Positions 1 through 64,000 of a stretch of DNA of 64,000 bases are shown here, one piece after another (positions within the stretch are counted from its first letter, which is position 1; each line of letters begins with the position of its first letter). The translations under genes were made by a program, and so were the position numbers. The DNA is from a virus (Duplodnaviria > Heunggongvirae > Uroviricota > Caudoviricetes), in IMG/VR virus record IMGVR_UViG_3300029610_000240. The stretch is one strand, 5' to 3'. The notes below the pieces were generated by a model. The model ran no database searches. It had not been told where the DNA came from and saw only the letters and a list, made by a program, of their open reading frames with translations.

Positions 1-2
1 AA

Positions 3-3000
3 GCAACAAAAAAAGTTGCCGATACGATCACAACGAATACGGAAGGATATGCAGAATCCAAAGAACTGGATCCGGGAACATATTATGTTCATCAGATCGA
101 AGGAACTCCAAACTATAAATTTAGTGAGGATTCCGCAGATATCAAGATCGAGAATGGAGATACAGGAAAATACAATCACAATGTTGTATTAAAGAACTAT
201 GGTTCCACAAAACTTCGTATCATCAAGAAGATGAGTAAGAATAAACGAAGCAAGGCAGAAGTTGGAGCTTCCTTTACGGTTCTGGATGCATCTTATACCA
301 AAGATATTGAAAAACAGGATCTTGGAAATGCACAAAAAAGAATCGACTATATCAATTCCCTGGACAAAAAAGCAATCCTTGGAGAGATCGTAACGAACAA
401 AGAGGGAAAAGCTGCCCTGATGTTAGACAAATACAGTAAGAAGAATGGATTTGTCGTTATTCAGACCATGGGAGCTGACGGATATGATCTGATGGGAATC
501 TACTATTCCAAAGATCATAACCCAAAGACGGAAAAAGGACAGGATGTTTATGAGATCGAGGCATCTGATCCATACTCTGATTCCGGATGGGTAGAAATCT
601 ACAAGCAAAAGAGAGTCGCAGCGGATGAATATGTACCAGAAGTCGGAGCGAAGTTTGAGTTAAAAGAAGCGGATGGACATGTCGTAGAAACACTGACGAT
701 CGGAAAGGACGGAAAAGCAAAGACCAGCGAAAAAGTAGCACTGGGAGCTTATATCCTGCATCAGGTAGCCGGTGAAAATGGCTGCACAAAAGAACAGGAT
801 AAGCATGACTGGATCGAAGATCAGGATATCGTCTTAACAAAAGACAACAAAAATAAGACTGTCAGCTATTCTTACGATGATAATGAAAAACCGATCGAAG
901 TAGAACTTGTCAAACAATCCTCTGAAACAAAAAAACTGTTAAACGGAGCTGTCTACAAAGTCTATGACAGTGAAAAGAATCAGGTGGCAACATTAACAAC
1001 AGGAACGACCTCTGACGGGAAAGCATCCTGCAGACTGCCATATGGAACTTATACGATCAAAGAAACAACTGCACCGGATGGTTACAATCTTGATACAGAA
1101 CAAAGAACCTTTACCTTAAGTGAAAAGTCTGACAGTATCAAGATCAAATATGACAATGCCGGAAACGGAAAAGCAACCTTAAACGAGACAGATACACCGG
1201 TCATGGGTTCGATCTCCTTACAGAAGAAAGGAGAGTATCTGACAGGGCATGATGGAGATGTAGGATTCACATATGAAGATGATAACATCAATGGAGCTGT
1301 TTACGGCTTGTTTGCCAAAGAAGATATCACAAAAGATGATGGAACCGTTGTATGGAAAGCGGGAACAAAGATCGATGAAAAGACAACAAGCAAAGACGGA
1401 CCAGTGATTTTCACAAGAACAGGCAGCGATGGAAAACAGACGACTAATTTCTATCAGGGCCACTATTATGTCAAAGAACTTTCCGGTCCAAACGGATATA
1501 CCATTGATAAAGAAGAGCATGAAGTCAATATCACATGGGATACGAAACCAGATGCTATGAACAATCTGAATAAAAACAATACAACGCCGGATGTGGAAGA
1601 TCCAATGGGAAGTGAAGATGCGAAACCATCAACAGGGATCTATGTTCTGGAAGAAGGCGAAACTTTAAACAAAGAATTTGCCAATGCAGAGACGATCACG
1701 TTTACATGGGAAAAGGCAGCAGACGGAGTCCAGACAAAAGACGTTTCCCAGAACAAGGACGGAAGTGTTGTTTTATGGAAAGATGGAAACAACTATTATG
1801 TATCCACACAGAGAGCCGGACAGGTCATCTACATGAACGCTGTATCAAGTAAGATGTTCTTAAACTGTACAGCACTGACAACGATCAAATTTAAAAACAT
1901 TGATACTTCACAGACCGTGGATATGTCTGAGATGTTTGCCGGATGCGGAGCATTAAAAGAACTCGACTTATCAAGTTTCAACACATCTAATGTGGAAGAT
2001 GTATCCAAAATGTTTTACGGATGTTCTGAACTAAAGACAACCTATACACAGGATCAGAAGTTACAGATCACGGATGATTACGTGGCAGCAAAAGGATTAC
2101 AGATCACAGCTTCTCCAAAAACAGACTTTATGTTAGGAGATAAATACAAAGCCAGTGATTTTGACTTCTCTATGCTCTATGATGATAATGGAGAGGAAAC
2201 ACTGGAAGATGTGACGGACGCAGATGTCAGCTTCAATCCAACCTATGCAGATATGTCTGGAAAACAGAAAGTTCAGATCAGCTTTAAGTCATCCAGTAAA
2301 TATGCAAAATACCAGACGATTGAAACAACAGTCAAAGTCATCGATCCTGATGATACGAGTGATGTATCCTTAGATACGGCAAAACATGTAAACATCGACC
2401 TGAACCTGACTGATAAGCTTCAGAAATACAGCATTCAGTTTATCAAAACAGACAACAAAGGAAATATGTTACCGGGTGCGAAGTTTGCATTAAAAGCAGC
2501 CTGTGAGATCGTGGACCGCAATGGAAAGACGATCTTTAAGAAAGGTGATACGATCGCAACAACTGTTTCCGGAGATGATCAGTTTGGTTATCTGGAATTC
2601 TTCGGACTGCCAACTGGTATTTATGCAAAAGACGGTGTTGGCAAAGAAATGTATACGGTGGAAGAGATCGAAGCACCACTTGGATATAATAAGTCCGATG
2701 AAAAGCTGACATTTGGCGGAGAAGTATTAAACAATACGGCTGCGGACTTTATCCATGACGTGGCATCCCAGGGAAATACCAATACCGATGAAACAACTTA
2801 CAAACATGATTCCAAGACAATTGTCAACACTCCATCAGATTATGTGCAGGTGAAGAAGTACTGGATTGATGATAACAACTCCATGAACACAAGACCTGTA
2901 TCAGTGACCATCAAAGCCGAAAATAAGAATACACATGAAGTGAAGACTTATGTTCTGAACAAAGATAACAACTGGGCAATGCAGACAGATATCAAGCGTG

Positions 3001-4673
3001 GTGAGGAAAAGAACTATACGTTTAGTGAAGTTTGTAATGCAGCAGGTTACACAAGAGTTAGTGAAGCAAGTGGCGATTGGGATGAAAAAACATATACTTT
3101 ATCTTATACAAACAAATATGATAAGAATGATAAAGTACGGATTGTTGTCAAGAAAAACTGGAATGACAGTAATAATAGTGATGGTATTCGCCCAGATTCT
3201 GTTGTTGTGAGAGTTTATCAAAATGGTACAGAAATAAATCATAAAACATTAGATGCGAGCAATAACTGGACTGCAGAATTTAATAACCTCAATAAGACTG
3301 ATCCTGTTGGAGAAGATTACGAATATGAAGTGAAAGAAGATTCATCCTCTGTTGTTAACGGAAATGCAAAAACAGGTTATGAAGTGGCATATGAAGTAAA
3401 GAAATCAACGGATAAATCTACAGGTATCACAACGATCTCAACAGATATCACAAACACACATAGTCCAGATTCAACGACCAAATCCATTCAGAAGAAATGG
3501 AGTGATAACAACGATTCCGATGGCATCCGCCCAGATTCTGTCAAGTTCAATCTTGTCGGAAACGGAAAAGTCGCAGATACCGTAACCTTGTCTGAAAAGA
3601 ATGGATGGAAAGCGACATCCAAGCTCGTTCCAAAGAAAGAAAATGGAAAAGCGATCACTTATACATGGCAGGAAGTACAAGAAGGTGTGGTCACAGGAGA
3701 GAGTCAGATCGGATATAAGGCAACTTATACAACCGATAAAGATGATCCTGATACAACGATCGCAACCAATACCCATACACCGGGAAGAGGAAAGGTAACG
3801 ATCACGAAAGAGATCGATCCATCTAACTTAAACATGGATATCGGAAGTGCGAAATTTACGTTTACACTGAAAGGAACCGATGCTTATGGAAAGAAACATA
3901 CGTACAAGGAAGAGGTTGAATTCAGCAAGGATGAAGTAGCAAAACAGTTAAAAGCTCATCCGGGAGAAAGGATCAAACTTTCTGCAACCTTCGATGATCT
4001 GATCTACGGTACTTATACATGCAGCGAGAGTGGTGGAGAGAAATACTTTAAGCTCCTGACACTTACATCTGACAGCACCAATGCAACGGTTGACCAGAGC
4101 AAAGGAACTGTAACATTTAAGATCGGACCAGAAGGAACTATGGGAAATGCGAAACTGACAGCAGATGCAACTTTCGTTAACCAGATGATCCGTGGATCCG
4201 TAAAATTAGTTAAGAAAGATTCCTCCGGAAAACGATTAAAAGGTGTGGAATTTACGATCGAAGATTCCGATGGAAACAAGATCGCCAGTGACACAACAAA
4301 CGAGAATGGAGAGATTAAGTTTGATGGATTACTGCCAGATAAGTATAAGATCACAGAGACAAAGACACAGAGCGGTAAGACACTGTTAAAAGAACCAATC
4401 GATGTAACGATCCCAATGACAGTGACACAAAGCGAAGTGAACGATCAAAATATCGATGTGAGCAATGCGATCAAGCAGGGAAATAACTATTATTTCTATC
4501 ACTTAACTTATGAGGTGAGCAATGATTCCACACTGAACCTGCCATCAACTGGTGGATTCAGTAATATCAAGACTTACCTTCCACTGATCGGTGGATTCGT
4601 ACTGATCTTAGCAGCAGGATTCTATTATCTGAAAAAGAAAAAGGGTATGAAAATCCTGAAGAAGAAAAAATAA
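3..4673 (+). CDS. LPXTG-anchored surface adhesin, 5'-partial (Cna-B/SpaA-type repeats plus BspA-type leucine-rich repeats)
   Basis: The frame is open from the window edge; there is no stop upstream of the listed Met at 231. Repeated isopeptide-domain-like modules: GTYTIKETTAPDGY, GHYYVKELSGPNGY, YTVEEIEAPLGY, DKYKITETKTQSG. LRR block: LNCTALTTIKF..FAGCGALKELDLSSFNTSNV. C-terminal LPSTGG, hydrophobic helix and KKKK tail. Confidence 0.85.
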   Translation, partial: ATKKVADTITTNTEGYAESKELDPGTYYVHQIEGTPNYKFSEDSADIKIENGDTGKYNHNVVLKNYGSTKLRIIKKMSKNKRSKAEVGASFTVLDASYTKDIEKQDLGNAQKRIDYINSLDKKAILGEIVTNKEGKAALMLDKYSKKNGFVVIQTMGADGYDLMGIYYSKDHNPKTEKGQDVYEIEASDPYSDSGWVEIYKQKRVAADEYVPEVGAKFELKEADGHVVETLTIGKDGKAKTSEKVALGAYILHQVAGENGCTKEQDKHDWIEDQDIVLTKDNKNKTVSYSYDDNEKPIEVELVKQSSETKKLLNGAVYKVYDSEKNQVATLTTGTTSDGKASCRLPYGTYTIKETTAPDGYNLDTEQRTFTLSEKSDSIKIKYDNAGNGKATLNETDTPVMGSISLQKKGEYLTGHDGDVGFTYEDDNINGAVYGLFAKEDITKDDGTVVWKAGTKIDEKTTSKDGPVIFTRTGSDGKQTTNFYQGHYYVKELSGPNGYTIDKEEHEVNITWDTKPDAMNNLNKNNTTPDVEDPMGSEDAKPSTGIYVLEEGETLNKEFANAETITFTWEKAADGVQTKDVSQNKDGSVVLWKDGNNYYVSTQRAGQVIYMNAVSSKMFLNCTALTTIKFKNIDTSQTVDMSEMFAGCGALKELDLSSFNTSNVEDVSKMFYGCSELKTTYTQDQKLQITDDYVAAKGLQITASPKTDFMLGDKYKASDFDFSMLYDDNGEETLEDVTDADVSFNPTYADMSGKQKVQISFKSSSKYAKYQTIETTVKVIDPDDTSDVSLDTAKHVNIDLNLTDKLQKYSIQFIKTDNKGNMLPGAKFALKAACEIVDRNGKTIFKKGDTIATTVSGDDQFGYLEFFGLPTGIYAKDGVGKEMYTVEEIEAPLGYNKSDEKLTFGGEVLNNTAADFIHDVASQGNTNTDETTYKHDSKTIVNTPSDYVQVKKYWIDDNNSMNTRPVSVTIKAENKNTHEVKTYVLNKDNNWAMQTDIKRGEEKNYTFSEVCNAAGYTRVSEASGDWDEKTYTLSYTNKYDKNDKVRIVVKKNWNDSNNSDGIRPDSVVVRVYQNGTEINHKTLDASNNWTAEFNNLNKTDPVGEDYEYEVKEDSSSVVNGNAKTGYEVAYEVKKSTDKSTGITTISTDITNTHSPDSTTKSIQKKWSDNNDSDGIRPDSVKFNLVGNGKVADTVTLSEKNGWKATSKLVPKKENGKAITYTWQEVQEGVVTGESQIGYKATYTTDKDDPDTTIATNTHTPGRGKVTITKEIDPSNLNMDIGSAKFTFTLKGTDAYGKKHTYKEEVEFSKDEVAKQLKAHPGERIKLSATFDDLIYGTYTCSESGGEKYFKLLTLTSDSTNATVDQSKGTVTFKIGPEGTMGNAKLTADATFVNQMIRGSVKLVKKDSSGKRLKGVEFTIEDSDGNKIASDTTNENGEIKFDGLLPDKYKITETKTQSGKTLLKEPIDVTIPMTVTQSEVNDQNIDVSNAIKQGNNYYFYHLTYEVSNDSTLNLPSTGGFSNIKTYLPLIGGFVLILAAGFYYLKKKKGMKILKKKK

Positions 4674-4740
4674 CAACCAATAATGATCTCACAGTCTTTG
4701 GGCTGTGGGATCGTTTCTGTAAAAAAAGGAGAAGAACAAG

Positions 4741-5031
4741 ATGGAAAAATGTTTCGATGAAAAGAAAATAGCAAAACTTACAGGAACCGCAGTACAGGAT
4801 GATGAAACATTTAAAGCAGAAGGTGGATTTGTTCCTGAAAGAGATCAGTTTTATTTTGAGATGAAGCAGGGAGATTATGTTTTTATGGTTGGATTTAAAG
4901 AGCTGCTGATATGTCTGCGACTACTTGAAAAGATGGATGAAATCCCAGAGATCGGTGAAAAATGGTGGCAGCAGATGGCAACACTTTATGGGAATGATAT
5001 TTATATGCTAAAATATGATGAAGCAAAATAA
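4741..5031 (+). CDS. hypothetical protein
   Basis: 96-aa ORF with the RBS-like AAGGAGAAG 8 nt upstream. No motif recognised. Confidence 0.5.
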   Translation: MEKCFDEKKIAKLTGTAVQDDETFKAEGGFVPERDQFYFEMKQGDYVFMVGFKELLICLRLLEKMDEIPEIGEKWWQQMATLYGNDIYMLKYDEAK

Positions 5032-5054
5032 AATCATATACAGGAGACGATGTC

Positions 5055-5174
5055 ATGAAAGAAATTAAGTTTGTCACAGGCGGATGGACTGATTATTTTC
5101 CACTTGCAGGAGGAATCATTCTGATTGTAGGAGGATTGTTTGTATATTACAGAAAGAAAAGGAGAAAGATGTGA
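5055..5174 (+). CDS. 39-aa mini-ORF resembling an orphan cell-wall sorting tail
   Basis: ATG at 5055 lies 6 nt after AGGAGA. Product: MKEIKFVTGGWTDYFPLAGGIILIVGGLFVYYRKKRRKM, i.e. TGG, hydrophobic helix and basic tail. Below the ORF-track size cut-off. Confidence 0.3.
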   Translation: MKEIKFVTGGWTDYFPLAGGIILIVGGLFVYYRKKRRKM

Positions 5175-5398
5175 AGAAAAACCAAGATGAAGAGATTAAT
5201 AAAGAAATTGTAAAATCAGTAATCAGTCGAGGAATCCCAGTTGAAAAGTTCTTTGAGCTTGGTGGAGAAATAATAAAGTTAGACCCAAGCCCTAACTCAA
5301 CACATGTTAATGTGTTTGAGATGGCAGGGATCGATCCAAAGAAAGTGGAAGAAAACACGAAACTGATTAATGACCTGATTAATTCTATGAAAGAATAA
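5171..5398 (+). CDS. hypothetical protein
   Basis: 75-aa ORF with a GTG start overlapping the previous stop (GTGA). No motif recognised. Confidence 0.4.
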   Translation: MKKNQDEEINKEIVKSVISRGIPVEKFFELGGEIIKLDPSPNSTHVNVFEMAGIDPKKVEENTKLINDLINSMKE

Positions 5399-5509
5399 CG
5401 AAAAGAGTCCAGATACACGAAAGAGATAAATCGAAAGACGGTACGCATGTTGATTGGTGGATATACGAGGAATCAGATCCTCAAAATTATTTTAAGGAGG
5501 TAAAAGAAA

Positions 5510-5920
5510 ATGAGTAATTTATATTTCAATAATGTAGAAAAAGTTGGCCAATTATATTTAGAATATGTTTTTTTTGAATTTGAAAGCGAGCCAATACTAT
5601 TTATATGCCACGATCAATTAAATCAAACATATCTTTGTTTATGTTCCGATATTCGATATGGCCAAAAATGGATAATTACTAAGTGTGATACGAAAATATT
5701 AAGGGCTTTAATTACTGCAGAAATTGATATTGTGACTGCCTTTTTAAAACATCAAAAAGCAATAGTTATAGATATGGATATGGAAGGAACGGAAAAAAGT
5801 TATGAAATAAATACCGAGGAAATTGATCCTTTAGATTTACCTAAACCTGGAACTTTTATTAGATGTAATAAGGAAAAAGCTCAAAATTATTTATTACAAT
5901 TGGAAACAAACTCTGAGTAG
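5510..5920 (+). CDS. hypothetical protein, paralogue of 5944..6417
   Basis: RBS AAGGAGG. Shares an N-terminal pattern with the next ORF: YLEYVFFEFESEPILFICHDQLNQTYLCLCSD versus YLDHILVDYEYVPIFLLCKDDECQYYLALCTN. Confidence 0.6.
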   Translation: MSNLYFNNVEKVGQLYLEYVFFEFESEPILFICHDQLNQTYLCLCSDIRYGQKWIITKCDTKILRALITAEIDIVTAFLKHQKAIVIDMDMEGTEKSYEINTEEIDPLDLPKPGTFIRCNKEKAQNYLLQLETNSE

Positions 5921-5943
5921 CTTTAGAATTATGGAGAATAAAA

Positions 5944-6417
5944 ATGAATAAAGAATTGTGTTTTATTTTGGAAAATAAAAATGTATATTTAGATCATATA
6001 TTAGTTGATTATGAATATGTTCCAATTTTTTTATTATGTAAAGACGATGAGTGTCAATATTATTTGGCATTATGTACGAATATAGAAAATGGAGAATATA
6101 TTGTTGTAAAGATATCTTTATTAAGTGTTTATAACTTATTACATGGAAATATTGCAATGAGGGATGTAATCTTAAATCAGAAAATGTTTTGGAAAGTTGT
6201 TTCTGGTGACGAAATAAAAAATGATATTATAAATCAATATCCAATTAATCATATAAATGATCAAGATTTACCAGAGAAGGATGTAAAGTTTAAAATCCTT
6301 CAGAAACATATAAAAGAGTATGTGCAAAAATTTGATAAAGAGTTTTTTGCATTGGAACAATATAATAAAGAAGAGTGGTGGAGAGAAATACTTCAAACTC
6401 TTAGCACTGACATCTGA
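5944..6417 (+). CDS. hypothetical protein, paralogue of 5510..5920
   Basis: Tandem paralogue. Its last ~15 codons run out of frame into the adhesin relic at 6373..6527. Confidence 0.6.
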   Translation: MNKELCFILENKNVYLDHILVDYEYVPIFLLCKDDECQYYLALCTNIENGEYIVVKISLLSVYNLLHGNIAMRDVILNQKMFWKVVSGDEIKNDIINQYPINHINDQDLPEKDVKFKILQKHIKEYVQKFDKEFFALEQYNKEEWWREILQTLSTDI

Positions 6418-6527
6418 CAGCACCAATGCAACCGTTGATCAGAGCAAAGGAATTGTGACGTTCAAGATTGGACCGGAAGAAACCAAGATTGCAAAAGATA
6501 CAACTAATGAAAACGGAGAAGTTAAGT
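6373..6527 (+). pseudogene. relic of a second adhesin copy
   Basis: 6373..6480 aligns by eye to 4028..4135 (GAGTGGTGGAGAGAAATACTT..). 6481..6527 aligns to about 4275..4322, so about 140 bp are deleted. The encoded SGGEKYFKLLALTSDSTNATVDQSKGIVTFKIGPE matches the adhesin C-terminal region. Confidence 0.75.
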
Positions 6528-6641
6528 TATGTAAGAGAAAATAAAACAAATAGAATTAAAAAACAATACATTGACAATGATTAATATAACCATAAATGCT
6601 GATTATGATCATATACATACATATGGCAAGGAGGATTTAAC

Positions 6642-6950
6642 ATGATAATACAATTAAAATCATTTACAAATGATGCAGCATCAAGAACAAAAGGATTACA
6701 GTTGAAAACAAAGTTGGAACATGCTATAAAAGAAGAAAGGAATATATCTGTTGATTTTGATGGTATTGACAAATTTGCTTCTCCATTTTTTAACAATAGC
6801 TTTTCTGCACTTGGAATTCAATATGGTTTTGAAATAATAGAAAAAATTGAATTATTAAATATTTCCGATAATGGCAAATTAGTATTTGATTCTTCAATAG
6901 AAAATGCAAAATTTTTAACAGACCATAATGATCAAAAAACTGATAAATAG
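6642..6950 (+). CDS. STAS-like (DUF4325-type) small protein
   Basis: 102 aa. The ISVDFDGIDKFASPFFNNSF pattern is typical of DUF4325/STAS-like domains, recalled from memory. RBS AAGGAGG. Confidence 0.45.
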   Translation: MIIQLKSFTNDAASRTKGLQLKTKLEHAIKEERNISVDFDGIDKFASPFFNNSFSALGIQYGFEIIEKIELLNISDNGKLVFDSSIENAKFLTDHNDQKTDK

Positions 6951-6997
6951 TTCTGTGGAAAGATAAACAAAATACCAGAAATTTAATTATCCTCCAG

Positions 6998-7025
6998 TCC
7001 AATTTCGGATTGGATGATTTTTTTT
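6998..7025 (+). terminator. rho-independent terminator
   Basis: TCCAAT-TTCGG-ATTGGA hairpin followed by TGATTTTTTTT. Confidence 0.6.
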
Positions 7026-7055
7026 GAACATTTTGATATATTGTAGCTGTATAAC

Positions 7056-7493
7056 TTGCAAACAGCTACATACTTGTGCTATAATAAAAGTATGAAAAGA
7101 GAATATAAAGTTACAAAAACAACAACATCACTGATCAAGTATCATTTCGTTTTTTGCCCAAAGTATCGAAGAAAGATATTTCTGATCCATGGGGTAGAAG
7201 AACGAATGAAAGAATTGACAAAGGAACAGTGTGAAAAGGATCAGATCGAGATTCTTGAGATGAAATGTGATGTGGATCATGTATATTTATATGTAAGAGC
7301 ATATCCACAGACAACAATAACAAGGATCATGGGGAGCATCAGAGAGTACACATCAAAAATATTAAGAAAGGAATTTAAAGAACTATCAAAAATGAGTTCT
7401 CTTTGGACTAGATCTTATTTTGTTAGCACAGAAGATTTTATTAGTCTGGATACGATCAAATGGTATGTTGAGCAGCAAAAAACTAGAGGGTAA
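7056..7493 (+). CDS. tnpA: IS200/IS605-family Y1 transposase TnpA with a variant HUH motif
   Basis: YHFVFCPKYRRKIF, DHVYLYV (HUH reads H-V-Y) and C-terminal WYVEQQ Tyr helix. Likely true start is the Met at 7092. An 8-bp hairpin GTAGCTGT..ACAGCTAC at 7043..7069 lies just upstream. Confidence 0.85.
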   Translation: MQTATYLCYNKSMKREYKVTKTTTSLIKYHFVFCPKYRRKIFLIHGVEERMKELTKEQCEKDQIEILEMKCDVDHVYLYVRAYPQTTITRIMGSIREYTSKILRKEFKELSKMSSLWTRSYFVSTEDFISLDTIKWYVEQQKTRG

Positions 7494-7512
7494 GTAAAAT
7501 TGGAGGTAGATT

Positions 7513-10500
7513 ATGAGTAAGGTAAAAAAAGGAAAACGAGTGGCAGCAGCTGCGATGGCTGTTGCGTTATCTATGGCTACGGTAACGACTGGTGTGTTAC
7601 CGAACACAACGGTTCATGTACATGCAGAAGAAGATGGAAGTGTATATAAAAAGATTGCTGATTCAAGCGTAGATGGATTCTATTACGAGCAAAATGTATG
7701 GGGATATGTACAATGTACAACAGACAAAACATTGGAATATTCTTCTTATGATGAAATGATAAAAAAACTTTCAGCAATTACAAAAAAAATCGTTCAGGAA
7801 AATGCTTATGATCGGTATAGTTTTAGTTTTCCTATAAAGATCAGTTCTGCTGCAAAGGATGAAAGATTTGAAAATGGTCAAGTTAATAAAGATTTAAAAA
7901 ATGAAATATATAAAGAAACAGGAGATCCAAAGGGTGGACATACAATGATTGCTATGGGCGGTGGATCGACACAAATTTATGATATAAGTTATTCTGAGTC
8001 TGAAAAAGCATATGTAGGTGAAGTATCTGGAAGTGGTGGATATGGAGAAAAACGAAATAGATATCAAGAAGCTACAAAGAAATTAGATGAAGTTATCAGA
8101 TCATTGAATCTTGATGGAAAATCTGATTATGATAAATTTAAAGCAGTCACGAATTGGATTGTTTCAAATGTGCGATATGACGATGATAATGAAACAAAAT
8201 ATCAGCACGACCTAACAGGAGCTGTCTTAGATGGATTGGCCGTTTGCGATGGATACGCAGGAACTTTTTATTATATGGCAAATGCAGTTGGATTAAATGC
8301 TTTGTTTGAGGATGGTATAGATAATGATAATAGAATTCGACATGCATGGAATCTGGTACAGATTGATGGAATTTACTATTATGCAGATCCTACAAATGCA
8401 TATTTTAAAGAGGATGGAGAACCAGGAAGTGAAGTATTATATGGACAGAAACACTTTTTTTCTCTGGACACACCAGACAGTACTACGATAGAAGATACCT
8501 ACAAAAATATATCACAGGATGACTACTTGAAAGAGCATTCTGTATGTAAAGGAAATCACAATCTTCGAGAAAATGGAGGAAAATCTGCTCAATGTACAAC
8601 ACCTGCTACAATACATTATGAATGTACAAACCCTGGCTGCCTATATGAATACGATGTAGAATCATCCCCAGCTTTAGGACATGCATGGGATGAAGGCAAA
8701 ATCACACAGGAACAATCCTGTGATAATCCAGAAATTACAACATATACATGTACCAGAAGTAATTGTAAAAAGAAGAAACAGGTAGAAACCAAACCCGCAC
8801 TTGGTCATACATGGGATGAAGGAAAGATCACAAAAGAAGCTACCTGTTCCGAAACAGGAGTTAAGACTTATACATGTAGTCGCTGCGGTGGAACAAAGAC
8901 TGAAGAGATCCCAAAAACAAAACATGACTATAAAGAGCATGTAGTAAAAGCTCCTACTTGCACAGAAAAAGGTGTTAGCTACTATGTATGTAAAAACTGT
9001 GGACTTACAACATCAAGACATCAGACACCTGCGACTGGGCATATCCATACAGAAGTACGGAATCAAAAGGATGCAACATATAAGGAAAATGGGTACACCG
9101 GAGATACTTACTGCAAAGATTGTGGTAAGAAACTGGAAACAGGAACCGTGATCCCAAAATTGGTAGAGAAAGAACATGATTACGGCGAATGGGTTCTTGA
9201 TCAGGCTCCAACGTGCAAAAAATACGGGGCAAGGCACAGAATCTGCAAGAACTGCGGAGATCGAGAGGTCGATGTGCTTGACAAGGTCGATCATTCATGG
9301 GAACTTGTCTCAACGACACCTGCTACATGCACCATTGGAGAAATCCAACATTATAAGTGCAGCGTTTGTGGAGAGACAAAAGATGTGACATTAAGTAATC
9401 CATTAGGAGAACATTCCTGGGATAACGGAAAGGTAACCAAAAAAGCTACCTGTACGGAAGATGGAGAAAAGACTTATACCTGTACTGTCTGCAATACGAC
9501 AAAAACGGAAGTCATTTCTGCTACCGGACATCAGCACAAAGAAGTGAGAAACGCAAAGAAAGCTACCTGTACCGAAGATGGTTATACAGGAGATACTTAC
9601 TGCAAGGACTGTGGAGAAAAGCTAGAAACAGGTTCTGTGATCAAAAAGCTTGGTCACACATGGGATAACGGAGTGATTACAAAAGAAGCAACAGAAACCG
9701 AGGAAGGTGTTAAGACTTATACTTGTAAAACATGTGGAGAAACAAAGACAGAGAGTATTCCAGTCACATCTCACCACTGGGATCAGGGAACGATCACAAA
9801 GAAAGCTACTTGTACAGAAAACGGAGAAAAGACGTACCGTTGTACGGATGCAGACTGTGATAAAACATATGTAGAGACAATTCCTGCCACTGGACATCAG
9901 CATACAGAAGTCCGTGATAAAAAGGATGCCACATGCGAGAAAGATGGTTACAGCGGAGATACCTACTGTAAAGATTGTGGTCAGCTGATCAGTAAAGGAG
10001 CAATAGTGAAAGCCACTGGACATTCTTGGGATGATGGAAAAGTGACCGAAGCAGCGACCTGCAAGAAAGAGGGAATAAAAACCTACACCTGCAAGAACTG
10101 TGGAGAGACAAAGACAGAATCCATTCCAAAAACAGAACATCAGTGGGATAACGGTAAGGTTACAAAAGAAGCTACCTGCAAAGAAGAAGGAAGCAAAACC
10201 TATACCTGCAGCATTTGTGGTGACACGAAAACAGAAGTAATTCCAAAGAAAGACCACACATGGGATGAAGGAAAGGTAACCAAAAAAGCAACCTGTACCG
10301 AAGATGGCTTAAAAGTCTACACTTGTAAGTCTTGTGGAGAAACCAAAGAAGAGGCACTAAAAGCAACAGGGCATCAGTATACAGAACTCCGCAATGAAAA
10401 GAAAGCGACCTGTACGGAAGAAGGTTACACAGGAGATACTTACTGTACCGACTGCGGCGAGCTGATCAAAAAAGGTTCTGCGACAGAAAAAGCCAATCAT

Positions 10501-11232
10501 AACTGGGAAGTAACCAGTGAAGAGAAAGCTACTTGTGAAAAAGATGGTTCTAAGACATACACTTGTGCAGACTGCAAAGAAACAAAGACAGAAACGATTC
10601 CTGCCACTGGACACAAGTTTAGTGATTGGCAGACCGTAACAACACAAAGTGTCTTTACTGGCGGGGTACAGAAACGAATTTGTAGTATCTGTGGAAAAGA
10701 AGAAACCAGAAATGTGGGCAATCAGCTGAAAGCTACGATCAAAACCAATGCATCATCCTTAAAGCTGAAACGCAAACAGGCAACAAAGAAATTTGTGGTA
10801 AGTGGACTTGCAGCGGGAGATTCTGTAAAATCTTGGACAAGCAGCAATCAGAAGATTGTAAAAGTTTTCGGAAGTAGAAACGGAGCGTGTACGATCAAAG
10901 CAGGAAATAAGACTGGAAAAGCTAAGATCACGATTACACTGGTATCAGGACTGAAAAAGACGATCAATGTAACCGTTCAGAAAAATGCGGTTGCTTGTAC
11001 ATCCATTAAAAATGTACCGAAAAAAATAACATTAAATGCGAAAAAATCTTATCAGTTGAAACCAGTGATCAATCCGATCACATGCACTTACAAAGCGATA
11101 TATAAGACTTCTAACAAAAAGATCGTAAAAGTGACATCAAGAGGAAAAATCACAGCTGTAAAGAAAGGGAAAGCAAAGATCACAGTTATGGTAGGTAAAA
11201 AGAAGTTTGTATGCACTGTAACAATCAAATAA
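7513..11232 (+). CDS. secreted transglutaminase-like protein with Cys-rich tandem repeats and C-terminal Big_2 domains
   Basis: Signal peptide. Cys-His-Asp core context: CDGYAGTFYY..RHAWNLVQIDGIYYYADPT. More than 15 repeats of the type ATCTEDGEKTYTC..CG.TKTE.IPATGH. Big_2-like tail: KITAVKKGKAKITV. Confidence 0.8.
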   Translation: MSKVKKGKRVAAAAMAVALSMATVTTGVLPNTTVHVHAEEDGSVYKKIADSSVDGFYYEQNVWGYVQCTTDKTLEYSSYDEMIKKLSAITKKIVQENAYDRYSFSFPIKISSAAKDERFENGQVNKDLKNEIYKETGDPKGGHTMIAMGGGSTQIYDISYSESEKAYVGEVSGSGGYGEKRNRYQEATKKLDEVIRSLNLDGKSDYDKFKAVTNWIVSNVRYDDDNETKYQHDLTGAVLDGLAVCDGYAGTFYYMANAVGLNALFEDGIDNDNRIRHAWNLVQIDGIYYYADPTNAYFKEDGEPGSEVLYGQKHFFSLDTPDSTTIEDTYKNISQDDYLKEHSVCKGNHNLRENGGKSAQCTTPATIHYECTNPGCLYEYDVESSPALGHAWDEGKITQEQSCDNPEITTYTCTRSNCKKKKQVETKPALGHTWDEGKITKEATCSETGVKTYTCSRCGGTKTEEIPKTKHDYKEHVVKAPTCTEKGVSYYVCKNCGLTTSRHQTPATGHIHTEVRNQKDATYKENGYTGDTYCKDCGKKLETGTVIPKLVEKEHDYGEWVLDQAPTCKKYGARHRICKNCGDREVDVLDKVDHSWELVSTTPATCTIGEIQHYKCSVCGETKDVTLSNPLGEHSWDNGKVTKKATCTEDGEKTYTCTVCNTTKTEVISATGHQHKEVRNAKKATCTEDGYTGDTYCKDCGEKLETGSVIKKLGHTWDNGVITKEATETEEGVKTYTCKTCGETKTESIPVTSHHWDQGTITKKATCTENGEKTYRCTDADCDKTYVETIPATGHQHTEVRDKKDATCEKDGYSGDTYCKDCGQLISKGAIVKATGHSWDDGKVTEAATCKKEGIKTYTCKNCGETKTESIPKTEHQWDNGKVTKEATCKEEGSKTYTCSICGDTKTEVIPKKDHTWDEGKVTKKATCTEDGLKVYTCKSCGETKEEALKATGHQYTELRNEKKATCTEEGYTGDTYCTDCGELIKKGSATEKANHNWEVTSEEKATCEKDGSKTYTCADCKETKTETIPATGHKFSDWQTVTTQSVFTGGVQKRICSICGKEETRNVGNQLKATIKTNASSLKLKRKQATKKFVVSGLAAGDSVKSWTSSNQKIVKVFGSRNGACTIKAGNKTGKAKITITLVSGLKKTINVTVQKNAVACTSIKNVPKKITLNAKKSYQLKPVINPITCTYKAIYKTSNKKIVKVTSRGKITAVKKGKAKITVMVGKKKFVCTVTIK

Positions 11233-11324
11233 GGACTATTTGCCGAGTAGTTCACGAAAATAGAGCACCAGAGATATCCACAGTCAATTTGACTGTGGAT
11301 ATCTAACAAAGGAGAATAATTTTT

Positions 11325-12146
11325 ATGAAAATAATAAAGTACCTCACAGTATTTTGCATGATGATATGTATGATCATGCAATTAAATATAAATGTTTCAG
11401 CAAATGAAAATAATATATGTTATGTCGCTCACAGAGGATATACGAAATATGCACCAGAGAATTCAATTCCTGCATTCGAAGCCGCAGGAAAAGAAGGTTT
11501 TCAAGCAGTTGAGTGTGACATTCATGAAACTGCCAAGGATAAAAAGGGAAAACGTAGATTTGTGATCATGCACGATCAAACATTAAATCGTATGTGTGGA
11601 TTATCTGGAAAAAATATATATCAAAAGAAATTAACATATCAAAAGATTCGAAGCAAATATCATATCAAAACAGGAAACAATATTGAATCATATACAAAAA
11701 AACAATTAAGGATACCGTCTCTTGAGGAATATTTAAGTATTTGCAAAAGATATCATATGAAGCCTGTGATCGAGATCAAACAAAAGATGAAAAAAGATAC
11801 GATCAAACGACTGTATCAAAGTCTAAAAAAAGCAAAAATGCAAAATCAGGCAGTCGTTACTTGTAAATACAAACAACAGCTTACTTATATGAGAAAATAC
11901 GCACGTAAAATGCCATTAGAATATGTTAGGCATGATTTTACTCAGAACGATCTCTCATGGATGAAGAAGTATCATATTAATGTAAGTATTAACAAAAATA
12001 TCTTGTCGGATGATATGATTCAGTTATTTGAAGCAAATAATATAAAGATTAATATCTGGACGATCAATAATAAAGATCAATTATATAATTTTACCAACAA
12101 AGGAATAAAAATTGTAACAAGTGATGATGCTTTGTGGAAAGAGTAA
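11325..12146 (+). CDS. glycerophosphodiester phosphodiesterase family protein
   Basis: Signal peptide, then VAHRGYTKYAPENSIPAFEAA..GFQAVECDIHET..IMHDQTLNR, the GDPD catalytic pattern. Confidence 0.8.
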   Translation: MKIIKYLTVFCMMICMIMQLNINVSANENNICYVAHRGYTKYAPENSIPAFEAAGKEGFQAVECDIHETAKDKKGKRRFVIMHDQTLNRMCGLSGKNIYQKKLTYQKIRSKYHIKTGNNIESYTKKQLRIPSLEEYLSICKRYHMKPVIEIKQKMKKDTIKRLYQSLKKAKMQNQAVVTCKYKQQLTYMRKYARKMPLEYVRHDFTQNDLSWMKKYHINVSINKNILSDDMIQLFEANNIKINIWTINNKDQLYNFTNKGIKIVTSDDALWKE

Positions 12147-12332
12147 GAAGGATGATTCCACAGTCTTTTGGCTGTGGGATTTTTGTATATCTTTAGAATT
12201 TTAGAATAATTTCATAAAATACGCATAAAATAAAAAATATGACACATATTGATAAAAAATATGATTTTTAGTATAATAAAGGAGTGTTATTTCGTGAATT
12301 ACGAATTTAAAATTTCAAGGGGGAAAGAGAAA

Positions 12333-13451
12333 ATGATAGTGATGGATGTTAAAATCAATAATTTTTATGCGTTTAAAGATTTTCATATGAACATGTCATA
12401 TCCAAAAAAAATAGTGAATTCATACATTCGAGATGAACATTTAAAAGAACGTCCGAATTTCAGATACAAAAAAGTAAATATCATAATGGGAGCAAATGCA
12501 ACAGGAAAGACATCGTTTGGTCAAATGTTGATGTCCGTATTTAACTTTATTCATAAAAAAGAGACTGCATATTTGATAAATCGTATTTGTGATGTGAAAA
12601 AAGAAGCAAATTTTTCGATAGATTTTGTCATGAATAGATTTACTTTATATTCTATGCAGATAATTATACATCCAGTGAACGACGATGATTATACGGAAAA
12701 CAATATAGAAGTAAAGATTGATAAGATAAAAATAAATAAAAATGATAGTTATGAAAGTTGCAAGAAGCGTATGGAAAGCAAAAATAACCTTTCAGAATAC
12801 ACAGCAAGTTATGTAGAGGAATTAGATAAGTTGAGCAGATTATCATGGCTGTTTGTTTCTCCAGAAAAAGAAGAAAAATTTAAATTTCCAAAAGGAGATT
12901 TTAAGAAAATTTATATTACAGTTTTAGAAAAGACATTAAAAGCATTAGATCCTTCCATAGAAAAAGTAGAAGAACTAAACGATATTGATGATTCTTATGT
13001 AATACGCATGAAATCAAAAAATGTGATTATTCAGGAAGGATCAATTGTAAATGAAAGTATTTTATCAAGTGGTACGAAAGCAGGACTTGAAATCGCTAGG
13101 ATCGTTGCTTCAATCCTGACAAATAGAAATCAGTTTTATTATTGTGACGAAAAATTTTCTTACGTGCATAGTGATATTGAAAAAGCTTTTCTATCAATCA
13201 TGATTGACAAGCTGGGGGAAAATGAACAGTTATTTTTCACAACGCATAACATGGATATTCTGGATTTAACATTGCCTAAACACTCATTCATATTTATGAA
13301 AAAAGATATTTATAATGAAAAGATGCCAATAAAATGTATCAGTGCAGACGAAATATTAAAAAGAAATACAGATTCTCTAAAATCAGCAGTTGAAAATGAT
13401 TTATTCTGTACCGCACCAAGTGTAGATTGCGTATATGATATCATTTCGTAA
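12333..13451 (+). CDS. AAA/ABC-type ATPase (AAA_21-like), candidate defence ATPase
   Basis: Walker A GANATGKTS and late FFTTHNMDILD motif. Start moved to the ATG at 12333, behind the RBS GGGGGAAAGAG. Confidence 0.7.
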   Translation: MIVMDVKINNFYAFKDFHMNMSYPKKIVNSYIRDEHLKERPNFRYKKVNIIMGANATGKTSFGQMLMSVFNFIHKKETAYLINRICDVKKEANFSIDFVMNRFTLYSMQIIIHPVNDDDYTENNIEVKIDKIKINKNDSYESCKKRMESKNNLSEYTASYVEELDKLSRLSWLFVSPEKEEKFKFPKGDFKKIYITVLEKTLKALDPSIEKVEELNDIDDSYVIRMKSKNVIIQEGSIVNESILSSGTKAGLEIARIVASILTNRNQFYYCDEKFSYVHSDIEKAFLSIMIDKLGENEQLFFTTHNMDILDLTLPKHSFIFMKKDIYNEKMPIKCISADEILKRNTDSLKSAVENDLFCTAPSVDCVYDIIS

Positions 13452-13465
13452 AAGGGGATAAAACA

Positions 13466-13969
13466 ATGGCTACAAAATATTATTTATATTATGTTGAAGG
13501 AGAAGATGAAAAGAAGGTTGTTGATACATTAAAAAAAGATATGAAGTTAATCAGACCTGGAGTTTCGCAAGTATTTAATGTTGTAGAAAATGAATTGACA
13601 AATGCTAGACTTATGACAATTAAGGAAAATACAACCGTTGTGCTGATTTTTGATACAGATACAGGAAATACAGAAAAAGTCAGGAAAAATATCGAGCTTC
13701 TAAAAAAAGCTAGAAATGTGAAAGAGATTGTATGTATTACACAAGTAAAAAATTTGGAAGATGAATGGGTTCGAAGCTGCGATGTGAAGAAACCTCAAGA
13801 ATTAACTGGAAGTGATTCCTTAACTAATTATAAAAGAGCATTAAGAAAAATCACAAATCTTGATAAAAAATTAAAAGAACATCATTTTGATTTTCAAAAG
13901 TTTTGGAAAAAATCAGATCCTGTGTATGAAGATATAAAAAATGAATCAGATAAAATTCGATTAAAATAA
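13466..13969 (+). CDS. small DUF4435/TOPRIM-like partner of the ATPase
   Basis: YYVEGEDEKKVV..VVLIFDTDTG acidic pattern as in DUF4435/OLD-type TOPRIM, recalled from memory. Tightly coupled to the upstream ATPase. Confidence 0.4.
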   Translation: MATKYYLYYVEGEDEKKVVDTLKKDMKLIRPGVSQVFNVVENELTNARLMTIKENTTVVLIFDTDTGNTEKVRKNIELLKKARNVKEIVCITQVKNLEDEWVRSCDVKKPQELTGSDSLTNYKRALRKITNLDKKLKEHHFDFQKFWKKSDPVYEDIKNESDKIRLK

Positions 13970-13978
13970 AGGAGTTTA

Positions 13979-15370
13979 TTGCTAATGTTGCGTACAATCG
14001 AAATGTGCACAAATGAATACAAAGATACAACACAAAAGGAAATCCGAAAGAAAAAAGGACAGTTTTTTACACCGGCAGAGGTTTCGATGAGAATGGCTGC
14101 TGTAGAAAATAAATATCCGAAGAATCAATTAATAAGGGTGTTAGATCCAGGAGCAGGAAACGGTATTTTATCTTTTGCCATGATTGATAAATTACTAAGA
14201 AGTGGGTATAAACGGCTTGATATTACACTGATTGAAACGGATACAGAGATTTTACCAGTCTTAGAATATACAATCACTAAAATTAGACAAATCTGTGAAT
14301 CATATCATGCAGAATGTACTATCCATTATATTGATCAAAATTTCGTGTTATGGGAATCCTCCTGTTTATATGATATCGTCATATGTAATCCTCCATATAT
14401 GAAAGTAAGAAAAGATTCTATCGAAGCAACGGCAATGAAGGCATATGTATATGGACAGCCTAACCTATATGGATTGTTTATGGCAAAAGCAGTAGAATTA
14501 TTGCGTGATAATGGACAGTACATTTTTATTACTCCCCGTTCGTGGACTTCTGGAAAATATTTTACGAAAGTACGGAGCTTCTTACAAAAAGAATTGAACA
14601 TAAAAGAAATCGACCTTTTTTCAAGTCGTGATGAAGTTTTTCAGGGAGAGAAAGTTCTTCAGGAGACAATGATCTTATATGGAGAAAAAGGACAGATTCA
14701 AAATGAGAAAATTAAAATTAATATTCTTAAAGACGGAACTTTAGATACAGGAAACAGTTTTTGGGCAGCAGCAGATCAGATTAAGTTTAAAGGATCAGAA
14801 CAATATCTGCTTTTACCAGAAAATGAAAATGATCTTAAAATTATAGATATAATGTCTGATATGACAGATTCTTTTGAGTCCAGTGGATATCACTTCAAAA
14901 CGGGACCAGTTGTAGAATTTCGAAATTTAGATCATATTCATAAAATATATCAAACTGGAGATATCCCAATGTATCGTTCGATACATATACAAAATGGAAC
15001 TCTGCAGTTTCCTGCCGATACTCAAAAAGCACAATATGTTAGTGCGGATGAAGAATCCTTGTTGATCCCAAAGCAAAATACTATTTTAGTTCGTCGGTTG
15101 AGTATGAAAGAAGATTTAAAACGTATTCAGGCTTGCAAATATTTTGCAGATGAAAATACAGACTTAAATACAGAATTTATGACTGTTGAAAATCATGTAA
15201 ATTATCTAACACGTAAAGATGGTATGGAAATGACCAGAAATGAAATAGATCAGCTGTTTGATATTTTAATGTCAGATATGTATGAACGTTATATCCGATT
15301 GATCAACGGAAGTACACAGATAAATGCGGGAGAACTTAATAAATTACCATTACAGAGGATTGAACGATGA
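13979..15370 (+). CDS. N6-adenine DNA methyltransferase (gamma class)
   Basis: GQFFTP, the AdoMet motif VLDPGAGNGIL and the catalytic NPPY (ICNPPYMKV). Confidence 0.85.
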   Translation: MLMLRTIEMCTNEYKDTTQKEIRKKKGQFFTPAEVSMRMAAVENKYPKNQLIRVLDPGAGNGILSFAMIDKLLRSGYKRLDITLIETDTEILPVLEYTITKIRQICESYHAECTIHYIDQNFVLWESSCLYDIVICNPPYMKVRKDSIEATAMKAYVYGQPNLYGLFMAKAVELLRDNGQYIFITPRSWTSGKYFTKVRSFLQKELNIKEIDLFSSRDEVFQGEKVLQETMILYGEKGQIQNEKIKINILKDGTLDTGNSFWAAADQIKFKGSEQYLLLPENENDLKIIDIMSDMTDSFESSGYHFKTGPVVEFRNLDHIHKIYQTGDIPMYRSIHIQNGTLQFPADTQKAQYVSADEESLLIPKQNTILVRRLSMKEDLKRIQACKYFADENTDLNTEFMTVENHVNYLTRKDGMEMTRNEIDQLFDILMSDMYERYIRLINGSTQINAGELNKLPLQRIER

Positions 15371-16359
15371 AAAGAAATGTAGAAAAATATGATTATCAGG
15401 TATTGAATGATGCAAAAAATATTCTTATGGAAATTGATATGCCAAAAGAACTTTATAATCCAAGGTGTGTTATGATATTTTGTGCATGTGCCCAGATGAT
15501 AGATGGAAAATCATGGAGGCATATATCAGAAGAATATATGAGTGTCCATGATATTATCAAATATGTAAATGATGTATTTCCTAATAAAGCAGGTTTGGAT
15601 AAAAAAGGATATCAGGAAAATAGCAGGGAAACATTTCGGGATGAAACTCTAAAACGTTGGGTAAGTGCAGCAATCATTGAATCTAAAGCAGGACTGGCAG
15701 CCAATGATAGAAACAATGGATATCGTTTTACTTCCGCTTTTGCCGCATTGGTAAGAACTTATGGAAGTGATCAGTGGGAAGATTCCCTGTCAGCATTTAT
15801 GGAAACTTATGAAAGCTATAGTAAAAAATTAAAACAAGTAAAATCCCTGCCGAAAGGATATGATGTGACTTGCGGAAATATTACAGTTAAATTAGGATTA
15901 TCCGCACATAATAAATTACAAAAACAGATTTTAGAAGAGTTTGTTCCCAATTTTGCATCTGGAGCAGAATTATTATATATAGGCGATACATCCGATCGTA
16001 CATTACAAAGAGATGACAAACGATTATCAGAATTAGGAATTAAAATCCTAGAAGATACTTCAAAACTTCCAGATATTATTTTATATGATTCTGATAAAAA
16101 TCGAATCATATATGTGGAAGCGTACTCCAGTACCGGAGAATTTAATAAGGATCGAGTCGATTATATTAATACATATTGCTCATATAAAAATGATATTGAA
16201 GTGGCATTTGTAACAGCATTTGCAACAACAAAAAAGATGCTTCAGGTTTATCCAAAGATTGCATGGGACACAGAGATCTGGATTGCCGAAGAAGCAACAC
16301 ATCTGACTCATAAAAACGGAGATAGATTTATGGGAAGGAATCCCGAAGAGTTTTTATAG
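15367..16359 (+). CDS. type II restriction endonuclease, BsuBI/PstI-like
   Basis: Overlaps the methyltransferase stop (ATGA). 330 aa with PD-(D/E)xK-like PDIILYDSDKNRIIYVEAYSS. Family assignment is from memory of PstI-type size and organisation. Confidence 0.55.
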   Translation: MKRNVEKYDYQVLNDAKNILMEIDMPKELYNPRCVMIFCACAQMIDGKSWRHISEEYMSVHDIIKYVNDVFPNKAGLDKKGYQENSRETFRDETLKRWVSAAIIESKAGLAANDRNNGYRFTSAFAALVRTYGSDQWEDSLSAFMETYESYSKKLKQVKSLPKGYDVTCGNITVKLGLSAHNKLQKQILEEFVPNFASGAELLYIGDTSDRTLQRDDKRLSELGIKILEDTSKLPDIILYDSDKNRIIYVEAYSSTGEFNKDRVDYINTYCSYKNDIEVAFVTAFATTKKMLQVYPKIAWDTEIWIAEEATHLTHKNGDRFMGRNPEEFL

Positions 16360-16410
16360 AAATACTTTGATTGGTATAGAATTCTTTTTGTGGTTGTGAT
16401 AATATAATAT

Positions 16411-16650
16411 GAAAGTTGTGTTTGCGAACGCAAGACACTGGCAACAAGGCAAAAAGTTGTAGTCCATACAGAGGACTTCCGAAATCTGTAACGTAATACA
16501 CATTTTTAGAATGTGTGATCCCGGTGACTGGGCGATAAGTCATAACCCATATGGAGGGTTTCCAAAATCCATAACTGAATAGCTCATCTACCATTTACTA
16601 GGAAGAAAGAGAAACCCTACCTGTGTTATTATATAGGTAGGGTTTGTTAT
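16411..16650 (+). ncRNA. candidate structured RNA of unknown class
   Basis: TATAAT at 16403..16408. Several local hairpins: GTGTTTGCG/CGCAAGACAC, AGTCC/GGACT, ACACAT/ATGTGT, ATGGA/TCCAT. Ends with an 11-bp terminator stem AAACCCTACCT/AGGTAGGGTTT at 16612..16645. No ORF. Confidence 0.3.
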
Positions 16651-16843
16651 AAATTTGTGGCGAAAACCCACACGCTTGCGTGTGGGATGAAAGCTACATT
16701 TCACTTGACATATACATAGATTAAATATATATATTAAAATACAGAAAGAAAACAGACCATGAGTAAGAGCAACTATGATATAAACACGCATACAACACAA
16801 AATAATGCTACACAATATCATTCAAGTCGTGGAGGAAAAAATA

Positions 16844-17023
16844 ATGGCACAAACTAAAAGTGACAATGTACAAATAAATATTTCTATTCCTACTGGATGG
16901 AAAACAGAACTTGAAAATCTTGCTCGTATCTATTCTGTTGAAGAAGGAAAAACCATCACTTTTCTTGACTTAATGCGTAGAGGTATTCAGGAAAAATATC
17001 AATTAGGAGAAAAAAGGCAGTGA
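16844..17023 (+). CDS. ribbon-helix-helix (CopG-like) small protein
   Basis: ATG at 16844 behind GGAGGAAAAAA. Beta-strand then two helices: VQINISIPTGWKTELENLARIYSVEEGKTITFLDLMRRGI. Confidence 0.5.
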   Translation: MAQTKSDNVQINISIPTGWKTELENLARIYSVEEGKTITFLDLMRRGIQEKYQLGEKRQ

Positions 17024-17433
17024 GTGAGGAACAATATCATAGTGCTTCACATTGTAAATATTTGATACAGTATCATATCATTTGGTGTCCCAAGTTCAGA
17101 TTTTCAGTATTACAAGGAAATGTCGATATCATTCTTAAACAGATATTACAGAAAATTTGTAATGATTATAAATACAAGATCAAAGCACTCGAAGTGATGC
17201 CAGATCATATACATATTTTCATAGATGTTCCGCAGACAGTTGCTCCTTGTGATGTTGTAAGAACTCTCAAAAGTATCAGTGCTATCGAATTATTTAAAGT
17301 ATTTCCAAAATTAAAACAGTTCTATGCGAAATGCGGAGTATTATGGCCAAGAGGATACTTTGTATCTACTGTCGGACATATAAGCGAAGCTACAGTAATT
17401 AAGTATATTGAGGAGCAGAAAAATGATAAGTGA
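17020..17433 (+). CDS. tnpA: IS200/IS605 Y1 transposase TnpA
   Basis: YHIIWCPKFR, intact HUH (PDHIHIFI) and the catalytic Tyr helix VIKYIEEQ. Confidence 0.9.
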   Translation: MSEEQYHSASHCKYLIQYHIIWCPKFRFSVLQGNVDIILKQILQKICNDYKYKIKALEVMPDHIHIFIDVPQTVAPCDVVRTLKSISAIELFKVFPKLKQFYAKCGVLWPRGYFVSTVGHISEATVIKYIEEQKNDK

Positions 17434-19036
17434 TAAAGAATATAAAAAACTTTTAAAACAATTTCATAAACTTTCTGACAGGCATATCTTGGTTGTAGAA
17501 ACCGATATGCCATCTTCTGATGTACAAAAGGTTGTGATTCTTTCTGATAAGATCAGAAAAGCAGGTAATGAGCTTGTTGGTCTTATGAGAAAGAATTATG
17601 ACCAACTTATGCGTACTAAAAAATATCGCAAGTTGCTAAAACTCTATGGTTCTACCAACGATAAAAAGAAACACAGAGATCTAGCAAATCAGCTCAATGA
17701 AATGCAAAAACAGTACAATGTCACATGGGATCATTGCAGAAACGCTATGATACATATAGGTAAGAAATATAGTATTGATGCCGTATTTGCCCTTACAAAA
17801 GCTGAAGATATATGGCGTGGTATTGAAAAATGTCTTTATAACAATGGTAAAACTATTCATTTTTCTAAATATGGTGAGTTGCCTTGTATCAGGGCAAAAC
17901 AGATAAATCGTGGCATTTCAATGTCTGTTAAAGATAATGAATTAAAATTCAAATTAAAGGGAAATGTATTTGGGATACAGGTTAAAGATAGATTTCAAAC
18001 AGATGAAGTTTGTGCGGTTTTAGAATATTTATCAAGATCAGAGATCATAAATGATAAAGCAATAAATAAATTTTTAGATAAAGCATACTGTATTGATACA
18101 TACAGACCTTGCTATGCTACTCTTGTACCTAAATTTATTCGTGGAAAATATAGGGTGTATTTGCATCTTACTATTGAAGGTAAGGCGAAACCTAAATATG
18201 ATAGGTTTGGTAATCCAAGACATAAGTTTGGCAAAGGTATTATAGGCGCAGATATTGGTACACAGACTGTTGCGTATACATCAAATACTGAGGTGGGCTT
18301 GAAAAATCTTTCAGAGCGTGGTAACAGTATTCAGACTTCTGAAAGAAGAGAACGTCTGCTTTACCGTGCGATGGACAGGTCAAGACGTGCAACTGATCCG
18401 CAAAACTATAATGATGATGGTACTGTTAAAAAAGGCCGCAAAACTTGGAAATATTCTAATCATTATAAAAAGCTAAAAGCTAAACACTCTGAACTATGTC
18501 GTATCAATGCTATAAACAGACAGCTTGCAATAAATGAAGACGCTAACCATTTAAGAAGTCTTGGAGATGTATTTATCACGGAACCTAAAAATGCAAGTAA
18601 ACTTATGAAACGAACTAAAGATACTACGGTCAATAGTAAAGGTAAGTTTCATAAGAAAAAGCGTTTTGGAAAATCCATAAAGAACAGATGTCCTTCTGGG
18701 TTTCAAACTACTGTAGAGCGGAAATTTAAGGTATCAGGTGGTATATATATTGAAGTACCTAATAATTACAGAGCAAGTCAATATGACCATACAGCAGATG
18801 ATTATATCAAGAAAAAGCTGTCTGATAGAATATATAAACTTACTGACGGAACATTGGTACAAAGAGATTGGTATTCATCATTCTTATTATACTGTTACGA
18901 TTACAGAACTAAAGATATAGATAAAAACAAATGTATTTCTGAATTTGATAAGTGTTACAACAAAGAAAAAGCTCTGATCGAATGGATCAAGGCTAACAAG
19001 ATCAAAATATTAAATAGCGGAATTAAGATATCGTAA
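17408..19036 (+). CDS. TnpB-like RuvC protein, 542 aa, without a recognisable Zn finger
   Basis: RuvC-like triad candidates: GADIGTQTVAY (D), FITEPKNASK (E), LVQRDWYSSF (D). No CxxC..CxxC between the last two. Confidence 0.6.
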   Translation: MRSRKMISDKEYKKLLKQFHKLSDRHILVVETDMPSSDVQKVVILSDKIRKAGNELVGLMRKNYDQLMRTKKYRKLLKLYGSTNDKKKHRDLANQLNEMQKQYNVTWDHCRNAMIHIGKKYSIDAVFALTKAEDIWRGIEKCLYNNGKTIHFSKYGELPCIRAKQINRGISMSVKDNELKFKLKGNVFGIQVKDRFQTDEVCAVLEYLSRSEIINDKAINKFLDKAYCIDTYRPCYATLVPKFIRGKYRVYLHLTIEGKAKPKYDRFGNPRHKFGKGIIGADIGTQTVAYTSNTEVGLKNLSERGNSIQTSERRERLLYRAMDRSRRATDPQNYNDDGTVKKGRKTWKYSNHYKKLKAKHSELCRINAINRQLAINEDANHLRSLGDVFITEPKNASKLMKRTKDTTVNSKGKFHKKKRFGKSIKNRCPSGFQTTVERKFKVSGGIYIEVPNNYRASQYDHTADDYIKKKLSDRIYKLTDGTLVQRDWYSSFLLYCYDYRTKDIDKNKCISEFDKCYNKEKALIEWIKANKIKILNSGIKIS

Positions 19037-19235
19037 AACATATTTAGGAAGATTGACTATACTTCCTTACGAAAGTAGAAATTTACCGTCAATGTGGTCG
19101 TTGGACTGCTTGGTAATGAAAGCTCTGATTCAAATAGACTTACACTTGTAACTCCAAAGTCTGAAAATGATGTACGATTACAAGCTACACTTGATAATCA
19201 GAACCCCACGGGCTTGCCCGTGGGAGTAGTCAGAT
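19037..19235 (+). ncRNA. putative omega/right-end RNA of the TnpB-like gene
   Basis: Non-coding 3' flank ending in the right-end hairpin. Position is as expected for TnpB guide RNAs; no direct evidence. Confidence 0.35.
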
Positions 19236-19460
19236 ATAAAATTATATTTATTGTTTTGAATAAAAAATAAATTTTTTATCAAGATACACAAATGATATAA
19301 TTTGTGCTATAATTTATATCATGAGTTGTTGTATCAAAAGGCAACTTTTTATTAGAAAATTGGATATAAGGACAGTTTATGTCAAGGAAATAGAGATATT
19401 CAGAGAAATATCTCTATTTTTTTATCATTTTTTGCTTTAGTGGAGAAAGGAGACGTGCAA

Positions 19461-19772
19461 ATGAAACAGTATATCGGAATAAAGGTTGTTGCTGCGAGAC
19501 CAATGACAAGAGGTGACTATAATATCTTTCGAGGATGGCAGATTCCGGCAGACGAAGATCCTGCCGATGAAGGATATGTGATGAAATACGAGAATGGACA
19601 TGTGCAATGGTTGCCAAAGGATATGTTTGAGTCTGACTATAAAGAATATGACGAGAGTACCCTGCCGGCAACAGCTATTGGTATGGTAAGTTCAGATTAC
19701 AAAGAATGTTTTCAGGCAGAGTACAAGCAGCTCAGAATTCGTTATGAAAAATTGAAGAGAATGCGTCAATAA
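19461..19772 (+). CDS. hypothetical small protein
   Basis: ATG at 19461 behind GGAGAAAGGAG. Its stop codon directly abuts the IscB element's left hairpin. Confidence 0.5.
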   Translation: MKQYIGIKVVAARPMTRGDYNIFRGWQIPADEDPADEGYVMKYENGHVQWLPKDMFESDYKEYDESTLPATAIGMVSSDYKECFQAEYKQLRIRYEKLKRMRQ

Positions 19773-20044
19773 CCCCGACCTACAGTAATAACTGTTGAGG
19801 TCGGAGCTTGTAAAAGCTCATATTGACTAGCCTAAGTTCTTCGAGAACTACGTTGTTTATGTTATCACACCTGCGAATGATACCATAGTTTGCAGCCTTG
19901 TGTAGGCTCTGTAAAAGTTCTGTGAGGTAGGAACGGTCAACCTAGTATGTTCGATCACGACAAGCATTTACAACATTGGCGAAGGGTAACAAACTTTCAA
20001 AAGAAAGGGACAGCACTTGAGAGTAGCTGTCAAAGGTAAAAACT
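19773..20044 (+). ncRNA. IscB omega-RNA region
   Basis: About 270 nt of non-coding, visibly GC-richer and hairpin-rich sequence immediately 5' of iscB, which is the known position of IscB omega-RNAs. Confidence 0.65.
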
Positions 20045-21319
20045 ATGAGAGTATTTGTATTCAATATGCGTGGCAGACCATTAATGCCATGCTCACAAAG
20101 AAAAGCCAGATTACTCCTAAGGGAAAATAAGGCTATGATTTATAAATATCATCCATTTACGATTCAGCTGACTTATACAACTGGAGAAACAAAGCAGGAC
20201 TGTCATATAGGTATAGACACAGGTTCTAAATATATAGGAGCTGCTGTCAGATCAGAGGATAAGGTTTTTTGGAAAGGCGAAATCGAGCTTCGACAGGATA
20301 TCAGGTCAAATCTTGATACGAAACGTATTTATCGCAGAAGCAGACGAAATCGTAAAACAAGATACCGAAAACCAAGGTTTTTAAATCGTAAGAGAAGAGA
20401 TGAATGGCTTCCACCTAGCTTGCAAAGCAGGATAAATCATACGTTTCATTGGATTGACACATTGAGTAGTTTGGTTCCAAACCCCATTCTTCACATAGAA
20501 GTCGGTAAGTTTGATGTAGCAAAGATGATAAATCCTGAAATCCATGGAGTTGACTATCAACATGGTCAGACATATGGTTTCTTCGATGAAAGGTATTTTG
20601 TTTTTGCAAGAGATAACTACACTTGTCAGTGCTGTGGAAAGTCAAAAAATAAGATTTTGAACACACATCATATCATCTACCGCAGTAATGGCGGAACAAA
20701 CAGAGTTGATAATCTTATTACAGTTTGCACAGATTGTCATACATCGCAGAATCACAGGAAAGGTGGAATATTCTATCAATGGCAGGAGCAGCATAAAAAG
20801 GTAAAACAATACAAAGAACCGCCGTTCATGAATACCTTACGTAAGAGGATATTTGTAGCGTATCCAGATGCTGAGATCACATATGGATCTGAAACAACAC
20901 CAAAACGTAAGGCGATGAAATTGGATAAGACGCACTATAATGATGCGATTGTCATTAGTGGTATCAATGAAATTAAAGAAAATCCTGAAGAATGGTTACT
21001 GATAAAACAATTCCGCAAAAAGAAACGCTCTTTACACGAGGCTACCGCCCGTAAGGGAAGAAAAAAGCCAAACAGAAATCAGACGCGTAACAGTAAGAAT
21101 ACGCCTTATTATAAAGGATTTTATCTTAACGATAAGGTTTCAGTTTTTGGAAAGAGTGGATATATTACAGGATTTACGAGCAATGCGGCATATATAAAAG
21201 ATGAGAACAATGACTATATTACTCTGCCAAACAAAACCTATAAACAGGTCAGCATCAATAAAATGAAGTTGGAATGTCATAACAACAATTGGCAGTACAT
21301 AATAAAAAATGCTGTGTAA
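20045..21319 (+). CDS. iscB: IscB RNA-guided nuclease (PLMP, split RuvC, HNH)
   Basis: PLMP motif (RGRPLMPC), RuvC-I IGIDTGSKYIGAAV, Arg-rich bridge RRSRRNRKTRYRKPRF, RuvC-II LHIEVGKFD, HNH CQCCGK..THHIIYRSNGGTNRVDNLITVCTDCH, RuvC-III HYNDAIV. Confidence 0.9.
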   Translation: MRVFVFNMRGRPLMPCSQRKARLLLRENKAMIYKYHPFTIQLTYTTGETKQDCHIGIDTGSKYIGAAVRSEDKVFWKGEIELRQDIRSNLDTKRIYRRSRRNRKTRYRKPRFLNRKRRDEWLPPSLQSRINHTFHWIDTLSSLVPNPILHIEVGKFDVAKMINPEIHGVDYQHGQTYGFFDERYFVFARDNYTCQCCGKSKNKILNTHHIIYRSNGGTNRVDNLITVCTDCHTSQNHRKGGIFYQWQEQHKKVKQYKEPPFMNTLRKRIFVAYPDAEITYGSETTPKRKAMKLDKTHYNDAIVISGINEIKENPEEWLLIKQFRKKKRSLHEATARKGRKKPNRNQTRNSKNTPYYKGFYLNDKVSVFGKSGYITGFTSNAAYIKDENNDYITLPNKTYKQVSINKMKLECHNNNWQYIIKNAV

Positions 21320-21404
21320 TCCGCAATTCATCCCACCACCTATAGAGGTGGGGGACTTCTTGCTCACGGCGTGTTAAATAATTTCCATGAAAGAGAGGTT
21401 TTTT

Positions 21405-21878
21405 ATGCAAAAAAGATATCAATACTGTATGTCAGGTATGTTTGCTGCGACAGATCAAAATTATTACGAAATTAACATCCCATCTCCGCATACATATGAG
21501 ACGGAAGAAGAAGCTATGGCAGATGGAGCTTTTGGATATCGTTTTGTTTTATTGCCTGGTGGTAAAGGACCACAAGTAGTTATATTTGAAGGATCTGGCT
21601 TTCGTCTGGTTTGTGATGGAAAAGAAAATTATATAAAAGACTGGGTTGAAGGAGATATTGTCGGAATATATGATTTCGATGAATTTACAAAAGCTGGTGG
21701 CTATATCCGCTTACTAAATCCAGAACTGGGAGACGATGTTTGTATTATTGAAGATTCAGACTTTTTGGACACAGATAAAACGTTTGCGGATATTTTCCCT
21801 AATATGGAACATCTAAAGCTGTATTATATCGATAATCTTGCATATTCCATTGATGAAATAACAGAAGGAGATAAATAA
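21405..21878 (+). CDS. hypothetical protein
   Basis: ATG at 21405 behind GAGAGG. No motif recognised. Confidence 0.5.
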   Translation: MQKRYQYCMSGMFAATDQNYYEINIPSPHTYETEEEAMADGAFGYRFVLLPGGKGPQVVIFEGSGFRLVCDGKENYIKDWVEGDIVGIYDFDEFTKAGGYIRLLNPELGDDVCIIEDSDFLDTDKTFADIFPNMEHLKLYYIDNLAYSIDEITEGDK

Positions 21879-22399
21879 TGGCAAAAACAGAAGAAACATT
21901 GATCATTGAAGATGTCTTATATCAAAACCTGTTTGGATCCAACCCATGCCTTGCAAGAGAGTATGGAACAAAGGAAGTTACCGTAACTCTTCTCAAGGAG
22001 AAAAAAGTAAAGGAAATCGTTGATTTTCTAAGCTATAACGCAAAAAAAGATGAATTTCGATGCTATGAGATTAAAGTCAGCATGGCCGATTTTAAGAGTA
22101 AGGCTGCCAAAACATGGATTGGAAATTATAATTATTTGGTTATTCCAAGAGAGTTATATTTAAAGCAATCCTTGTATGAATGGAAAGAACAGATTCCATA
22201 TTACGTGGGTATTATCGTTGTAAACGTAGAGCGTAGATCGAAATGGGTTGCTAAAAGACCTTCACCAATGGAAGTATCTGCAGGAATGAAGTTTATGTTA
22301 AGACAGAGTCTAATCAGAACTTTATTTTATCAAAATGATAAATTAAAAAAGAATAGTGCTGCTAAAATAGAGCAGATCTGTCAAGAGACAGAAAAGTAA
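21878..22399 (+). CDS. MmcB-like PD-(D/E)xK family protein
   Basis: EIVDFLSYN..FRCYEIKVSMADFKSK resembles the MmcB-family nuclease-fold core, recalled from memory. Confidence 0.4.
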   Translation: MAKTEETLIIEDVLYQNLFGSNPCLAREYGTKEVTVTLLKEKKVKEIVDFLSYNAKKDEFRCYEIKVSMADFKSKAAKTWIGNYNYLVIPRELYLKQSLYEWKEQIPYYVGIIVVNVERRSKWVAKRPSPMEVSAGMKFMLRQSLIRTLFYQNDKLKKNSAAKIEQICQETEK

Positions 22400-22434
22400 C
22401 TGTTAAGTATCAAATAAAGAAAGGAATTTAAATT

Positions 22435-23001
22435 ATGGAAAAAATCTTGAATTTACAGAGAGGATGGAAATCCAGACTATGGTTTGGAGAAAAAGCATTT
22501 GCATTATGTTTTGTGATATTTACAGCATTTACTGGTTTAGTAAGTGTTAATGCAGGACCTGGAGCCTTGTATGAATCTCATACATTTCGTACAATTTTAA
22601 ATGTCATGTTGACTGCTGCTGCATATGTAATCGCAATTGATCTTGTGTATAACATGATGTTTAATTTTTCCCAACGTTTTTATCAGTCAATCGTCATAGA
22701 AGAAGCAATCGCTATCATTCCATTTATCGTTGGATTGATTATTTTATATGTATTTTCCTGCGGAAAAACAGTGGCAGATTTAATGTATTTTAAGACATAT
22801 GAGCATTTATGGGTGACATTTGTAATTGCTGCATGTATGATTCATGTGGTTTGCAGCTTTGTATTTCGTATGATCCGAAAGGATTACTATAAAAAACATC
22901 CAGAAGAAGAACCACATTATGGCACCATGTATGTATATGATCTTAATAAAAGTAAGAATGATGAAGGAGGAGATGTAGATGAAAAAAGGGAAAGTGATTA
23001 G
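22435..23001 (+). CDS. multi-pass membrane protein
   Basis: Four or five hydrophobic helices and an acidic C-terminal tail. Confidence 0.55.
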   Translation: MEKILNLQRGWKSRLWFGEKAFALCFVIFTAFTGLVSVNAGPGALYESHTFRTILNVMLTAAAYVIAIDLVYNMMFNFSQRFYQSIVIEEAIAIIPFIVGLIILYVFSCGKTVADLMYFKTYEHLWVTFVIAACMIHVVCSFVFRMIRKDYYKKHPEEEPHYGTMYVYDLNKSKNDEGGDVDEKRESD

Positions 23002-23446
23002 AGTAGAAAATGATATTGTAACGATCGGGATGAACAATGGTTCCATTAAAGAAGTTCGAAGATGTGATCTTGGATTTGATCCTGTTCTTGGAGATTTGGT
23101 GGAAATTTTCGAGAATGAAGATCAGATCATTGTGACAAAGGCAAAAAAAGAGCCTGAGAATCACAACGATGCTGGAATCAATATTAACATGACAAACAGT
23201 ATTAACAATGCATCTGATGTGGCAGCAGGAAATGGAAAGAAAGTAGTGAATAAAGTAGCTTACTGCTTACTGGCACTTTTCCTTGGTGGTTTCGGTGCTC
23301 ATAAGTTTTACAGTGGAAAGACTGGGATGGGAATCCTCTATATTGTGTTTTGTTGGACAGCGATTCCAAGTTTTGTTGCATGGGTAGAATTGATCATTGC
23401 TGTATTTACCAAAAAAGCCGATGCAAACGGAAACATTGTTATGTGA
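22979..23446 (+). CDS. TM2-domain membrane protein
   Basis: AYCLLALFLGGFGAHKFYSGKTGMGILYIVFCWTAIPSFVAWVE is the TM2 domain signature. Confidence 0.7.
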   Translation: MKKGKVIRVENDIVTIGMNNGSIKEVRRCDLGFDPVLGDLVEIFENEDQIIVTKAKKEPENHNDAGININMTNSINNASDVAAGNGKKVVNKVAYCLLALFLGGFGAHKFYSGKTGMGILYIVFCWTAIPSFVAWVELIIAVFTKKADANGNIVM

Positions 23447-23600
23447 CATCCTCTCCCATCTATAGAGGTGGGAGCTTCCCTAACCTCGGCAGGTTTGGTT
23501 CTCGTTCGATAGCACCAATGTGCTAAGCTTAAGCGAGCTAACCCCGTGTGTCCCACGGTTGTATTATGTGAAATTGTGGTTATGCAGTTACTATCCGCAT
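23447..23600 (-). ncRNA. TnpB omega-RNA region
   Basis: Sequence overlapping and extending past the 3' end of tnpB, GC-richer than its surroundings, ending at the element-end hairpin. Confidence 0.55.
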
Positions 23601-24698
23601 TCCCTCATTTCTGATATTGATCGCTGCATTTACATCTCTGTCGTGATGGATTCCACACTGCGGACAATCCCACTGCCTGAGTGCAAGATCCTTTGTTTTC
23701 GCATTCTTGTAACCACAGGCAGAACACATCTGACTGCTTGCAAAAAATCTGTCCACTTTCACAAGTTTTTTCCCTTGTTCCTCAAGTTTATACTTTAGAA
23801 AGGCTGTGAACATTCCCCATCCATTATCCGAAACGGATTTTCCCAATTTCAACGACCGAGACATTGCTTTCATATCCAGATCCTCTATACATACACAATC
23901 ATAGGCATTGGTTATCTGTCTTGACTGCTTATGCAGAAAATCTTTTCGCTGATTGGAAACTTTTTCGTGAAGTTTGGCTACCTTGATTCTCTGTTTCCTG
24001 CGATTGTTCGAACCTTTCTGCATCTTGGAAAGTCTGCGTTGTTCTCTTGCTAATCTTTTCTCTGCGTTCCGGTAATATCCTGGATATGCCGGTTCATTGC
24101 CATTACTGTCACGATATAATCCGTGCATGGAAAAGTCCAGACCTAAAAAACTGTGCATCTCCTTTTCTGGTATCTGATCTTCATACTCAAAAAGGATACT
24201 TGCATAGTATCTTCCGCCTGGTGTCTGGCTGATCGTCACTGATTTCAACCTGTATCCCTTTGGAACAGATCTGTGCTGCTTTAATCGGACTTGTCCGATC
24301 TTTGGCAGTTTCAGATACCCATCCGATATGGTGATGTTGCCATTGATACATATGGTTGAATAGCTGTTTTTATGATTCTTTTTTGATTTGAACCTTGGAA
24401 ATCCTGTTTTCGGCCGTTTGAAAAAGTTCTGAAATGCTGTATCAAGGTGTCGGAGTGATTGCTGTAAGGATATACTATCGACTTCCCGCAAAAATGCGTA
24501 TTCTTCCGTTTTCTTCATTTCAGCCATTTCTTTCGCACAGACAGTATATGTTATATTTGTCTTGTTCTTCTTATACTGCCTGATCCTTCGATTAAGCCAA
24601 TGGTTGTACACCATTCTGACACAGCCGAAAGTCCTGGCAAACAGAATCATCTGCTCATTATTGGGATATATTCTGAATTTATATGCTCTGTTTGCCAT
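23580..24698 (-). CDS. tnpB: TnpB RNA-guided nuclease (IS605 OrfB type)
   Basis: N-terminal AYKFRIYPN..Q, RuvC D (GLDFSMHG), E (CIEDLDMK), Zn finger CSACGY..CPQCG, RuvC-III HDRDVNAAINI. Confidence 0.9.
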   Translation of the reverse strand: MANRAYKFRIYPNNEQMILFARTFGCVRMVYNHWLNRRIRQYKKNKTNITYTVCAKEMAEMKKTEEYAFLREVDSISLQQSLRHLDTAFQNFFKRPKTGFPRFKSKKNHKNSYSTICINGNITISDGYLKLPKIGQVRLKQHRSVPKGYRLKSVTISQTPGGRYYASILFEYEDQIPEKEMHSFLGLDFSMHGLYRDSNGNEPAYPGYYRNAEKRLAREQRRLSKMQKGSNNRRKQRIKVAKLHEKVSNQRKDFLHKQSRQITNAYDCVCIEDLDMKAMSRSLKLGKSVSDNGWGMFTAFLKYKLEEQGKKLVKVDRFFASSQMCSACGYKNAKTKDLALRQWDCPQCGIHHDRDVNAAINIRNEGMRIVTA

Positions 24699-25247
24699 GG
24701 TATCACTCCCTTAGTTTTCTGCTTGTGTTTTTGATCATTTTAACAATTTATTATATTTTATCATTTCTTTATTATTCTTTTAAATATATTATACTATGAT
24801 CAGAATACAATATCAAGTGCTTAACAGACGCAATTCATCTCTCACCTTAGAGGTCGGAGTCTTCTTGCTGGAAGAAGATAAAGTATAAGAATAAAAGCCC
24901 CAAAATCTTAACGGATAACGGGGCTTATTTTTTTGTTTAGAAGTTGGAATAAATTATAAATAATAATTTAAAATATGTAATATTCCCATATAATTATAAT
25001 GTTATTCTTGAAATATGTTCAAATAAAGCTAAAAAATATGGGAGCGTTACATATTTTTGCTTGTAATTTGTCAAGGTTATTGTATAATTAAATTATAACG
25101 AACGTTCGTACTAATTAATTTTGAAATGGAACAAAATGTGATTAGAAAGGTAACATTTTTACATGAATTTGGAAAAACAAAAAGAAAATTTCAAGAATCA
25201 TAGGGCAATATTTAAAGATCTTGGAAATAAGGAAGGAGTTGATTTTA

Positions 25248-25451
25248 ATGTTTGAAACTATATCTCACTTTGTTTTGGGTGTTGTTGCAATAGCTATTTT
25301 GCATATAGCTCTCACTTATGGTATGAGCGATAAAACAAACGACAATCCAAAGATAAGATTCTTAAAAACTGTGTGTTTTGTGGGTGCTTTTGTGGGTGCA
25401 AATATAATGATCATATTTTTCATTTATATTATTGTTAGGAGTCCATTATGA
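25248..25451 (+). CDS. small membrane protein
   Basis: ATG at 25248 behind AGGAAGGAG. Two hydrophobic helices. Confidence 0.45.
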   Translation: MFETISHFVLGVVAIAILHIALTYGMSDKTNDNPKIRFLKTVCFVGAFVGANIMIIFFIYIIVRSPL

Positions 25452-25479
25452 TATTGATTTTGCAAAAGGAGGAACAAGA

Positions 25480-25644
25480 ATGAGAATGGAAACTTTTTAC
25501 AAAATAATACTTGGAATAAGAGAGTTTCCCGGCTGTGCAGACTTGTTGTTAACTTATGATGATCAAGAAATTTTGCATCAATTATATAATCAGAATCACA
25601 TTGGAATACACATTATAGGTAGAAATTATAGTTGCCGCCGGTAA
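25480..25644 (+). CDS. hypothetical small protein
   Basis: ATG at 25480 behind AAAGGAGGA. Confidence 0.4.
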   Translation: MRMETFYKIILGIREFPGCADLLLTYDDQEILHQLYNQNHIGIHIIGRNYSCRR

Positions 25645-25675
25645 AATAGAGAAAATTATGTGAAGGAGAACGTTT

Positions 25676-25912
25676 ATGACAATAGCACAGCAGATTGCAC
25701 ATGACTTTTTAGCGAGTATAGAAAAAGTATGTGTCGAAAATAAAATAGATATTGGGTCATTAGAAACAAGTATTATTTATGACAAAGGAGCACAAGCAGG
25801 AATAGCAGTAAAAGATGCACAAGCAGGAATAATTATTGCATCTCTATTTTATGCCTTTTATTTTTCCCATATAAGAGAAATCCTTTTTATGATCTGCAAA
25901 AAGATGGAATAG
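25676..25912 (+). CDS. hypothetical small protein
   Basis: RBS GAAGGAGAA. Contains an internal duplicated GAQAGIAVKDAQAGII. Confidence 0.4.
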   Translation: MTIAQQIAHDFLASIEKVCVENKIDIGSLETSIIYDKGAQAGIAVKDAQAGIIIASLFYAFYFSHIREILFMICKKME

Positions 25913-25992
25913 ATATGATGGAAAAGGATTTCGGAAGTTTTTTGGACAAGTAGATCATATAGGCAGATATAAACGAATTGATCACAAGTTAA

Positions 25993-26667
25993 ATGAAAGA
26001 GGTTTTGAAGAAAATGAAAATAAAATGTAGTAAAAAATTAAAGAAAACGCATTTGAGTGATGGTGCTTATAATTTGCTAATCGAAGCTATTGTACTATAC
26101 GGCTTATTAATCAATCTTATAACATGTGCATTTTTTGCGGATTATGTAGCTATGATTCCATTAAGAGCATTGGTGATTGGATACCTGCTCATTTCAATTA
26201 TTGGAATAGTAATGTTAACCAGATATAAGGCTGTCCTTGTAAAATTTGTTGGATATAACATGATTGTGATTCCATGTGGAATAACATTATCAACCATCAT
26301 CAGTGATTATGCTGGTAGATCTGATCTTGTATTGCAAGCATTGATCATTACAACTATGATCACTTTTTGTATGATTACTCTTAGTTGCATATTCCCAAAG
26401 TTTTTTGTAGGTATTGGGAAAATGCTTTTTGTAGCATTAGTAGGAGTTGTTATTGCATATGTCGTATGCTATTTTGTCGGATTAAATACAGGAATTATAG
26501 CATGGATTTCGGCAATTATTTTTTCCTTATATATTGGATACGATTTTGTTTCAGCACAGCAGGCTAAACATACAGTTGCAAACGCAATTATTTACGGGGC
26601 TGATATTTATTTGGATCTGGTCAATCTTTTTGTTGAGATTTTAAGAATTTTAAAAGATAACGATTAA
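25993..26667 (+). CDS. Bax-inhibitor-1/YccA-like membrane protein
   Basis: Seven hydrophobic helices and the C-terminal GADIYLDLVNLFVEILRIL pattern typical of BI-1 family proteins. Confidence 0.6.
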   Translation: MKEVLKKMKIKCSKKLKKTHLSDGAYNLLIEAIVLYGLLINLITCAFFADYVAMIPLRALVIGYLLISIIGIVMLTRYKAVLVKFVGYNMIVIPCGITLSTIISDYAGRSDLVLQALIITTMITFCMITLSCIFPKFFVGIGKMLFVALVGVVIAYVVCYFVGLNTGIIAWISAIIFSLYIGYDFVSAQQAKHTVANAIIYGADIYLDLVNLFVEILRILKDND

Positions 26668-26703
26668 TCATTATATGTCAAAATAAGATAGGAGAGAAAG
26701 ATT

Positions 26704-26913
26704 ATGAGTCAAAATACGAATAAGCAGCATCGAGAAATAAAAGTAGTTGTGAGGGATTTTACGCAGCAGGGAGAAAGAGATAAAGTAAGGGATGAACTAA
26801 TTAAAAGTGGCTATAAAGTAGTTGTGAAAAATTTTACAAAGGAAGAGAGTCACGGAGAGTTTCGAATGCCTGAAAATGAAGATGTAGACATTGACTCAAA
26901 AAGATTTATCTGA
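26704..26913 (+). CDS. hypothetical protein with a KVVV(R/K)(D/N)FT repeat
   Basis: Two internal copies, KVVVRDFTQQGE and KVVVKNFTKEESHGE. A third orphan copy lies at 28019..28084. Confidence 0.5.
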   Translation: MSQNTNKQHREIKVVVRDFTQQGERDKVRDELIKSGYKVVVKNFTKEESHGEFRMPENEDVDIDSKRFI

Positions 26914-26946
26914 TTACGAAAATGAAGTTCTTATAGGAGAAAATTT

Positions 26947-27978
26947 ATGAAAATGAGAAAGAAAGAAGTCGTTAAAATGTTAAAAGAAATGCAAAAAACT
27001 GTATATAATTCTGTTATGTTTGAAAAAGCCGGACCCCAGCAGAAATGGATTATTGAAAACCTGCTTGGAAGTGCAATCGCAGAGTTAGATGAGTATCCAT
27101 ATGCGATTGGACTCAAAAATAAGAATTTGATCGAGTCTAAAGTGGTTCATCCAGAAAGCGAATATGATTACGTTGATAGATTTGATGATGATGAAACGGA
27201 CTACTTAGATTATGATTGCAGGTATTCACTTTTTGAACCAAATACGAAAGAATCAAAGAATATTTCTGCAAAACAGGAATGCATGAAAGAAGGTATCGTA
27301 AAAAAGATTCCTTTTCTGCTCACAAAGGAAATAATCGCTGTATGTATCAATCACTCAAATACTACATACGCCAAATTCATCTATGAAAAAACGGATGATG
27401 GAAAGACCAAAGTAATTTTATATCCAGGCAATGTAAGCTTCGTGGTCGAAATAGAATCATTATCTATGTCATCTGATATTAGAAAAGCAAAAATTATATT
27501 TTCTTCTCTAAAAGCACAGTATAAAGACATGAATGAAGAATTATTTAATGAAATTCAGGAACGGATTATTGAACGATATATCAGGCTTATGGCATGGGAA
27601 GAAATCGAAAAAATAAGTACCTTAAATTTTCATGTAAGAATGCGAGAATGTGATCTGCTAAAATTATATCAATATTATATTTTTGATCGTAGCCGGCAGC
27701 GTCTAATAGTAAATGCGAAACCCTATGATAATGATCAATTATATGTCAATATCCTTGGAAATAGAATTAATTTGAATGATATATTAATCGGAGATCACTA
27801 TAAGTGGAATCCTGAAAAATTTCCAAAAATTTATGATGGATCATTTAAAGATTTTTTAGAATCATTTGATTTTGAAGCAAACGGAATTTGTCGTGTTCAT
27901 GATTCTATATATGCAAGTGATGAAAATGACATTCTTATTGGAAGAAAAATGAAATCTGTAATTGATAAATTATTCTAA
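26947..27978 (+). CDS. hypothetical protein
   Basis: 343-aa ORF with RBS TAGGAGAAA. Confidence 0.55.
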   Translation: MKMRKKEVVKMLKEMQKTVYNSVMFEKAGPQQKWIIENLLGSAIAELDEYPYAIGLKNKNLIESKVVHPESEYDYVDRFDDDETDYLDYDCRYSLFEPNTKESKNISAKQECMKEGIVKKIPFLLTKEIIAVCINHSNTTYAKFIYEKTDDGKTKVILYPGNVSFVVEIESLSMSSDIRKAKIIFSSLKAQYKDMNEELFNEIQERIIERYIRLMAWEEIEKISTLNFHVRMRECDLLKLYQYYIFDRSRQRLIVNAKPYDNDQLYVNILGNRINLNDILIGDHYKWNPEKFPKIYDGSFKDFLESFDFEANGICRVHDSIYASDENDILIGRKMKSVIDKLF

Positions 27979-28087
27979 AAAGAGAAATCAAAGAAGAAGT
28001 TGTTTTCAAAAGAAACAGCTACAAAATAGTTGTAAGAGATTTTACAAAGAAAGAGAATCACGGAAGGATTTGCGTGTTTGAAAAGGA

Positions 28088-28648
28088 GTGATGATAGTGA
28101 ACAATGCACAATTAATGAGAGAATTGAAAGAATCTGAGGAAATTAAGCAAGTTATTAACCATTTAACTCAAGATATTATTGATCTGTATCATATCCAGAT
28201 ACCAATTCAGGATATTGATGAAGCAGTTAAGATGTTTGGCGGCCGCGTGGAAGAAGATCGAGAAAAATACTGTAAATATTGCGATTTTATCAGCAAAGAG
28301 AGAGATTCTTTTGCAATTTATATTTCCCCATATTATAAATCTGAACGGAGAAAAATGATTATTGCTCAACAGTTAGGTCATTTGTTCTTGCATATGGGGT
28401 ATCAAACGAATCATGATCTTTGGAATCATCAAAAAGAAGGGCGGTTCCAAGAGAAGAACGATCCTGAACAGGCACGGCAGGCAAATAGTTTTGCATTTGC
28501 ATTGCTTATGCCGGAAAAAGAGTATCGAAAAATGATTGATCTTAATTCCGAAGGATTGCTAGTACAAACGAAAAATATTGCAGAGTATTTTGGAGTATCC
28601 CTGGCTGCTGCCGCTCAAAGAGGTAGAGGACTTAATATTTTAACATAA
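28088..28648 (+). CDS. ImmA/IrrE-like protein with degenerate metalloprotease motif
   Basis: IAQQLGHLFLH occupies the place of the family HExxH (aHELGHlllH). The trailing AFALLMPEKEY is typical of ImmA/IrrE. Confidence 0.5.
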   Translation: MMIVNNAQLMRELKESEEIKQVINHLTQDIIDLYHIQIPIQDIDEAVKMFGGRVEEDREKYCKYCDFISKERDSFAIYISPYYKSERRKMIIAQQLGHLFLHMGYQTNHDLWNHQKEGRFQEKNDPEQARQANSFAFALLMPEKEYRKMIDLNSEGLLVQTKNIAEYFGVSLAAAAQRGRGLNILT

Positions 28649-28698
28649 TACTAGCAGAAAAACTCCGTTTGTAAAACGTAAAAAGGAGAATCGTATTT

Positions 28699-28992
28699 AT
28701 GAGTGAATTCATTAAAACATTATTTGAAGAAAAAGAAAAGCTTGACGAAATATGCCATATTGAAGAGCAACAACGAAAGAAAATCCAGAAACATCTGGAT
28801 ACATTAACTGATGATCAGGTTAGGGAAATGTCATTTGAGGATAAAGTATTATTAAAAGAAAAATATGGATTTTTTATTGATACTAAATTAGTCAATCTTT
28901 TACATAGAGAAATCAAAAATGGATTAATTAAAGCAAAAGGACCTGCCATTCATTATCCTTTCTTGAAAGGACTTGTTTTTTTAACTGAATAA
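28699..28992 (+). CDS. hypothetical protein
   Basis: 97-aa ORF with RBS AAAGGAGAA. Confidence 0.5.
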   Translation: MSEFIKTLFEEKEKLDEICHIEEQQRKKIQKHLDTLTDDQVREMSFEDKVLLKEKYGFFIDTKLVNLLHREIKNGLIKAKGPAIHYPFLKGLVFLTE

Positions 28993-29015
28993 TCTGGTGC
29001 TAATTGATCCATCTG

Positions 29016-29215
29016 TCCGGTGTAAAGTGAGCCACTTCATTTACAATTGTTTTTTCTACAGCTAGGGTATGAGATTGAACACATCTTATAAAGCCTGCTA
29101 TCGCACCGCTGTGGCGGCAAGGGCTTGACAAGATATGTCCACTCTCATAAATAGCACCTAAGCAAAATCAAAGTGGATTAATGTTAGCCGGAATACCGGC
29201 TCACTCAACACCGGA
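29016..29215 (+). other. about 200-bp GC-richer element with nested inverted repeats (structured RNA or MITE-like)
   Basis: TCCGGTGTAAAGTGAGCC (29016..29033) versus GGCTCACTCAACACCGGA (29198..29215) pairs at 16 of 18. CCACTT pairs AAGTGG. Inner arms 29068..29096 and 29121..29149 pair at about 24 of 29. Confidence 0.45.
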
Positions 29216-29698
29216 ATGATGGCTCTCGCGAGGCAGAATCTCCATTTAACAAAAGAACAGATTTATGATTTAGATGAATTCGTTAATCAAATGAGAAACT
29301 TAAATGCTTTAACTCAAAGTCTGGCAAACAGAAAATTGAATGACACATTAAAAGAAACGGCAGAATATGAGAACATAGAATATAAAGAAATGACATTAAC
29401 AGATGAAAAATGGAAGCAGATTGTTGATTTACTTGTACAGCATAAGATTGGAAAATGTATGTTGCATATAGCTGTTAATGACTGTGGCGATACATGTTGG
29501 ATTGATCGCAAACAATATGAGAAAGTAAAATCTGGAAAAGCTTCCGAAGACGAAAAAGAAGAATTGTATGATCAAATTTGGGGTAATACCTGTGGATATT
29601 GTGAAATATCTACAAATTGTCAAGATTTAGAATATTGTAATTTTATGAAACAAATTAAGATTTGTGGTTTTTCCTTCATAAAAAATGATGTCAATTAG
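29216..29698 (+). CDS. hypothetical Cys-rich protein (start uncertain)
   Basis: 160-aa ORF. The first codons overlap the right arm of the structured element. Confidence 0.4.
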   Translation: MMALARQNLHLTKEQIYDLDEFVNQMRNLNALTQSLANRKLNDTLKETAEYENIEYKEMTLTDEKWKQIVDLLVQHKIGKCMLHIAVNDCGDTCWIDRKQYEKVKSGKASEDEKEELYDQIWGNTCGYCEISTNCQDLEYCNFMKQIKICGFSFIKNDVN

Positions 29699-29752
29699 CT
29701 CGTATTAAGCATGAATCATAGAGATTGAATTAGAAAGAAGGATTTCTTATTT

Positions 29753-30253
29753 ATGACGAACAAACAACAGTATGTGGAACGAAAGAAATATAAAAAAGAG
29801 CAGATTTATGATGCAATCGCAAAAAGAATTAGAGAAATTTGCGATCTTACTGATTCAGTAACTTCTGCAGAGTGTCTTAAAAATACACTGCTTAGAATGG
29901 GTTATGAAATAATCTGTACGAATGATATAAGCAGATACAATGATCGCTATGAATTAATACCAAAGTTTGATAAAACTTATCAAATTAAGGTTCCATTTGT
30001 ATCGAGAGAAAAAGAAAATATGCTGCTTGCACGAGCTTTGTGTGAAATACAAACAGGTATACATAATGATATGGAATGTAAGATTATAGCAAGAAGATTA
30101 TTGATGCCAAAACAAGAGTTTTTAGATCAAATCAAAAAAAATGAAGATGTTTCTGGACGAGTTAATCTTACCAATATTGCCAGACATTTTTGTGTAGATG
30201 AATCAGTTGTATCGTCATTGGGTGTGGACCTTAATCTTTTAAGTATTTTTTGA
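29753..30253 (+). CDS. hypothetical protein, weakly ImmA-like
   Basis: LLARALCEIQTGIH..RRLLMPKQEF resembles a decayed ImmA/IrrE core. Confidence 0.4.
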   Translation: MTNKQQYVERKKYKKEQIYDAIAKRIREICDLTDSVTSAECLKNTLLRMGYEIICTNDISRYNDRYELIPKFDKTYQIKVPFVSREKENMLLARALCEIQTGIHNDMECKIIARRLLMPKQEFLDQIKKNEDVSGRVNLTNIARHFCVDESVVSSLGVDLNLLSIF

Positions 30254-30297
30254 TCAATAACAAAAGGACTTCAACCAAATAGTCAAAGTCCCTTTGC

Positions 30298-30498
30298 TTA
30301 ATCCGGAATGATCTCTATAACATCCTCTATTTTACAATTGAGATAGAGACAGATTTTGTCAATTGTCTCTAAAGAAATGTATTCTCCCTTAGACATTTTT
30401 GCGAGTGCATTTGTCCCAAATCCAATGTTTTTTCTAAGTTCGGTTTTTGTCATTCCTTTTTTAGTTAACGTTGTAAATAATGGTGTATAACTTACCAT
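30298..30498 (-). CDS. XRE-family helix-turn-helix regulator
   Basis: 66 aa. MTKTELRKNIGFGTNALAKMSKGEYISLETIDKICLYLNCKIEDVI is the classic short Cro/CI-type HTH. Confidence 0.85.
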   Translation of the reverse strand: MVSYTPLFTTLTKKGMTKTELRKNIGFGTNALAKMSKGEYISLETIDKICLYLNCKIEDVIEIIPD

Positions 30499-30499
30499 A

Positions 30500-30674
30500 A
30501 TGCAACCTCCTATGTTTGTATTATAGCATATTTTATTTCAAAATCAAAATAAAATATCTCGAAAAGCAAATATTTCTATTGACTTAATATCTCGAAAGTG
30601 ATACATTATATTTAGAAAAGCAAATAATTTATCTCGAAACAGAGATATATATTTATGAGTAAGGAGAATGTAAA
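30500..30674. promoter_or_regulatory. divergent promoter and operator region
   Basis: Three ATCTCGAAA boxes (30556, 30589, 30631), the last inside the palindrome TATCTC-N6-GAGATA. GAAAAGCAAATA occurs twice. Plus-strand TTGACT-17-TACATT; minus-strand TTGATT-16-TATAAT with TGc extension. Confidence 0.6.
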
Positions 30675-31259
30675 ATGAGCGAAATTGAAGTAAAAATTAG
30701 AGACGATAAAGCAATGTTATATACACCATATAATCCAGAGTTTGTTAAAAGGATTAAAAAATTTTCAGATGCGAGATGGAATTCGGGCGAAAAATGTTGG
30801 ACGATTGATGAATCAAATCTGGATGCTGCCAGAGTGATTATGAAAGAAATCTACGGATATGCAGATAATGAAATTAATGAAAAGGTCACACTCAAAATTC
30901 ATGTAAAGGAATCTGTAAGTAAAAAACATGGTGACGTAATCCTCTTTGGAAAAATCTTAAGTCATGCAACAGGTCGAGACAGTGGAGCACATCCCGGCAG
31001 TGACGTAGCCTATATTCATGGATCAGCTTACAGCGGTGGAAGTGCTAAGAACTGGGAGAGTGTAGTTAGTGAAGATAGTGAGATCTTATTACATAATGTC
31101 AATAAAAATCTTTATGAGGAATATCTTGAGAATCCGCAGGAAGAGTATGAGATAGAAGTTGTAACAGACAGTATTGACTCTGCTGCCTTGAAGCAAGAAA
31201 AGGAACGTTTATTAAAAAGAATCAAAGAAATTGATCATGTATTGAATTGTGAGGGATAA
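30675..31259 (+). CDS. hypothetical protein
   Basis: 194-aa ORF with RBS AAGGAGAA. Confidence 0.55.
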   Translation: MSEIEVKIRDDKAMLYTPYNPEFVKRIKKFSDARWNSGEKCWTIDESNLDAARVIMKEIYGYADNEINEKVTLKIHVKESVSKKHGDVILFGKILSHATGRDSGAHPGSDVAYIHGSAYSGGSAKNWESVVSEDSEILLHNVNKNLYEEYLENPQEEYEIEVVTDSIDSAALKQEKERLLKRIKEIDHVLNCEG

Positions 31260-31261
31260 AA

Positions 31262-31765
31262 ATGAGAAAGACATTTGTAGTATTTATAGCATTTATAATG
31301 CTGTACGTTGTAGTAGATCAATATGATACTTGGATGAGCTATAACGAAATAAAACAATATTATACGGATAATTATACTTTTATCTATAAGCAGAAAACTC
31401 TTTCAAAAAGTCTTACAAAGCAGTTTTTGCAACAATTAAAAGGACAGTCACATATCCATGGATCTAAAGATAAAGATATGGTTTTGCATCAATTTAATGA
31501 TTCTGAATCCGATGATTTTGGACAAATTATAATTCAAATTGATAAAAAAACGAAAACCATTTATGCATTTAGAGTGAAATCAGGATCTAAAGAATATATA
31601 GGTACACAGATTGCTTATCAGCGTGGATATAAGATATTTCATAACGATAAAGAACTTTCTTCAAAGAAAGACGTAAATAAAGTTTTAGATAAAATGGAAG
31701 ATGCTGATAACTATATGATTGAAGCGAATGACAAAAATAAAACACTAAATATCATAGATCCATAG
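31262..31765 (+). CDS. hypothetical membrane-anchored protein
   Basis: N-terminal hydrophobic helix, coupled to the upstream stop. Confidence 0.5.
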   Translation: MRKTFVVFIAFIMLYVVVDQYDTWMSYNEIKQYYTDNYTFIYKQKTLSKSLTKQFLQQLKGQSHIHGSKDKDMVLHQFNDSESDDFGQIIIQIDKKTKTIYAFRVKSGSKEYIGTQIAYQRGYKIFHNDKELSSKKDVNKVLDKMEDADNYMIEANDKNKTLNIIDP

Positions 31766-31786
31766 AGAAATCATGGAAAGTAGTAT

Positions 31787-32218
31787 TTGGTGTATGACAT
31801 TTATGGTAGAAATGGAGAAAAGATTATGTTGTTAGATGAATTAAAGATTGAGCAGGATGATTTAAAAGTTGGAGATGTTGTATATACATCACATCATCCT
31901 AATATTGGAGTATGGGTAAGTTTCCGGTATTCAAAAATGCGAAAAGAAGTGATTCAACGGATCACTCCGAAACGAACAAAAATTGTAACGGACTATGGAG
32001 AATATACGAATCGTGATCATTTTTATAAAATGACTGATGAATTGAAGAAACAGTCGGAAATTGCAGAGGCAGCAGAAAACATCTGTGATGATCTTGCTAA
32101 AATTGATCAATTTATTAAGAAACACAGTTATAAAGGGATTCGTGATGAAGATATGCTAAATATCAAAGATCATATGAATGCTGTTCGTAAAATATTAGAC
32201 TCATATGAGCAAGAATAA
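31787..32218 (+). CDS. hypothetical protein (start may be 31826)
   Basis: ORF with an internal ATG behind GGAGAAAAG. Confidence 0.45.
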   Translation: MVYDIYGRNGEKIMLLDELKIEQDDLKVGDVVYTSHHPNIGVWVSFRYSKMRKEVIQRITPKRTKIVTDYGEYTNRDHFYKMTDELKKQSEIAEAAENICDDLAKIDQFIKKHSYKGIRDEDMLNIKDHMNAVRKILDSYEQE

Positions 32219-32224
32219 CAGAAG

Positions 32225-32710
32225 ATGAAGCATATGATTATAAACACATTGATCATTATATTTTGGTTACTTGTAATTATTTACATACTTATAGAAAGTT
32301 ATATCTACGGCCCATTAACAGTACTATGTGGATGTGTTTTGGCAAGCATAATAGTAATTGCCGGCATAAAAATAGTAACGGGAATAGCCCCTAAAGGATG
32401 GATTAAAACATATACAACCGTAGCGACTGTATCAAAAAAATATACAAAAGATGATAAATATGGATAAGGTACCACAATAAGAGGGAAATATGAAATAACA
32501 GGTGTTCTACTATGTAGAAAATATTATATTGTTTTAAATGAGAATGGGAAAGATCATACATTTGAGATTCCTAAAAGCCAATACAATTCAATAAAGCTGA
32601 ACAGTCGTGTATTGTGTAAGATAAATTATAAAGAAAATAAAATTACAAAAATTAAAATGATCGATAAATCAAGAATTTTATATAATCCTTTCGTTCAAAA
32701 ACTTAGATAA
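32225..32710 (+). pseudogene. membrane protein gene with an in-frame TAA at 32465 (paralogue of 32905..33267)
   Basis: The frame continues 81 codons past the TAA with no restart codon. The combined product mirrors the paralogue: TM helices, DDKY, then a small beta-rich domain (KLNSRVLCKINY versus KIGDKVLCNVY). Confidence 0.45.
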
Positions 32711-32730
32711 CGTAACTATAAAGAGATTCA

Positions 32731-32802
32731 TGATGATGACTTAATTGATGATTTAAGACAAAGTTTTAAAAATATGTAACAGATATATGTAAAAACAAAT
32801 GG
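32731..32802 (+). CRISPR. guide module A: one spacer-like segment plus one repeat
   Basis: Repeat GTTTTAAAAATATGTAACAGATATATGTAAAAACAAATGG (32763..32802), preceded by TGATGATGACTTAATTGATGATTTAAGACAAA. Confidence 0.6.
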
Positions 32803-32804
32803 CA

Positions 32805-32872
32805 GTTACATAATGCGTAAGAATAAGAATGTATCGAATAAGTCTATATAAGTAGAATCTACCAGGTGGTAG
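32805..32872 (+). ncRNA. tracrRNA-like scaffold A
   Basis: Anti-repeat GTTACATAATGCGTAAGAAT pairs with ATATGTAAC of the repeat. Nexus AAGAATGTATCGAAT. Hairpins TCTA/TAGA and CTACC-AGG-TGGTAG (32859..32872). Confidence 0.65.
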
Positions 32873-32904
32873 AAAATATTAAAACTAACAGGAGATAATA
32901 TTTC

Positions 32905-33267
32905 ATGGACACAGAAGATTTAATTGAAAAAAAGGTAAATATCATGATTTTACTATGTATCATGATGATAATGTTGGCTATGCTTCCCCGTATGGTTAAC
33001 CAGGTAATAAAAATTTGTAACTATAAACAAACAGCTTCTCTAAATGTGGATGATAAATATTACCAAAATTCTCGCTGGGGAAACAGCTATAAAATTGTTA
33101 TTAATTGTCATGATGAAGAAAAAGAAATTGCAGTTTCAGAAAAAGAATTTCACGCAATTAAAATCGGAGATAAAGTATTGTGTAATGTATATCGTTCAGC
33201 AAATCAAGTTGTAACTGTAGAATTAAATGAACATTGGAAAGACGCAGGTGACAAGTATGATAACTAA
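32905..33267 (+). CDS. small membrane-anchored protein
   Basis: RBS AGGAGA and one TM helix. Paralogue of 32225..32710. Confidence 0.55.
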   Translation: MDTEDLIEKKVNIMILLCIMMIMLAMLPRMVNQVIKICNYKQTASLNVDDKYYQNSRWGNSYKIVINCHDEEKEIAVSEKEFHAIKIGDKVLCNVYRSANQVVTVELNEHWKDAGDKYDN

Positions 33268-33730
33268 TTCAAAAAAATGGAACGATCCTGATTATTATGA
33301 AGAAAATTTCGTAAATATCATTTACGACAAACTTACAGAAGGAATGGGTTTGTCAAAAGATGAAAGAAAAAGCCTTTTGGATTTGCTTCTTAATCAAAGA
33401 CACGATCCGATGTATTATGACATTATTTGCCAAGAGTTTAAAAATCATTTATTTAAAGAGGAAGTAAGAACTATTTTTAGACTGAATGGTAAGTATTTTG
33501 AGATTCGTTGGATTCGCAAAAATGAATCTTTTGATGAACCAGATGAATTCCCTAATGATCCAATAGAGGTAGTAAAAACAACAAGGGTTGTAAAGGAATG
33601 GGTTGCAAAATCTGATCAGTATAATTTTGATCCCGTTCTTTTAAAGGAGCAAAAAGCAAAATTGCAAAAATATCTAAAAAAAATTGATTGTATTTTGGAT
33701 ATATTAGAAATGGAAAAAATGGATTACTAA
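33257..33730 (+). CDS. hypothetical protein, paralogue of 33806..34147
   Basis: WNDPDYYEENFVNIIYDKLTEGMGLSKDE..KYFEIRW versus WDDRDYYDEHFYDIMYDKITEGMKLTVDE..KYFEIRW. Confidence 0.55.
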   Translation: MITNSKKWNDPDYYEENFVNIIYDKLTEGMGLSKDERKSLLDLLLNQRHDPMYYDIICQEFKNHLFKEEVRTIFRLNGKYFEIRWIRKNESFDEPDEFPNDPIEVVKTTRVVKEWVAKSDQYNFDPVLLKEQKAKLQKYLKKIDCILDILEMEKMDY

Positions 33731-33805
33731 AGCAGACTGAAAAAAATTAGTCATTTATTAGTTTGTAATAATACAAAATAAGATAATTGAAAGGAGAAGC
33801 AGCTA

Positions 33806-34147
33806 ATGATAACAGATCAGGGAAGATGGGACGATAGAGATTACTATGATGAACATTTCTATGACATCATGTATGACAAGATTACGGAAGGAATGAAATT
33901 AACAGTAGATGAAATGGACAACCTTGTAAGTGCAGGATTATTTGATAAGGAAATTGTTCCGCATGAAGAATACTTAGAGGTTAATGATAATAATCAGAAG
34001 ATGAGAACCATTGTTAAGCTTCATGACAAATACTTTGAGATCCGTTGGACTCAATGGACACACAAAGATTCGGAATTTCCAAATGATCCAGTGGAAGTAA
34101 GAAAGAAACCTAAAATTATAGATGACTGGATTCCAGTAGAAAAATAA
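33806..34147 (+). CDS. hypothetical protein, paralogue of 33257..33730
   Basis: RBS AAAGGAGAA. Paralogy as described for 33257..33730. Confidence 0.55.
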   Translation: MITDQGRWDDRDYYDEHFYDIMYDKITEGMKLTVDEMDNLVSAGLFDKEIVPHEEYLEVNDNNQKMRTIVKLHDKYFEIRWTQWTHKDSEFPNDPVEVRKKPKIIDDWIPVEK

Positions 34148-34160
34148 GAGGGGGTTATTT

Positions 34161-34328
34161 ATGAATGAATTAACATTGCTTTCTATTGCAGTGACATTAT
34201 TTGTTATTATTTTGGTGATTGCAGGAGTTTTTACTTTTTTAAAATCAATCGTGCATAGATTAGATGGCGATATATATACAACAGCTGGTATCGTTGCTTT
34301 ATCCATTATGATGGAGAGGAGTGAATAA
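34161..34328 (+). CDS. 55-aa membrane protein
   Basis: ATG behind GAGGGGG. Product MNELTLLSIAVTLFVIILVIAGVFTFL.. Its stop abuts the next start. Below the ORF-track cut-off. Confidence 0.45.
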   Translation: MNELTLLSIAVTLFVIILVIAGVFTFLKSIVHRLDGDIYTTAGIVALSIMMERSE

Positions 34329-35135
34329 ATGAGTTTAGGAATCTACGATGCATTTATTTTTGATAGATCTTACACTATGGAAGAATTGACAAAAAAGATT
34401 GATATTCTAAGAAAAGATGTAAAAAAAACTATTGATATTCAATTACACAAATATGTACTGGAAAAGTTTTTATATTGCTATTTTTTGAGAGAAAATCTCA
34501 GCACCGATGAAATTTTAGAAATAGCGAAGAAAGAAACAGATTATGATAGGAAAATGTGGTTACAAGATACTGCTCAAGGGCAATGGAAATCATTATATCG
34601 AAACATTGTTCTGTATATTCGTGGTAAAGTCAGAAATCAAACAAGGGATAATTTGTTAGAAAGCTTGGATTATAATTATCGAGCTGTCTTGTTTTTGTTT
34701 GCTGTAGAAGGAAAAATACTTTGCGTTTACAGTGGAAATTCGAGTATTATTCCAATTTTGGAACAGCAAAAGTATCTAAGTGATTTTCAATATTGGAACA
34801 ATACAGATCGACCGAAAGAAATTTCAGAAAAAGACTGGGAAAAAAGATATTATCTTTGGGAAAAGGCAATTGGACCAGAGTATTTTCTACCAGATCATGG
34901 TTTCATGGTGAATCTTTATGATACTTCTATGGAATTATTTCGGTCAAATTTTCCATTTTATAAAGAATCTGTTCCAGATTATGATGATATTTTATACCGC
35001 TTAATGAACACGCTATATCCAGATATTGAAGGTGATCAATGGGAAGATAAATGGAATAAGCTAAAAAGGAATTGCCCAAAGATGGATATGGATGGGATTG
35101 GTCAGATTTTTGATCTTACTGAAAGGAGAAGCTAA
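34329..35135 (+). CDS. hypothetical protein
   Basis: 268-aa ORF with RBS GGAGAGGAG. Confidence 0.55.
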   Translation: MSLGIYDAFIFDRSYTMEELTKKIDILRKDVKKTIDIQLHKYVLEKFLYCYFLRENLSTDEILEIAKKETDYDRKMWLQDTAQGQWKSLYRNIVLYIRGKVRNQTRDNLLESLDYNYRAVLFLFAVEGKILCVYSGNSSIIPILEQQKYLSDFQYWNNTDRPKEISEKDWEKRYYLWEKAIGPEYFLPDHGFMVNLYDTSMELFRSNFPFYKESVPDYDDILYRLMNTLYPDIEGDQWEDKWNKLKRNCPKMDMDGIGQIFDLTERRS

Positions 35136-35137
35136 CC

Positions 35138-36085
35138 ATGAGTATTAAAGATGCGATATACAAAAAAATTATTTTTCATATTATCAATGATAATAGTTTT
35201 TTGTATAAACAAGCCATAAAAGAGTATGTATCACATAAGACTTTATCATTGGTTCAGAAAAGTATTCAGGACAAAAACATGAGTTCTATTATCTTAGATT
35301 ATGATTGGCAGATTTATAATGTTGTGGAAAATAAACAGATCCTTGATCAAACAAATATTCAGATTTTAAATTTTACACAACAATTAAATCCGAAAGCCGA
35401 AAATGAGGAATTTATTGGATATAATCCCTTTGATTATATTCATAGTAATTTAGAAATCAAAGAAGCCATTGATAATATAATTATCCGTAAAGATTCTGTG
35501 AACGATGTATGTGAAAAAATTTTGCTAGAAAAAATATTCCAAAACATGATGCAAGAACCTGTTCCAAAACGTAACTTTACTTTTGTTTTAGATGTTCTAA
35601 ATAATTGGGAAAAACATGGAATGCCTCATTTTGATTGGGGCTTTGGTCGGGAAAAACATGATGTATTTGAGGTACTTGATTTTACTACAGTAAATAATTT
35701 GATCGAAGATATTAAAATATTTTGTGATGATAAAATCGAATTTGTTGACAAGGAAAAACTTGAGATTGGTATGTTAAGAAAAGAAAAAACTACATTATTT
35801 ATAGAAATTCCGTCAGAGAATAATACGTATGATGCAATTATACGCATATTAATTCAACAATTATGGCAGGAATTAGCTTTAAATCAATACGATAATTATG
35901 GAAACGATGAATTCCCACATTTTGTAAGAATGATAACTCCATTATTTGAGGAAACGACAGTTAATATAAGAGATGGGTTGCTGCCAACATATGAACAATT
36001 ATTTCGATGGGCTCATTTCACGAGACGGCCGGAAGATTATAATTTAAATATTTCGGTAGTCTCAATGTATGATAATGCATTTTAG
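35138..36085 (+). CDS. hypothetical protein
   Basis: 315-aa ORF with RBS AAAGGAGAA. Confidence 0.55.
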   Translation: MSIKDAIYKKIIFHIINDNSFLYKQAIKEYVSHKTLSLVQKSIQDKNMSSIILDYDWQIYNVVENKQILDQTNIQILNFTQQLNPKAENEEFIGYNPFDYIHSNLEIKEAIDNIIIRKDSVNDVCEKILLEKIFQNMMQEPVPKRNFTFVLDVLNNWEKHGMPHFDWGFGREKHDVFEVLDFTTVNNLIEDIKIFCDDKIEFVDKEKLEIGMLRKEKTTLFIEIPSENNTYDAIIRILIQQLWQELALNQYDNYGNDEFPHFVRMITPLFEETTVNIRDGLLPTYEQLFRWAHFTRRPEDYNLNISVVSMYDNAF

Positions 36086-36133
36086 TAAACTTGTCTTTAA
36101 AAAGGAAATAATCATAATAGAAATGAACCAACT

Positions 36134-36277
36134 GTTTTGTAATCGTGTAAAAGCACTTAAATATGCTGTAGAAGATGTTTTGTTACTGTGCAACGGAAAT
36201 ATGTCTAAATGATTTAATTTATTACTACTTTTTATTCCTTTGTTTTGTAACCGTGTAACGGAGACATGTCTAAATGG
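36134..36277 (+). CRISPR. guide module B mini-array (3 repeats)
   Basis: Repeats at 36134..36165 (decayed), 36177..36212 and 36242..36277 (GTTTTGTAACCGTGTAACGGAGACATGTCTAAATGG). Spacers are 11 nt and 29 nt (TTTAATTTATTACTACTTTTTATTCCTTT). Confidence 0.7.
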
Positions 36278-36356
36278 TCAAATTATTTTGCACGGTGCGT
36301 AAAAATAAGAAATTATCGAATAGGCTCGTTAAAACGAGAGCTGCCGTGTGGCAGTA
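36278..36356 (+). ncRNA. tracrRNA-like scaffold B
   Basis: TCAAATTATT linker. Anti-repeat TTGCACGGTGCGTAAAAAT pairs with ACCGTGTAA. Nexus AAGAAATTATCGAAT. Hairpins CTCGT-TAAA-ACGAG and CTGCC-GTGT-GGCAG. Confidence 0.75.
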
Positions 36357-36499
36357 AATCTAAGCTACATCAATTTCAAGATTATAATTTGGGAGGAGAA
36401 AATGTTTGGGAAAATTAATGTTTTTTATTTATTGTTGGCTATATATTTGTATTATTTGTTATATTCTTGCAGCCAAGAACAAGAAAGAAGGTGTAGTGT

Positions 36500-37183
36500 A
36501 TGATTAATTTTTCAGTAGTTCATAATTCTTTATTCATTTTGCTTAGTATCATCTTTATATTATCTACAATAAATCCGCTCAAACATCGCTACGAACCAAT
36601 CATAGATATTGAGCCGCAGATCATAAAAATTAAAGATGGAAAATATGTAAAAATTGATTATATCATATACTCTCAGATTATAGATTCAAAATTGTATCGT
36701 AAGAAAAAGAATGAAAATATAATGAAATTAATGAGGATGAAATCATTATATATATTAGAACGTATTATTCGAAATATGCCATACAAAACAATTGTTGATC
36801 AAAGAGAATATATCGAAAATAATCTACAGACACAATTAAATGATAGTTTAAGAAAATATGGAATTGGAGTAGAACGTGTTGCTTTAAAAAATATTTTGGA
36901 AGATTCAGTTCTTGTATCTTGTGTAGATAAAAGCTCGAATGAAACTCATAAATGTACTTCCGAAGAAGTAGGAGATATTCCAAGTTATGTTGATGATCAT
37001 GTACGGACAGATTATATATCTATTTTTCAATATAATGATCAGATAATCAAATCAAGAAATAAAGATATTTATGATCAAGTAGAAGTTGGGAAAAAATACA
37101 ATGCTAGAATTAAGATTCTAATACATAATGATCAAACAGAAAATTATGATGTGGCAGAAATTATATCCGGAATTAAAAAATGA
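36500..37183 (+). CDS. membrane protein with weak SPFH/band-7-like segment
   Basis: N-terminal TM helix. LNDSLRKYGIGVERVALKNI resembles the SPFH core. Confidence 0.4.
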   Translation: MINFSVVHNSLFILLSIIFILSTINPLKHRYEPIIDIEPQIIKIKDGKYVKIDYIIYSQIIDSKLYRKKKNENIMKLMRMKSLYILERIIRNMPYKTIVDQREYIENNLQTQLNDSLRKYGIGVERVALKNILEDSVLVSCVDKSSNETHKCTSEEVGDIPSYVDDHVRTDYISIFQYNDQIIKSRNKDIYDQVEVGKKYNARIKILIHNDQTENYDVAEIISGIKK

Positions 37184-37201
37184 GGAAGGGAGCAAAAGAA
37201 A

Positions 37202-38038
37202 ATGTCAAACAAAAAACTTATACTTTGTAAGTTTATATTTTTTATAGGAATGTGCATTTTATATTCATGTTCCTGGCAAGGACTTGAACTATATTTTTAT
37301 GGAAAAATTACTACAGAGGATTTTGATACAATACGGTGCATTACCATGTTGCCGGTATTCTGGAAGTTGACAAATTATTTTGCTACTTCGTTTATACAAA
37401 AGATTCACATTATACCACTTCCTGGGCAGGAAAGAGAATTTTCTCACAAACGATTAGAAGTTTTTGCTACAAGATGTGCTACATATTTAGGTATTTGGGC
37501 TTTGTTAGAGGTAATGTTTTTCAAGAGTTATAAACATCAGATTGTAGAATTAATAATGCTTTTCGTTTTTGGCGGTTTAGTTTGGATTGTATCAAAATAT
37601 AGCCTTCTATCAGCAATCATGGGAAGTGCTAATACAGGTAAATCAAATCTTGTGAATAGATTTAATAAATTGAATCTAAGAGATATTTATATGATTTATA
37701 AAGATCATAACGAATATTCAATGTATATATATGATCCGAAAGATAAAGATGACGAATTTATTGGATTCCAGATTGCTTATTTCCGTTTTGAGTTTTTAAA
37801 TCTTACTAAAACGCAAAGGAATATCATTCAAGAAGTGCTTGATCGAGCATACAGTGATCATTCATTTGAGCTAGTTGAAATTATCATGGCTCTACGTAGT
37901 ATTCATATTGCTTATTATCTGACTTTTGCCCCAACATCGGATATGTCAGGAGAAGTAGCTGTGTATACTTATGCTTCATCATTTCTTCCATTTTATAAAC
38001 GATGCATTGAAGCAAAATTATATAAACCGATAAGATGA
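37202..38038 (+). CDS. multi-pass membrane protein
   Basis: 278-aa ORF with RBS GGAAGGGAG and several hydrophobic helices. Confidence 0.55.
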   Translation: MSNKKLILCKFIFFIGMCILYSCSWQGLELYFYGKITTEDFDTIRCITMLPVFWKLTNYFATSFIQKIHIIPLPGQEREFSHKRLEVFATRCATYLGIWALLEVMFFKSYKHQIVELIMLFVFGGLVWIVSKYSLLSAIMGSANTGKSNLVNRFNKLNLRDIYMIYKDHNEYSMYIYDPKDKDDEFIGFQIAYFRFEFLNLTKTQRNIIQEVLDRAYSDHSFELVEIIMALRSIHIAYYLTFAPTSDMSGEVAVYTYASSFLPFYKRCIEAKLYKPIR

Positions 38039-38340
38039 TAATATAAAGAGGTGTAAAGATGTTTATGTTAGGAACTGGATTTTTCTTTTTTGTTTTCTGA
38101 TTGCAATTGGATATTTTTTGTACAAGTATTTTTCTCATTTTGGAGTTAACATACTTTCTGTAACGTTTCTAATTGTTATGTCCATTTTTTATTATTTCTT
38201 CATTTGTTTTGCCAAAACTTTGGAATGCCGGAGTTAATTCACCAGAACAATTTGTATTGGAATGCCAGAATGAAAAATAAATATCAGAAGAAATAACCTT
38301 TATATTTTTTTGAAATATGATATAATATAGTTGTATTTTT

Positions 38341-38421
38341 TATTAGATTTTAGAATTCCTATTAGAAGGATTCTGGACTTTATTAGACTTTGGAAATTCC
38401 ATTAGGGAAGTGCTGAACTTT
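38341..38421 (+). repeat. two tandem ~40-bp repeats downstream of an extended -10 promoter
   Basis: TTATTAGATTTTAGAATTCCTATTAGAAGGATTCTGGACT and TTATTAGACTTTGGAAATTCCATTAGGGAAGTGCTGAACT. TGATATAAT lies at about 38318..38326. Confidence 0.6.
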
Positions 38422-38611
38422 TTAAAGAAAAACTTAAATAGAAACTTAATAACCAATTTAGGATGTAAATTTAGCAATTACTTTAGTATTGCGTATTTTT
38501 ACATCCTTTTTTATTTTACAAAGGAGGAAAATAAATGTAAAACATAATGGATAAACGTGTAATGTTGCGTATTTTTTAACAGTATGCTACTCTAAAAGAA
38601 AGGAAATAACG

Positions 38612-39127
38612 ATGGACATAATAAATAAATTAAACAAGAAAGGCAATGTTACTATGGAAGATATTTTATATCATGGAAGTAAAATGATTGTTTCTGAGCC
38701 AGAAATAAGAAAATCACGATTTACAAAAGATTTTTCGTGGGGATTTTATTGTACTAATCGAAGGAAACAAGCTGAAATTTGGTCAGTTCGTCATTGCGAA
38801 ACAGGATACGTCAGTGTTTATAAATTTCATAAGAGAAATGATTTAAAAATCAAAGTCTTTTCTACGACAGATGCAGAATGGTTAGATTTTGTTGCAAAAT
38901 GCAGAAATGGAGATATTCATGAATATGACATTGTAGAAGGCCCTATGGCGGATGATACTATTTACAATTATGTAGAGGATTATCTTGATGGGAAAATTTC
39001 GAAAGATGATTTTTTACAGTTGGCAAAATTCAAACATCCAACACATCAAATATCTTTTCATACCATTAAAGCATTGTCTTGTCTTGAATTTTTAAATGCA
39101 GAGGAGGTGCATGATGAAGGTCAATGA
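38612..39127 (+). CDS. DUF3990-like protein
   Basis: ILYHGSKMIVSEPEIRKSRFTKDFSWGFYCT matches my memory of DUF3990. It overlaps its usual partner gene. Confidence 0.5.
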   Translation: MDIINKLNKKGNVTMEDILYHGSKMIVSEPEIRKSRFTKDFSWGFYCTNRRKQAEIWSVRHCETGYVSVYKFHKRNDLKIKVFSTTDAEWLDFVAKCRNGDIHEYDIVEGPMADDTIYNYVEDYLDGKISKDDFLQLAKFKHPTHQISFHTIKALSCLEFLNAEEVHDEGQ

Positions 39128-39539
39128 AAATGATTTATTTTATATTTGTTCTTTGATTGAGTCTGTATCGAGAAAATCCGGAAATAGTAAGGCTGATATT
39201 GTTGATACACTTGGAGAAAAAAAGCTTCGACGTTTGTATCGATTTGCCAATATCAATCACTGTTTGCCAATAGAACAGGTTACACAAGAAGTAATTGAGG
39301 ATAATCAGATTGTATGTCAAGAAAAGATTTCTCAGAGTCGCAAGCAATCCGTATGGGATTCTGGTCATATATATCAAAGATTGATTGTAGATACGATGAA
39401 TGGGAATGATTGGCTATCAAAAATGAAAGAGATATATCATTCCTGGATCTGCAAATATTTAGACAACGATAAGAAGCCTATCTACTGGCAACCTCGCAGC
39501 TATATACGAGAATGCTATTTACAGCAGAAAATTTTGTAA
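39111..39539 (+). CDS. DUF3791-like protein
   Basis: ATG at 39111 behind GAGGAGG. Overlapping pair with the DUF3990-like gene. Confidence 0.45.
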   Translation: MMKVNENDLFYICSLIESVSRKSGNSKADIVDTLGEKKLRRLYRFANINHCLPIEQVTQEVIEDNQIVCQEKISQSRKQSVWDSGHIYQRLIVDTMNGNDWLSKMKEIYHSWICKYLDNDKKPIYWQPRSYIRECYLQQKIL

Positions 39540-39804
39540 TAATAGTGGAACTTAAGAATCATTGATGATTCAGTGTATTCGGGTAAAATGGAGTCCATGT
39601 TAGGATATCCCAAGGAACCCCTCTGTACGGCAATACGGAGGGGTTTATTTTTGTATTATAATAAAATGATATGCAAATGTTATAATTTATGTTATAATAT
39701 ATATAGTGAGTTCGTGCATATATTAATATGTACGAACTTTTTGTATATGGGCATTCTGTATAAACAGAGTGCCTTTTTTCATGTCTAAAATTAGGAGGAT
39801 AACA

Positions 39805-40899
39805 ATGAGAAAAAGAAGAATTGCAGTAGAGTTGTTTGCAATGATGATCGCGGTTACCGGTGTATTTCATGGAAGTATGAATGTTAATGCAGCGACAAAA
39901 AAGATTACCGTAGATCAAACATATGAAAATGCAACGAAAATCAAGGGAAAAACCAAAAAGGGATGTGTTGTTAAGGTAAAAATCGGGAAAAAGACATATC
40001 AATCCAAAGTAAACAAGAAAGGAAACTATAGTGTTAAGGTTTCTAAATTAAAACTTGGAAAGAAATATACTATGACTGCATATCAGAAGAAAAAGGTATA
40101 TGCGAAAAAGAGTTTTTATGCAGAAACAAAGAATATCAAAGTAAATGCATTTACAGAAAATGATCATATTTTTTCTGGATATGCTCCATCCAAAGCATAC
40201 ATTGTATTAAAATGCAGCGGAAAATCATATACGACAACAGCCAGCGTATCAGGATATTGGAAAATTGATACGAAAAAGCCGCTTGGAAGAAATCGTATTG
40301 AAATGAAAGTTTATAAAAAAGGAAAAGTTATTGCGAAGTATTGGAAAGAATATCAGAAAGAATCATCCGTAACGGATAAAAATGATGATCAAAACAATGC
40401 AGCATCCGCTGTACATAAGCATTTATATAATATTCCTGTATATAAAACCGTTCATTTTGATGAAGCAGGTCATTATGAGACAATCATAAGCTCAGGATCT
40501 TATTATGAAAAAGAAGTTTCTCACGACATCTGTGATACATGTGTGAAAGATCTTACGCAGGAATATATCAATGGGATAAAAGATGGGACTTATAAAAAAG
40601 TTGAGATTCCAAAGAATGATGAGAATACAAGTAGCTCTAAAAGTCGAGACATTCTTGACGATTATAAAGAAATTCGATGGAGTAATGATATGCCACTATA
40701 TGAAGATTTTATCGCATATGGTGGATGGAATCATACATGTTCCGATCATAAACTAACAGAGCAAACAGAAACAATTATGGCGTATTTTCCTGGGGCTATT
40801 CGTAAGGATTGGATTGTGGATCAGAAAGCTCATGATGAGCAAGTTGTAATCGGATACCAATGTAGTTGTGGAGACATCCATAAAGTAGAAAATAATTAG
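39805..40899 (+). CDS. secreted protein with bacterial Ig-like repeats
   Basis: ATG at 39805 behind AGGAGGA. Signal peptide ending NVNA. Repeated K-rich beta modules: KIKGKTKKGCVVKVKIGKKTYQSKVNKKGNYSVKV. Confidence 0.65.
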   Translation: MRKRRIAVELFAMMIAVTGVFHGSMNVNAATKKITVDQTYENATKIKGKTKKGCVVKVKIGKKTYQSKVNKKGNYSVKVSKLKLGKKYTMTAYQKKKVYAKKSFYAETKNIKVNAFTENDHIFSGYAPSKAYIVLKCSGKSYTTTASVSGYWKIDTKKPLGRNRIEMKVYKKGKVIAKYWKEYQKESSVTDKNDDQNNAASAVHKHLYNIPVYKTVHFDEAGHYETIISSGSYYEKEVSHDICDTCVKDLTQEYINGIKDGTYKKVEIPKNDENTSSSKSRDILDDYKEIRWSNDMPLYEDFIAYGGWNHTCSDHKLTEQTETIMAYFPGAIRKDWIVDQKAHDEQVVIGYQCSCGDIHKVENN

Positions 40900-40986
40900 A
40901 ATATTAACATATTAAAAAAGGCATTCCGCTTATTGAACGGAGTGTCTTTTTTTGTGCGTAGACTTATTTAGAAGGACTCAATAATA

Positions 40987-43065
40987 ATGATAAAAATGGG
41001 ATTTAATAAGGGATTTGTTAACGATAAATGTAAAAAGGAGCATAACAAGAAATTTAAGTGTTTGTTTATGGGAATGAAAAAAATTGCTGTAGTAAATCTG
41101 GCTGCTGCCGGAGCAATGATCACAATTCCTGGACTATTTTCAGATTGCAATGTTATGGCCAATCAAAAAGTAAAATTATCCATAGGGAAAAATAAATTGG
41201 TCAATAAATCTAAATACGGTTATCTTCAAGTAGCCACACAGAAAAATTCAAACAGTCAAGGTTATCGTTCAGTAAATAGCAGAAAAATGACAACAGCTTA
41301 TCATTTACCTTCATCTTATGGTTCTACATCAAAAGCTGTAAAAAATCAGCTGCCTTGGGGAACATGTTGGATATTTTCAGCTATCGGCACAATGGAATAT
41401 ACTGCAGATAAGAAGGAATCATCAGATCATATCTTTTCAGAAGAAGAAATGCTTCGTTCATTTACAAAGAAATCAAATGTCGGATGGCAATTAACGAATA
41501 AAAATGATGGTGGTAACGAAGAGATGTCCGCGGGATATCTTGTATCGCACGGAGCTGTTAGCAGTGATATTCCATATGATACGAAAAATGTATTGATGGA
41601 ATTGACATATATAAGTCATGAGCAAAGCCAATCTGCGTATCGAGCTACAGATATAAAGTTTTTTCAAAAGAATTATAATCAGGATCAAACATTAACTGAT
41701 AATTATATCAATGAGGTAAAGCAGGCAGTTTATAACAACGGCAGTGTTTTAACTCTTGCAAATTGGAATTATCTTTATATCAAAGGTAATTCTATGAACA
41801 GTATTAATAGCAATGCTAGGGATAACCTTAATCATGCCGTTGTAATCGTTGGATGGGATGATAATTATGATAAATCGAACTTCTTGCAGAAGCCTAAAAA
41901 TAATGGTGCCTTCCTCGTTCGAAACAGCTGGGGAACTAATGATCATGGATATTACTGGGTATCTTATGAGGATAAATCAATTGTACCAACATATACAATT
42001 CAAGATTATGAAAAAACAGCATCAAATGAGAGAATTTATAATTTAGAAGAAGGTGCTTTATGTTCTACAGTAGCGATCAATAAAAAAACGGCCGGATTTG
42101 TAAATATATTTTCATTAAAGGGAAAAGAACAACTTGATAAAATAAGTTTTTATACGTCTAATGTTGGAGCAGAGTATCAGATATATTATGTTCCTTTAGA
42201 TCAGGATGGAAATTTGGATCTGAATGGTATGAAAGCAATTTCTGAATCTGGAACAGTGAATTATGAGGGATATTATACGAAACAAATCAAATCACCGATT
42301 ATTAAGCAGGGAAAAGTTGCGATTATGGTTGTAATTAAATCTTCTGGAAAAAATACATCAATGGGTGCTGAGGGAACGTATGATGCTGCATCCGCAAAAT
42401 ATTATGTTCCATCTATTTCTAAAGGAGAATCCTATTTAGTTACCGATTATGGTTCTCAGGATTCATATAAAGAAAATTATGGGAATTGGACGATTAAGCT
42501 AACAACACGAAATGCAAATGATAAATCAGTAACACAAGATAACAAAATACAGAATATAAAGAAAGAGATTACGGAGAAAGATTTAGGACTTCATTCAACC
42601 TCTGATTTAGAGCTTGATGCTGGTAATGTTGTGTATAACGGAAAAAGTAAAAAGCCCAATACGATTGTAACAACAGATAATGATGAATTATTAGATTTAA
42701 ACGATGATTATTATGCGGTATATAAAAATAATAAAAATATAGGATTGGCTACAGTTACAATTAAAGGCAAAAGTTTTTTTGTTGGTTCTAAGACAAAAAA
42801 GTTCTGGATTCATCCAGATAAGGTTAAATCCTTAAAAGTAAAACAAAAAAGAAACATAACCACAATTCGATTCAGAAAGAATAAAGGCGGAGTTACTGGT
42901 TATAGAATTAAGTATTCTACAAGAAGAGATATGAAACATTGCAAATATATTATGACGAAGAAGAATGTCTGTAAGATTAAGAATCGTCACAAATTATATG
43001 TTAGAGTTAAAGCTTATAAACAGGTTGGAACGAAAAAGGTATATTCTGTTAAATGGGCAAAATGA
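40987..43065 (+). CDS. secreted papain-like (C1 family) cysteine peptidase with C-terminal beta-domains
   Basis: Catalytic Cys context QLPWGTCWIFSAIG, His NHAVVIVGWDD, Asn/Trp VRNSWG. The start is possibly the Met at 41068, just before the signal peptide. Confidence 0.8.
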   Translation: MIKMGFNKGFVNDKCKKEHNKKFKCLFMGMKKIAVVNLAAAGAMITIPGLFSDCNVMANQKVKLSIGKNKLVNKSKYGYLQVATQKNSNSQGYRSVNSRKMTTAYHLPSSYGSTSKAVKNQLPWGTCWIFSAIGTMEYTADKKESSDHIFSEEEMLRSFTKKSNVGWQLTNKNDGGNEEMSAGYLVSHGAVSSDIPYDTKNVLMELTYISHEQSQSAYRATDIKFFQKNYNQDQTLTDNYINEVKQAVYNNGSVLTLANWNYLYIKGNSMNSINSNARDNLNHAVVIVGWDDNYDKSNFLQKPKNNGAFLVRNSWGTNDHGYYWVSYEDKSIVPTYTIQDYEKTASNERIYNLEEGALCSTVAINKKTAGFVNIFSLKGKEQLDKISFYTSNVGAEYQIYYVPLDQDGNLDLNGMKAISESGTVNYEGYYTKQIKSPIIKQGKVAIMVVIKSSGKNTSMGAEGTYDAASAKYYVPSISKGESYLVTDYGSQDSYKENYGNWTIKLTTRNANDKSVTQDNKIQNIKKEITEKDLGLHSTSDLELDAGNVVYNGKSKKPNTIVTTDNDELLDLNDDYYAVYKNNKNIGLATVTIKGKSFFVGSKTKKFWIHPDKVKSLKVKQKRNITTIRFRKNKGGVTGYRIKYSTRRDMKHCKYIMTKKNVCKIKNRHKLYVRVKAYKQVGTKKVYSVKWAK

Positions 43066-43252
43066 TTGTTATTATAACAGATAAAATATAACATTATATC
43101 ATAATTCAAATAAAAAAATTCGGTTTATAAAACCCATTTTTTTCGATAAAAATCATAAACAATAAATAAAGGTCCGGTATCACAGACGGAATTCTCATGG
43201 ATGAGAAATGTAACCATCAATATGCAGATTAGAAATAAGAAAGGACAGAAGT

Positions 43253-43600
43253 ATGTCAGGAATTAACATGGAGACAATCAAAACATTAGAAATGATCAAT
43301 ATGCTTGTACAAAAAGCAAAAAATGGAGTAAAGCCATTTTCAGAAGCCACATTAGAAAATATGGATAACTATATTTTTTATGATGAAAAAGCCGAAACTG
43401 AAAATGGATTCCCGATTGTACATGGCATGATGGTGGATGAAGATCATCATGATGTACTGTCAACATTAGACCAGTATATCAACAGTGACGATGAATATAC
43501 TGTCAGAGTAAGATTCGATGAAGACGATTACATGTACATCGAATTTCAGTTAGATGATGGCATCATTGAGATCGATGAAAATGGATGGTATGTTGCCTAA
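43253..43600 (+). CDS. hypothetical acidic protein
   Basis: 115-aa ORF with RBS AAAGGACAG. Confidence 0.5.
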   Translation: MSGINMETIKTLEMINMLVQKAKNGVKPFSEATLENMDNYIFYDEKAETENGFPIVHGMMVDEDHHDVLSTLDQYINSDDEYTVRVRFDEDDYMYIEFQLDDGIIEIDENGWYVA

Positions 43601-43699
43601 ATCTAAAAAAAGATAGTGTTTAATATTTTTAGACAGATTCATTGGATGTATAAGAAATGTAAATAATCATCCGTTATTATCCATATCATATACAAAATG

Positions 43700-43847
43700 T
43701 GTATTTTGTGTAAAATGTGTTAAAAACATAATTGCCACAAATGATGATATGTGATACAATTTCATGGTAACATATGAATTGCACTCTGATGCAACGTAGT
43801 ATGTGATAAAGTTATGCTCGCATGAGACGAGATCTGCCGGGTGGCAG
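43700..43847 (+). ncRNA. degenerate tracr-like scaffold (module X)
   Basis: Repeat-like ATTTTGTGTAAAATGTG..ATTGCCACAAATGATG. Shortened nexus GTATGTGATAAAGTTATG. Intact hairpins CTCG-CATGAGA-CGAG (43817..43831) and CTGCC-GGGT-GGCAG (43834..43847). Confidence 0.45.
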
Positions 43848-43856
43848 AGGTAAAAA

Positions 43857-43880
43857 GGCCAGAGAATATCTGGTCTTTTT
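43857..43880 (+). terminator. rho-independent terminator after module X
   Basis: CCAGA-GAATAT-CTGG stem followed by TCTTTTT. Confidence 0.5.
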
Positions 43881-44159
43881 ACTTAAAAATAGAGTATTAT
43901 TTATTAGCATTTTCTGATATAATATAAGCAGTGTTAGAGAGATATATGTAACACCATCGTTTATTAGAAAAGAATATACAGGGAAATTGCATCATTTTAT
44001 ACAATTTCTAAAGCGAGAGGTATTCATATATCTCTCGTTTTTTTTATGTGAAGAGTATTCGATTGAATGCTCTTTTTTCTTTGTAATAATCTAAACGATT
44101 TGTTACAGATCATCTCCTGGCATGAGTAACAAAAAGCTAATATGAAAGGAAGATGCTCT

Positions 44160-45038
44160 ATGATGAAAGAAAAAGGACAATTCAAGAAAAAGTTTGTACA
44201 GAAGATTGCTACAATTATGATGGCAGCAGCTATGGTTGTGAGTGGTGGATTTGGAGTTGCACCAGCAGCGGATCATTCAGTATCCGTATATGCAACAGAT
44301 AATGCATATCGTGGTTATCATGTAACTTCTACGAAGACGGAAAAGAAACCTGCGACCTCATCTACAAAGAAAAGCAAGTTGTCAAAAAATCATGCAAACA
44401 AAACAACAAAAACAGTAACAACTACGACAACTAGCACAGGTTACAAGCATGTTGTTGCAAAAGACACGAAAACTGTAACAAAGACTGTCGTAACTACAAC
44501 AAAGGTATATTACAAAAAGACCTTAACAACAACTGTAAAAAAACAGGTAACTGTAACGACAACAACGATCAATTATCTGAGAAGCGGTAATCCAGATTAT
44601 ATGAAATTAATGGGAACAGTAAATACTCAGATTCCTACAAAGGTGGGGAATGCAATGAAAGCAGATGGATTAAAAGTAGTCCTGAATCCTAATTTATCTT
44701 ATGATGGAGTATATTCTGCTTCCAGAAATTCCATTGAAATGAAAAATAATGTAGATTATGGTTTTATGCATGAAATTGGACACTATGTGGATCGTAAGAC
44801 AGGATATGTTTCAGGCAGTACAGAATTTAAAAATATCTTTAATTCTGAAAAATCCAAATACAAAGGATTTTATTCTGACTGGAATTTAGATAGTGGAAAT
44901 TATGCAAGAACAAGCACTTCTGATTATTTTGCAGAATGTTTTAGAGATTACTACTTTAGTGCAAACTCCAGAAGCAAGTTAAAAGCAAATTGTCCTAAAT
45001 CTTATAGTTTTATTCAGAAAACAATCAATAAGTTCTAA
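44160..45038 (+). CDS. secreted zinc metalloprotease, anthrax-lethal-factor/PPEP (M34)-like domain
   Basis: Signal peptide, T/K-rich linker, MHEIGHYVD and downstream SDYFAECFRDYYFS. Confidence 0.6.
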   Translation: MMKEKGQFKKKFVQKIATIMMAAAMVVSGGFGVAPAADHSVSVYATDNAYRGYHVTSTKTEKKPATSSTKKSKLSKNHANKTTKTVTTTTTSTGYKHVVAKDTKTVTKTVVTTTKVYYKKTLTTTVKKQVTVTTTTINYLRSGNPDYMKLMGTVNTQIPTKVGNAMKADGLKVVLNPNLSYDGVYSASRNSIEMKNNVDYGFMHEIGHYVDRKTGYVSGSTEFKNIFNSEKSKYKGFYSDWNLDSGNYARTSTSDYFAECFRDYYFSANSRSKLKANCPKSYSFIQKTINKF

Positions 45039-45131
45039 ACAATCAATATTAATTTATCTCAGGAGTCAGTAAGCAGATGCTTACTGGCTCTTTTAGTATA
45101 CAGAAAAAAATGAGGAGAAGAACACGAAACA

Positions 45132-45959
45132 ATGGAAAACAAAAATAACATAAGCAAGTTAACAAAAATCTTATTTGTTGCACTAGCAATGGGAATGATC
45201 TTGATTTCCCCATATCAATTATGCAATGTGGCAGCAGCTGATAAATACTATGGATACCAGAAGAAAACAAAGAGTGTAAAAACAAAGATAACAGCATCTA
45301 AAAAGAAAGTACGTATAAAAAAGAAATATAGAGGAACAAGAACCACAAAAAATGTTGAAAGCAAATGGTCTGATTCTTATAAATATACATATGGAGATGC
45401 AAAAAAGATACATATAAAGACAGTTATAACCACTCAAAAAACATATCACGGATATTTTATTACGACAAAGCGAAATATTAAAACGACAACTACAGAAAAT
45501 AAAATCAATTTTGTTCGCAATCAGAAGAAAGTTAGTTTTAATGGCCGAATTCCAAGTAATGTACAGAAACAATTGAATAGTGAAAAAATACAGATCGTCA
45601 TAAATCCAAAATTGAAACATAATGGAATCTTTTCTCTGAAAGATAAGAAAATATCCATAAAATATAACTCCGACTATGTTTTATTACATGAAATAGGACA
45701 TTTTGTAAATTACAAAAATGGTGATGCTGCACATAGTTCAGAATTTTATAATATCTACTTAAAAGAAAGAAGTAAATATCGTGGATTCTATAACGATTAT
45801 TATGAAAAGTTAGACCTTGGAAAATATGAAAGAACTACTCCTGCGGAATATTTTGCCGGAGCATATCGGGATTATTATTTTAGCAAAGATTCTCGGAATC
45901 GATTAAAAAAATATTGTCCAAATACTTATAATTTTATTACTAAATACCATTTTATTTAA
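45132..45959 (+). CDS. secreted zinc metalloprotease, paralogue of 44160..45038
   Basis: Signal peptide, LHEIGHFVN and AEYFAGAYRDYYFS. Confidence 0.6.
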   Translation: MENKNNISKLTKILFVALAMGMILISPYQLCNVAAADKYYGYQKKTKSVKTKITASKKKVRIKKKYRGTRTTKNVESKWSDSYKYTYGDAKKIHIKTVITTQKTYHGYFITTKRNIKTTTTENKINFVRNQKKVSFNGRIPSNVQKQLNSEKIQIVINPKLKHNGIFSLKDKKISIKYNSDYVLLHEIGHFVNYKNGDAAHSSEFYNIYLKERSKYRGFYNDYYEKLDLGKYERTTPAEYFAGAYRDYYFSKDSRNRLKKYCPNTYNFITKYHFI

Positions 45960-46126
45960 AATATTGTAATTTTGTAATAAATATATATTAATGTGGGGGC
46001 ATTACATAAATAATGAAATAAAAAGGCGTATTATATTGAAAAAAGTATCAAAAAGTGTTAGCATATTACATATAGACAAGAGAATTCAGAAAAACAAAAT
46101 GTGTATTTTATAAGGAGGATACTTAC

Positions 46127-49100
46127 GTGCAGAATGGATTTTTAGGAATAACTGTTAGTAGTGAACAGGTTGGTTGGGCAGTTACAAATCCCAAATATGA
46201 GTTAGAACGTGCATCTCGAAAAGATTTATGGGGTGTAAGGCTTTTTGATAAAGCAGAAACAGCGGAAGATCGAAGAATGTTCCGTACAAACAGACGATTA
46301 AATCAGAGAAAAAAGAACAGAATACATTATCTTAGAGATATTTTCCATGAGGAAGTAAATCAAAAAGATCCTAACTTTTTTCAGCAATTAGATGAAAGCA
46401 ATTTCTGTGAAGATGATCGTACTGTAGAGTTTAATTTTGATACTAATCTTTATAAGAATCAGTTTCCAACAGTGTATCATTTAAGAAAATATCTAATGGA
46501 AACAAAAGATAAACCAGATATTCGTCTGGTATACTTAGCTTTTTCAAAATTTATGAAAAATCGAGGACATTTCTTATACAAAGGAAATCTTGGAGAGGTT
46601 ATGGACTTTGAAAATTCCATGAAAGGCTTTTGTGAAAGTTTAGAGAAATTTAATATTGACTTCCCTACATTATCAGATGAACAGGTAAAAGAAGTCCGAG
46701 ATATCTTATGTGATCATAAAATTGCTAAAACTGTGAAAAAGAAAAACATCATTACTATTACAAAAGTAAAAAGTAAGACAGCAAAAGCATGGATTGGACT
46801 GTTTTGTGGTTGCAGCGTTCCTGTTAAAGTATTATTTCAGGATATCGATGAAGAAATTGTAACGGATCCAGAAAAAATCTCATTTGAAGATGCTTCTTAT
46901 GATGATTGTATTGCAAATATTGAAAAGGGTGTCGGTATTTATTATGAAGCTATTGTTTCTGCAAAGATGCTTTTTGACTGGTCTATCCTGAATGAAATTT
47001 TAGGTGACCATCAGTTATTAAGTGATGCAATGATCGCAGAATACAATAAGCATCATGATGATTTAAAGCGTTTACAGAAGATCATTAAAGGAACTGGCAG
47101 TAGAGAATTATATCAGGATATCTTTATTAATGATGTTTCTGGAAATTATGTATGCTACGTTGGTCATGCAAAAACAATGAGTAGTGCAGATCAGAAACAG
47201 TTTTATACATTTTTAAAAAATCGATTAAAAAATGTGAATGGTATTTCATCAGAAGATGCAGAATGGATTGATACAGAGATTAAAAACGGTACTTTACTAC
47301 CAAAACAGACAAAACGTGATAACAGTGTTATTCCGCATCAATTACAGTTAAGGGAATTTGAATTAATTCTTGATAACATGCAGGAAATGTATCCATTCTT
47401 AAAAGAAAACAGAGAAAAATTATTAAAAATCTTCAATTTCGTTATTCCTTATTATGTAGGTCCGCTAAAGGGCGTTGTAAGAAAAGGAGAGAGTACAAAC
47501 TGGATGGTGCCTAAAAAAGATGGTGTGATTCATCCATGGAATTTCGATGAAATGGTAGACAAAGAAGCGTCTGCGGAATGTTTTATTTCCCGAATGACAG
47601 GAAATTGTAGTTATTTATTTAATGAAAAAGTTCTTCCAAAGAATTCTCTTCTTTATGAGACATTTGAGGTATTAAATGAGCTAAATCCATTAAAGATCAA
47701 TGGAGAACCTATCAGCGTGGAATTAAAACAGAGAATTTATGAACAGCTTTTCTTGACAGGGAAAAAAGTTACAAAAAAATCTCTGACAAAATATCTTATC
47801 AAGAATGGCTATGACAAAGATATTGAATTATCAGGTATTGATAATGAATTTCACAGCAATCTAAAATCTCATATTGATTTTGAGGATTACGATAATCTAT
47901 CTGATGAAGAAGTTGAACAGATTATTCTTAGAATTACAGTATTTGAAGATAAGCAGCTGTTAAAAGATTATTTAAATCGCGAGTTTGTAAAGCTCTCTGA
48001 GGATGAGAGAAAACAGATTTGCTCATTATCTTATAAAGGATGGGGAAACTTATCAGAAATGCTATTAAACGGTATTACTGTAACAGATTCCAATGGTGTA
48101 GAAGTTTCTGTAATGGATATGCTGTGGAATACAAACTTAAATCTGATGCAGATCTTAAGTAAGAAATATGGATATAAAGCAGAAATCGAACATTACAATA
48201 AAGAACATGAAAAAACCATTTATAATCGTGAAGATTTGATGGATTATTTAAATATTCCACCGGCTCAGCGTAGGAAGGTAAATCAGCTGATTACGATAGT
48301 AAAATCTCTCAAAAAGACATATGGAGTTCCAAATAAGATTTTCTTCAAAATAAGCAGAGAACATCAGGATGATCCAAAGAGAACTTCATCCAGAAAAGAA
48401 CAGCTAAAATATTTATACAAATCCTTAAAATCAGAAGATGAAAAACATCTTATGAAAGAGCTTGATGAATTGAACGATCATGAATTATCCAATGATAAAG
48501 TTTATCTTTATTTTCTACAGAAAGGACGCTGCATTTATTCTGGCAAGAAATTAAATCTTTCAAGATTAAGAAAATCTAATTATCAGAATGATATTGACTA
48601 CATTTATCCATTATCTGCAGTAAATGATCGTTCTATGAATAATAAGGTATTAACGGGAATCCAGGAGAATCGAGCAGACAAGTATACCTATTTTCCAGTT
48701 GATTCAGAAATTCAGAAAAAAATGAAGGGATTTTGGATGGAACTGGTTCTGCAGGGATTTATGACAAAGGAGAAATACTTCCGATTATCCAGAGAAAATG
48801 ATTTTTCAAAGAGCGAACTTGTTAGCTTTATTGAACGTGAAATTTCAGATAATCAGCAAAGTGGAAGAATGATTGCTTCTGTATTACAGTATTATTTCCC
48901 TGAATCAAAGATTGTATTTGTAAAAGAAAAGCTGATTTCTTCCTTTAAGAGGGATTTCCATTTAATTAGTAGTTATGGTCACAATCATTTACAAGCTGCA
49001 AAAGATGCTTATATTACGATTGTAGTTGGAAATGTATATCATACAAAATTTACAATGGACCCAGCAATCTATTTTAAGAATCATAAGAGAAAAGATTATG

Positions 49101-50065
49101 ATCTGAACCGATTATTCTTAGAAAATATCAGCAGAGATGGACAGATTGCATGGGAAAGTGGTCCATATGGGTCAATTCAGACGGTTCGAAAAGAATATGC
49201 TCAAAACCATATTGCTGTTACAAAAAGAGTCGTGGAAGTAAAAGGCGGCTTATTTAAGCAGATGCCATTAAAAAAAGGACATGGCGAATATCCATTAAAA
49301 ACCAATGATCCTAGATTTGGCAATATCGCACAGTATGGAGGGTATACGAATGTCACAGGTTCCTATTTTGTATTAGTAGAATCAATGGAGAAAGGGAAAA
49401 AACGTATTTCTTTAGAATATGTTCCAGTATATCTTCATGAGCGTTTAGAGGATGATCCTGGACATAAACTGTTAAAAGAATATCTGGTTGATCACAGAAA
49501 ACTTAATCATCCAAAGATTTTACTTGCAAAAGTAAGAAAAAACTCATTACTTAAGATTGACGGTTTTTATTATCGTTTAAATGGTCGAAGTGGAAATGCT
49601 CTTATCCTTACAAATGCAGTGGAATTGATCATGGATGACTGGCAGACAAAAACAGCAAACAAGATTTCTGGATACATGAAACGCAGAGCTATTGATAAGA
49701 AAGCAAGGGTTTATCAAAATGAATTCCATATTCAGGAATTAGAACAGCTTTATGATTTTTATTTAGATAAATTAGAGAATGGTGTTTATAAAAATCGTAA
49801 GAATAATCAGGCTGAATTAATTCACAACGAAAAAGAACAGTTTATGGAACTCAAGACAGAAGATCAGTGTGTATTATTGACTGAGATTAAAAAGCTTTTT
49901 GTATGTTCTCCAATGCAGGCAGACCTTACATTGATTGGTGGCAGCAAACACACAGGAATGATTGCTATGTCAAGCAATGTTACAAAAGCAGATTTTGCAG
50001 TCATTGCGGAAGATCCTTTAGGACTTAGAAACAAAGTAATTTATTCTCATAAAGGTGAGAAGTAA
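46127..50065 (+). CDS. cas9: Cas9 homologue (type II-A-like size) with substituted RuvC and HNH catalytic residues
   Basis: GTG start 7 nt after AAGGAGGA. Conserved: bridge helix RRMFRTNRRLNQRKKNRIHYLRDIF, FPTVYHLRKYL, NRGHFLYKG, IPHQLQL, IPYYVGPL, PWNFDEMVDKEASAECFISRMT, YKGWGNLS. Catalytic columns: LGITVSSEQVGWAV (D10 is T), IFFKISREHQ (E762 is K), DIDYIYPLS (H840 is Y), QAAKDAYITIVVG (H983 is A, D986 kept). Confidence 0.9.
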   Translation: MQNGFLGITVSSEQVGWAVTNPKYELERASRKDLWGVRLFDKAETAEDRRMFRTNRRLNQRKKNRIHYLRDIFHEEVNQKDPNFFQQLDESNFCEDDRTVEFNFDTNLYKNQFPTVYHLRKYLMETKDKPDIRLVYLAFSKFMKNRGHFLYKGNLGEVMDFENSMKGFCESLEKFNIDFPTLSDEQVKEVRDILCDHKIAKTVKKKNIITITKVKSKTAKAWIGLFCGCSVPVKVLFQDIDEEIVTDPEKISFEDASYDDCIANIEKGVGIYYEAIVSAKMLFDWSILNEILGDHQLLSDAMIAEYNKHHDDLKRLQKIIKGTGSRELYQDIFINDVSGNYVCYVGHAKTMSSADQKQFYTFLKNRLKNVNGISSEDAEWIDTEIKNGTLLPKQTKRDNSVIPHQLQLREFELILDNMQEMYPFLKENREKLLKIFNFVIPYYVGPLKGVVRKGESTNWMVPKKDGVIHPWNFDEMVDKEASAECFISRMTGNCSYLFNEKVLPKNSLLYETFEVLNELNPLKINGEPISVELKQRIYEQLFLTGKKVTKKSLTKYLIKNGYDKDIELSGIDNEFHSNLKSHIDFEDYDNLSDEEVEQIILRITVFEDKQLLKDYLNREFVKLSEDERKQICSLSYKGWGNLSEMLLNGITVTDSNGVEVSVMDMLWNTNLNLMQILSKKYGYKAEIEHYNKEHEKTIYNREDLMDYLNIPPAQRRKVNQLITIVKSLKKTYGVPNKIFFKISREHQDDPKRTSSRKEQLKYLYKSLKSEDEKHLMKELDELNDHELSNDKVYLYFLQKGRCIYSGKKLNLSRLRKSNYQNDIDYIYPLSAVNDRSMNNKVLTGIQENRADKYTYFPVDSEIQKKMKGFWMELVLQGFMTKEKYFRLSRENDFSKSELVSFIEREISDNQQSGRMIASVLQYYFPESKIVFVKEKLISSFKRDFHLISSYGHNHLQAAKDAYITIVVGNVYHTKFTMDPAIYFKNHKRKDYDLNRLFLENISRDGQIAWESGPYGSIQTVRKEYAQNHIAVTKRVVEVKGGLFKQMPLKKGHGEYPLKTNDPRFGNIAQYGGYTNVTGSYFVLVESMEKGKKRISLEYVPVYLHERLEDDPGHKLLKEYLVDHRKLNHPKILLAKVRKNSLLKIDGFYYRLNGRSGNALILTNAVELIMDDWQTKTANKISGYMKRRAIDKKARVYQNEFHIQELEQLYDFYLDKLENGVYKNRKNNQAELIHNEKEQFMELKTEDQCVLLTEIKKLFVCSPMQADLTLIGGSKHTGMIAMSSNVTKADFAVIAEDPLGLRNKVIYSHKGEK

Positions 50066-50106
50066 GTTTTCATATTTGTTCGGAAAATTCATAATCATAT
50101 CGAACG

Positions 50107-50259
50107 GCTTTGGAACTGCGTAGAACATGATATGTCTTATGGCTAAAAGAATTACAGGTGCATATTTTGAACTGTGTAAAACATGGCATATGGGAGAATT
50201 GGCAACGACTGGAACAGAACACAGTTTTGAAACTGTATAAAACATGACATGTCTTATGG
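50107..50259 (+). CRISPR. guide module C mini-array (3 repeats), starting 42 nt after the cas9 stop
   Basis: Repeats at 50107..50142 (6 mismatches), 50164..50193 (30 nt, decayed) and 50224..50259 (GTTTTGAAACTGTATAAAACATGACATGTCTTATGG). Spacers: 21 nt CTAAAAGAATTACAGGTGCAT and 30 nt GAGAATTGGCAACGACTGGAACAGAACACA. Confidence 0.75.
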
Positions 50260-50336
50260 TTCAAATTATTTATACAGTACGTGAAAATAAGAAATTATCG
50301 AATAAACTCGTTTAGACGAGAACTGCTAGAGGCAGT
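50260..50336 (+). ncRNA. tracrRNA-like scaffold C
   Basis: Anti-repeat TTTATACAGTACGTGAAAAT gives a 10-bp perfect pairing with ACTGTATAAA. Nexus AAGAAATTATCGAAT. Hairpins CTCGT-TTAG-ACGAG and CTGC-TAGAG-GCAG (50323..50335). Confidence 0.8.
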
Positions 50337-50352
50337 AATTGCAGAAAATGTC

Positions 50353-50385
50353 ATGAACCCCAAGCGACTTCGTCGGCCGGGGGTT
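50353..50385 (+). terminator. GC-rich hairpin after module C
   Basis: AACCCC..CGAC-TTC-GTCG..GGGGTT nested stem followed by a short T run. Confidence 0.45.
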
Positions 50386-50448
50386 TACGCACCAATTTGA
50401 TAATATTTCTAATCATATATTACCTTATATGATTAATGGAGAAAATAG

Positions 50449-50595
50449 ATGTTTCAAGTAAAAAATAAAGAAACTGGGCAAGAATATACCGTATATGCTG
50501 TCGGGGATGAATATCTGACAAAATTTCTGATTTATGAAGATGGACATTGGAAATGGCAGACTATAGATGATTTTGTTCCAGTGATTGTAGATTAA
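50449..50595 (+). CDS. 48-aa hypothetical protein
   Basis: ATG behind GGAGAAAATAG. Product MFQVKNKETGQEYTVYAVGDEYLTKFLIYEDGHWKWQTIDDFVPVIVD. Below the ORF-track cut-off. Confidence 0.4.
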   Translation: MFQVKNKETGQEYTVYAVGDEYLTKFLIYEDGHWKWQTIDDFVPVIVD

Positions 50596-50612
50596 GAAAG
50601 CGAGAAATTCAC

Positions 50613-50957
50613 ATGAAGATTACAAGAACGATTAAATTTAAAGAATATATCCTCGGATATTTAGAAAAATTAGAGGTTCATGAAGTTCGACGCATTGAAA
50701 AAGCCGGACGATTAAGCCGTGACATTATCAAAGAGGAATCTGAAAAATGCGGACACAAATTAATGATTCTTGATACGATTGAAAAAGAAAGACGTTATGA
50801 ATGTTCATTAGAAGATTTCTTATCCGTTGCAAGAGAGATTCCACTAAAAAATCAGGAGACTGTTAATACAGAAGAAAAAAATGTTCAGGAAGATAATTCA
50901 GAGGATTCTAAGTCTAAGTTAGGCGATTCTGACTGTGCCCCTTGGATTGAAGATTAA
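50613..50957 (+). CDS. hypothetical protein
   Basis: 114-aa ORF lying between guide modules C and D. Confidence 0.5.
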   Translation: MKITRTIKFKEYILGYLEKLEVHEVRRIEKAGRLSRDIIKEESEKCGHKLMILDTIEKERRYECSLEDFLSVAREIPLKNQETVNTEEKNVQEDNSEDSKSKLGDSDCAPWIED

Positions 50958-50961
50958 TGTT

Positions 50962-51117
50962 ATTTTGAGAAATGATTGCAAATGTGATCGTAGCGTACCT
51001 TACTTCACAGCTTAGTTTTGGAACTATGTAAAATCAAATGATTGCAAATGGGCAGAGAGAAAATTTGAAAAATTGTCTGTGTTTTGGAACTATGTAAAAT
51101 CAAATGATTGCAAATGG
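50962..51117 (+). CRISPR. guide module D mini-array (3 repeats)
   Basis: Repeats at 50962..50985 (internally deleted), 51015..51051 and 51081..51117 (GTTTTGGAACTATGTAAAATCAAATGATTGCAAATGG). Spacers: GATCGTAGCGTACCTTACTTCACAGCTTA and GCAGAGAGAAAATTTGAAAAATTGTCTGT. Confidence 0.8.
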
Positions 51118-51193
51118 TCAAAGTAATTGCATGGCGTGTAAAAATAAGAATTTATCGAAATAATTTGCTCCGGCGAAATCTGCAAGATGCAGA
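51118..51193 (+). ncRNA. tracrRNA-like scaffold D
   Basis: TCAAAGTAA linker. Anti-repeat TTGCATGGCGTGTAAAAAT pairs with CTATGTAA through two G:U. Nexus AAGAATTTATCGAAAT. Hairpins TTTGC-TCCG-GCGAA and TCTGC-AAGA-TGCAGA. Confidence 0.75.
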
Positions 51194-51197
51194 AATC

Positions 51198-51265
51198 AAG
51201 CTGATCGATGCTTTACATATTTATCTATTTCAATATTTCTTCAACCATATACATTGATCAGCTTT
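51198..51265 (+). terminator. long-loop inverted repeat with AGCTGATC core (possible terminator)
   Basis: AAGCTGATCGATG pairs with CATTGATCAGCTT (13 bp, one G:U) around a 42-nt loop. A related element lies at 54054..54131. Confidence 0.4.
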
Positions 51266-51290
51266 AATAAAAAGAATTAAAATTACGAAA

Positions 51291-51445
51291 ATAAAATTGA
51301 ATGATTCCAATGGATAGTCGAAAAAGAATTGGATAGTCGACGGGTTTTAGAATAGTGTAAAATTGAATGATTCTAAGGGTTAGATACTCCACTAGATAGC
51401 AAAGTACTTGTTTTAGAATAGTGTAAAATTAAATGATTCTAAGGG
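51291..51445 (+). CRISPR. guide module E mini-array (3 repeats)
   Basis: Repeats at 51292..51313 (3' half only), 51344..51379 (GTTTTAGAATAGTGTAAAATTGAATGATTCTAAGGG) and 51410..51445. Spacers: ATAGTCGAAAAAGAATTGGATAGTCGACGG and TTAGATACTCCACTAGATAGCAAAGTACTT. Confidence 0.8.
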
Positions 51446-51528
51446 GTCAAATAGATTCTATACAATGCGTGAAAATAAGAAACTTATCGAACAAACCTGT
51501 GTAGGAAACAGGAACTGCCGAGGGCAGT
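51446..51528 (+). ncRNA. tracrRNA-like scaffold E
   Basis: GTCAAATAGAT linker, anti-repeat TCTATACAATGCGTGAAAAT, nexus AAGAAACTTATCGAAC. Hairpins CCTGT-GTAGGAA-ACAGG and CTGCC-GAG-GGCAG (51515..51527). Confidence 0.75.
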
Positions 51529-51823
51529 AAAAATAAAAAGCATATTTTTATTATGTTTTATTTTATGATGAAGAGGTGGATGATGGTTCTATCTCTGTTT
51601 TTGAGAAAATGGATGCATTGCAAAATGCAACAATCTTAGAAGTACAAATACATATTGATGACTTAAAAGATAAATTGGAAGAAGTAAAATTTACTCTTAA
51701 AATATCAGGTTTGTATTTGAAGAAGATAATTTTATGGATTCTTATTATAAATCTTATACGTTACCGATTGTATATCACAAAAACTATTTATTAAGTATTA
51801 ACAATGATAAGGAATAACAATAA

Positions 51824-53755
51824 ATGGAAATAGATTACAGAAAAGAATTAAATAAGAGTCAATATGAAGCTGTTACAACGACAGAAGGACCAGTCCTAAT
51901 CCTTGCCGGTGCCGGAACTGGCAAAACTCGTTGTATGGTATATCGTGTGGCATATCTGATTGAAAAAGGCGTGTCACCCAATAATATCTTATTATTGACC
52001 TTTACAAATAAAGCAGCAAATGAAATGAAGCAAAGGGCAGCAGATATGCTTGATGAACGATGTAGTCAAATTACTGCATGTACATATCATTCATTCTGTG
52101 CAAAGATGCTTCGCAAATATTCACAACTGATTGGAATTCAATCAGATTATACAATTATTGATCCGGGAGATTGTGCAGATATCATATCGATCATCGAAAC
52201 AGAACACGGTATGGATAAAGTAAAAGATTTTCCAAGATCATCTCAACTGGTATCAGCACATAGCAAAGCCTTAAATACGAATCAGTCATTAGAGGATACT
52301 TTGTTTGATATGCTCGGTAAATGGAAGTATATGGAAATCGAAAGATTCATTCCAGATATAAAGAAAATCTTAGCGGATTATCAATCATACAAAAAACAAA
52401 ACAACATGATGGATTATGATGATTTGCTAATCAATTTTATATCTGTATTGAAAAGAAACCCTTCTATAAAGAATAAATTAGCTGATATTTATCAGTATAT
52501 TATGATCGACGAATATCAGGATTCTAATTATTTACAGGAAAAGATTATTTTTATGTTACGTGAAAAGAATCGTAACTTAGCAGTGGTAGGTGATGATTAC
52601 CAATGCATCTATGGATTTAGAGGAAGTATGGTAGAAAATATCATTAATTTTCCACAAAAGATGTCCGGATGTAAAGTTGTTTACTTAACACAGAATTATC
52701 GCAGCAATCAAGAGATCATGGATTTATCCAATATTGTTATGAAAAAACATTCACTGGAAGGTTTTTTTAAAAAGCTTGTCGCAACTCATGTGGCCAATAT
52801 TCAGCCATTGCTAGTTCGATCAGAGGACGAGGGCGAAGAAGCTTCTTATATTTTAAATAAGATTATGGCATTACATGATGAAGAAGAGATTCCGTATCAT
52901 GAAATTTGTGTTCTTGAAAGAAGTTCTTATCATTCTGTAAGACTAGAAGCACTTTTAAATAAAATGAAAATCCCATATGACAAATATGGTGGAATGAAGT
53001 TTTTTGATTATGATCATATCAAAAACTTCTTATGCTTTTTGCGATGTCAGATAAATCCACATGATGAAATTGCGTGGTTTCGACTATTAAAGTTATTTGA
53101 TGGTATTGGAAATGTTTATGCCAGAAATATCGCAGCAACATGTAAAACTCTTGGATTAGAGGGACTTGTTCAACACAAATACATAAAAAGAAAATTTCAG
53201 CCGGATCTTGAAAATTTAAAGAGTTTTATTGAAAAGCTTAATGATCAAGATTTTCAGATCGAATTGCAAAGCATTAAATCATTTTATTCACGTTTAATGG
53301 ACATTACATTAATGCTGATGAAAACATCGGAGAAGAAACGTAGGGAGCTTGCTAGAGCAAATAAACAAGCGGTCCGCGATTTTGATACACTGATTGAAAT
53401 GGCAGATGGATATGATTCTCCAGTGACATTTCTGGAAGAAATAATGCTTGAAGCCAGTCCTCAGAAAGAGGAAGAGGAAGATCGAATGGTTATATCTACA
53501 ATTCATTCCGCAAAAGGCTTAGAGTTTCACTCTGTTTTTGTTATGAACTGCGTAGATACAATGTTTCCATCTACAGATAAAGATCAGATTGGAACAGTAG
53601 AAGATAACGAAGAGTTGAGATGCTTCTATGTGGCAATAACACGGGCAAAAGAACGATTATTTTTAATGGCACCGAAATATATAGCCAAATTTGGATGTGT
53701 TGAAGAGGGAATTATCTCCCATTTTATTAGTGATGTTTTTCAAGTAAAGGAGTAA
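51824..53755 (+). CDS. UvrD/PcrA-type SF1 DNA helicase
   Basis: Walker A AGAGTGKT, motif II IMIDEYQDSN, QNYRSNQEI, late STIHSAKGLEF and FYVAITRAKERL. Confidence 0.85.
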   Translation: MEIDYRKELNKSQYEAVTTTEGPVLILAGAGTGKTRCMVYRVAYLIEKGVSPNNILLLTFTNKAANEMKQRAADMLDERCSQITACTYHSFCAKMLRKYSQLIGIQSDYTIIDPGDCADIISIIETEHGMDKVKDFPRSSQLVSAHSKALNTNQSLEDTLFDMLGKWKYMEIERFIPDIKKILADYQSYKKQNNMMDYDDLLINFISVLKRNPSIKNKLADIYQYIMIDEYQDSNYLQEKIIFMLREKNRNLAVVGDDYQCIYGFRGSMVENIINFPQKMSGCKVVYLTQNYRSNQEIMDLSNIVMKKHSLEGFFKKLVATHVANIQPLLVRSEDEGEEASYILNKIMALHDEEEIPYHEICVLERSSYHSVRLEALLNKMKIPYDKYGGMKFFDYDHIKNFLCFLRCQINPHDEIAWFRLLKLFDGIGNVYARNIAATCKTLGLEGLVQHKYIKRKFQPDLENLKSFIEKLNDQDFQIELQSIKSFYSRLMDITLMLMKTSEKKRRELARANKQAVRDFDTLIEMADGYDSPVTFLEEIMLEASPQKEEEEDRMVISTIHSAKGLEFHSVFVMNCVDTMFPSTDKDQIGTVEDNEELRCFYVAITRAKERLFLMAPKYIAKFGCVEEGIISHFISDVFQVKE

Positions 53756-53791
53756 TTTATAGTGAAATGCTTAAATTATGTTGTCAATGTG

Positions 53792-53965
53792 GATTTGAAT
53801 CCATGTAAAAATGTAAAGCAAATGATTCCAAATGGCAATCTTCTCGAATTGTCGTGTAGGCAAAGTTTTGAAACCATGTAAAAAAATGATTCCAAATGGG
53901 TATGCATTGGTGTTTGAAGCGTTTGTGTGTTTTGGAACCATGTAAAAGCAAATGATTCCAAATGG
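53792..53965 (+). CRISPR. guide module F mini-array (3 repeats)
   Basis: Repeats at 53792..53835 (internal duplication), 53865..53899 (2-nt deletion) and 53929..53965 (GTTTTGGAACCATGTAAAAGCAAATGATTCCAAATGG). Spacers: CAATCTTCTCGAATTGTCGTGTAGGCAAA and GTATGCATTGGTGTTTGAAGCGTTTGTGT. Confidence 0.8.
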
Positions 53966-54043
53966 TTAAAAGCAGATTACATGGTGTGTCAAAATAAGAA
54001 CTTATCGAATAGATCTATATAAATGGAATCTGCCAGGTGGCAG
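53966..54043 (+). ncRNA. tracrRNA-like scaffold F
   Basis: Anti-repeat TTACATGGTGTGTCAAAAT gives a 9-bp perfect pairing with ACCATGTAA. Nexus AAGAACTTATCGAAT. Hairpin 2 CTGCC-AGGT-GGCAG (54030..54043). Hairpin 1 is weak and resembles that of scaffold A. Confidence 0.75.
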
Positions 54044-54053
54044 AAAAAAACTG

Positions 54054-54131
54054 AAAAAGCTGATCAATAATAACTGTTGTTACCATAATATTAATTTATG
54101 TTTTTGTATTTTGTCTATTGATCAGCTTTTT
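54054..54131 (+). terminator. 16-bp perfect long-loop inverted repeat with AGCTGATC core
   Basis: AAAAAGCTGATCAATA pairs perfectly with TATTGATCAGCTTTTT around a 46-nt loop. Confidence 0.5.
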
Positions 54132-54133
54132 GC

Positions 54134-55411
54134 ATGAAAATGAAAGTTATAAATATGGCAATGAAGAAAGTCGGTGATGATAAATTGAGAAGAAAAGTAG
54201 TCAGTTTTTTACTTGTTACACTTATGATGGCAACGATCACTCCTGTACATGCAGATGAGGTGTCAGAACCAACAACTGCTGCGACAGAAGTTACAACAAC
54301 AGAAACGAAGCCGACTACGACAGAAAAAAAAGAAACAACTCATCATAAGGAAAAAACAGTAAAAAAAGATAAGAAAACAAAAAAGAAAAATACTAAAAAA
54401 GATGGGAAAAAGAAAAGTAAACAAAAAGAAAAATCTAAAAAAAAGGAAAACAAAAAATCAACAATTCCGATGCCTAAACGGGCTGTAAAGAAAAAAGGTT
54501 GTGATACTGTACAAAAGAAGATTGTAAAAATGCAATCAAAGATTAAAAAGTTGCAGAAAGAACAAAAAAATATCCGAAAAGAGATCAAAAAAGAAAATAA
54601 TAAAAAAGAAGCACTGCAGCGATTTTATCAGCAATATCCTACAGAGCGTGAAGCAACTATGAAACTGCGAGGACAAAAGATTACACCTCTTACTAAGATT
54701 TCAGAGGAAGACGATGCATTAAGAAATAGATTATTCAGTTTAGCTAATACATTTCATGACGATCAACTACGTAAAATTGCCTCTGAGTACGTCTTTGGCG
54801 TAAGAGATCTTAATTTTGAAGACCTGTTAAACGAGGATGATACCATTGACCTTAATACATATTTAAAAGGCAAATATATTGCTCCAACGCAGAATATGCA
54901 GATAGGAATTAAAAATAAGGATCAAGAAATTCAAAAATTAAAGAAACAGATCAAAGAGGAAAAGAAAACCAGATTTTTTGATCCGAAAAACGTAAATTCT
55001 ATTAGCAATATTACAGTTGATGATGCTAAAAAGATGTTGTCTGGAACGCAATTATATCCAGAAGCAGAAGCTTTTGTTAAAGCAGAAAGAATTCATCATG
55101 TAAATGCAGTCTTTTTAATGGGAATTGCTGCACATGAAAGTGCCTGGGGAACAAGCCGGCGTGCCAGAGAAGATAATAATTTAACTGGATATGGAGTTTA
55201 CTCAGATAGTGCAAAGGGCATCAATAAGACAAGCAAAGAAGAAGGATTATTAGCCACCGCTGAGACATTGCACGAACGATACTTAACCCCTGGAGGCAGC
55301 TATTACGAAGGAACTTCCGTTGCTGATGTAAATAAACATTATTGTGTCGGAAATGAATGGGCCGGAGCGGTAGTTGGTTATGCTTATCAATTAATGAATA
55401 AACTAAATTAG
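54134..55411 (+). CDS. secreted Lys-rich protein with C-terminal GH73-type glucosaminidase domain
   Basis: Signal peptide and K/E-rich low-complexity linker. AVFLMGIAAHESAWGTSRRAREDNNLTGYGV is the FlgJ/GH73 catalytic region. Confidence 0.75.
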   Translation: MKMKVINMAMKKVGDDKLRRKVVSFLLVTLMMATITPVHADEVSEPTTAATEVTTTETKPTTTEKKETTHHKEKTVKKDKKTKKKNTKKDGKKKSKQKEKSKKKENKKSTIPMPKRAVKKKGCDTVQKKIVKMQSKIKKLQKEQKNIRKEIKKENNKKEALQRFYQQYPTEREATMKLRGQKITPLTKISEEDDALRNRLFSLANTFHDDQLRKIASEYVFGVRDLNFEDLLNEDDTIDLNTYLKGKYIAPTQNMQIGIKNKDQEIQKLKKQIKEEKKTRFFDPKNVNSISNITVDDAKKMLSGTQLYPEAEAFVKAERIHHVNAVFLMGIAAHESAWGTSRRAREDNNLTGYGVYSDSAKGINKTSKEEGLLATAETLHERYLTPGGSYYEGTSVADVNKHYCVGNEWAGAVVGYAYQLMNKLN

Positions 55412-55543
55412 ATATCATCAAAGAGGTTTTGGTTAACTAAAGGTTGATTATCGGTATATCATTGTTCGGTGTCTGTAGACAGCATTTTTTCAAATCTATA
55501 GTTGTTATAAAATAAGAGACACTTTCATGTATAGTGGAGTTTA

Positions 55544-55570
55544 GTTTCAGAAGTTTATAAAAACAGATAA
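55544..55570 (+). CRISPR. guide module G: single divergent repeat
   Basis: GTTTCAGAAGTTTATAAAAACAGATAA, preceded by the candidate guide GAGACACTTTCATGTATAGTGGAGTTTA. Confidence 0.5.
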
Positions 55571-55580
55571 CTATTAATGA

Positions 55581-55658
55581 TTATCTGTTTCATGGATTGT
55601 GTAAAAATAAGCAAATTAGCGAATATGCTCGTTGAAACGAGAGCTGTTAGATAACAGC
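55581..55658 (+). ncRNA. tracrRNA-like scaffold G
   Basis: TTATCTGTTT pairs perfectly with AAACAGATAA across a 10-nt loop. GATTGTGTAAAAAT, nexus variant AAGCAAATTAGCGAAT. Hairpins CTCGT-TGAA-ACGAG and GCTGTTA-GA-TAACAGC. Confidence 0.6.
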
Positions 55659-55710
55659 TAAAAATGTAACTATATAAATTAATTTGTAAATTATAGGGAG
55701 GACTATTTTA

Positions 55711-55866
55711 GTGAAACACGGTAAAGTTCCAACAAGAAATCAAAAAGAACTTATGTTAAAAAATAATCTTAATCCGAAAGAATGGCTGGTTGTAAAGAAA
55801 ATGGCGGATGGATTTGAGATTGTTAATAGAGAAAATGAAGCAGATCGTAAATTTCTGTATTGTTAA
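55711..55866 (+). CDS. 51-aa small protein
   Basis: GTG start behind GGGAGGA. Product MKHGKVPTRNQKELMLKNNLNPKEWLVVKK.. resembles small conserved proteins of Firmicutes mobile elements, recalled from memory. Below the ORF-track cut-off. Confidence 0.45.
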   Translation: MKHGKVPTRNQKELMLKNNLNPKEWLVVKKMADGFEIVNRENEADRKFLYC

Positions 55867-55875
55867 GGTGAAATA

Positions 55876-56091
55876 ATGATGGATATTTACACAAGATTAT
55901 TGATGATGGATATTATGATATCGGCAGTAGCTATTATGGTAAATATCTTAGAAAATTGTCCGATTAACGGTAAAATACACAATATTTCAAGAATTTTAAT
56001 CATATCTAGTATTGCTGCAGACATTATCTTACTTTTAGGAATTGTCAATACGTTCATCTCATACAGTATCCTGTATTCTTATTTTAAATAA
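55876..56091 (+). CDS. small membrane protein
   Basis: 71 aa with two hydrophobic helices. Its stop overlaps the first, partial repeat of module H. Confidence 0.45.
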   Translation: MMDIYTRLLMMDIMISAVAIMVNILENCPINGKIHNISRILIISSIAADIILLLGIVNTFISYSILYSYFK

Positions 56092-56094
56092 GAT

Positions 56095-56249
56095 ACAGAA
56101 GAATCATTGTCGATGTTAAACATATTATGTGAAACATTATTGTCAGGCTTTAGAAGTCTATAAAACAGAATCATTGTCAATGAGATCAAATTCTTTATGA
56201 CAACGCAATACAGCTTTAGAAGTCTATAAAACAGAATCATTGTCAATGG
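56095..56249 (+). CRISPR. guide module H mini-array (3 repeats)
   Basis: Repeats at 56095..56115 (3' half only), 56147..56183 and 56213..56249 (GCTTTAGAAGTCTATAAAACAGAATCATTGTCAATGG). Spacers: TTAAACATATTATGTGAAACATTATTGTCAG and GATCAAATTCTTTATGACAACGCAATACA. Confidence 0.8.
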
Positions 56250-56325
56250 TCAAATAAGCAGACTGCGTAAAAATAAGAATTTTATCGATATTGCTCGTGT
56301 AGTCGAGAACTGCCAAGTGGCAGCA
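56250..56325 (+). ncRNA. tracrRNA-like scaffold H
   Basis: TCAAATAAG linker, anti-repeat CAGACTGCGTAAAAAT, nexus AAGAATTTTATCGAT. Hairpins CTCG-TGTAGT-CGAG and CTGCC-AAGT-GGCAG (56310..56323). The next gene's RBS follows 18 nt later. Confidence 0.75.
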
Positions 56326-56352
56326 ACATTTATAATAAAAAGGAGGAATTAT

Positions 56353-57006
56353 ATGCGAAAACAAGTTTTTGCAACGATTGGTTGTGCTATCTTTTTACTG
56401 ATCGTAGTAGGTTTCCTGATGATGGCATATTCTTCTTATACAAAACATCAAGAGGAAATTGCTGAACAAAAATTAATAAAGCAGGAAAGAAAAGAATCAC
56501 GAAAAACACTTCAATCATCAGAAGAAAGGGAATGGAATCTGGACTGCCTGTGGGAGCATGTTATCGAAATTGATGGTACAGAAATTGAAGTACCAATTAA
56601 ATACAATGATCTGATCAAGACACTTGGAAACAAAGTGAAAGAAGCTAAAGATAAAAAAATCATGCTACAAAATGGACAGGTTTTATGGCTGAATTGTACA
56701 AAAGATGAAAAAGACTCTATGAATAATGGAAAAGATAAAGCAATGGTTTATGGTATATCTACACAACAGGACGCTAAAGATTCTTGTGTTACAATTCAGA
56801 AAATCAAAACTGGAATGTCTTATGATAAATTAAAGGAATATTATGAGACTCCAGTTACGAAAGATGATTCCCAAAGTATTTCTGTACTGCAATATGCTGA
56901 TCCGAAATCTGATTTAGATATCACACAGCAGAATGTGACTGTTTATCTGGATAACAATACAGTGGTTGGATTAGGTATATATTATGACGGAAGTAAGGAG
57001 GAATAG
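56353..57006 (+). CDS. membrane-anchored hypothetical protein
   Basis: ATG at 56353 behind AAAGGAGGA. One N-terminal TM helix. Confidence 0.55.
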   Translation: MRKQVFATIGCAIFLLIVVGFLMMAYSSYTKHQEEIAEQKLIKQERKESRKTLQSSEEREWNLDCLWEHVIEIDGTEIEVPIKYNDLIKTLGNKVKEAKDKKIMLQNGQVLWLNCTKDEKDSMNNGKDKAMVYGISTQQDAKDSCVTIQKIKTGMSYDKLKEYYETPVTKDDSQSISVLQYADPKSDLDITQQNVTVYLDNNTVVGLGIYYDGSKEE

Positions 57007-57007
57007 G

Positions 57008-57238
57008 ATGGAAAATAAAAATAAACCAAACCAAGAATTATTAACTATTAAAGAAACGGCAAAATTATTAAAAGTAAATCCACATAGAGTATATGACTTA
57101 GTGAGAATGGGAATTTTGCCAGCACTAAAATTAGGAAGCCTGAAAATACGAAGACAGGCATTAAATGAATTCCTTGAAGAATATGAAGGGATGGATCTGA
57201 CAGATTTAAATGAGATCAAAAAATTAGAAGTTAAATAA
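57008..57238 (+). CDS. excisionase-type HTH DNA-binding protein
   Basis: ATG behind AAGGAGGA. LLTIKETAKLLKVNPHRVYDLVRMGILPALKLGSLKIRRQALNEF is the excisionase/MerR-like winged helix. Confidence 0.7.
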   Translation: MENKNKPNQELLTIKETAKLLKVNPHRVYDLVRMGILPALKLGSLKIRRQALNEFLEEYEGMDLTDLNEIKKLEVK

Positions 57239-57660
57239 AAAGGAGCTGTTATGTCGGGATAATCTGATATAATAGCTCTTTTTTTGTAGCAAATTCTAAA
57301 TACTAATTAACAAATTAACTATATTATAAAGGATAATTTGATGATGGTAAATAATGAAGTCCCACGTCAGGCCCACGGAGAGTGCGGCACGAATAAGCAC
57401 GTATATGCATAATATACATAAAAATAGCATGCGTGATACGTTCTGGTTGTGAAAAATATACGAAAAAAGCACAAAATAACACGATATAACATAGGTAGTC
57501 ATTCGCAGTTGGGTTGGGTAACAACCCAATGGTAGGAGCTACAGTAGCTGTAGCTGTATCTATTGAGGAAGCTGCTAAAGCAGGTAAATTCTAGGAAACC
57601 ACGTATTTAAGCGGTTTTTTGAGGGTGTTAGAAGTGGTAAAAAGTAGTGAAATGTAGACA

Positions 57661-57704
57661 ATCTCTATATTATCTCTACACTATCTCTATACCACATCTC
57701 TACA
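57661..57704 (+). repeat. four direct ATCTCTA(T/C)A repeats (candidate recombinase arm sites)
   Basis: Copies start at 57661, 57672, 57683 and 57696 (spacing 11, 11, 13 bp), about 65 bp beyond the 3' end (stop) of the integrase gene. Confidence 0.5.
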
Positions 57705-57769
57705 CTCAAAAATGTGAATAAGAAGAGAGAGCCAATTAATTTTGACTCTCTTTTTTTCTTCGTTTTATT

Positions 57770-59011
57770 TTATTTTATTTTCATGATCTCGGCCATTAGC
57801 CACTCTGGTTTTCGTTTTGTGTAAGTAGCTTCTGTGATATCGTTGATCTTGTGACCCATCATATATTTTAATGCATATTCATCTACTTTATCTCTTTTTG
57901 CCATCGTGGAAAACTGAATCCTTGGATCATGAGCTCTGTGATCTGGATTGAGCTCTAATTTCTTAACAATCTTTTCGAATCGATGTCTATATTTATCATA
58001 CGTCATTTTTAAGCTACTTCGGTGTGTTTTTGTATCAGTGCAGTTGATTAAATAATCACTTCCAAGATTTATTGCTTCCTGGTATCGATGCTTGACTAGA
58101 TCACGAATCCGTGGATGGATTGGAACCAAGCGATCTTTACCTGCGTCAGTCTTCATACCGCCGATAAAAAACCAATTTTCCAGATCTACATTTTTTAATT
58201 CAATTAGACCCAATTCTTGTGGTCGCCATCCAGAGTAGCATTGGATCAGAATCACATCCACATAATCAGTATCATACAAATGATCCCATAATTTTTTTAT
58301 TTCTTCATCCGTAAAATCAATATGGTCCTTCTTCGCTTCTTTAACATCTTTAATAACATCATCAGACAAATTAAAGGTCCTTGCATAATTCTTGTCTACT
58401 AATTCATACTCTAGCGCATAATCCAACATTAAGTTGAATAGAGATTTTATCTTTGTCTTTGTAGTAGGAGATGCGTGTTTTTCTTTACCATCGACTACAT
58501 ACGTTCCATCTTCCATACAACCTTTAATATGTCGGGCACGTAAATCTTTTGCACGCATATCATAAACAGCAGAGCAGTAGTTCCAGGCAGATTTAATTGT
58601 ACGTTCACTTGAAGGACTTGACAGGGATTCAAAATATTTATCAGTCCACTTTTCGTATAATTGCTCGACTGTCAGATCAGAGTCAAGATCATACGGATTT
58701 TTATGATATTCAAGTAATGCAGCGTAAGCATCATTATAGGTTTTGAAATATGTTTCTGGTTTCAATGATTTATAAATAGGTTTTCCATAAAAATTTTTTC
58801 CAACACAGACTAATGCACGAAAAGGCTTTCTAAGATTTTGATTTTTTAATTCGGATATAGTGCCAAATCCATTTGGAAGACGTTTTCGTTTATTAGTTTT
58901 TCTTTGTTGTTGTTTAATAACTTTTGTATCTAGAGGATAACCGCAGTGAGGACAAGTTATTGCCTTATCACTTACCTGCAATTGACATTCTGGACATTTG
59001 ATCAGTGCCAT
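57770..59011 (-). CDS. tyrosine recombinase/integrase with N-terminal zinc ribbon
   Basis: CPECQ..CPHCG at the N-terminus. C-terminal catalytic pattern RAHDPRIQF..MMGHKINDITEATYTKR (R..HxxR..Y). Confidence 0.85.
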   Translation of the reverse strand: MALIKCPECQLQVSDKAITCPHCGYPLDTKVIKQQQRKTNKRKRLPNGFGTISELKNQNLRKPFRALVCVGKNFYGKPIYKSLKPETYFKTYNDAYAALLEYHKNPYDLDSDLTVEQLYEKWTDKYFESLSSPSSERTIKSAWNYCSAVYDMRAKDLRARHIKGCMEDGTYVVDGKEKHASPTTKTKIKSLFNLMLDYALEYELVDKNYARTFNLSDDVIKDVKEAKKDHIDFTDEEIKKLWDHLYDTDYVDVILIQCYSGWRPQELGLIELKNVDLENWFFIGGMKTDAGKDRLVPIHPRIRDLVKHRYQEAINLGSDYLINCTDTKTHRSSLKMTYDKYRHRFEKIVKKLELNPDHRAHDPRIQFSTMAKRDKVDEYALKYMMGHKINDITEATYTKRKPEWLMAEIMKIK

Positions 59012-59177
59012 ATATCATCATTCCTTTCTAAAAAAGGGTACAAAAAATACACCCTTATCAATTTGTAATTTTGCAGGATGTATGATATAATTCTGGTGTT
59101 CAGGCAGAGATTACATCAATCACCCATGATTGATAATTTCTGAAATTCCGTCCAGTTGGTAGCTGGGCGGTTTTCTT

Positions 59178-59864
59178 TTATTGTAAATTACTTACATTAT
59201 CAAATAATTTCCAGATATAGTTAGAATATTTTTGATACGGAAAATAATAATTACTTTTTGGAGTAGGAGTTCCGTTTTTGTCAAGGATATTCTTCAGTCG
59301 AACAGTTTCAGCGTCAAGCTTTTCCCAAGTCTTTTTGAATTTAGAATAATGTTTACCTTGTACAGAATAAACAAATTTATTCCAAGAATTTCTTTTTTTA
59401 TAATTTTTATTTAAGTCGGAAATGGTTTTATCAATATTTAATTTGTTTCCGCAAGAGTCGGTTCCATCTTCTATATAGTGATATATATCACAGTATCCAT
59501 TGTTCCAAATATCTTCACACTGCCAGTCATAAGCATCCCATAATTTATTAGTTATTGATTTATGACTACGAACAGATACTTCACATTTTAATGTTTGACC
59601 ATTAACTTTTGCAGTAATATAAGCAGTTCCAGATTTTTTAGCAATAACCTTTCCAGACTTTGTAACTGCTACAACTTTCTTTTTACTAGAACTCCATTTA
59701 ACTTTCTTTTTCGTTCCTTTAATTTTTAGCGTATAGCTATTTTTCTTTGGTAAAGTTATGAATGTTTTATTTATTGTTGTATTCTGTTTTGCGTGTATCG
59801 GTACAGCAGGTAATAGCATCATTGCAGACAATGCAACGCATAAAAACTTTTTTTTCATACGCAT
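59178..59864 (-). CDS. secreted Big_2-domain protein
   Basis: Signal peptide. KVKWSSSKKKVVAVTKSGKVIAKKSGTAYITAKV is Big_2-like. Confidence 0.7.
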   Translation of the reverse strand: MRMKKKFLCVALSAMMLLPAVPIHAKQNTTINKTFITLPKKNSYTLKIKGTKKKVKWSSSKKKVVAVTKSGKVIAKKSGTAYITAKVNGQTLKCEVSVRSHKSITNKLWDAYDWQCEDIWNNGYCDIYHYIEDGTDSCGNKLNIDKTISDLNKNYKKRNSWNKFVYSVQGKHYSKFKKTWEKLDAETVRLKNILDKNGTPTPKSNYYFPYQKYSNYIWKLFDNVSNLQ

Positions 59865-59932
59865 TTCTCCTTCTTTATTTTAATAATAAAAACGACAATT
59901 CGAGATTATATCCCATTAAGTCATTTAGATAA

Positions 59933-60540
59933 TTATTTCACAGTAGTTTTTGAAACATTTAGATAATCAATAATGTAACCATCTGATGCCCAGATACTAA
60001 AAACACCTGCGAAAGAAGTACATTCAGGATTTTTAATTTTAGCTTTTAAAATAAAATTTCTAGTGTCTTTTGAAGCAATATACGGAGAAGTGGTCATTTC
60101 ATCTGGTTCGTAATCCGTATCGTTCAATTTAAAATATTCACAGTCAAACTTAAATAAGGAATCTGTTTTATTATATACTGAAAACGCAATTTCAGAAGAA
60201 GTTGTATATGCCAACTTTATCTGAAGTTTATCGTTATCCAAAATAATTCTATTATATGTATAATTTTTAACAGTAGGAGCTGAAGGGGTTTTAACAACTT
60301 TCTTTTTGATAGTCATTTTGCTCCGATAAGTCTTTTTACCGATCTTAGCTTTTATATAAGCTGATCCAACTTTCAGCCCTTTGATAGTTGCATATTTGTT
60401 ATTTTTGTTCACTATTCTTATTTTATTATTAGATACTGTCCATTTTACTTTAGTTTTATTGTTCTGTAAATTAATTTTACAAGTCTGGTTAATATAAATA
60501 GTCTTTTTTAATGGTGTAATACTTACTTTAGATTTTATCC
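59933..60540 (-). pseudogene. 5'-truncated paralogue of the Big_2 protein
   Basis: Big_2 segment KVKWTVSNNKIRIV..GSAYIKAKIG but no Met or signal peptide. The listed ORF extension (to 60862) is antisense to the parA/parB relics. Confidence 0.5.
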
Positions 60541-60693
60541 ATGATTGAAGTATTTGAAAATGTGATCCCGATGTCTGTAAAAGCTGCTGAGACCAGTGCA
60601 GAGGGAAAAAGCATCTACATGCATTGTCCGAAAGGAAAGGTTGCAGAGGCCTATATGAACTTAACACAGGAGGTTTTGAAGAATGAAAAATAG
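60541..60693 (+). pseudogene. ParA/Soj C-terminal fragment
   Basis: Translates to ..VFENVIPMSVKAAETSAEGKSIYMHCPKGKVAEAYMNLTQEVLKNEK, a typical ParA C-terminus with no upstream part. Confidence 0.65.
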
Positions 60694-60799
60694 AAGTGGC
60701 GAAAAGATTAAACTGGCAAGCATTGATGAACTGCTTGGTGTGGTAAATGAAGAATCTGCAATGGAGATAGAAATTAGTAAGATCCATCCGTTTAAAATT
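60683..60799 (+). pseudogene. ParB-like N-terminal fragment
   Basis: MKNRSGEKIKLASIDELLGVVNEESAMEIEISKIHPFK, broken where family members continue with NHPF. Confidence 0.6.
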
Positions 60800-60912
60800 G
60801 TGCGCCCAGATAAGGGCGAGTAGTCTAGCAGGTGGAATGCCTGTCTGGTAAGGTCTAACCAACCGCCAGTAGCGAGTCTTGGGTCTTCCATAGTCTGCGC
60901 CATACCAGCGTT
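60800..60912 (+). mobile_element. 5' fragment of a group II intron (about 110 bp)
   Basis: GTGCGCCCAGATAAGGGCGAGTAG.. matches the conserved bacterial group II intron 5' end (GUGCG; Ll.LtrB starts GTGCGCCCAGATAGGGTG). No RT/maturase or domain V follows. Confidence 0.6.
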
Positions 60913-60935
60913 TATGAAGAAAAAATCAAAGGCTC

Positions 60936-60966
60936 TTGACTTGGAGTTAACTTCAAGTAGTATACT
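60936..60966 (+). promoter_or_regulatory. MerR-type promoter with 19-bp spacer and dyad operator
   Basis: TTGACT, 19 nt, TATACT. The spacer carries the near-palindrome ACTTGGAGTTAACTTCAAGT (60939..60958). Confidence 0.65.
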
Positions 60967-60988
60967 AATCGAAACAGGAGGTAAAAAG

Positions 60989-61486
60989 ATGAAGAAATTA
61001 CTGATTATATATTATTCATGGTCAAATGGAAACACGGAAAGAATTGCAAAAATGCTGCAGAGTGAGACTGATAGCGATATTCTAAAAATAGATACCGTAG
61101 TTCCATATTCTGGCAGTTATGATGATGTGGTAAATCAGGGACAGAATGAAGTGCAGCGCGGATACGAACCTGAAATTAAACCGCTGGATATCAATATTGC
61201 AGATTATGATGTCATCGCAGTTGGGACACCTACATGGTGGTACACAATGGCTCCGGCTGTAAAAACATTTCTGCACCAACAGGATTTTACCGGAAAGACA
61301 GTAGTACCTTTTATGACAAATGGTGGCTGGCCAGGGCATGTAATAAAGGATATGAAAGTAGCCTGCAAAGGCGCAAATGTGGTTTGCGATATGCAGATAC
61401 AGTTTGATTCTACAGGTGGAAGTAATATGGAGACACCTCAGGAACAAATTAATGAATGGATACAGAGTGTGAAAAATCTTCTTTAA
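60989..61486 (+). CDS. flavodoxin-like protein
   Basis: ATG behind AGGAGGT. KKLLIIYYSWSNGNTERIA and GTPTWWYTMAPAV are the flavodoxin_4 pattern. Confidence 0.75.
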   Translation: MKKLLIIYYSWSNGNTERIAKMLQSETDSDILKIDTVVPYSGSYDDVVNQGQNEVQRGYEPEIKPLDINIADYDVIAVGTPTWWYTMAPAVKTFLHQQDFTGKTVVPFMTNGGWPGHVIKDMKVACKGANVVCDMQIQFDSTGGSNMETPQEQINEWIQSVKNLL

Positions 61487-61502
61487 ATTGTGGAGGAAGA
61501 AT

Positions 61503-61886
61503 ATGACAATAAAAGAAGTGTCAGAAAAATATGGTATTTCACAGGATACCCTTCGTTATTATGAGAGGGTTAATGTGATTCCTAAAGTTACAAGAACATC
61601 CGGAGGAATTCGGGATTACCAGGAAGAAGATCTTAGATGGGTTGAGCTTGCAGTATGCATGAGAAATGCAGGACTTCCCATAGAAAGTCTGATTGAATAT
61701 CAAAGGCTATTTAGGGCGGGAGATTCTACAATACCTGCGAGACTTGAGTTGTTGAATGAGCAGATGGATATTCTTCAGAAGCAAAAAGAGCAGATAGAGG
61801 AAACTATGGACAGGCTTTCTTATAAGATATCACGGTATGAAGAAGCAGTGAAAACAGGAAAACTGGTATGGACAAAGGAGGAATAG
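61503..61886 (+). CDS. MerR-family transcriptional regulator
   Basis: MTIKEVSEKYGISQDTLRYYERVNVIP HTH followed by a coiled-coil dimerisation helix. Confidence 0.85.
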   Translation: MTIKEVSEKYGISQDTLRYYERVNVIPKVTRTSGGIRDYQEEDLRWVELAVCMRNAGLPIESLIEYQRLFRAGDSTIPARLELLNEQMDILQKQKEQIEETMDRLSYKISRYEEAVKTGKLVWTKEE

Positions 61887-61891
61887 TACAA

Positions 61892-62398
61892 ATGGCAAAG
61901 CTGGTAGCATTTTATTCAAGAGCAGATGAAAATTATTTTGGCGGTTCCATGAAATATATTCAGATTGGCAATACTGAGAAAGCTGCAAAAATGATAGCTG
62001 ATATGACAGGAGCAGACCTTTTCAAAATCGAGCAAAAGATTCCCTATGCCGCTGATTATAATACCTGCATTGCACAGGCAAAAGAGGATAAACAGACAGG
62101 AAAACGACCAGAGATACTAAATCTGCCACAGGACATAGATCAATATGACGAGATTTATCTTGGATACCCGAATTACTGGGGAACCATGCCAATGGCTGTA
62201 TATACTTTTCTGGAAAGTTATGATTTTACAGGAAAGAAAATTCATCCATTCTGTACGCATGAAGGAAGCGGATTGTCAAATACGGAGAGTGATATTAAAA
62301 AAAGTGCAAAAGGTGCAGTGATTGAGAAAGGCATTGCGATACATGGAAGCGGCGTAGATCAAGCGAAAGATGTACTTGAAAGATGGATACAGAAATAG
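61892..62398 (+). CDS. flavodoxin-like protein
   Basis: ATG behind AAGGAGGA. YLGYPNYWGTMPMAVYTFLE. Paralogous in type to 60989..61486. Confidence 0.75.
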   Translation: MAKLVAFYSRADENYFGGSMKYIQIGNTEKAAKMIADMTGADLFKIEQKIPYAADYNTCIAQAKEDKQTGKRPEILNLPQDIDQYDEIYLGYPNYWGTMPMAVYTFLESYDFTGKKIHPFCTHEGSGLSNTESDIKKSAKGAVIEKGIAIHGSGVDQAKDVLERWIQK

Positions 62399-62964
62399 AG
62401 GTTAGAAAAATGGAATGCAAGGAAATACGTGTTGATGTAAGAACTGCGTCAATAAAAGAAAGTACAGAAGGGCAACGCCAGACAAAAATATTATTTCAGA
62501 TTAATCATACAATGCCTTTTACTGATGAATATAATCATTTATTAAAGGAATTGTTTGGAAATAACCTAGGAGATGGGAGTATGATATCACCACCGCTTAA
62601 TGGAGCATGTGTTGGAAGCGTAAAGATTGGCAGGAATGTATTTATCAATTCTAATCTTCTTGCAATGGCAAGAGGTGGAATAACGATTGAAGACAATGCT
62701 ATGATTGCTGCAAATGTACAGCTTATTTCCAATAATCATGATCCATATGATTTGTGTACTCTGACTTGTAAGCCTGTTCTGATAAGAGAATATGCCTGGG
62801 TAGGAGCTGGAGCTACGATACTTCCGGGAGTATGTATCGGAAGACACGCAATTGTGGGAGCTGGATCTGTAGTGACAAAGGATGTACCGGATTATGCAGT
62901 AGCAGTTGGAAATCCGGCAAAAGTAATAAAAATGCTTGATAAAGAAAAATTTCAGGAGGACTAA
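62383..62964 (+). CDS. hexapeptide-repeat O-acetyltransferase (maltose/galactoside acetyltransferase-like)
   Basis: Left-handed beta-helix repeats: IGRNVFINSN, ITIEDNAMIAANV, VGAGATILPGVCIGRHAIVGAGSVV. The start may be the Met at 62410. Confidence 0.75.
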   Translation: MDTEIEVRKMECKEIRVDVRTASIKESTEGQRQTKILFQINHTMPFTDEYNHLLKELFGNNLGDGSMISPPLNGACVGSVKIGRNVFINSNLLAMARGGITIEDNAMIAANVQLISNNHDPYDLCTLTCKPVLIREYAWVGAGATILPGVCIGRHAIVGAGSVVTKDVPDYAVAVGNPAKVIKMLDKEKFQED

Positions 62965-62968
62965 AAAG

Positions 62969-63808
62969 ATGGAAAATATGAAGTTGAATAACAATTTGGA
63001 ATGTCCAATGCTTGGACTAGGAACTTTTATGTTATCACCAGAGGATGCCTACACAAGTACATTAGAGGCATTAAAAATGGGATATTCCCTAATTGATACA
63101 GCAAATGCTTATGTAAATGAGCGTGCAGTTGGAAGAGCAATCAAGGATAGTGGAATTGACAGAAAAAATATATTTCTATCAACAAAAATATGGGCTAGTG
63201 AATATGAAAATGAGAATACTGTAGAAGAAACTCTAGAAAGACTTGGTGTTGATTATGTGGATTTACTTTATATACACCAGCCTGCAGGCAACTGGCTTGC
63301 CGGATACAGAATGCTTGAAAAAGCGTATAGAGAGGGCAAAGCAAAATCCATTGGTATCTCGAATTTTGAAGGAAAATATATGGAAGAGTTGGAAACAAAG
63401 TGGGAAATTGTACCTCAGTTTATTCAGGTGGAAGCACATCCATATTTCACACAGAAAGAAATGCGTGTAACTTTAGACAAATATGGAATTAAGCTTATGA
63501 GCTGGTATCCGCTGGGACATGGAGATACAGCATTAATGAATGAGTTGGTATTTGCAGGACTTGGCAAAAAATATGGAAAAACACCTGCACAGGTTATTCT
63601 CCGTTGGCATACTCAGATGGGATTTGTTGTAATTCCTGGAAGTAAAAATGCAGAACACATTAAGGACAATATGGATATCTTTGATTTTGCATTAACAGAT
63701 GAAGAAATGGAACAGATTGCAAAGCTGGACAAGAATGAAAGATATTATCACCGCACGGATGAACAGCTTGTACAGTTTGCAAACTGGAAACCAGAGTTTG
63801 AAAAATAA
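62969..63808 (+). CDS. aldo/keto reductase
   Basis: ATG behind AGGAGGA. LGLGTF, IDTANAYVNE, LSTKIW, YVDLLYIHQP and IPGSKNAEHIKDN. Confidence 0.85.
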   Translation: MENMKLNNNLECPMLGLGTFMLSPEDAYTSTLEALKMGYSLIDTANAYVNERAVGRAIKDSGIDRKNIFLSTKIWASEYENENTVEETLERLGVDYVDLLYIHQPAGNWLAGYRMLEKAYREGKAKSIGISNFEGKYMEELETKWEIVPQFIQVEAHPYFTQKEMRVTLDKYGIKLMSWYPLGHGDTALMNELVFAGLGKKYGKTPAQVILRWHTQMGFVVIPGSKNAEHIKDNMDIFDFALTDEEMEQIAKLDKNERYYHRTDEQLVQFANWKPEFEK

Positions 63809-64000
63809 TATGGAGAAAATAGTATGAGCAAAAATGATGTATGGCTTAATCAGTAAAATGGGGAAGTACGGAGCAACTGCTTCCATCTTTTTATCTAGAA
63901 GTAGCAGTAAGTAAATCCGAGTAAAATATGGTCAAAAAATCATCGACATCCGACCTACAGCACGTTATAATATAGTTAATCTAATAAGAAAACCAAGTGA

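What the first reader, a model, noticed from the sequence alone, without database searches (positions are those of the whole stretch)
29016..29215. About 200-bp GC-richer element with 18-bp terminal inverted repeats and a long imperfect inner hairpin
In an AT-rich intergenic gap, TCCGGTGTAAAGTGAGCC and GGCTCACTCAACACCGGA (16 of 18 complementary) enclose CCACTT/AAGTGG and an inner hairpin of about 29 bp (29068..29096 with 29121..29149, 5 mismatches) around a GC-rich loop. A closing stem plus a long apical stem recalls 6S-like or retron-msd-like RNAs. Terminal inverted repeats of this size also fit a MITE. Its right arm overlaps the annotated start of the next ORF.
Basis: seen in the sequence. 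Interest (0 to 1): 0.5.

Follow-up and report, generated by a model that had tools for sequence, protein, structure and literature searches.

The report
Small mobile repeat splitting a gene
The hairpin-rich stretch is a 259-bp non-coding transposable element (a MITE) that has jumped into and split a gene of unknown function on an integrated mobile element of a gut Clostridia bacterium; this is an ordinary insertion, not a new structured RNA gene.

Summary
The reported inverted repeats are real, and the region folds far better than shuffles (z -4.4 to -7.6). Two parts of the description need correcting.

- **Location.** The "AT-rich intergenic gap" is not intergenic. ORFs 28699-28992 and 29216-29698 are the two halves of one 244-aa gene. 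That gene is intact in close relatives (P0003, 96% identity, cluster of 784 sequences).
- **Size.** The element is 259 bp (28986-29244), not about 200 bp. It runs 5'-TGAATAATCT...GAATCTCCA-3'. A direct duplication, TTTAAC, flanks it, and the uninterrupted gene carries that sequence only once.
- **Mobility.** The same element, at 80-100% identity, sits at 16 unrelated sites in human-gut Clostridia/Lachnospiraceae contigs. Its ends are almost always the same. The flanking duplications differ from site to site and are usually 5 bp (range 4-6).
- **What it lacks.** It has no ORF longer than 19 codons, no relevant Rfam match and no adjacent reverse transcriptase. Covariation beyond its inverted-repeat design is weak.

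It is therefore a miniature inverted-repeat transposable element, mobilised in trans by a DDE transposase that I did not find. The ATG at 29216 lies inside the element. Interest is low.

The parts
28699..28992 (+). 5' fragment of the interrupted 244-aa gene. Native codons run to 28985. The last sense codons and the TAA stop (28990-28992) are supplied by the inserted element.
   Evidence: Residues 1-96 match the N-terminal 96 residues of the intact homologues P0003/P0022.
28980..28985 (.). Left copy of the target-site duplication, TTTAAC.
   Evidence: The empty site reads GTTTTTTTAACAAAAG with one copy only; the window has TTTAAC on both sides of the insert.
28986..29244 (+). The 259-bp MITE-like element, 5'-TGAATAATCTGG...GCAGAATCTCCA-3' (TG...CA termini). 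It has no ORF longer than 19 codons.
   Evidence: blastn of the window against other loci aligns exactly 28986-29244 at 99.6-100% in L023, L033, L040, L042, L050 and L052, with unrelated flanks.
29006..29033 (.).
   Evidence: I1: 28 nt, 82% complementary to 29198-29225.
29198..29225 (.). Right arm of the long inverted repeat. Its inner part is missing in a 236-bp variant that still occurs at two different sites.
   Evidence: L051/L044/L035 and L036/L046 lack alignment columns 204-226.
29068..29149 (.). Inner imperfect hairpin (arms 29068-29095 / 29122-29149) with a GC-rich apical stem-loop. This is the most conserved part of the family and includes TTGACA at 29125-29130.
   Evidence: No sigma-70-type promoter was called here.
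29245..29250 (.). Right copy of the target-site duplication, TTTAAC.
29216..29698 (+). Chimeric ORF. The ATG and the first ~10 codons (29216-29244) come from the right end of the element and are in frame with the 3' part of the interrupted gene (native from 29245/29251 onwards).
   Evidence: MMALARQNLHLT|KEQIYDL... against intact ...GLVFLT|KEQIYDL...

Best explanation
The feature is one copy of a 259-bp non-autonomous DNA transposon (a MITE) that has inserted into a 244-aa gene of unknown function on an integrated mobile element of a gut Clostridia/Lachnospiraceae bacterium.

Shown:
- The element has fixed ends (5'-TG...CA-3'), long imperfect terminal/subterminal inverted repeats and no coding capacity.
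- It occurs at many unrelated loci, each with its own short direct duplication of target DNA.
- A precise empty site exists for the window locus.

Inferred:
- A DDE-type transposase encoded elsewhere in the host genome binds the two inverted ends.
- That enzyme makes a staggered cut, usually of 5 bp, in AT-rich target DNA and joins the 3'-CA ends. Repair of the gaps then gives the duplication.
- The TG...CA tips and the 4-6-bp duplications point to the retroviral-integrase-like group (IS3, IS481, IS21 or IS1202-like), but the partner was not identified.

The striking fold is a by-product of the inverted-repeat design rather than evidence for an RNA gene. The insertion truncates the gene after codon 96 (TAA at 28990). 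It also creates a chimeric downstream ORF that starts at an ATG inside the element, and no clear Shine-Dalgarno sequence is apparent by eye upstream of that ATG.
For: Split gene:
- Homologues of ORF 29216-29698 are mostly 243-245 aa. Their N-terminal part equals window ORF 28699-28992, joined at ...GLVFLT|KEQIYDL....

Empty site:
- L002/L003/L004, which share the neighbouring genes, read GGACTTGTTTTTTTAACAAAAGAACAG. The window has 265 extra bp there, that is the 259-bp element plus a second TTTAAC.

Other copies:
- The genome scan found 3 copies and the metagenome scan found 21 loci.
- blastn aligns positions 1-259 end to end at 80-100% identity.
- Flank extraction gives 16 independent sites. 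Duplications are TAGAT, GTAAT, TTTTT, ACCAT, AATCC, TATGT, CATAA, TTAAA and TACAA (5 bp), GTGTAG and TTTAAC (6 bp), TGGA (4 bp), and a decayed TTAAG/TTTAG.

Other points:
- Only one copy is present in the window.
- Translation of the region is stop-rich.
- The nested insertion in L039 shows the element behaving as ordinary DNA: an ISL3-family IS sits inside it with its own 8-bp duplication, while L045 has the same site without the IS.
Against: - No autonomous element with the same ends was found in the window, in the 56 loci fetched, in PLSDB, in the phage collection or in IMG/VR. The transposase family and the transposition chemistry are therefore inferred only.
- Only one matching locus per genome contig was returned, which is low for a classical MITE burst.
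- The interior, especially the right half (alignment columns 127-200), is more conserved than the extreme tips in the most divergent copy, L029.
- Three stem pairs show double compensatory changes (10 of 500 shuffles reach this). Some selection on the hairpin itself cannot be excluded.
- Duplication length is not strictly constant (4-6 bp).
Confidence: 0.9

Rival explanations
1. A structured non-coding RNA gene (6S-like regulator or retron msr/msd-like RNA) located between two genes.
For: There is a strong fold on both strands (z -6.35 and -7.58), with a closing stem plus a long apical stem. A few compensatory pair changes are present.
Against: No Rfam family matches: 6S and retron-related models are absent even at E<=10 and at gathering score over the whole window. 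The locus is not intergenic but sits inside a gene that is intact in relatives. The same sequence occurs at 16 unrelated sites with target duplications. No reverse transcriptase is encoded next to it. In the long arm (helix 2), 11 of 20 pairs depart from pairing only through unpaired cells, with no compensating change.
Confidence: 0.03
2. A single-stranded-DNA hairpin that works during conjugative transfer of the host element, either as an Frpo-type ssDNA promoter or as a single-strand origin. The idea rests on TTGACA in the right arm of the inner hairpin and on all neighbouring genes lying on one strand.
For: TTGACA at 29125-29130 is conserved in most copies. The ssDNA fold has z -5.02. The window is an integrated mobile element with a unidirectional gene array and strong GC skew.
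Against: No matching -10 hexamer is present, and the promoter scan calls nothing in the element. The element is absent from otherwise near-identical host elements (L002-L004). It is found in both orientations at unrelated sites that are mostly not within long ORFs. It interrupts a coding sequence here.
Confidence: 0.03
3. A self-splicing intervening sequence (small group I-like intron), so that the split gene is still expressed as one protein.
For: It interrupts a coding sequence, is highly structured, and the upstream exon would end in U.
Against: There is no Intron_gpI or other ribozyme hit at E<=10. None of the possible 3' boundaries (29244-29250: A, T, T, T, A, A, C) is the G required at a group I 3' splice site (the rule is from established knowledge). 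A direct target duplication flanks the element. Reconstructed empty sites at the other 12 tested loci show no long open frame, the longest being 291 nt.
Confidence: 0.02
4. A non-autonomous IS200/IS605-type element (PATE) mobilised by a Y1 HUH transposase. This was suggested by the TnpB and IscB genes in the same window.
For: TnpB lies at 23580-24698 (-) and IscB with HEARO RNA at 19765-21319. The element also contains small local hairpins.
Against: By established knowledge, IS200/IS605 elements have no terminal inverted repeats, make no target duplication and insert 3' of a fixed tetra- or pentanucleotide. Here the two ends are inverted copies of each other, the flanks are duplicated, and the target sequences differ at every site.
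Confidence: 0.02

Closest known systems
Bacterial MITEs in general (e.g. Correia elements of Neisseria, RUP of Streptococcus pneumoniae, bcr1 of the Bacillus cereus group; recalled from memory, not compared by sequence here)
   Same: It is 100-300 bp and non-coding. It has terminal inverted repeats that make the whole unit fold into a long imperfect hairpin, and short target-site duplications. It is scattered at unrelated, mostly AT-rich sites and occasionally disrupts genes or supplies start codons or promoters.
   Different: It has no sequence similarity to anything in Rfam, PLSDB or the phage collection. Its hosts are human-gut Clostridia/Lachnospiraceae. Copy number per genome appears low, and the autonomous partner is unknown.
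Ends of retroviral-integrase-type DDE insertion sequences (IS3 / IS481 / IS21 / IS1202 groups)
   Same: It has 5'-TG...CA-3' termini and target duplications of 4-6 bp, mostly 5. These properties of the families are from established knowledge.
   Different: No transposase gene with these ends was found, so family assignment is an inference. ISL3 can be excluded as the mobiliser: the ISL3 copies nested in the element make 8-bp duplications and have different ends.
Tn3-derived inverted-repeat miniature elements (TIMEs)
   Same: They are about 250 bp with 5-bp target duplications (from memory).
   Different: Tn3-family ends begin with GGGG and are about 38-bp near-perfect repeats. Here the ends begin TGAAT and the tips are imperfect.

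Membership tests
MITE (non-autonomous DDE transposon) | Small size and no coding capacity | tested here: met
   259 bp. The reading frame shown is stop-rich, and the longest ATG-initiated ORF is 19 codons.
MITE (non-autonomous DDE transposon) | Terminal inverted repeats | tested here: met
   28-nt arms are 82% complementary. Weaker pairing extends to the TG...CA tips.
MITE (non-autonomous DDE transposon) | Target-site duplication that differs between copies, with an empty site available | tested here: met
   13 sites have readable duplications of 4-6 bp. The empty site for the window locus is in L002/L003/L004.
MITE (non-autonomous DDE transposon) | Multiple copies at unrelated loci | tested here: met
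   16 independent insertion sites lie in genome and metagenome contigs. Only one copy is present in this window.
MITE (non-autonomous DDE transposon) | An autonomous IS with the same ends that supplies the transposase | tested here: inconclusive
   None was found in the window, in the fetched loci, in PLSDB, in the phage collection or in IMG/VR. The large genome and metagenome collections could not be scanned again for the termini alone.
6S RNA | Match to the 6S covariance models, as a single-copy housekeeping gene | tested here: not met
   There is no hit at E<=10. The element is mobile, is present at 16 unrelated sites across genomes, and is absent from sister elements.
Retron msr/msd | Adjacent reverse transcriptase gene | tested here: not met
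   The neighbouring ORFs have no RT domain: they are Peptidase_M78, an HTH protein and unknowns. The flanking ORFs are the two halves of one gene.
Group I intron | Conserved catalytic core and a G at the 3' end of the intron | tested here: not met
   There is no Rfam hit, and no G lies at any possible 3' boundary, 29244-29250.
IS200/IS605-derived PATE | No inverted terminal repeats, no target duplication and a fixed target motif | tested here: not met
   Inverted ends and variable duplicated targets are present.
Frpo-type ssDNA promoter | -35 and -10 hexamers at proper spacing within the stem, at a fixed position in the leading region | tested here: not met
   Only TTGACA is present, and the scan calls no promoter. 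The element is absent from the same host element in L002-L004.

The most novel reading that the evidence does not exclude
Beyond being a passive MITE, the element may carry a selected functional core. Its interior is nearly invariant (GCGGCAAGGGCTTGACAAGATAT...AGCAAAATCAAAGTGG), and the inner hairpin keeps pairing through two double changes in the most divergent copy. This core could act as an outward promoter, a small RNA or a DNA hairpin that the host or other elements use. Four of 16 copies carry an ISL3-family IS at mirror-image positions in the two arms, and two further copies lie at or next to the end of an IS110-like element. The element may therefore serve as a preferred landing pad for other insertion sequences.
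Probability: 0.1. Interest if true: 0.4.

Novelty: new member of a known kind. Interest (0 to 1): 0.15.

Why it matters
- **Annotation.** Two "hypothetical proteins" (97 and 160 aa) separated by a "structured intergenic region" are really one 244-aa gene inactivated by a transposon. The start codon of the second ORF is transposon-derived.
- **Screening.** This is a worked example of how MITEs mimic structured-RNA candidates in fold-energy screens.
- **Family definition.** The work defines a previously unmatched MITE family of human-gut Clostridia (consensus in alignment A3). The family can be masked in RNA-discovery pipelines and used as a strain-level insertion polymorphism marker.
- **Limits.** It does not open a new biological question on its own.

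Tried and rejected
- **Rfam.** Searches at gathering score over the whole window and at E<=10 over 28600-29600 found nothing relevant.
- **ssDNA promoter or single-strand origin.** I first suspected this because of TTGACA in the stem and the one-directional gene array. I rejected it after finding the empty site and the copies elsewhere, and because the scan called no promoter.
- **blastn against plasmids and phages.** The element and its left 65 nt gave no match.
- **IMG/VR scans.** Two arm patterns and the core pattern gave zero hits. The terminal 20-mer gave three hits, all chance matches inside unrelated coding sequence.
- **Parental IS among fetched loci.** A blastn-short search with the terminal 50 nt found only the MITE copies themselves and the 18-21-nt chance matches that the genome scan had brought in.
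- **L005 insert.** I tested whether the odd 45-bp replacement at almost the same position in L005 is a remnant or junction of the element. Its similarity is no better than shuffles, 391 of 500 reaching it.
- **Covariation test.** It is weak: 3 pairs with double changes, and 96.5% of cells paired against 96.2% in shuffles. The copies are too similar for it to be informative.
- **Literature.** A search for MITEs in Lachnospiraceae returned nothing relevant.
- **Function of the split gene.** Pfam and PHROGs give no family for the intact 244-aa protein.

Full report
**1. The observation**

The sequence features are real. The repeat finder reports outer arms 29006-29033 / 29198-29225 (28 nt, 82% complementary) and inner arms 29068-29095 / 29122-29149 (28 nt, 82%).

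Region 29000-29230 folds much better than dinucleotide shuffles on both strands:
- RNA + strand: -80.1 kcal/mol, z -6.35.
- RNA - strand: -93.3 kcal/mol, z -7.58.

GC is 44% against 30-33% in the flanks. A fold this strong cannot be attributed to chance.

**2. The "gap" is an insertion inside a gene**

A protein search with the downstream ORF (29216-29698, 160 aa) returned mostly 243-245-aa homologues. Their sequences show that the N-terminal ~96 residues equal the window's upstream ORF (28699-28992). The join is ...PFLKGLVFLT|KEQIYDL....

P0003 (244 aa, 96% identical, a cluster of 784 sequences) lies in contigs with the same neighbouring genes: M78 peptidase upstream; a 166-aa ORF and an HTH gene downstream.

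The DNA alignment of those loci with the window shows a continuous GGACTTGTTTTTTTAACAAAAGAACAG. The window has 265 extra bases at that point, bounded by TTTAAC at 28980-28985 and again at 29245-29250.

The upstream fragment therefore ends in a stop codon supplied by the insert (TAA 28990-28992). The downstream "ORF" begins at an ATG inside the insert (29216) that happens to be in frame.

**3. The insert is mobile**

- The element is single-copy in the window. It has no blastn match in PLSDB or the phage collection.
- A scan of one genome per species with the degenerate arm pattern TCCGGTGTWRAGTGAGCC gave 27 loci. blastn shows that three carry the whole element: L023 (99.6%), L032 (88%) and L029 (80%). 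These are MAGs of uncultured Clostridia, Lachnobacterium and Lachnospiraceae. The remaining hits are chance 18-mers.
- In L023 the alignment covers exactly window 28986-29244. This fixes the element at 259 bp, 5'-TGAATAATCTGG...GCAGAATCTCCA-3'.
- A metagenome scan with the conserved core GCGGCAAGGGCTTKACAAGATAT gave 21 further loci, all real copies.
- Flank extraction shows 16 independent insertion sites. Each readable site has its own direct duplication:
  - 5 bp: TAGAT, GTAAT, TTTTT, ACCAT, AATCC, TATGT, CATAA, TTAAA, TACAA.
  - 6 bp: GTGTAG, and TTTAAC in the window.
  - 4 bp: TGGA.
  - Decayed: TTAAG/TTTAG in the oldest copy.
- A 236-bp variant that lacks the inner part of the right arm is found at two different sites. 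It has therefore still moved, or been moved.
- When the element plus one duplication is removed in silico, only the window locus restores a long open frame (756 nt). At the other 12 sites tested the longest is 291 nt.

**4. What it is**

The element is small and non-coding. Its two ends are imperfect inverted copies of each other. It is flanked by variable short target duplications, has a known empty site, and is scattered in related genomes. This is the definition of a MITE.

Covariation analysis on 15 distinct copies adds little:
- 96.5% of cells are paired, against 96.2% in column shuffles.
- Three pairs have double changes (10 of 500 shuffles reach this).
- Many one-sided changes simply break pairs in the long arm.

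The copies are too similar for a decisive test. A slight constraint on the inner hairpin, seen as two compensatory changes in L029, cannot be excluded.

**5. How it most likely works**

The steps below are inferred, except where a call is cited.
- A DDE transposase encoded elsewhere binds the inverted ends.
- It cuts target DNA with a stagger of usually 5 bp and joins the 3'-CA ends.
- Gap repair then yields the duplication.

TG...CA tips with 4-6-bp duplications are typical of the retroviral-integrase-like IS groups (IS3, IS481, IS21, IS1202; established knowledge). I could not find the partner in the window, the fetched loci, PLSDB, the phage collection or IMG/VR. The window's own mobile-DNA genes are a tyrosine integrase (57770-59011), a TnpB and an IscB. 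None of these makes such duplications. ISL3 is also excluded as the mobiliser, because the nested ISL3 copies make 8-bp duplications and have unrelated ends.

**6. Rival readings**

- **6S-like or retron-like RNA.** No Rfam support, no RT, wrong genomic behaviour.
- **ssDNA promoter or single-strand origin.** This was my own first idea, prompted by TTGACA at 29125-29130 and the one-directional gene array. There is no -10 hexamer and no promoter call. The element is absent from the same host element elsewhere.
- **Group I intron.** No core, no 3' G, a target duplication is present, and most copies do not lie in long ORFs.
- **IS200/IS605 PATE.** Contradicted by the inverted ends and the duplications.

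**7. Consequence in this window**

The 244-aa gene has no Pfam or PHROGs family. It has a Cys-rich C-terminal half and lies just downstream of an ImmA/IrrE-type M78 peptidase on an integrated element. The gene is truncated after codon 96.

The chimeric downstream ORF has, by eye, no clear Shine-Dalgarno sequence upstream of its transposon-derived ATG. It is probably not expressed efficiently (inference). The exact 160-aa product of the filled allele is on record in three contigs, whereas the cluster of the intact protein has 784 sequences. The insertion is therefore recent and rare.

**8. Novelty and score**

This is a new, previously unmatched family of a very well-known kind of element. Showing that a candidate structured RNA is a MITE in a split gene is a useful clean-up, but it is not surprising. 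Interest is 0.15.

Noticed in passing
window 32817-32875, 36299-36357, 50281-50338, 51138-51195, 51469-51530, 53988-54046, 55601-55660, 56267-56326 (all + strand): Eight copies of the Rfam motif RAGATH-30 (64.7-78.6 bits, gathering score 59.5) lie in intergenic positions along the one-directional gene array of this integrated element. Each has an invariant GT.A.AATAAG.A..TTA.CGA box followed by two hairpins. Such a density in one element suggests a repeated regulatory signal, such as a promoter, antiterminator or processing site.
   Followed up: partly
window 19765-19994 (+) and 20045-21319 (+): A HEARO RNA (112 bits) lies directly upstream of an RRXRR/HNH protein. This is an IscB with its omega RNA.
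   Followed up: no
window 46127-50065 (+), 23580-24698 (-), 57770-59011 (-): The same integrated element carries a full-length Cas9 (REC, HNH and PI domains), a TnpB (OrfB_IS605/Cas12f-like TNB) and a tyrosine integrase near its right boundary. Flavodoxin and aldo-keto reductase genes (60914-63808) beyond the integrase may be chromosomal, but this was not tested. No CRISPR array was looked for.
   Followed up: no
L039 6655-8426; L041 below position 40; L038 below 5586; L037 up to 6428: Four of the 16 independent MITE copies carry an ISL3-family IS. The family is supported by Pfam DDE_Tnp_ISL3 and Zn_ribbon_ISL3 for the L039 copy; for the other three it rests on end-sequence similarity. Three sit after position 246-248 of the right arm and one after position 12 of the left arm, which are mirror-image positions in the hairpin. 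L039 shows the 8-bp duplication TCACGAGG, and L045 is the same locus without the IS. This looks like target preference of that IS for this MITE.
   Followed up: partly
L042 2821-3079 and L034 7121-7379: The L042 copy lies about 80 nt upstream of a gene whose N-terminus looked to me like an IS110-type transposase; this was judged by eye and not tested. In L034 a homologous end is intact (site empty), and a second, independent MITE copy lies 44 nt further out in the opposite orientation. These are two insertions within about 70 bp of the same sequence.
   Followed up: partly
L005 2975-3019 (homologous to window ~28978-29251): In another variant of the same host element, the gene is broken within 2 bp of the MITE insertion point. 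A 45-bp sequence (CCTTGCAGTGACTCCGTTTATCTACGTGGTGCTGACTGCCCTGAA) replaces TT, a net gain of 43 bp and so a frameshift. Its similarity to the MITE is not significant. Its origin is unexplained, and the contig has low coverage (3x).
   Followed up: partly
proteins P0022 and P0025 (homologues of the split gene): Other contigs encode further truncated or fused versions of the same 244-aa gene. P0022 is fused to the C-terminal part of the 194-aa downstream gene, and P0025 has foreign sequence at both ends. This gene appears to be lost or disrupted repeatedly.
   Followed up: no
L051/L044/L035 and L036/L046 (alignment A3 columns 204-226): A 236-bp derivative of the MITE has lost 23 bp between two CCGG repeats, namely the local hairpin AGCCGGAATACCGGCT plus the inner right arm. 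It is nevertheless present at two different insertion sites with their own duplications (CATAA, GTGTAG). That part is therefore not needed for mobility.
   Followed up: partly

What the first reader, a model, noticed from the sequence alone, without database searches (positions are those of the whole stretch)
32731..56325. Eight guide modules plus one relic, each with its own tracr-like scaffold, dispersed over 24 kb around one cas9
One conserved RNA architecture recurs on the plus strand. It consists of GYGTRAAAATAAG-AAnTTATCGAAT (nexus-like), a variable hairpin 1 and a CTGCC-N3-4-GGCAG hairpin 2. Scaffold positions are 32805, 36278, 50260, 51118, 51446, 53966, 55581 and 56250, with a decayed copy at 43800. 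Each is immediately preceded by 1-3 type II-like repeats of 36-37 nt that start GTTTT and end AATGG, separated by spacers of about 29-30 nt. Canonical type II loci have one array and one tracrRNA. Multiple complete crRNA-plus-tracr units interspersed among unrelated genes is an organisation I have not seen described.
Basis: seen in the sequence. Interest (0 to 1): 0.95.

Follow-up and report, generated by a model that had tools for sequence, protein, structure and literature searches.

The report
Dead Cas9 with dispersed single-guide mini-arrays
A mobile element from a human-gut Lachnospiraceae bacterium carries a Cas9 that has lost both DNA-cutting sites, plus eight scattered mini-CRISPR arrays each fused to its own tracrRNA, which looks like a natural multi-guide "dCas9" system that has not been described.

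Summary
Eight plus-strand scaffolds (32817-56326) match Rfam RAGATH-30, an orphan motif. Each follows a CRISPR-like repeat that folds back on its own anti-repeat, giving a natural single-guide RNA shape. Pairing is supported by covariation: 95% of cells paired and 17 of 22 pairs with compensatory changes. Six modules carry 1-2 spacers of 22-31 nt; two have a single repeat.

Against SpCas9 it reads D10T, E762K, H983A and H840Y. A clade at 71-100% identity shares the RuvC losses, evolves at dN/dS 0.06-0.10, and has deleted the HNH domain in frame at least seven separate times. No cas1, cas2 or csn2 is nearby. The nearest active relatives (about 42% identity) are canonical II-A loci with a homologous tracrRNA.

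The element is integrative and probably conjugative; relatives carry Tn916-type xis/int. Spacers turn over between 97%-identical elements: 109 distinct, mostly 30 nt. Two targets were found: a gut phage, and the chromosomal gene prfA (release factor 1).

Best reading: RNA-guided DNA binding without cleavage, with spacers acquired in trans. An anti-CRISPR decoy role is the main rival. Function is inferred, not shown.

The parts
46127..50065 (+). Nuclease-dead Cas9 (1312 aa), derived from type II-A
   Evidence: Pfam REC, PI, bridge helix and HNH_4. Aligned with SpCas9: D10->T, E762->K, H840->Y, H983->A; D986, N854 and N863 kept. dN/dS 0.06-0.10 against orthologues.
32733..32880 (+). Module A: presumed guide (32733-32762), single repeat and anti-repeat hairpin, scaffold 32817-32875
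   Evidence: Rfam 71.4 bits; R1 88 bits; fold. Never has extra repeats in 4 copies, and lacks the TCAAA junction.
36134..36362 (+). Module B: degenerate repeat, repeat 36177-36212, spacer 36213-36241, terminal repeat 36242-36277, scaffold 36299-36357
   Evidence: Relative L003 lacks the spacer.
43708..43885 (+). Relic: decayed anti-repeat and nexus, with conserved hairpin 1, hairpin 2 and an intrinsic terminator, upstream of the ATLF-dCas9 genes
   Evidence: R1 30 bits, E=0.009. Hairpins and terminator conserved, with compensatory changes, in L007 and L009.
50107..50343 (+). Module C, directly after the dCas9 stop codon: repeat, 22-nt spacer (50143-50164), degenerate repeat, spacer 50195-50223, terminal repeat 50224-50259, scaffold 50281-50338
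   Evidence: A module just downstream of dCas9 is found in every orthologous locus examined.
50963..51200 (+). Module D: degenerate repeat, spacer 50987-51014, repeat 51015-51051, spacer 51052-51080, terminal repeat 51081-51117, scaffold 51138-51195
   Evidence: 13 distinct arrays among 18 copies of this repeat family.
51278..51535 (+). Module E: degenerate repeat, spacer 51314-51343, repeat 51344-51379, spacer 51380-51409, terminal repeat 51410-51445, scaffold 51469-51530
53792..54051 (+). Module F: degenerate repeat, spacer 53836-53864, repeat 53865-53899, spacer 53900-53928, terminal repeat 53929-53965, scaffold 53988-54046
   Evidence: 14 distinct arrays among 17 copies. Spacers differ from L001 and L003, whose flanks are 99% identical.
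55515..55665 (+). Module G: compact single-repeat sgRNA-like unit, scaffold 55601-55660
   Evidence: Ten copies, all identical in layout, with no array and no TCAAA junction. The same position in L007 holds a 5-spacer array.
56080..56331 (+). Module H: degenerate repeat, spacer 56116-56146, repeat 56147-56182, spacer 56183-56212, terminal repeat 56213-56248, scaffold 56267-56326
   Evidence: L001 and L003 lack the scaffold-proximal spacer.
44142..45959 (+). Two ATLF-domain genes (44142-45038 and 45132-45959) immediately upstream of dCas9. At least one ATLF gene sits there in every orthologous locus with upstream sequence
   Evidence: Pfam ATLF 4.7e-17 and 4.5e-11; synteny. A role in the system is not shown.
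51824..53755 (+). UvrD/PcrA-type helicase between modules E and F. Present in the window, L001, L003 and L005; absent from L007 and L009
   Evidence: Pfam UvrD-helicase 4.6e-74. A possible partner or a replication helicase of the element; link inferred only.

Best explanation
This is a derived type II-A CRISPR system carried by an integrative, probably conjugative, element of a gut Lachnospiraceae host.

Shown:
- The effector is a Cas9 that keeps its RNA-binding, DNA-recognition and PAM-interacting parts but has lost the RuvC and HNH catalytic residues. It is kept under purifying selection.
- Its guides come from eight dispersed mini-arrays.
- In each array the last repeat is joined through a loop to its own anti-repeat, nexus and two hairpins.

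Inferred:
- Transcription gives a ready-made single-guide RNA carrying the adjacent spacer. Upstream spacers could use the same anti-repeat by alternative folding or in trans.
- The dCas9-guide complex binds matching DNA next to a PAM and stays there without cutting. This would block transcription or replication of the target, as engineered CRISPRi, type IV-A and Cas12m/Cas12c do.
- Spacers are 30 nt and turn over between near-identical elements, yet the element has no cas1, cas2 or csn2. New spacers are therefore most likely inserted by the host's own II-A adaptation proteins.
- Because nothing is cut, spacers from chromosomal genes are tolerated.
- The divergence of repeat/anti-repeat pairs between modules may also prevent recombination between copies spread among the element's genes.
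For: Dead active sites, shared by the whole clade. All clade members aligned carry D10T, E762K (where that residue is not deleted) and H983A/S/Y. H840Y holds in all aligned members that retain an HNH domain except P0020, which keeps His. All aligned relatives at about 42% identity keep every catalytic residue.

Purifying selection. dN/dS is 0.06-0.10, with dS up to about 2.

The HNH domain was removed in frame at 7 or more different junctions among 97-99%-identical proteins. The modules are retained in those elements.

sgRNA architecture with covariation. 95.1% of cells are paired, against 28-47% when the partners are slid. 17 of 22 pairs show compensatory changes, including 6 of 7 in the repeat:anti-repeat upper stem.

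The scaffold is homologous to the tracrRNA of active II-A relatives.

Association with dCas9. Every Cas9 found in a module-bearing locus has the dead signature. 20 of 40 module loci of 8 kb or more include it, and the rest are fragments of longer contigs. The first module always sits just after the dCas9 stop codon.

No cas1, cas2 or csn2 in 1.5 Mb of module loci.

Spacer turnover. 109 non-redundant spacers, 84 of them 30 nt, and up to 14 distinct arrays per module family.

Targets.
- 29 of 30 nt match gut phage NatCom_43819, just downstream of a Rha regulator gene and beside the DNA polymerase gene.
- 28 of 30 nt match prfA, with both mismatches silent: both versions encode TDHRIKLTL.
- Both guides are antisense to the gene. 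By established CRISPRi knowledge, that is the orientation that blocks elongation.
Against: No expression, binding or repression data exist.

Only 2 of 109 spacers have identified targets. There were no plasmid hits and no target among the five exact-match IMG/VR spacer scans.

The spacers show no strand or purine bias, so there is no sign of selection for the repressing orientation. No PAM could be derived.

The polarity of spacer gain is mixed. Arrays differ at the scaffold-proximal end in 19 pairs and at the 5' end in 9.

The scaffolds lack U-tract terminators, so the RNA 3' ends are unknown.

The cis duplex is short (about 12 bp plus a bulge). How upstream spacers are used is therefore unclear.

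A spacer against an essential gene would be costly if repression were strong.
Confidence: 0.55

Rival explanations
1. Anti-CRISPR decoy. The element enters hosts that have active II-A systems. Its dead Cas9 and its many tracr variants soak up host crRNAs, or the sgRNA-like modules occupy host Cas9. Host Cas9 would then fail to cut the element.
For: There are precedents. One is a phage II-C Cas9 with dead RuvC and its own tracrRNA, next to a helicase, proposed to sequester host crRNAs (PMC10910872; PMC12669027; PMC11656645). Another is phage-encoded compact sgRNAs that sequester Cas9 (10.64898/2026.06.01.729453).

In this window, eight different anti-repeats could cover several host repeat types. 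Likely hosts carry related II-A systems. A helicase gene lies nearby.
Against: The modules carry their own full-length spacers, and these turn over.

The anti-repeats pair with their own cis repeat, with covariation. They do not match the repeat of the abundant active relative.

The PAM-interacting domain is conserved, which a pure RNA sponge would not need.
Confidence: 0.2
2. RNA-guided gene regulator. The fixed guides (modules A, C, E, G) direct dCas9 to host or element promoters to control gene expression, as tracr-L, scaRNA and TldR do. The variable spacers would be a by-product.
For: Guides in A and G are invariant across copies, and C carries the same spacers in the window, L001 and L003. 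One spacer matches a host housekeeping gene. Nuclease-dead RNA-guided repressors on mobile elements are known (PMC10705468).
Against: No guide matches anything in the 64-kb window. The one exception is a T-rich 13-mer for B1. Nothing matched in 1.5 Mb of related loci either. Host genomes could not be searched.
Confidence: 0.15
3. Guide-directed recruitment. dCas9 brings a partner to the target, such as the neighbouring UvrD helicase, an ATLF protein, or the xis/int recombination machinery for guided integration.
For: dCas9 always lies a few kb from the xis/int end and next to ATLF genes. A UvrD gene sits among the modules in four loci. Nuclease-dead effectors that recruit partners are known, such as CASTs and type IV-A DinG (PMC11656645).
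Against: UvrD is absent from L007 and L009. No protospacer lies in the host flanks next to the element end in the window, L001, L003 or L005. Elements with mostly the same guides sit at different sites.
Confidence: 0.05
4. Decaying remnant of a II-A locus with no present function.
For: Catalytic residues and the adaptation genes are lost. Upstream repeats are often degenerate.
Against: dN/dS is 0.06-0.10 over a dS of about 2. The RNA structure is kept by compensatory change. The layout is conserved across 71-100%-identical orthologues. Spacers are actively turning over.
Confidence: 0.03

Closest known systems
Canonical type II-A CRISPR-Cas (cas9-cas1-cas2-csn2, one array, one trans tracrRNA), e.g. 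the Clostridium/Lachnospiraceae loci L070 and L206
   Same: The Cas9 shows homology at about 40-42% identity. Repeats are 36 nt starting GTTT, spacers are 30 nt, and the tracrRNA has the same nexus and two-hairpin tail.
   Different: Both nuclease sites are dead or HNH is deleted. There is no cas1, cas2 or csn2. There are eight dispersed mini-arrays instead of one. The tracr is fused in cis to the last repeat of each. The repeat 3' halves have diverged and are not palindromic with the 5' end.
Rfam RF03055 RAGATH-30 RNA (orphan motif)
   Same: The eight scaffolds are members by Rfam's own threshold.
   Different: The family covers only the 59-nt tail and carries no stated function. No text linking it to tracrRNA or Cas9 was found.
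tracr-L of S. pyogenes and phage vsgRNAs (natural single-guide RNAs)
   Same: The crRNA-like part and the tracr lie in one transcript that folds like an engineered sgRNA. vsgRNAs are also carried by a mobile element.
   Different: Those have one copy with an 11-14-nt guide aimed at the cas9 promoter, and they use an active host Cas9 that binds without cutting. Here the spacers are full 30 nt, each unit has an array, there are many units, and the element has its own dead Cas9. No guide matches the dCas9 upstream region.
Phage-encoded type II-C Cas9 with inactivated RuvC (variant II-C2; Altae-Tran 2023)
   Same: A Cas9 with impaired nuclease activity, borne by a mobile element with its own tracrRNA, a helicase gene nearby and no adaptation genes.
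   Different: That one belongs to II-C, keeps an active HNH, has no CRISPR array, is associated with SNF2 and is in phages. This one is II-A-derived, has HNH dead or deleted, carries arrays with turnover, has UvrD nearby and is in an integrative element.
Type IV-A3 and type V-M (Cas12m) systems on plasmids
   Same: This comparison is about what the system works like, not membership. Both are nuclease-free, carried by mobile elements and interfere by binding. IV-A3 also lacks adaptation genes, takes spacers in trans and has a helicase partner.
   Different: The effectors are unrelated and there is no tracrRNA. Their arrays are enriched in plasmid targets, which was not seen here.

Membership tests
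Type II CRISPR-Cas | Cas9 homologue with REC lobe, bridge helix and PAM-interacting domain | tested here: met
   Pfam; PADLOC Cas9 1.3e-209; PDB 9jwk_A 7e-216.
Type II CRISPR-Cas | Active RuvC and HNH nuclease sites | tested here: not met
   D10T, E762K, H983A and H840Y; HNH deleted in close relatives.
Type II CRISPR-Cas | tracrRNA with an anti-repeat complementary to the repeat | tested here: met
   Present in cis, with covariation. The tail is homologous to the tracrRNA of active relatives.
Type II CRISPR-Cas | CRISPR array of repeats and unique spacers | tested here: met
   Mini-arrays of 0-5 spacers; 109 distinct spacers.
Type II CRISPR-Cas | Adaptation module cas1-cas2 | tested here: not met
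   tblastn found nothing in the window or in any module locus. The rest of the element outside the window was not seen.
Subtype II-A | csn2 present | tested here: not met
   The nearest active relatives do have csn2.
Rfam RAGATH-30 | Score above the family gathering threshold | tested here: met
   Eight hits at 64.7-78.6 bits against a threshold of 59.5.
Viral sgRNA (vsgRNA) / tracr-L | Short (about 11-14 nt) guide matching the cas9 promoter | tested here: not met
   No seed of 10-13 nt from any guide matches upstream of dCas9 or elsewhere in the window, except one T-rich 13-mer at 12099. The host cas9 promoter could not be tested.
Viral sgRNA (vsgRNA) / tracr-L | Relies on an active host Cas9; the element has no Cas9 of its own | tested here: not met
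   The element encodes its own dCas9.
Phage II-C2 RuvC-dead Cas9 | RuvC dead, HNH active, no array, SNF2 helicase | tested here: not met
   RuvC is dead (met). HNH is dead or deleted, except in P0020. Arrays are present. The helicase is UvrD, not SNF2. The affinity is II-A.
Integrative conjugative element (Tn916-like) | Tn916-type Xis and tyrosine integrase at the element end | tested here: met
   Found in relatives L001, L005 and L009. The window has an HTH_17 Xis-like ORF at 56984-57238 and a different integrase at 57770-59011 on the minus strand.
Integrative conjugative element (Tn916-like) | Relaxase, coupling protein and type IV secretion genes | not tested
   None were seen among the ORFs scanned in the 64-kb window. 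The element extends beyond the left edge of the window.

The most novel reading that the evidence does not exclude
Gut conjugative elements carry a natural, adaptive, multiplexed CRISPRi machine. It would consist of a long-maintained dead Cas9 whose guides are self-contained sgRNA cassettes.

New spacers would be captured with the host's integrase at a leader-like GGTCAAAT junction beside the tracr-fused repeat, so the newest spacer lands directly in the single-guide position. Because nothing is cut, the element could also hold guides against chromosomal genes such as prfA and so tune or hold hostage its host, as well as silencing phages and rivals.
Probability: 0.3. Interest if true: 0.95.

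Novelty: new variant of a known kind. Interest (0 to 1): 0.88.

Why it matters
Engineered dCas9 with arrays of sgRNAs is a central tool of modern biology. In the papers read here it is treated as a human invention, and the one nuclease-impaired natural Cas9 found in them is a phage II-C variant with dead RuvC but active HNH.

If this reading is right, nature built the same thing. It would have a fully dead Cas9, sometimes without HNH, and natural single guides, several per element. It would have been maintained over long evolutionary time on mobile elements that are common in the human gut.

It would:
- add a binding-only branch to type II CRISPR systems, alongside type IV, V-M, V-C and V-K;
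- give a function to the orphan RNA motif RAGATH-30;
- supply compact natural sgRNA scaffolds and ΔHNH Cas9 designs already tested by selection;
- open testable questions on spacer capture in trans, on tolerance of self-targeting spacers, and on how mobile elements use programmable silencing against phages, rivals or their hosts.

Tried and rejected
- **Self-targeting.** No spacer matches the window (up to 7 mismatches, or 14-nt seeds with 1 mismatch). None matches 1.5 Mb of related loci outside the arrays. Short seeds of 10-13 nt gave only a T-rich 13-mer for B1 at 12099.
- **Plasmid targets.** None.
- **IMG/VR exact scans.** Five spacers or seeds and two recurrent-target consensus patterns found no target; one scan hit only the arrays themselves.
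- **Scaffold pattern in 185,579 species-representative genomes.** All 57 hits were chance matches; none scored with the covariance model. The Cas9 protein scan of the same collection also found nothing.
- **MT835488.1, a 'phage' with a Cas9 35% identical.** It is an ordinary active Cas9 with cas1-cas2-csn2 and no modules.
- **Promoter and terminator scan.** Not above the shuffled background for promoters. The scaffolds have no + strand U-tract terminators.
- **Strand or purine bias of spacers.** None.
- **Clean polarity of spacer gain.** Mixed, 19 against 9.
- **Peptide motifs encoded by recurrent spacers.** Found only inside the arrays.
- **Fetching the left part of the element via the LPXTG protein.** Not on record.
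- **Match of module anti-repeats to the repeat of the abundant active relative.** No good match by inspection.

Full report
**1. The observation**

GYGTRAAAATAAG with at most one mismatch occurs eight times, all on the + strand between 32.8 and 56.3 kb. The expectation is 0.83, and no shuffle reached eight.

A scan of the whole window against Rfam placed all eight in one family, RF03055 (RAGATH-30). Scores were 64.7-78.6 bits against a gathering score of 59.5. The hits are 32817-32875, 36299-36357, 50281-50338, 51138-51195, 51469-51530, 53988-54046, 55601-55660 and 56267-56326. RAGATH-30 is an orphan motif. No paper in the searchable library mentions it by name or links RAGATH motifs to this tracrRNA.

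Upstream of each scaffold lie CRISPR-like repeats of 36-37 nt.
- Modules B, C, D, E, F and H have two or three repeats, and the most upstream is usually degenerate.
- Most spacers are 28-31 nt; C1 is 22 nt.
- Modules A and G have one repeat only.

The 'relic' near 43800 is a weak hit to my covariance model (30 bits, E=0.009). Its two 3' hairpins and a genuine terminator are nevertheless conserved in relatives only 72-81% identical, with compensatory changes.

**2. Anatomy of a module**

Folding shows that the last repeat of each module pairs with the sequence just before the scaffold. The layout has five parts:
- a lower stem, GUUUU with AAAAU;
- a bulge;
- a 7-bp upper stem;
- a short nexus hairpin (AUAAGAAAUUAU);
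- two further hairpins.

This is the layout of an engineered Cas9 single-guide RNA, with the 3' half of the repeat serving as the loop.

The repeats differ from module to module, and each anti-repeat changes to match. On 61 distinct sequences from this and related elements, 95.1% of cells form standard pairs. When the partners are slid, the figure drops to 28-47%. Compensatory changes occur in 17 of 22 pairs, including 6 of 7 in the repeat:anti-repeat upper stem, and no shuffle reached the observed values. One caveat applies: that alignment was fitted to the model.

The tail is homologous to the tracrRNA of the nearest active systems. Both L070 and L206 (cas9-cas1-cas2-csn2 plus array) have, upstream of cas9, an anti-repeat followed by AAAUAA(C/A)(G/A)AUUUAU(C/U)(G/C)AA and two hairpins. 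The scaffolds are therefore bona fide tracrRNA derivatives fused in cis to a repeat.

**3. The Cas9 is dead**

The ORF at 46127-50065 (1312 aa) has the Cas9 REC lobe, bridge helix, HNH and PAM-interacting domains. Aligned with S. pyogenes Cas9, however, the catalytic residues read D10->T, E762->K, H983->A (all RuvC) and H840->Y (HNH).

The database holds a clade of relatives at 71-100% identity (P0001-P0021).
- The members aligned all share the RuvC losses: D10T, E762K where that residue is not deleted, and H983A/S/Y.
- One member, P0020, keeps the HNH histidine.
- Sixteen clusters at 96-99% identity lack the HNH domain altogether.
- All aligned relatives at about 42% identity keep every catalytic residue.

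The HNH deletions have at least seven different in-frame junctions. The two examined at the DNA level show only 1-nt microhomology. These are therefore repeated, independent losses.

The gene is not decaying. dN/dS against orthologues is 0.06-0.10, with dS up to about 2. This includes the HNH region where it is retained.

**4. What is missing, and where the system sits**

tblastn with Cas1, Cas2 and Csn2 from an active relative found nothing in the window or in 1.5 Mb of module-bearing loci.

Gene context is conserved. The order is a papain-like protease with a lectin domain, ATLF-domain protein(s), dCas9, sometimes a UvrD helicase, a glucosaminidase, DUF6906, a 217-229-aa protein, and then Tn916-type Xis and integrase in L001, L005 and L009. 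Unrelated host genes follow.

Upstream, the window holds LPXTG/Cna_B surface proteins, a restriction-modification pair and an AbiLi-like ATPase. Almost all of its genes are on one strand. This fits an integrative conjugative element, but no transfer genes lie in the window, so 'conjugative' is inferred.

The host flank (an aldo/keto reductase) is 97% identical to an Agathobacter rectalis protein.

**5. The organisation is a family trait**

Orthologous loci carry several modules. L001 has six and L003 seven. L005, L007 and L009 have three each, and one module always sits directly after the dCas9 stop codon.

A pattern scan of metagenomes and IMG/VR returned many human-gut contigs, and 164 module hits scored with the model. 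Every Cas9 found in a module-bearing locus has the dead signature. Twenty of 40 such loci of at least 8 kb include it, and the others are pieces of longer contigs.

Some contigs with 4-6 modules share no DNA similarity with the window. L163, for example, carries SecA2/SecY2-like genes. More divergent carriers therefore exist, and their effector was not seen.

None of 185,579 species-representative genomes held a true module.

**6. Spacers**

I extracted the arrays upstream of about 190 full-length modules out of 200 found. This gave 50 distinct terminal repeats and 109 non-redundant spacers, 84 of them exactly 30 nt. Arrays held 0-5 spacers, and there were up to 14 different arrays per module family.

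Elements 97-99% identical in their flanks differ in spacers. Modules D and F differ between the window, L001 and L003. Modules B and H have an extra scaffold-proximal spacer in the window.

Differences fall more often at the scaffold-proximal end (19 array pairs) than at the 5' end (9), so polarity is not clean.

Several independent spacers overlap the same unknown sequences, differing at what look like third codon positions.

Modules A and G are invariant and never have arrays. They are also the only families that lack the conserved G(G/A)TCAAA(T/A) junction after the terminal repeat, which is otherwise present in 47 of 50 families. The role of that junction is unexplained. A leader-like role in spacer insertion is my speculation.

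**7. Targets**

Two were found.

A spacer of L003 matches 29 of 30 nt of the gut phage NatCom_43819. The site lies in a small ORF just downstream of a Rha regulator gene and partly overlapping the DNA polymerase gene.

A spacer of L007 matches 28 of 30 nt of GenBank MT837920.1. That record is labelled a phage but is a chromosomal fragment carrying glmM, prfA and prmC. The protospacer lies in prfA, and both mismatches are silent: both versions encode TDHRIKLTL.

Both guides are antisense to the gene.

Nothing matched plasmids, the window itself or IMG/VR by exact scan. Spacers show no strand bias. The target repertoire is therefore largely unknown.

That would fit a chromosomal spacer here.

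**8. Most likely mechanism**

Shown:
- a conserved dead Cas9;
- structured cis-fused guide modules;
- no adaptation genes;
- spacer turnover.

Inferred:
- The modules give single-guide RNAs that load dCas9.
- The complex binds PAM-flanked targets and blocks transcription or replication without cutting. Engineered CRISPRi, type IV-A and Cas12m/Cas12c work this way.
- Spacers are installed by host II-A adaptation proteins in trans, as shown for type IV-A3.
- Divergence between modules may avoid deletions by recombination among dispersed copies.

I put 0.55 on this as a whole. The 'binding-only RNP' core is more likely than any specific biological role.

**9. Rivals**

- **Anti-CRISPR decoy (0.2).** It has direct precedents in a phage II-C Cas9 with dead RuvC and in phage sgRNAs. 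Self-matched anti-repeats, real spacers with turnover and a conserved PAM-interacting domain all argue against a pure sponge.
- **Dedicated gene regulator using the fixed guides (0.15).** It cannot be excluded without host genomes.
- **Recruitment of a partner or guided integration (0.05).** This lacks support: UvrD is not universal, and no protospacers flank the insertion sites.
- **Decaying remnant (0.03).** This is contradicted by selection and covariation.

**10. Comparison and novelty**

By membership, this is a derived type II system of II-A ancestry that fails two defining features: active nucleases and an adaptation module. The scaffold is a member of RAGATH-30.

It is not a vsgRNA or tracr-L, because it has long spacers and its own Cas9, and no guide matches the cas9 promoter. 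It is not the phage II-C2 variant, because it has arrays, its HNH is dead and its lineage differs.

Functionally it resembles type IV-A3 and V-M. I found no description of a fully dead natural Cas9 or of dispersed cis-tracr mini-arrays. I rate it a new variant of a known kind, of high interest.

Noticed in passing
window 19765-21319: A HEARO (ωRNA) match of 112 bits at 19765-19994, immediately followed by an IscB-type ORF (RRXRR + HNH, 424 aa). This is a second RNA-guided system in the same element.
   Followed up: no
window 23580-24698 (-): A TnpB/IS605 OrfB-type gene (OrfB_IS605, Cas12f1-like TNB, HTH). This is a third RNA-guided nuclease family in the window. Its ωRNA was not looked for.
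   Followed up: no
proteins P0003-P0018; L001 10001-13471; L003 10001-13456: At least seven different in-frame deletions remove exactly the HNH domain (about residues 740-900) in dCas9 proteins 96-99% identical to the window's. Full-length copies keep the HNH region under dN/dS 0.03-0.06. Why both states persist is unexplained.
   Followed up: partly
window modules B-F and H; 47 of 50 repeat families in related loci: The motif G(G/A)TCAAA(T/A) directly after the terminal repeat is far more conserved than the repeat and anti-repeat around it. It is missing only from the two module types (A, G) that never carry arrays.
   Followed up: partly
L203 (GenBank MT837920.1) 1-5832: This record, deposited as 'Bacteriophage sp.', encodes GlmM, a nucleotidyl transferase, PrfA, PrmC and a DUF1385 protein. 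It is a bacterial chromosomal fragment, not a phage.
   Followed up: yes
window 12099-12111 (-): The last 13 nt of spacer B1 (TTTTTATTCCTTT) recur inside the + strand ORF 11325-12146, followed by GTTGG. The sequence is T-rich, so this is possibly chance.
   Followed up: no
window 12249-16359: A defence cluster within the element: an AbiLi-like AAA ATPase (12249-13451), an Eco57I-type N6 methylase (13979-15370) and a BsuBI/PstI-type restriction endonuclease (15367-16359).
   Followed up: no
window 57000-59011 compared with L001 20290-21934 and L003 20248-20837: The recombination module at the element end is swapped between near-identical elements. L001 has Tn916 Xis+Int. The window and L003 have an HTH_17 Xis-like ORF. 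Only the window then has a zinc-ribbon tyrosine integrase on the opposite strand. Similarity to L003 ends at about 57597.
   Followed up: partly
L163, L082, L159, L201, L178, L197: These contigs have 4-6 modules within 8-14 kb but share no nucleotide similarity with the window and have no Cas9 in the stretch held. L163 carries accessory SecA2/SecY2-like, NA37 and HD-domain genes. They suggest more divergent carrier elements.
   Followed up: partly
spacers listed: Independent spacers from different module families overlap the same unknown targets. Examples are ...GG(A/T)(A/G)CTAATCCTTTA(C/T)T......AGAAGT(CA/TG)ACTTCT(G/A)TTCCCAAGGAAG, and a pair encoding AHI(D/E)R. The differences look like third-codon changes, hinting at a few favoured conserved target genes.
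   Followed up: partly

What the first reader, a model, noticed from the sequence alone, without database searches (positions are those of the whole stretch)
32763..56341. Scaffolds have no U-tract terminators and are embedded at the 3' ends of protein operons
After hairpin 2 the sequence is A-rich rather than T-rich: A AAAATATT, B TAAATC, C TAATTG, D AATCAAG, E TAAAAAT, F AAAAAAAC, G TAAAAATG, H CAACATT. This differs from canonical tracrRNAs, which end in an intrinsic terminator. Modules start within 5-50 nt of an upstream stop codon (cas9, 50613..50957, the helicase, 55876..56091, 35138..36085). In A, B, G and H the next gene's RBS follows within about 20-50 nt. The guides therefore look like parts of polycistronic mRNAs that must be excised, which would couple guide dosage to expression of the neighbouring genes.
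Basis: seen in the sequence. Interest (0 to 1): 0.6.

Follow-up and report, generated by a model that had tools for sequence, protein, structure and literature searches.

The report
Terminator-less Cas9 guide cassettes inside operons
A mobile element from human-gut bacteria carries a Cas9 gene and eight small guide-RNA cassettes that have lost the usual stop signal for transcription and sit between protein genes, so they are probably transcribed with those genes; the Cas9 also appears to have lost its DNA-cutting residues.

Summary
All eight scaffolds (Rfam RAGATH-30, + strand) end in a 5-7 bp hairpin followed by an A-rich tail, not a U-tract. The same holds for 39 distinct copies from related elements. 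The nearest chromosomal type II-A relatives have a homologous tracrRNA tail that runs straight into a third hairpin plus T-run. The element's copies lack exactly that terminator.

Each scaffold is fused in cis to the last repeat of its own mini CRISPR array, giving a natural single-guide-like fold. Every module is sense-oriented within a co-directional gene block. Modules B, C, D, F and H start 4-48 nt after a stop codon. A, B, G and H are followed by a ribosome-binding site 17-38 nt on.

Read-through into downstream genes is strongly implied, but dependence on upstream promoters is not shown. E and G have the best promoter-like sites. D, E and F are followed by separate terminator-like hairpins.

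The system looks functional: spacers turn over, one matches a phage, and cas9 dN/dS is about 0.08. Unexpectedly, the RuvC catalytic residues and the HNH histidine of this Cas9 clade are replaced, which predicts a natural nuclease-dead Cas9.

The parts
46127..50065 (+). cas9 (1312 aa), type II-A-like architecture, with no cas1, cas2 or csn2 within 10 kb. Predicted nuclease-dead.
   Evidence: Pfam Cas9_REC, Cas9_PI, bridge helix and HNH_4. Gene neighbours with precomputed Pfam in L001-L010. Catalytic positions T9, K741, A957 and Y825 in place of D10, E762, H983 and H840. dN/dS 0.06-0.09.
32722..32875 (+). Module A. Repeat remnant 32722-32732, spacer 32733-32762, terminal repeat 32763-32801, anti-repeat, scaffold 32817-32875. 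Hairpin 2 ends at 32872, tail AAAATATT. SD 32890-32894, ATG 32905.
36134..36357 (+). Module B. Degenerate repeat from 36134, repeat 36177-36211, spacer 36212-36241, terminal repeat 36242-36276, scaffold 36299-36357. Hairpin 2 ends at 36354, tail TAAATC. SD 36391-36398. ATG 36402 (33-aa ORF coupled to the Band_7 gene at 36500).
50107..50338 (+). Module C, 41 nt after the cas9 stop codon. Two degenerate repeats, spacers 50143-50164 and 50194-50223, terminal repeat 50224-50258, scaffold 50281-50338. Tail TAATTG.
   Evidence: A module directly after cas9 is conserved in L029, L031 and L036.
50350..50400 (+). 51-nt G+C-rich insertion downstream of C, with a hairpin followed by UUU. Absent in L001, L015 and L029, where the 48-aa ORF (window 50449-50595) starts about 60 nt after hairpin 2.
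50969..51195 (+). Module D, 11 nt after the stop of ORF 50613-50957. 3' half of a repeat 50969-50984, spacer D1 50985-51014, repeat 51015-51050, spacer D2 51051-51080, terminal repeat 51081-51116, scaffold 51138-51195. Tail AAATCAAG.
   Evidence: D1 matches phage contigs 30/30.
51199..51266 (+). Inverted repeat AGCTGATCGATG...CATTGATCAGCT (13-bp stem, 41-nt loop) followed by TTT. Candidate atypical terminator after D. Its 3' arm supplies the TTGATC -35-like hexamer of the best promoter-like site in front of E (51254-51283).
51293..51530 (+). Module E. 3' part of a repeat 51293-51313, spacer 51314-51343, repeat 51344-51379, spacer 51380-51409, terminal repeat 51410-51445, scaffold 51469-51530. 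Tail TAAAAAT.
51529..51564 (+). A+T-rich hairpin followed by a T-rich run after E (weak terminator-like; MFE of the 58-nt stretch that also holds hairpin 2 is -14 kcal/mol, z -3.3). The next ORF starts at GTG 51576.
53792..54046 (+). Module F, 36 nt after the UvrD-family helicase stop codon (53755). Degenerate repeat ending 53834, spacer 53835-53864, repeat 53865-53898, spacer 53900-53928, terminal repeat 53929-53964, scaffold 53988-54046. Tail AAAAAAAC.
54054..54131 (+). Inverted repeat AAAAAGCTGATCAATA...TATTGATCAGCTTTTT (about 18-bp stem, large A+T loop, then T5). Candidate terminator after F. The glucosaminidase ORF starts at 54134.
55514..55660 (+). Module G. Single spacer 55514-55543, terminal repeat 55544-55579, scaffold 55601-55660. 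Tail TAAAAATG. SD 55696-55702. GTG 55711 (DUF6906 gene). Promoter-like TTAACT-18-TATCAT at 55433-55462, and TGTTATAAA just upstream of the spacer.
56096..56326 (+). Module H, 4 nt after the stop of ORF 55876-56091. 3' part of a repeat 56096-56115, spacer 56116-56146, repeat 56147-56182, spacer 56183-56212, terminal repeat 56213-56248, scaffold 56267-56326. Tail CAACATT. SD 56340-56347, ATG 56353.
51824..53755 (+). UvrD/Rep-family helicase gene lying between modules E and F. Present after cas9 in L029 but absent in L031 and L036.

Best explanation
The eight 'scaffolds' are the tails of tracrRNAs (nexus plus two hairpins) of a Cas9-only system derived from type II-A. The system is carried by an integrative, Tn916-like mobile element of human-gut bacteria.

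Shown:
- Each tail is joined in cis, through a short conserved loop (GGUCAAAU-like), to the last repeat of its own mini CRISPR array of one to three spacers. The last spacer, the last repeat and the tail can therefore fold like an engineered single-guide RNA.
- Compared with the tracrRNAs of the nearest chromosomal relatives, the element's copies lack exactly the third hairpin and U-tract that terminate transcription.
- The modules sit in the sense orientation in short gaps of a long co-directional gene block.

Inferred:
- RNA polymerase does not stop at a module but runs on into the next gene. Modules A, B, C, G and H are thus internal parts of protein-coding transcripts. D, E and F end transcription units only through separate hairpins a few bases further on.
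- Loss of the terminator is what allows guide cassettes to be inserted into operons without polar effects on downstream element genes.
- Guides are released as in other type II systems: RNase III cuts the repeat:anti-repeat stem and Cas9 protects the tail. The single-stranded A-rich stretch after hairpin 2 is where host RNases (RNase Y/J, or 3' exonucleases) would separate the guide from the downstream mRNA.
- Some modules (E, G) probably add their own promoters. Guide dosage is then only partly tied to neighbouring genes.
- Because the catalytic residues of this Cas9 clade are replaced, the guides probably direct binding or silencing rather than cutting.
For: Identity of the scaffolds:
- Eight RAGATH-30 hits.
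- In-cis repeat:anti-repeat folds.
- Hairpin 1 is paired in 99.4% of cells, with compensatory changes in all 5 pairs. Hairpin 2 forms in 28 of 28 distinct versions.
- My model of the scaffold aligns end to end with the tracrRNAs upstream of cas9 in L042 (5754-5809) and L043 (5781-5839). Both are followed at once by terminators found with the same scan (L042 5811-5842, L043 5838-5860).

Absence of a terminator:
- No + strand terminator at any window scaffold.
- 39 distinct copies have A-rich tails and no T-run longer than 5.

Embedding in gene runs:
- Gap sizes to stop codons and to SD sites.
- Sense orientation in 38/39 and 35/36 cases.
- Conserved positions after cas9, after the glucosaminidase gene and after the DUF6906 gene in elements whose Cas9 is only 71-89% identical.
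- Arrays starting 0-15 nt after stop codons in relatives.

Separate 3' structures after D, E and F.

Promoter-like sites are best at E and G.

Signs that the system is functional:
- Different spacers at the same module in elements with identical Cas9.
- Spacer D1 matches four phage contigs, 30/30 in one and 29/30 in the other three.
- cas9 dN/dS 0.06-0.09.
- The Cas9 cluster holds 2780 member sequences.

Catalytic replacements.
Against: - There are no transcript data, so every statement about start sites, read-through and processing is an inference.
- The promoter and terminator scans are consensus matches in 32% G+C DNA. Promoter-like hits are no more frequent than in shuffles.
- Promoters could lie inside the 3' ends of upstream ORFs, in the truncated leader repeats, or within repeats. 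Rho-dependent or factor-assisted termination cannot be excluded.
- The hairpins after D and F have loops of 41-150 nt, which is unusual for intrinsic terminators.
- The orientation counts are not independent events, because many copies are orthologous.
- Nuclease loss is predicted from residues only, and one clade member (P0020) keeps the HNH histidine.
Confidence: 0.6

Rival explanations
1. Every module is an autonomous gene with its own promoter, located in the truncated leader repeat, in the 3' end of the upstream ORF, or in the repeats as in type II-C systems. Upstream genes contribute little. The missing terminator only lets the guide transcript run into the next gene, so guide dosage is not coupled to neighbouring genes.
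For: - Promoter-like scores upstream of arrays are slightly above background.
- Good sites lie before E (TTGATC-18-TAAAAT, 51254-51283) and G (55433-55462), and TTGTCT-16-CATAAT and TTTTCA-17-CATAAT lie just before B and C.
- -10-like boxes sit 5-12 nt upstream of the first spacer in A, D and G (read directly).
- Arrays begin with 5'-truncated repeats, as in type II-C arrays transcribed from within repeats (my knowledge of Zhang 2013 and Dugar 2013).
Against: - Most sites score within the background range.
- Several arrays in relatives start 0-15 nt after a stop codon, with no room for a promoter outside the ORF.
- The TGTAAAAT box of the repeats is explained by pairing with the anti-repeat.
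- Strict sense orientation is not required of autonomous genes.
Confidence: 0.27
2. Termination does occur at or near the scaffolds by means the scan cannot see: Rho-dependent termination, NusA/NusG-assisted termination at hairpin 2, or the large-loop inverted repeats and A+T hairpins. The modules would then be discrete units after all.
For: D, E and F are followed within 1-10 nt by stable hairpins with T-runs. The window copy of C has acquired a G+C hairpin followed by UUU.
Against: A, B, G, H and the ancestral form of C have a Shine-Dalgarno site 17-50 nt after hairpin 2 and no second hairpin. Downstream genes such as DUF6906 and the 217-aa ORF are conserved and would lose expression. Chromosomal relatives show what a real terminator looks like in this RNA family.
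Confidence: 0.08
3. The modules are decaying remnants, or they act mainly in cis as leader elements: Cas9 bound to the nascent scaffold would control translation or stability of the next gene rather than supply guides.
For: - Some copies in relatives are clearly decayed. L031 8039-8092 is a scaffold with no repeat, and L029 8653-8712 has lost its repeat.
- B and C in the window have degenerate upstream repeats.
- The scaffold lies 17-55 nt from many start codons.
Against: - Compensatory changes keep both hairpins.
- Spacers turn over between elements with identical Cas9.
- One spacer matches a phage 30/30.
- cas9 is under strong purifying selection.
- No spacer matches the window itself.
Confidence: 0.05

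Closest known systems
Canonical type II-A CRISPR-Cas9 with a separate tracrRNA. Examples: S. pyogenes (Deltcheva 2011, from my knowledge) and, here, the chromosomal relatives L042 and L043.
   Same: Cas9 domain layout, 36-nt repeats and 30-nt spacers, repeat:anti-repeat pairing with a bulge, and a homologous nexus plus two hairpins.
   Different: - No cas1, cas2 or csn2.
- Eight dispersed mini-arrays instead of one array.
- Each array has its own tracrRNA fused in cis to the last repeat.
- The third hairpin and U-tract are missing.
- The catalytic residues are replaced.
Natural single-guide RNAs: tracr-L of S. pyogenes (Workman 2021, from my knowledge and as summarised in the preprint) and the phage vsgRNAs (bioRxiv 10.64898/2026.06.01.729453).
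   Same: A crRNA-like part and the tracrRNA lie on one natural transcript that folds like an engineered sgRNA.
   Different: - Those RNAs have 11-14-nt guides that repress the cas9 promoter. The vsgRNA ends in a Rho-independent terminator, and vsgRNAs were defined as lying more than 10 kb from cas9.
- Here the guides are full 30-nt spacers that vary between elements, one of them phage-derived. They sit next to their own cas9, have no terminator, and do not match the cas9 region.
Guide RNAs embedded in the nuclease's own mRNA in OMEGA systems: IscB with its HEARO omega-RNA, and TnpB with its reRNA (RAGATH-18, PMC11061315). Transcript details are from my knowledge.
   Same: The guide RNA has no transcription unit of its own and overlaps or abuts a protein-coding transcript. 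Module C lies 41 nt after the cas9 stop codon.
   Different: OMEGA guides are single, fixed to the transposon end, and have no CRISPR array. Here the modules are arrays with changing spacers, and most are next to genes other than the nuclease.
Type II-C arrays transcribed from promoters inside repeats (Neisseria, Campylobacter; from my knowledge).
   Same: The 5'-most repeat of each array is truncated or degenerate, and -10-like boxes occur in or before repeats.
   Different: No convincing extended -10 box at a fixed repeat position. The Cas9 and the repeats are of the II-A kind.
Cas9 on mobile elements: the Campylobacter ICE with CRISPR-Cas9 (10.1101/2021.06.01.446523) and phage variant II-C2, which has a dead RuvC but an apparently active HNH (PMC12669027, PMC11656645).
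   Same: Cas9 is carried by a mobile element without a full adaptation module, and RuvC is inactivated in II-C2.
   Different: Different Cas9 lineage (II-A-like). Here the HNH histidine is also replaced, or the whole HNH domain is deleted. Multiple cis-fused guide cassettes are not reported for those systems in the papers I read.
Binding-only CRISPR immunity: Cas12c, Cas12m and type IV-A with DinG (summarised in PMC12669027 and PMC11656645).
   Same: An effector predicted not to cut, carried on a plasmid or ICE, often without adaptation genes. A superfamily-1 helicase gene lies next to the cassettes here.
   Different: The effector here is a Cas9. Silencing is only predicted, and the helicase is absent from some relatives.

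Membership tests
Rfam RF03055 (RAGATH-30) | Covariance-model score at or above the gathering score of 59.5 bits | tested here: met
   Eight hits of 64.7-78.6 bits, all on the + strand. 25 further hits in related loci.
tracrRNA of a type II system | Anti-repeat complementary to the CRISPR repeat of an adjacent array, next to cas9 | tested here: met
   The predicted folds pair the terminal repeat with the anti-repeat (lower stem, bulge, upper stem) in 7 of 8 modules (not H). This pairing is the minimum-free-energy structure. Repeats and anti-repeats differ between modules in step. The cross-module duplex energies are not cleanly diagonal.
tracrRNA of a type II system | Nexus and 3' hairpins bound by Cas9 | tested here: met
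   Hairpin 1 is 99.4% paired with compensatory changes in 5 of 5 pairs. Hairpin 2 forms in 28 of 28 versions. The scaffold aligns end to end with the tracrRNA tails of L042 and L043. Binding itself was not tested.
tracrRNA of a type II system | Ends in a Rho-independent terminator (hairpin plus U-tract) | tested here: not met
   No + strand terminator at any of the 8 scaffolds. The 39 distinct copies have A-rich tails. The positive controls L042 and L043 are detected.
tracrRNA of a type II system | Own promoter, separate gene | tested here: inconclusive
   The scaffold is fused to the array, so it is not a separate gene. Promoter-like scores are only weakly above background.
Type II-A CRISPR-Cas locus | Cas9 with REC lobe, bridge helix, HNH and PAM-interacting domain | tested here: met
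   Pfam hits. Best PDB match is a Cas9, E=7e-216.
Type II-A CRISPR-Cas locus | cas1, cas2 and csn2 next to cas9 | tested here: not met
   None among the called genes within 10 kb in L001-L010, L029, L031 or L036, nor among the window ORFs scanned. They are present in L042 and L043.
Type II-A CRISPR-Cas locus | Active RuvC (D10, E762, H983, D986) and HNH (D839, H840, N863) sites, SpCas9 numbering | tested here: not met
   The aligned residues are T9, K741, A957 and (D kept), and D, Y825 and N848. This is conserved in the clade, except that H is kept in P0020. The pairwise PDB alignment agrees for the first two positions. Activity was not measured.
Natural single-guide RNA (tracr-L / vsgRNA) | Intramolecular repeat-like:anti-repeat stem joined by a loop | tested here: met
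   The conserved linker GGTCAAA(T/A) is seen.
Natural single-guide RNA (tracr-L / vsgRNA) | Short (11-14 nt) guide matching the cas9 promoter | tested here: not met
   Spacers are 29-31 nt. No seed match of 10 nt or more lies near cas9. The only match in the window is a 13-nt hit of B1 at 12099, which is likely chance.
Intrinsic terminator | Stable hairpin with a short loop followed directly by a U-tract | tested here: inconclusive
   This row concerns the separate structures after D, E and F. Their stems are 13-18 bp or A+T-rich and are followed by T3-T5, but their loops are 41-50 nt (up to about 150 nt in L031 and L036).

The most novel reading that the evidence does not exclude
This would be an undescribed branch of type II systems: a naturally nuclease-dead Cas9 kept under strong selection on a gut mobile element. 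It would be supplied by many terminator-less, natural single-guide cassettes written into the element's own operons, so that guide production rides on the element's gene expression. It would protect the element or its host by RNA-guided binding and silencing of phages rather than by cleavage. It would also assign a function to the orphan Rfam motif RAGATH-30.
Probability: 0.4. Interest if true: 0.85.

Novelty: new variant of a known kind. Interest (0 to 1): 0.66.

Why it matters
- Natural tracrRNAs described so far, as far as I know, are separate genes that end in an intrinsic terminator, and tracrRNA prediction commonly uses that terminator as a criterion. A family of at least 39 tracrRNA tails without one, fused to their arrays and written into operons, would be missed by such pipelines.
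- It shows a natural solution for expressing many Cas9 guides from polycistronic transcripts, something engineers achieve with ribozymes, tRNAs or Csy4.
- It makes testable how bacterial RNases define the 3' end of a Cas9 guide.
- It links guide supply to the expression programme of a mobile element.
- Together with the replaced catalytic residues, it points to a natural dCas9-type system in an abundant human-gut element (2780 sequences in the 90% cluster).

Tried and rejected
- **Cas9 against reference collections.** tblastn against PLSDB and INPHARED gave nothing above 35% identity. The Cas9 scan of species-representative genomes found no relative. The scaffold pattern scan there gave six hits, all but possibly one (L025, a Bacillota MAG, not followed up) looking like chance.
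- **Spacers against reference collections.** All 13 window spacers, concatenated, gave no match against PLSDB or INPHARED. Five spacer scans of IMG/VR gave one real protospacer (D1). Three gave nothing and one hit only arrays.
- **Self-targeting.** None was found. The B1 partial matches at 26019-26042 and 12099-12111 are low-complexity and lack the rest of the spacer, so I treat them as chance.
- **Self-cleaving ribozymes.** I looked for ribozymes flanking the modules, since RAGATH motifs were defined near twister and hammerhead genes. None was found at E<=1 in the window or at gathering score in 11 loci.
- **Cross-module duplex energies.** They are not cleanly diagonal, so I do not claim strict cis specificity.
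- **Hairpin 2 in the structure count.** My dot-bracket for hairpin 2 was out of register on alignment A3 (28.5% paired). I replaced that check with per-sequence folds.
- **Promoter scoring.** The enrichment is weak and partly explained by A+T-rich intergenic DNA. It is not decisive.
- **Literature.** No paper in the library mentions RAGATH-30. The supplement of Weinberg 2017 is not held.
- **Nature of the element.** A PHROGs scan of ten window ORFs gave no phage structural genes, so I do not call the element a phage even though IMG/VR lists related contigs as viral.

Full report

Yes. The window holds eight matches to Rfam RF03055 (RAGATH-30), all on the + strand and above the gathering score.

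Each match ends in a 5-7 bp hairpin.

The consensus scan finds no + strand intrinsic terminator at any of the eight ends.

The distances to neighbouring genes are also as stated. Arrays B, C, D, F and H begin 48, 41, 11, 36 and 4 nt after a stop codon. A, B, G and H have a strong Shine-Dalgarno site 18, 37, 38 and 17 nt after hairpin 2.

Two details need correcting:
- C was once just as tightly followed by a gene. The window copy carries a 51-nt G+C-rich insertion (50350-50400) that is missing in L001, L015 and L029.
- D, E and F are each followed, 1-10 nt after hairpin 2, by a further hairpin with a T-run.

**2. What the modules are**

Each scaffold is preceded by a mini CRISPR array of 36-nt repeats and 29-31-nt spacers, with one to three spacers. 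There are no other arrays in the window.

The last repeat is joined to an anti-repeat by a short linker, consensus GGTCAAA(T/A). In 7 of 8 modules (not H) the predicted fold pairs the repeat with the anti-repeat in cis: lower stem GUUUU/AAAAU, a bulge, then an upper stem. Two hairpins follow. The last spacer, the last repeat and the scaffold therefore look like a natural single-guide RNA.

The 5'-most repeat of most arrays is truncated to its 3' half.

The scaffold is the tracrRNA tail. Hairpin 1 is paired in 99.4% of cells, with compensatory changes in all five pairs over 33 distinct sequences. Hairpin 2 forms in all 28 distinct versions, with CTGCC/GGCAG, CTGTT/AACAG, CTACC/GGTAG and CTGTC/GACAG variants.

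cas9 (46127-50065) has the REC, bridge-helix, HNH and PAM-interacting domains.

**3. Comparison with relatives**

*Distribution.* The same Cas9 occurs in many human-gut assemblies: 76 index blocks, and a 90% cluster of 2780 sequences. Clade members of 89%, 74% and 73% identity lie in the same kind of element, between an ATLF-domain gene and a glucosaminidase gene. A DUF6906 gene and a Tn916-type Xis/integrase pair follow, and then host genes. PHROGs gave no phage structural genes in the window.

*Tails.* A covariance model built from the eight copies found 111 matches in the loci I had fetched. These collapse to 39 distinct copies with readable flanks. Their first 10 nt after hairpin 2 are 55% A and 26% T, against 38% and 29% in the window. 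No T-run longer than 5 lies within 15 nt, and about 60% have a Shine-Dalgarno site and start codon 23-55 nt downstream.

*Chromosomal relatives.* The next-nearest Cas9 proteins (40-42% identity) belong to ordinary chromosomal cas9-cas1-cas2-csn2 loci. Their tracrRNAs lie upstream of cas9. The tracrRNA of L042 has a good promoter (TTGACG-17-TATAGT). My scaffold model aligns to both end to end (L042 5754-5809, L043 5781-5839). In both, a third hairpin with a T-run starts at once, and the same scan detects it (L042 5811-5842, L043 5838-5860).

The element's scaffolds are therefore homologous tracrRNA tails from which the terminator hairpin is missing. It also shows that the absence is a derived property of a whole family, not a quirk of one locus.

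**4. Context and transcription**

From about 26 kb to 57 kb nearly every ORF is on the + strand. The modules are sense-oriented with the nearest ORF of at least 90 aa in 38 of 39 cases upstream and 35 of 36 downstream. These are not independent events.

Module positions are conserved across the clade: after cas9, after the glucosaminidase gene, and after the DUF6906 gene or the next small ORF. In relatives some arrays begin 0-15 nt after the stop codon.

With no terminator and a ribosome-binding site a few tens of bases on, polymerase must normally run from a module into the next gene.

Whether transcription also enters from the upstream gene is open. A crude sigma-A score for the 95 nt around each array start is a little above that of random windows (median 5.8 against 4.5; p=0.0016). 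Only E, G and one relative exceed the background 90th percentile.

E and G are the two modules among the six at 50-56 kb that are not packed against an ORF. E follows the hairpin after D, and its candidate -35 hexamer lies in the 3' arm of that hairpin.

A plausible map, inferred, is:
- [cas9 - C - orf48 - orf114 - D], stop
- [E], weak stop
- [orf72 - helicase - F], stop
- [glucosaminidase - G - DUF6906 - orf71 - H - orf217 - HTH gene]

'3' end of an operon' then fits D and F, and E as a small unit of its own. A, B, C, G and H are internal.

The hairpins after D and F are odd for terminators: stems of 13-18 bp with loops of 41-50 nt, growing to about 150 nt in L031 and L036. They are the only copies of that inverted repeat in the window.

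**5. Is the system alive, and what does it do?**

*Turnover.* Spacers at the same module differ completely between elements whose Cas9 is 100% identical. Module D, for example, differs in the window, L001 and L015. Arrays therefore turn over even though no cas1 or cas2 lies within 10 kb.

*Targets.* Spacer D1 matches four IMG/VR contigs, 30/30 in one and 29/30 in the other three, in a MazF-like gene. That gene lies beside a DNA polymerase, a Gp2.5-like ssDNA-binding protein and an exonuclease, so the contigs are phage. The 3' flank is AGAAGTTGG. No spacer matches the window or the related loci outside arrays.

*Selection.* cas9 is under strong purifying selection. dN/dS is 0.087 against L029, and 0.06-0.09 in the other pairs. 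The HNH region is included, at 0.04-0.075.

*Catalytic residues.* Against canonical relatives, the whole clade shows these replacements:

| Motif | Canonical | This clade | SpCas9 residue affected |
|---|---|---|---|
| RuvC-I | GLDLG | GITVS | D10 to T |
| RuvC-II | FVEMARE | FFKISRE | E762 to K |
| RuvC-III | HHAKDAY | LQAAKDAY | H983 to A |
| HNH | DIDHIYPQS | DIDYIYPLS | H840 to Y |

The HNH replacement is seen in all members but P0020. The best PDB alignment agrees for the first two positions. Sixteen clusters hold the same protein with the whole HNH region (residues about 742-897) deleted in frame.

The motif-to-residue assignment rests on my knowledge of SpCas9. No activity was measured. 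The prediction is a Cas9 that binds but does not cut, or at most nicks in the P0020 lineage.

**6. Most likely mechanism**

*Shown:* cis-fused array-tracrRNA cassettes, loss of the terminator hairpin, sense orientation in tight intergenic gaps, and signs of function.

*Inferred:*
- Polymerase reads through the cassettes.
- RNase III cuts the repeat:anti-repeat stems, both the intramolecular one and those formed between upstream repeats and any free tail.
- Cas9 holds the tail.
- The A-rich single strand after hairpin 2 is cut or trimmed by host RNases.

Loss of the terminator is best seen as the price of inserting cassettes into operons whose downstream genes (DUF6906, Xis-like HTH and others) must still be expressed. 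The coupling of guide dosage to neighbouring genes is plausible, but it is likely to be partial because some modules seem to have promoters.

The rivals are autonomous promoters everywhere, cryptic termination, or cis-regulatory or decayed elements. They are listed with their evidence. None can be excluded without transcript maps.

**7. Relation to what is known**

The pieces are those of a type II-A system. Four defining features fail: the adaptation genes, a separate tracrRNA gene, the tracrRNA terminator and the catalytic residues.

Natural single guides are known: tracr-L, and the phage vsgRNAs of the 2026 preprint. Those have 11-14-nt guides aimed at the cas9 promoter, and the vsgRNA ends in a terminator.

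Guides embedded in protein-coding transcripts are known for IscB and TnpB. One IscB/HEARO pair lies in this very window (19765-21319).

Dead-RuvC Cas9 is listed for phage variant II-C2, with an apparently active HNH.

I found no paper that mentions RAGATH-30, and none describing operon-embedded, terminator-less Cas9 guide cassettes or a natural fully dead Cas9. The library is incomplete, so this is absence of evidence only.

I class the finding as a new variant of a known kind.

Noticed in passing
window 46127-50065: The Cas9 of this clade has the RuvC catalytic residues replaced (D10 to T9, E762 to K741, H983 to A957) and the HNH histidine replaced (H840 to Y825). This is conserved in members of 71-100% identity, except that P0020 keeps the histidine. 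dN/dS is about 0.08, so this is a selected protein and is predicted to be nuclease-dead.
   Followed up: yes
proteins P0003-P0018 (e.g. P0008), relatives of window 46127-50065: Sixteen clusters hold the same Cas9 (96-99% identical) with an in-frame deletion of residues about 742-897, which is the whole HNH domain. They occur on contigs of up to 111 kb.
   Followed up: partly
window 51199-51266 and 54054-54131; L012, L014, L031 and L036 downstream of the orthologous modules: A conserved inverted repeat, AGCTGATCAAT...ATTGATCAGCT(TTTT), encloses an A+T-rich loop of 41-50 nt. The loop grows to a structured insert of about 150 nt in L031 and L036. It occurs only after certain modules. It could be a terminator, a small inserted element or an unknown RNA.
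   Followed up: partly
window 50350-50400: A 51-nt G+C-rich insertion (a hairpin followed by UUU) lies between module C and the 48-aa ORF. It is present in 8 fetched copies and absent in L001, L015 and L029.
   Followed up: partly
window 50985-51014; L038-L041: Spacer D1 matches a MazF-like gene of a phage that has a DNA polymerase, Gp2.5-like ssDNA-binding protein and exonuclease module (30/30 or 29/30). The 3' flank AGAAGTTGG is the only clue to the PAM.
   Followed up: partly
modules D, E and F in the window compared with L001, L002, L013 and L015: Elements with identical Cas9 carry entirely different spacers at the same module, and spacer numbers differ in steps of 66 nt. No cas1 or cas2 lies within 10 kb, so adaptation must be supplied in trans or arise by recombination.
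   Followed up: partly
window 19765-19994 and 20045-21319; 23580-24698 (-): The same window holds a HEARO omega-RNA (112 bits) directly upstream of an IscB gene (RRXRR plus HNH), and a TnpB gene (OrfB_IS605 plus Cas12f1-like TNB). That makes three kinds of RNA-guided protein in 64 kb.
   Followed up: no
L031 8039-8092; L029 8653-8712; L036 about 8620-8720: Decayed or array-less modules occur in relatives: a scaffold with no repeat, a module that has lost its repeat, and a post-cas9 module whose 'array' is only reiterated 5' repeat halves.
   Followed up: no
window 50449-50595: A 48-aa ORF with no family match is conserved directly downstream of the post-cas9 module in the window, L001, L015 and L029. 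It could be an accessory or regulatory protein of the system.
   Followed up: no
window 51824-53755: A UvrD/Rep-family helicase gene sits between guide modules E and F, and directly after cas9 and module C in L029. It is absent in L031 and L036. This recalls the helicase partner of binding-only type IV-A systems.
   Followed up: no
window 13979-16359: An Eco57I-type methylase plus a BsuBI/PstI-type restriction endonuclease pair, and an LPXTG-anchored SpaA/Cna_B surface protein at 231-4673. These are cargo typical of conjugative elements of Bacillota.
   Followed up: no
window 60835-60923: A weak match to the group II intron D1-D4-6 model (21.9 bits, E=0.036, below the gathering score).
   Followed up: no
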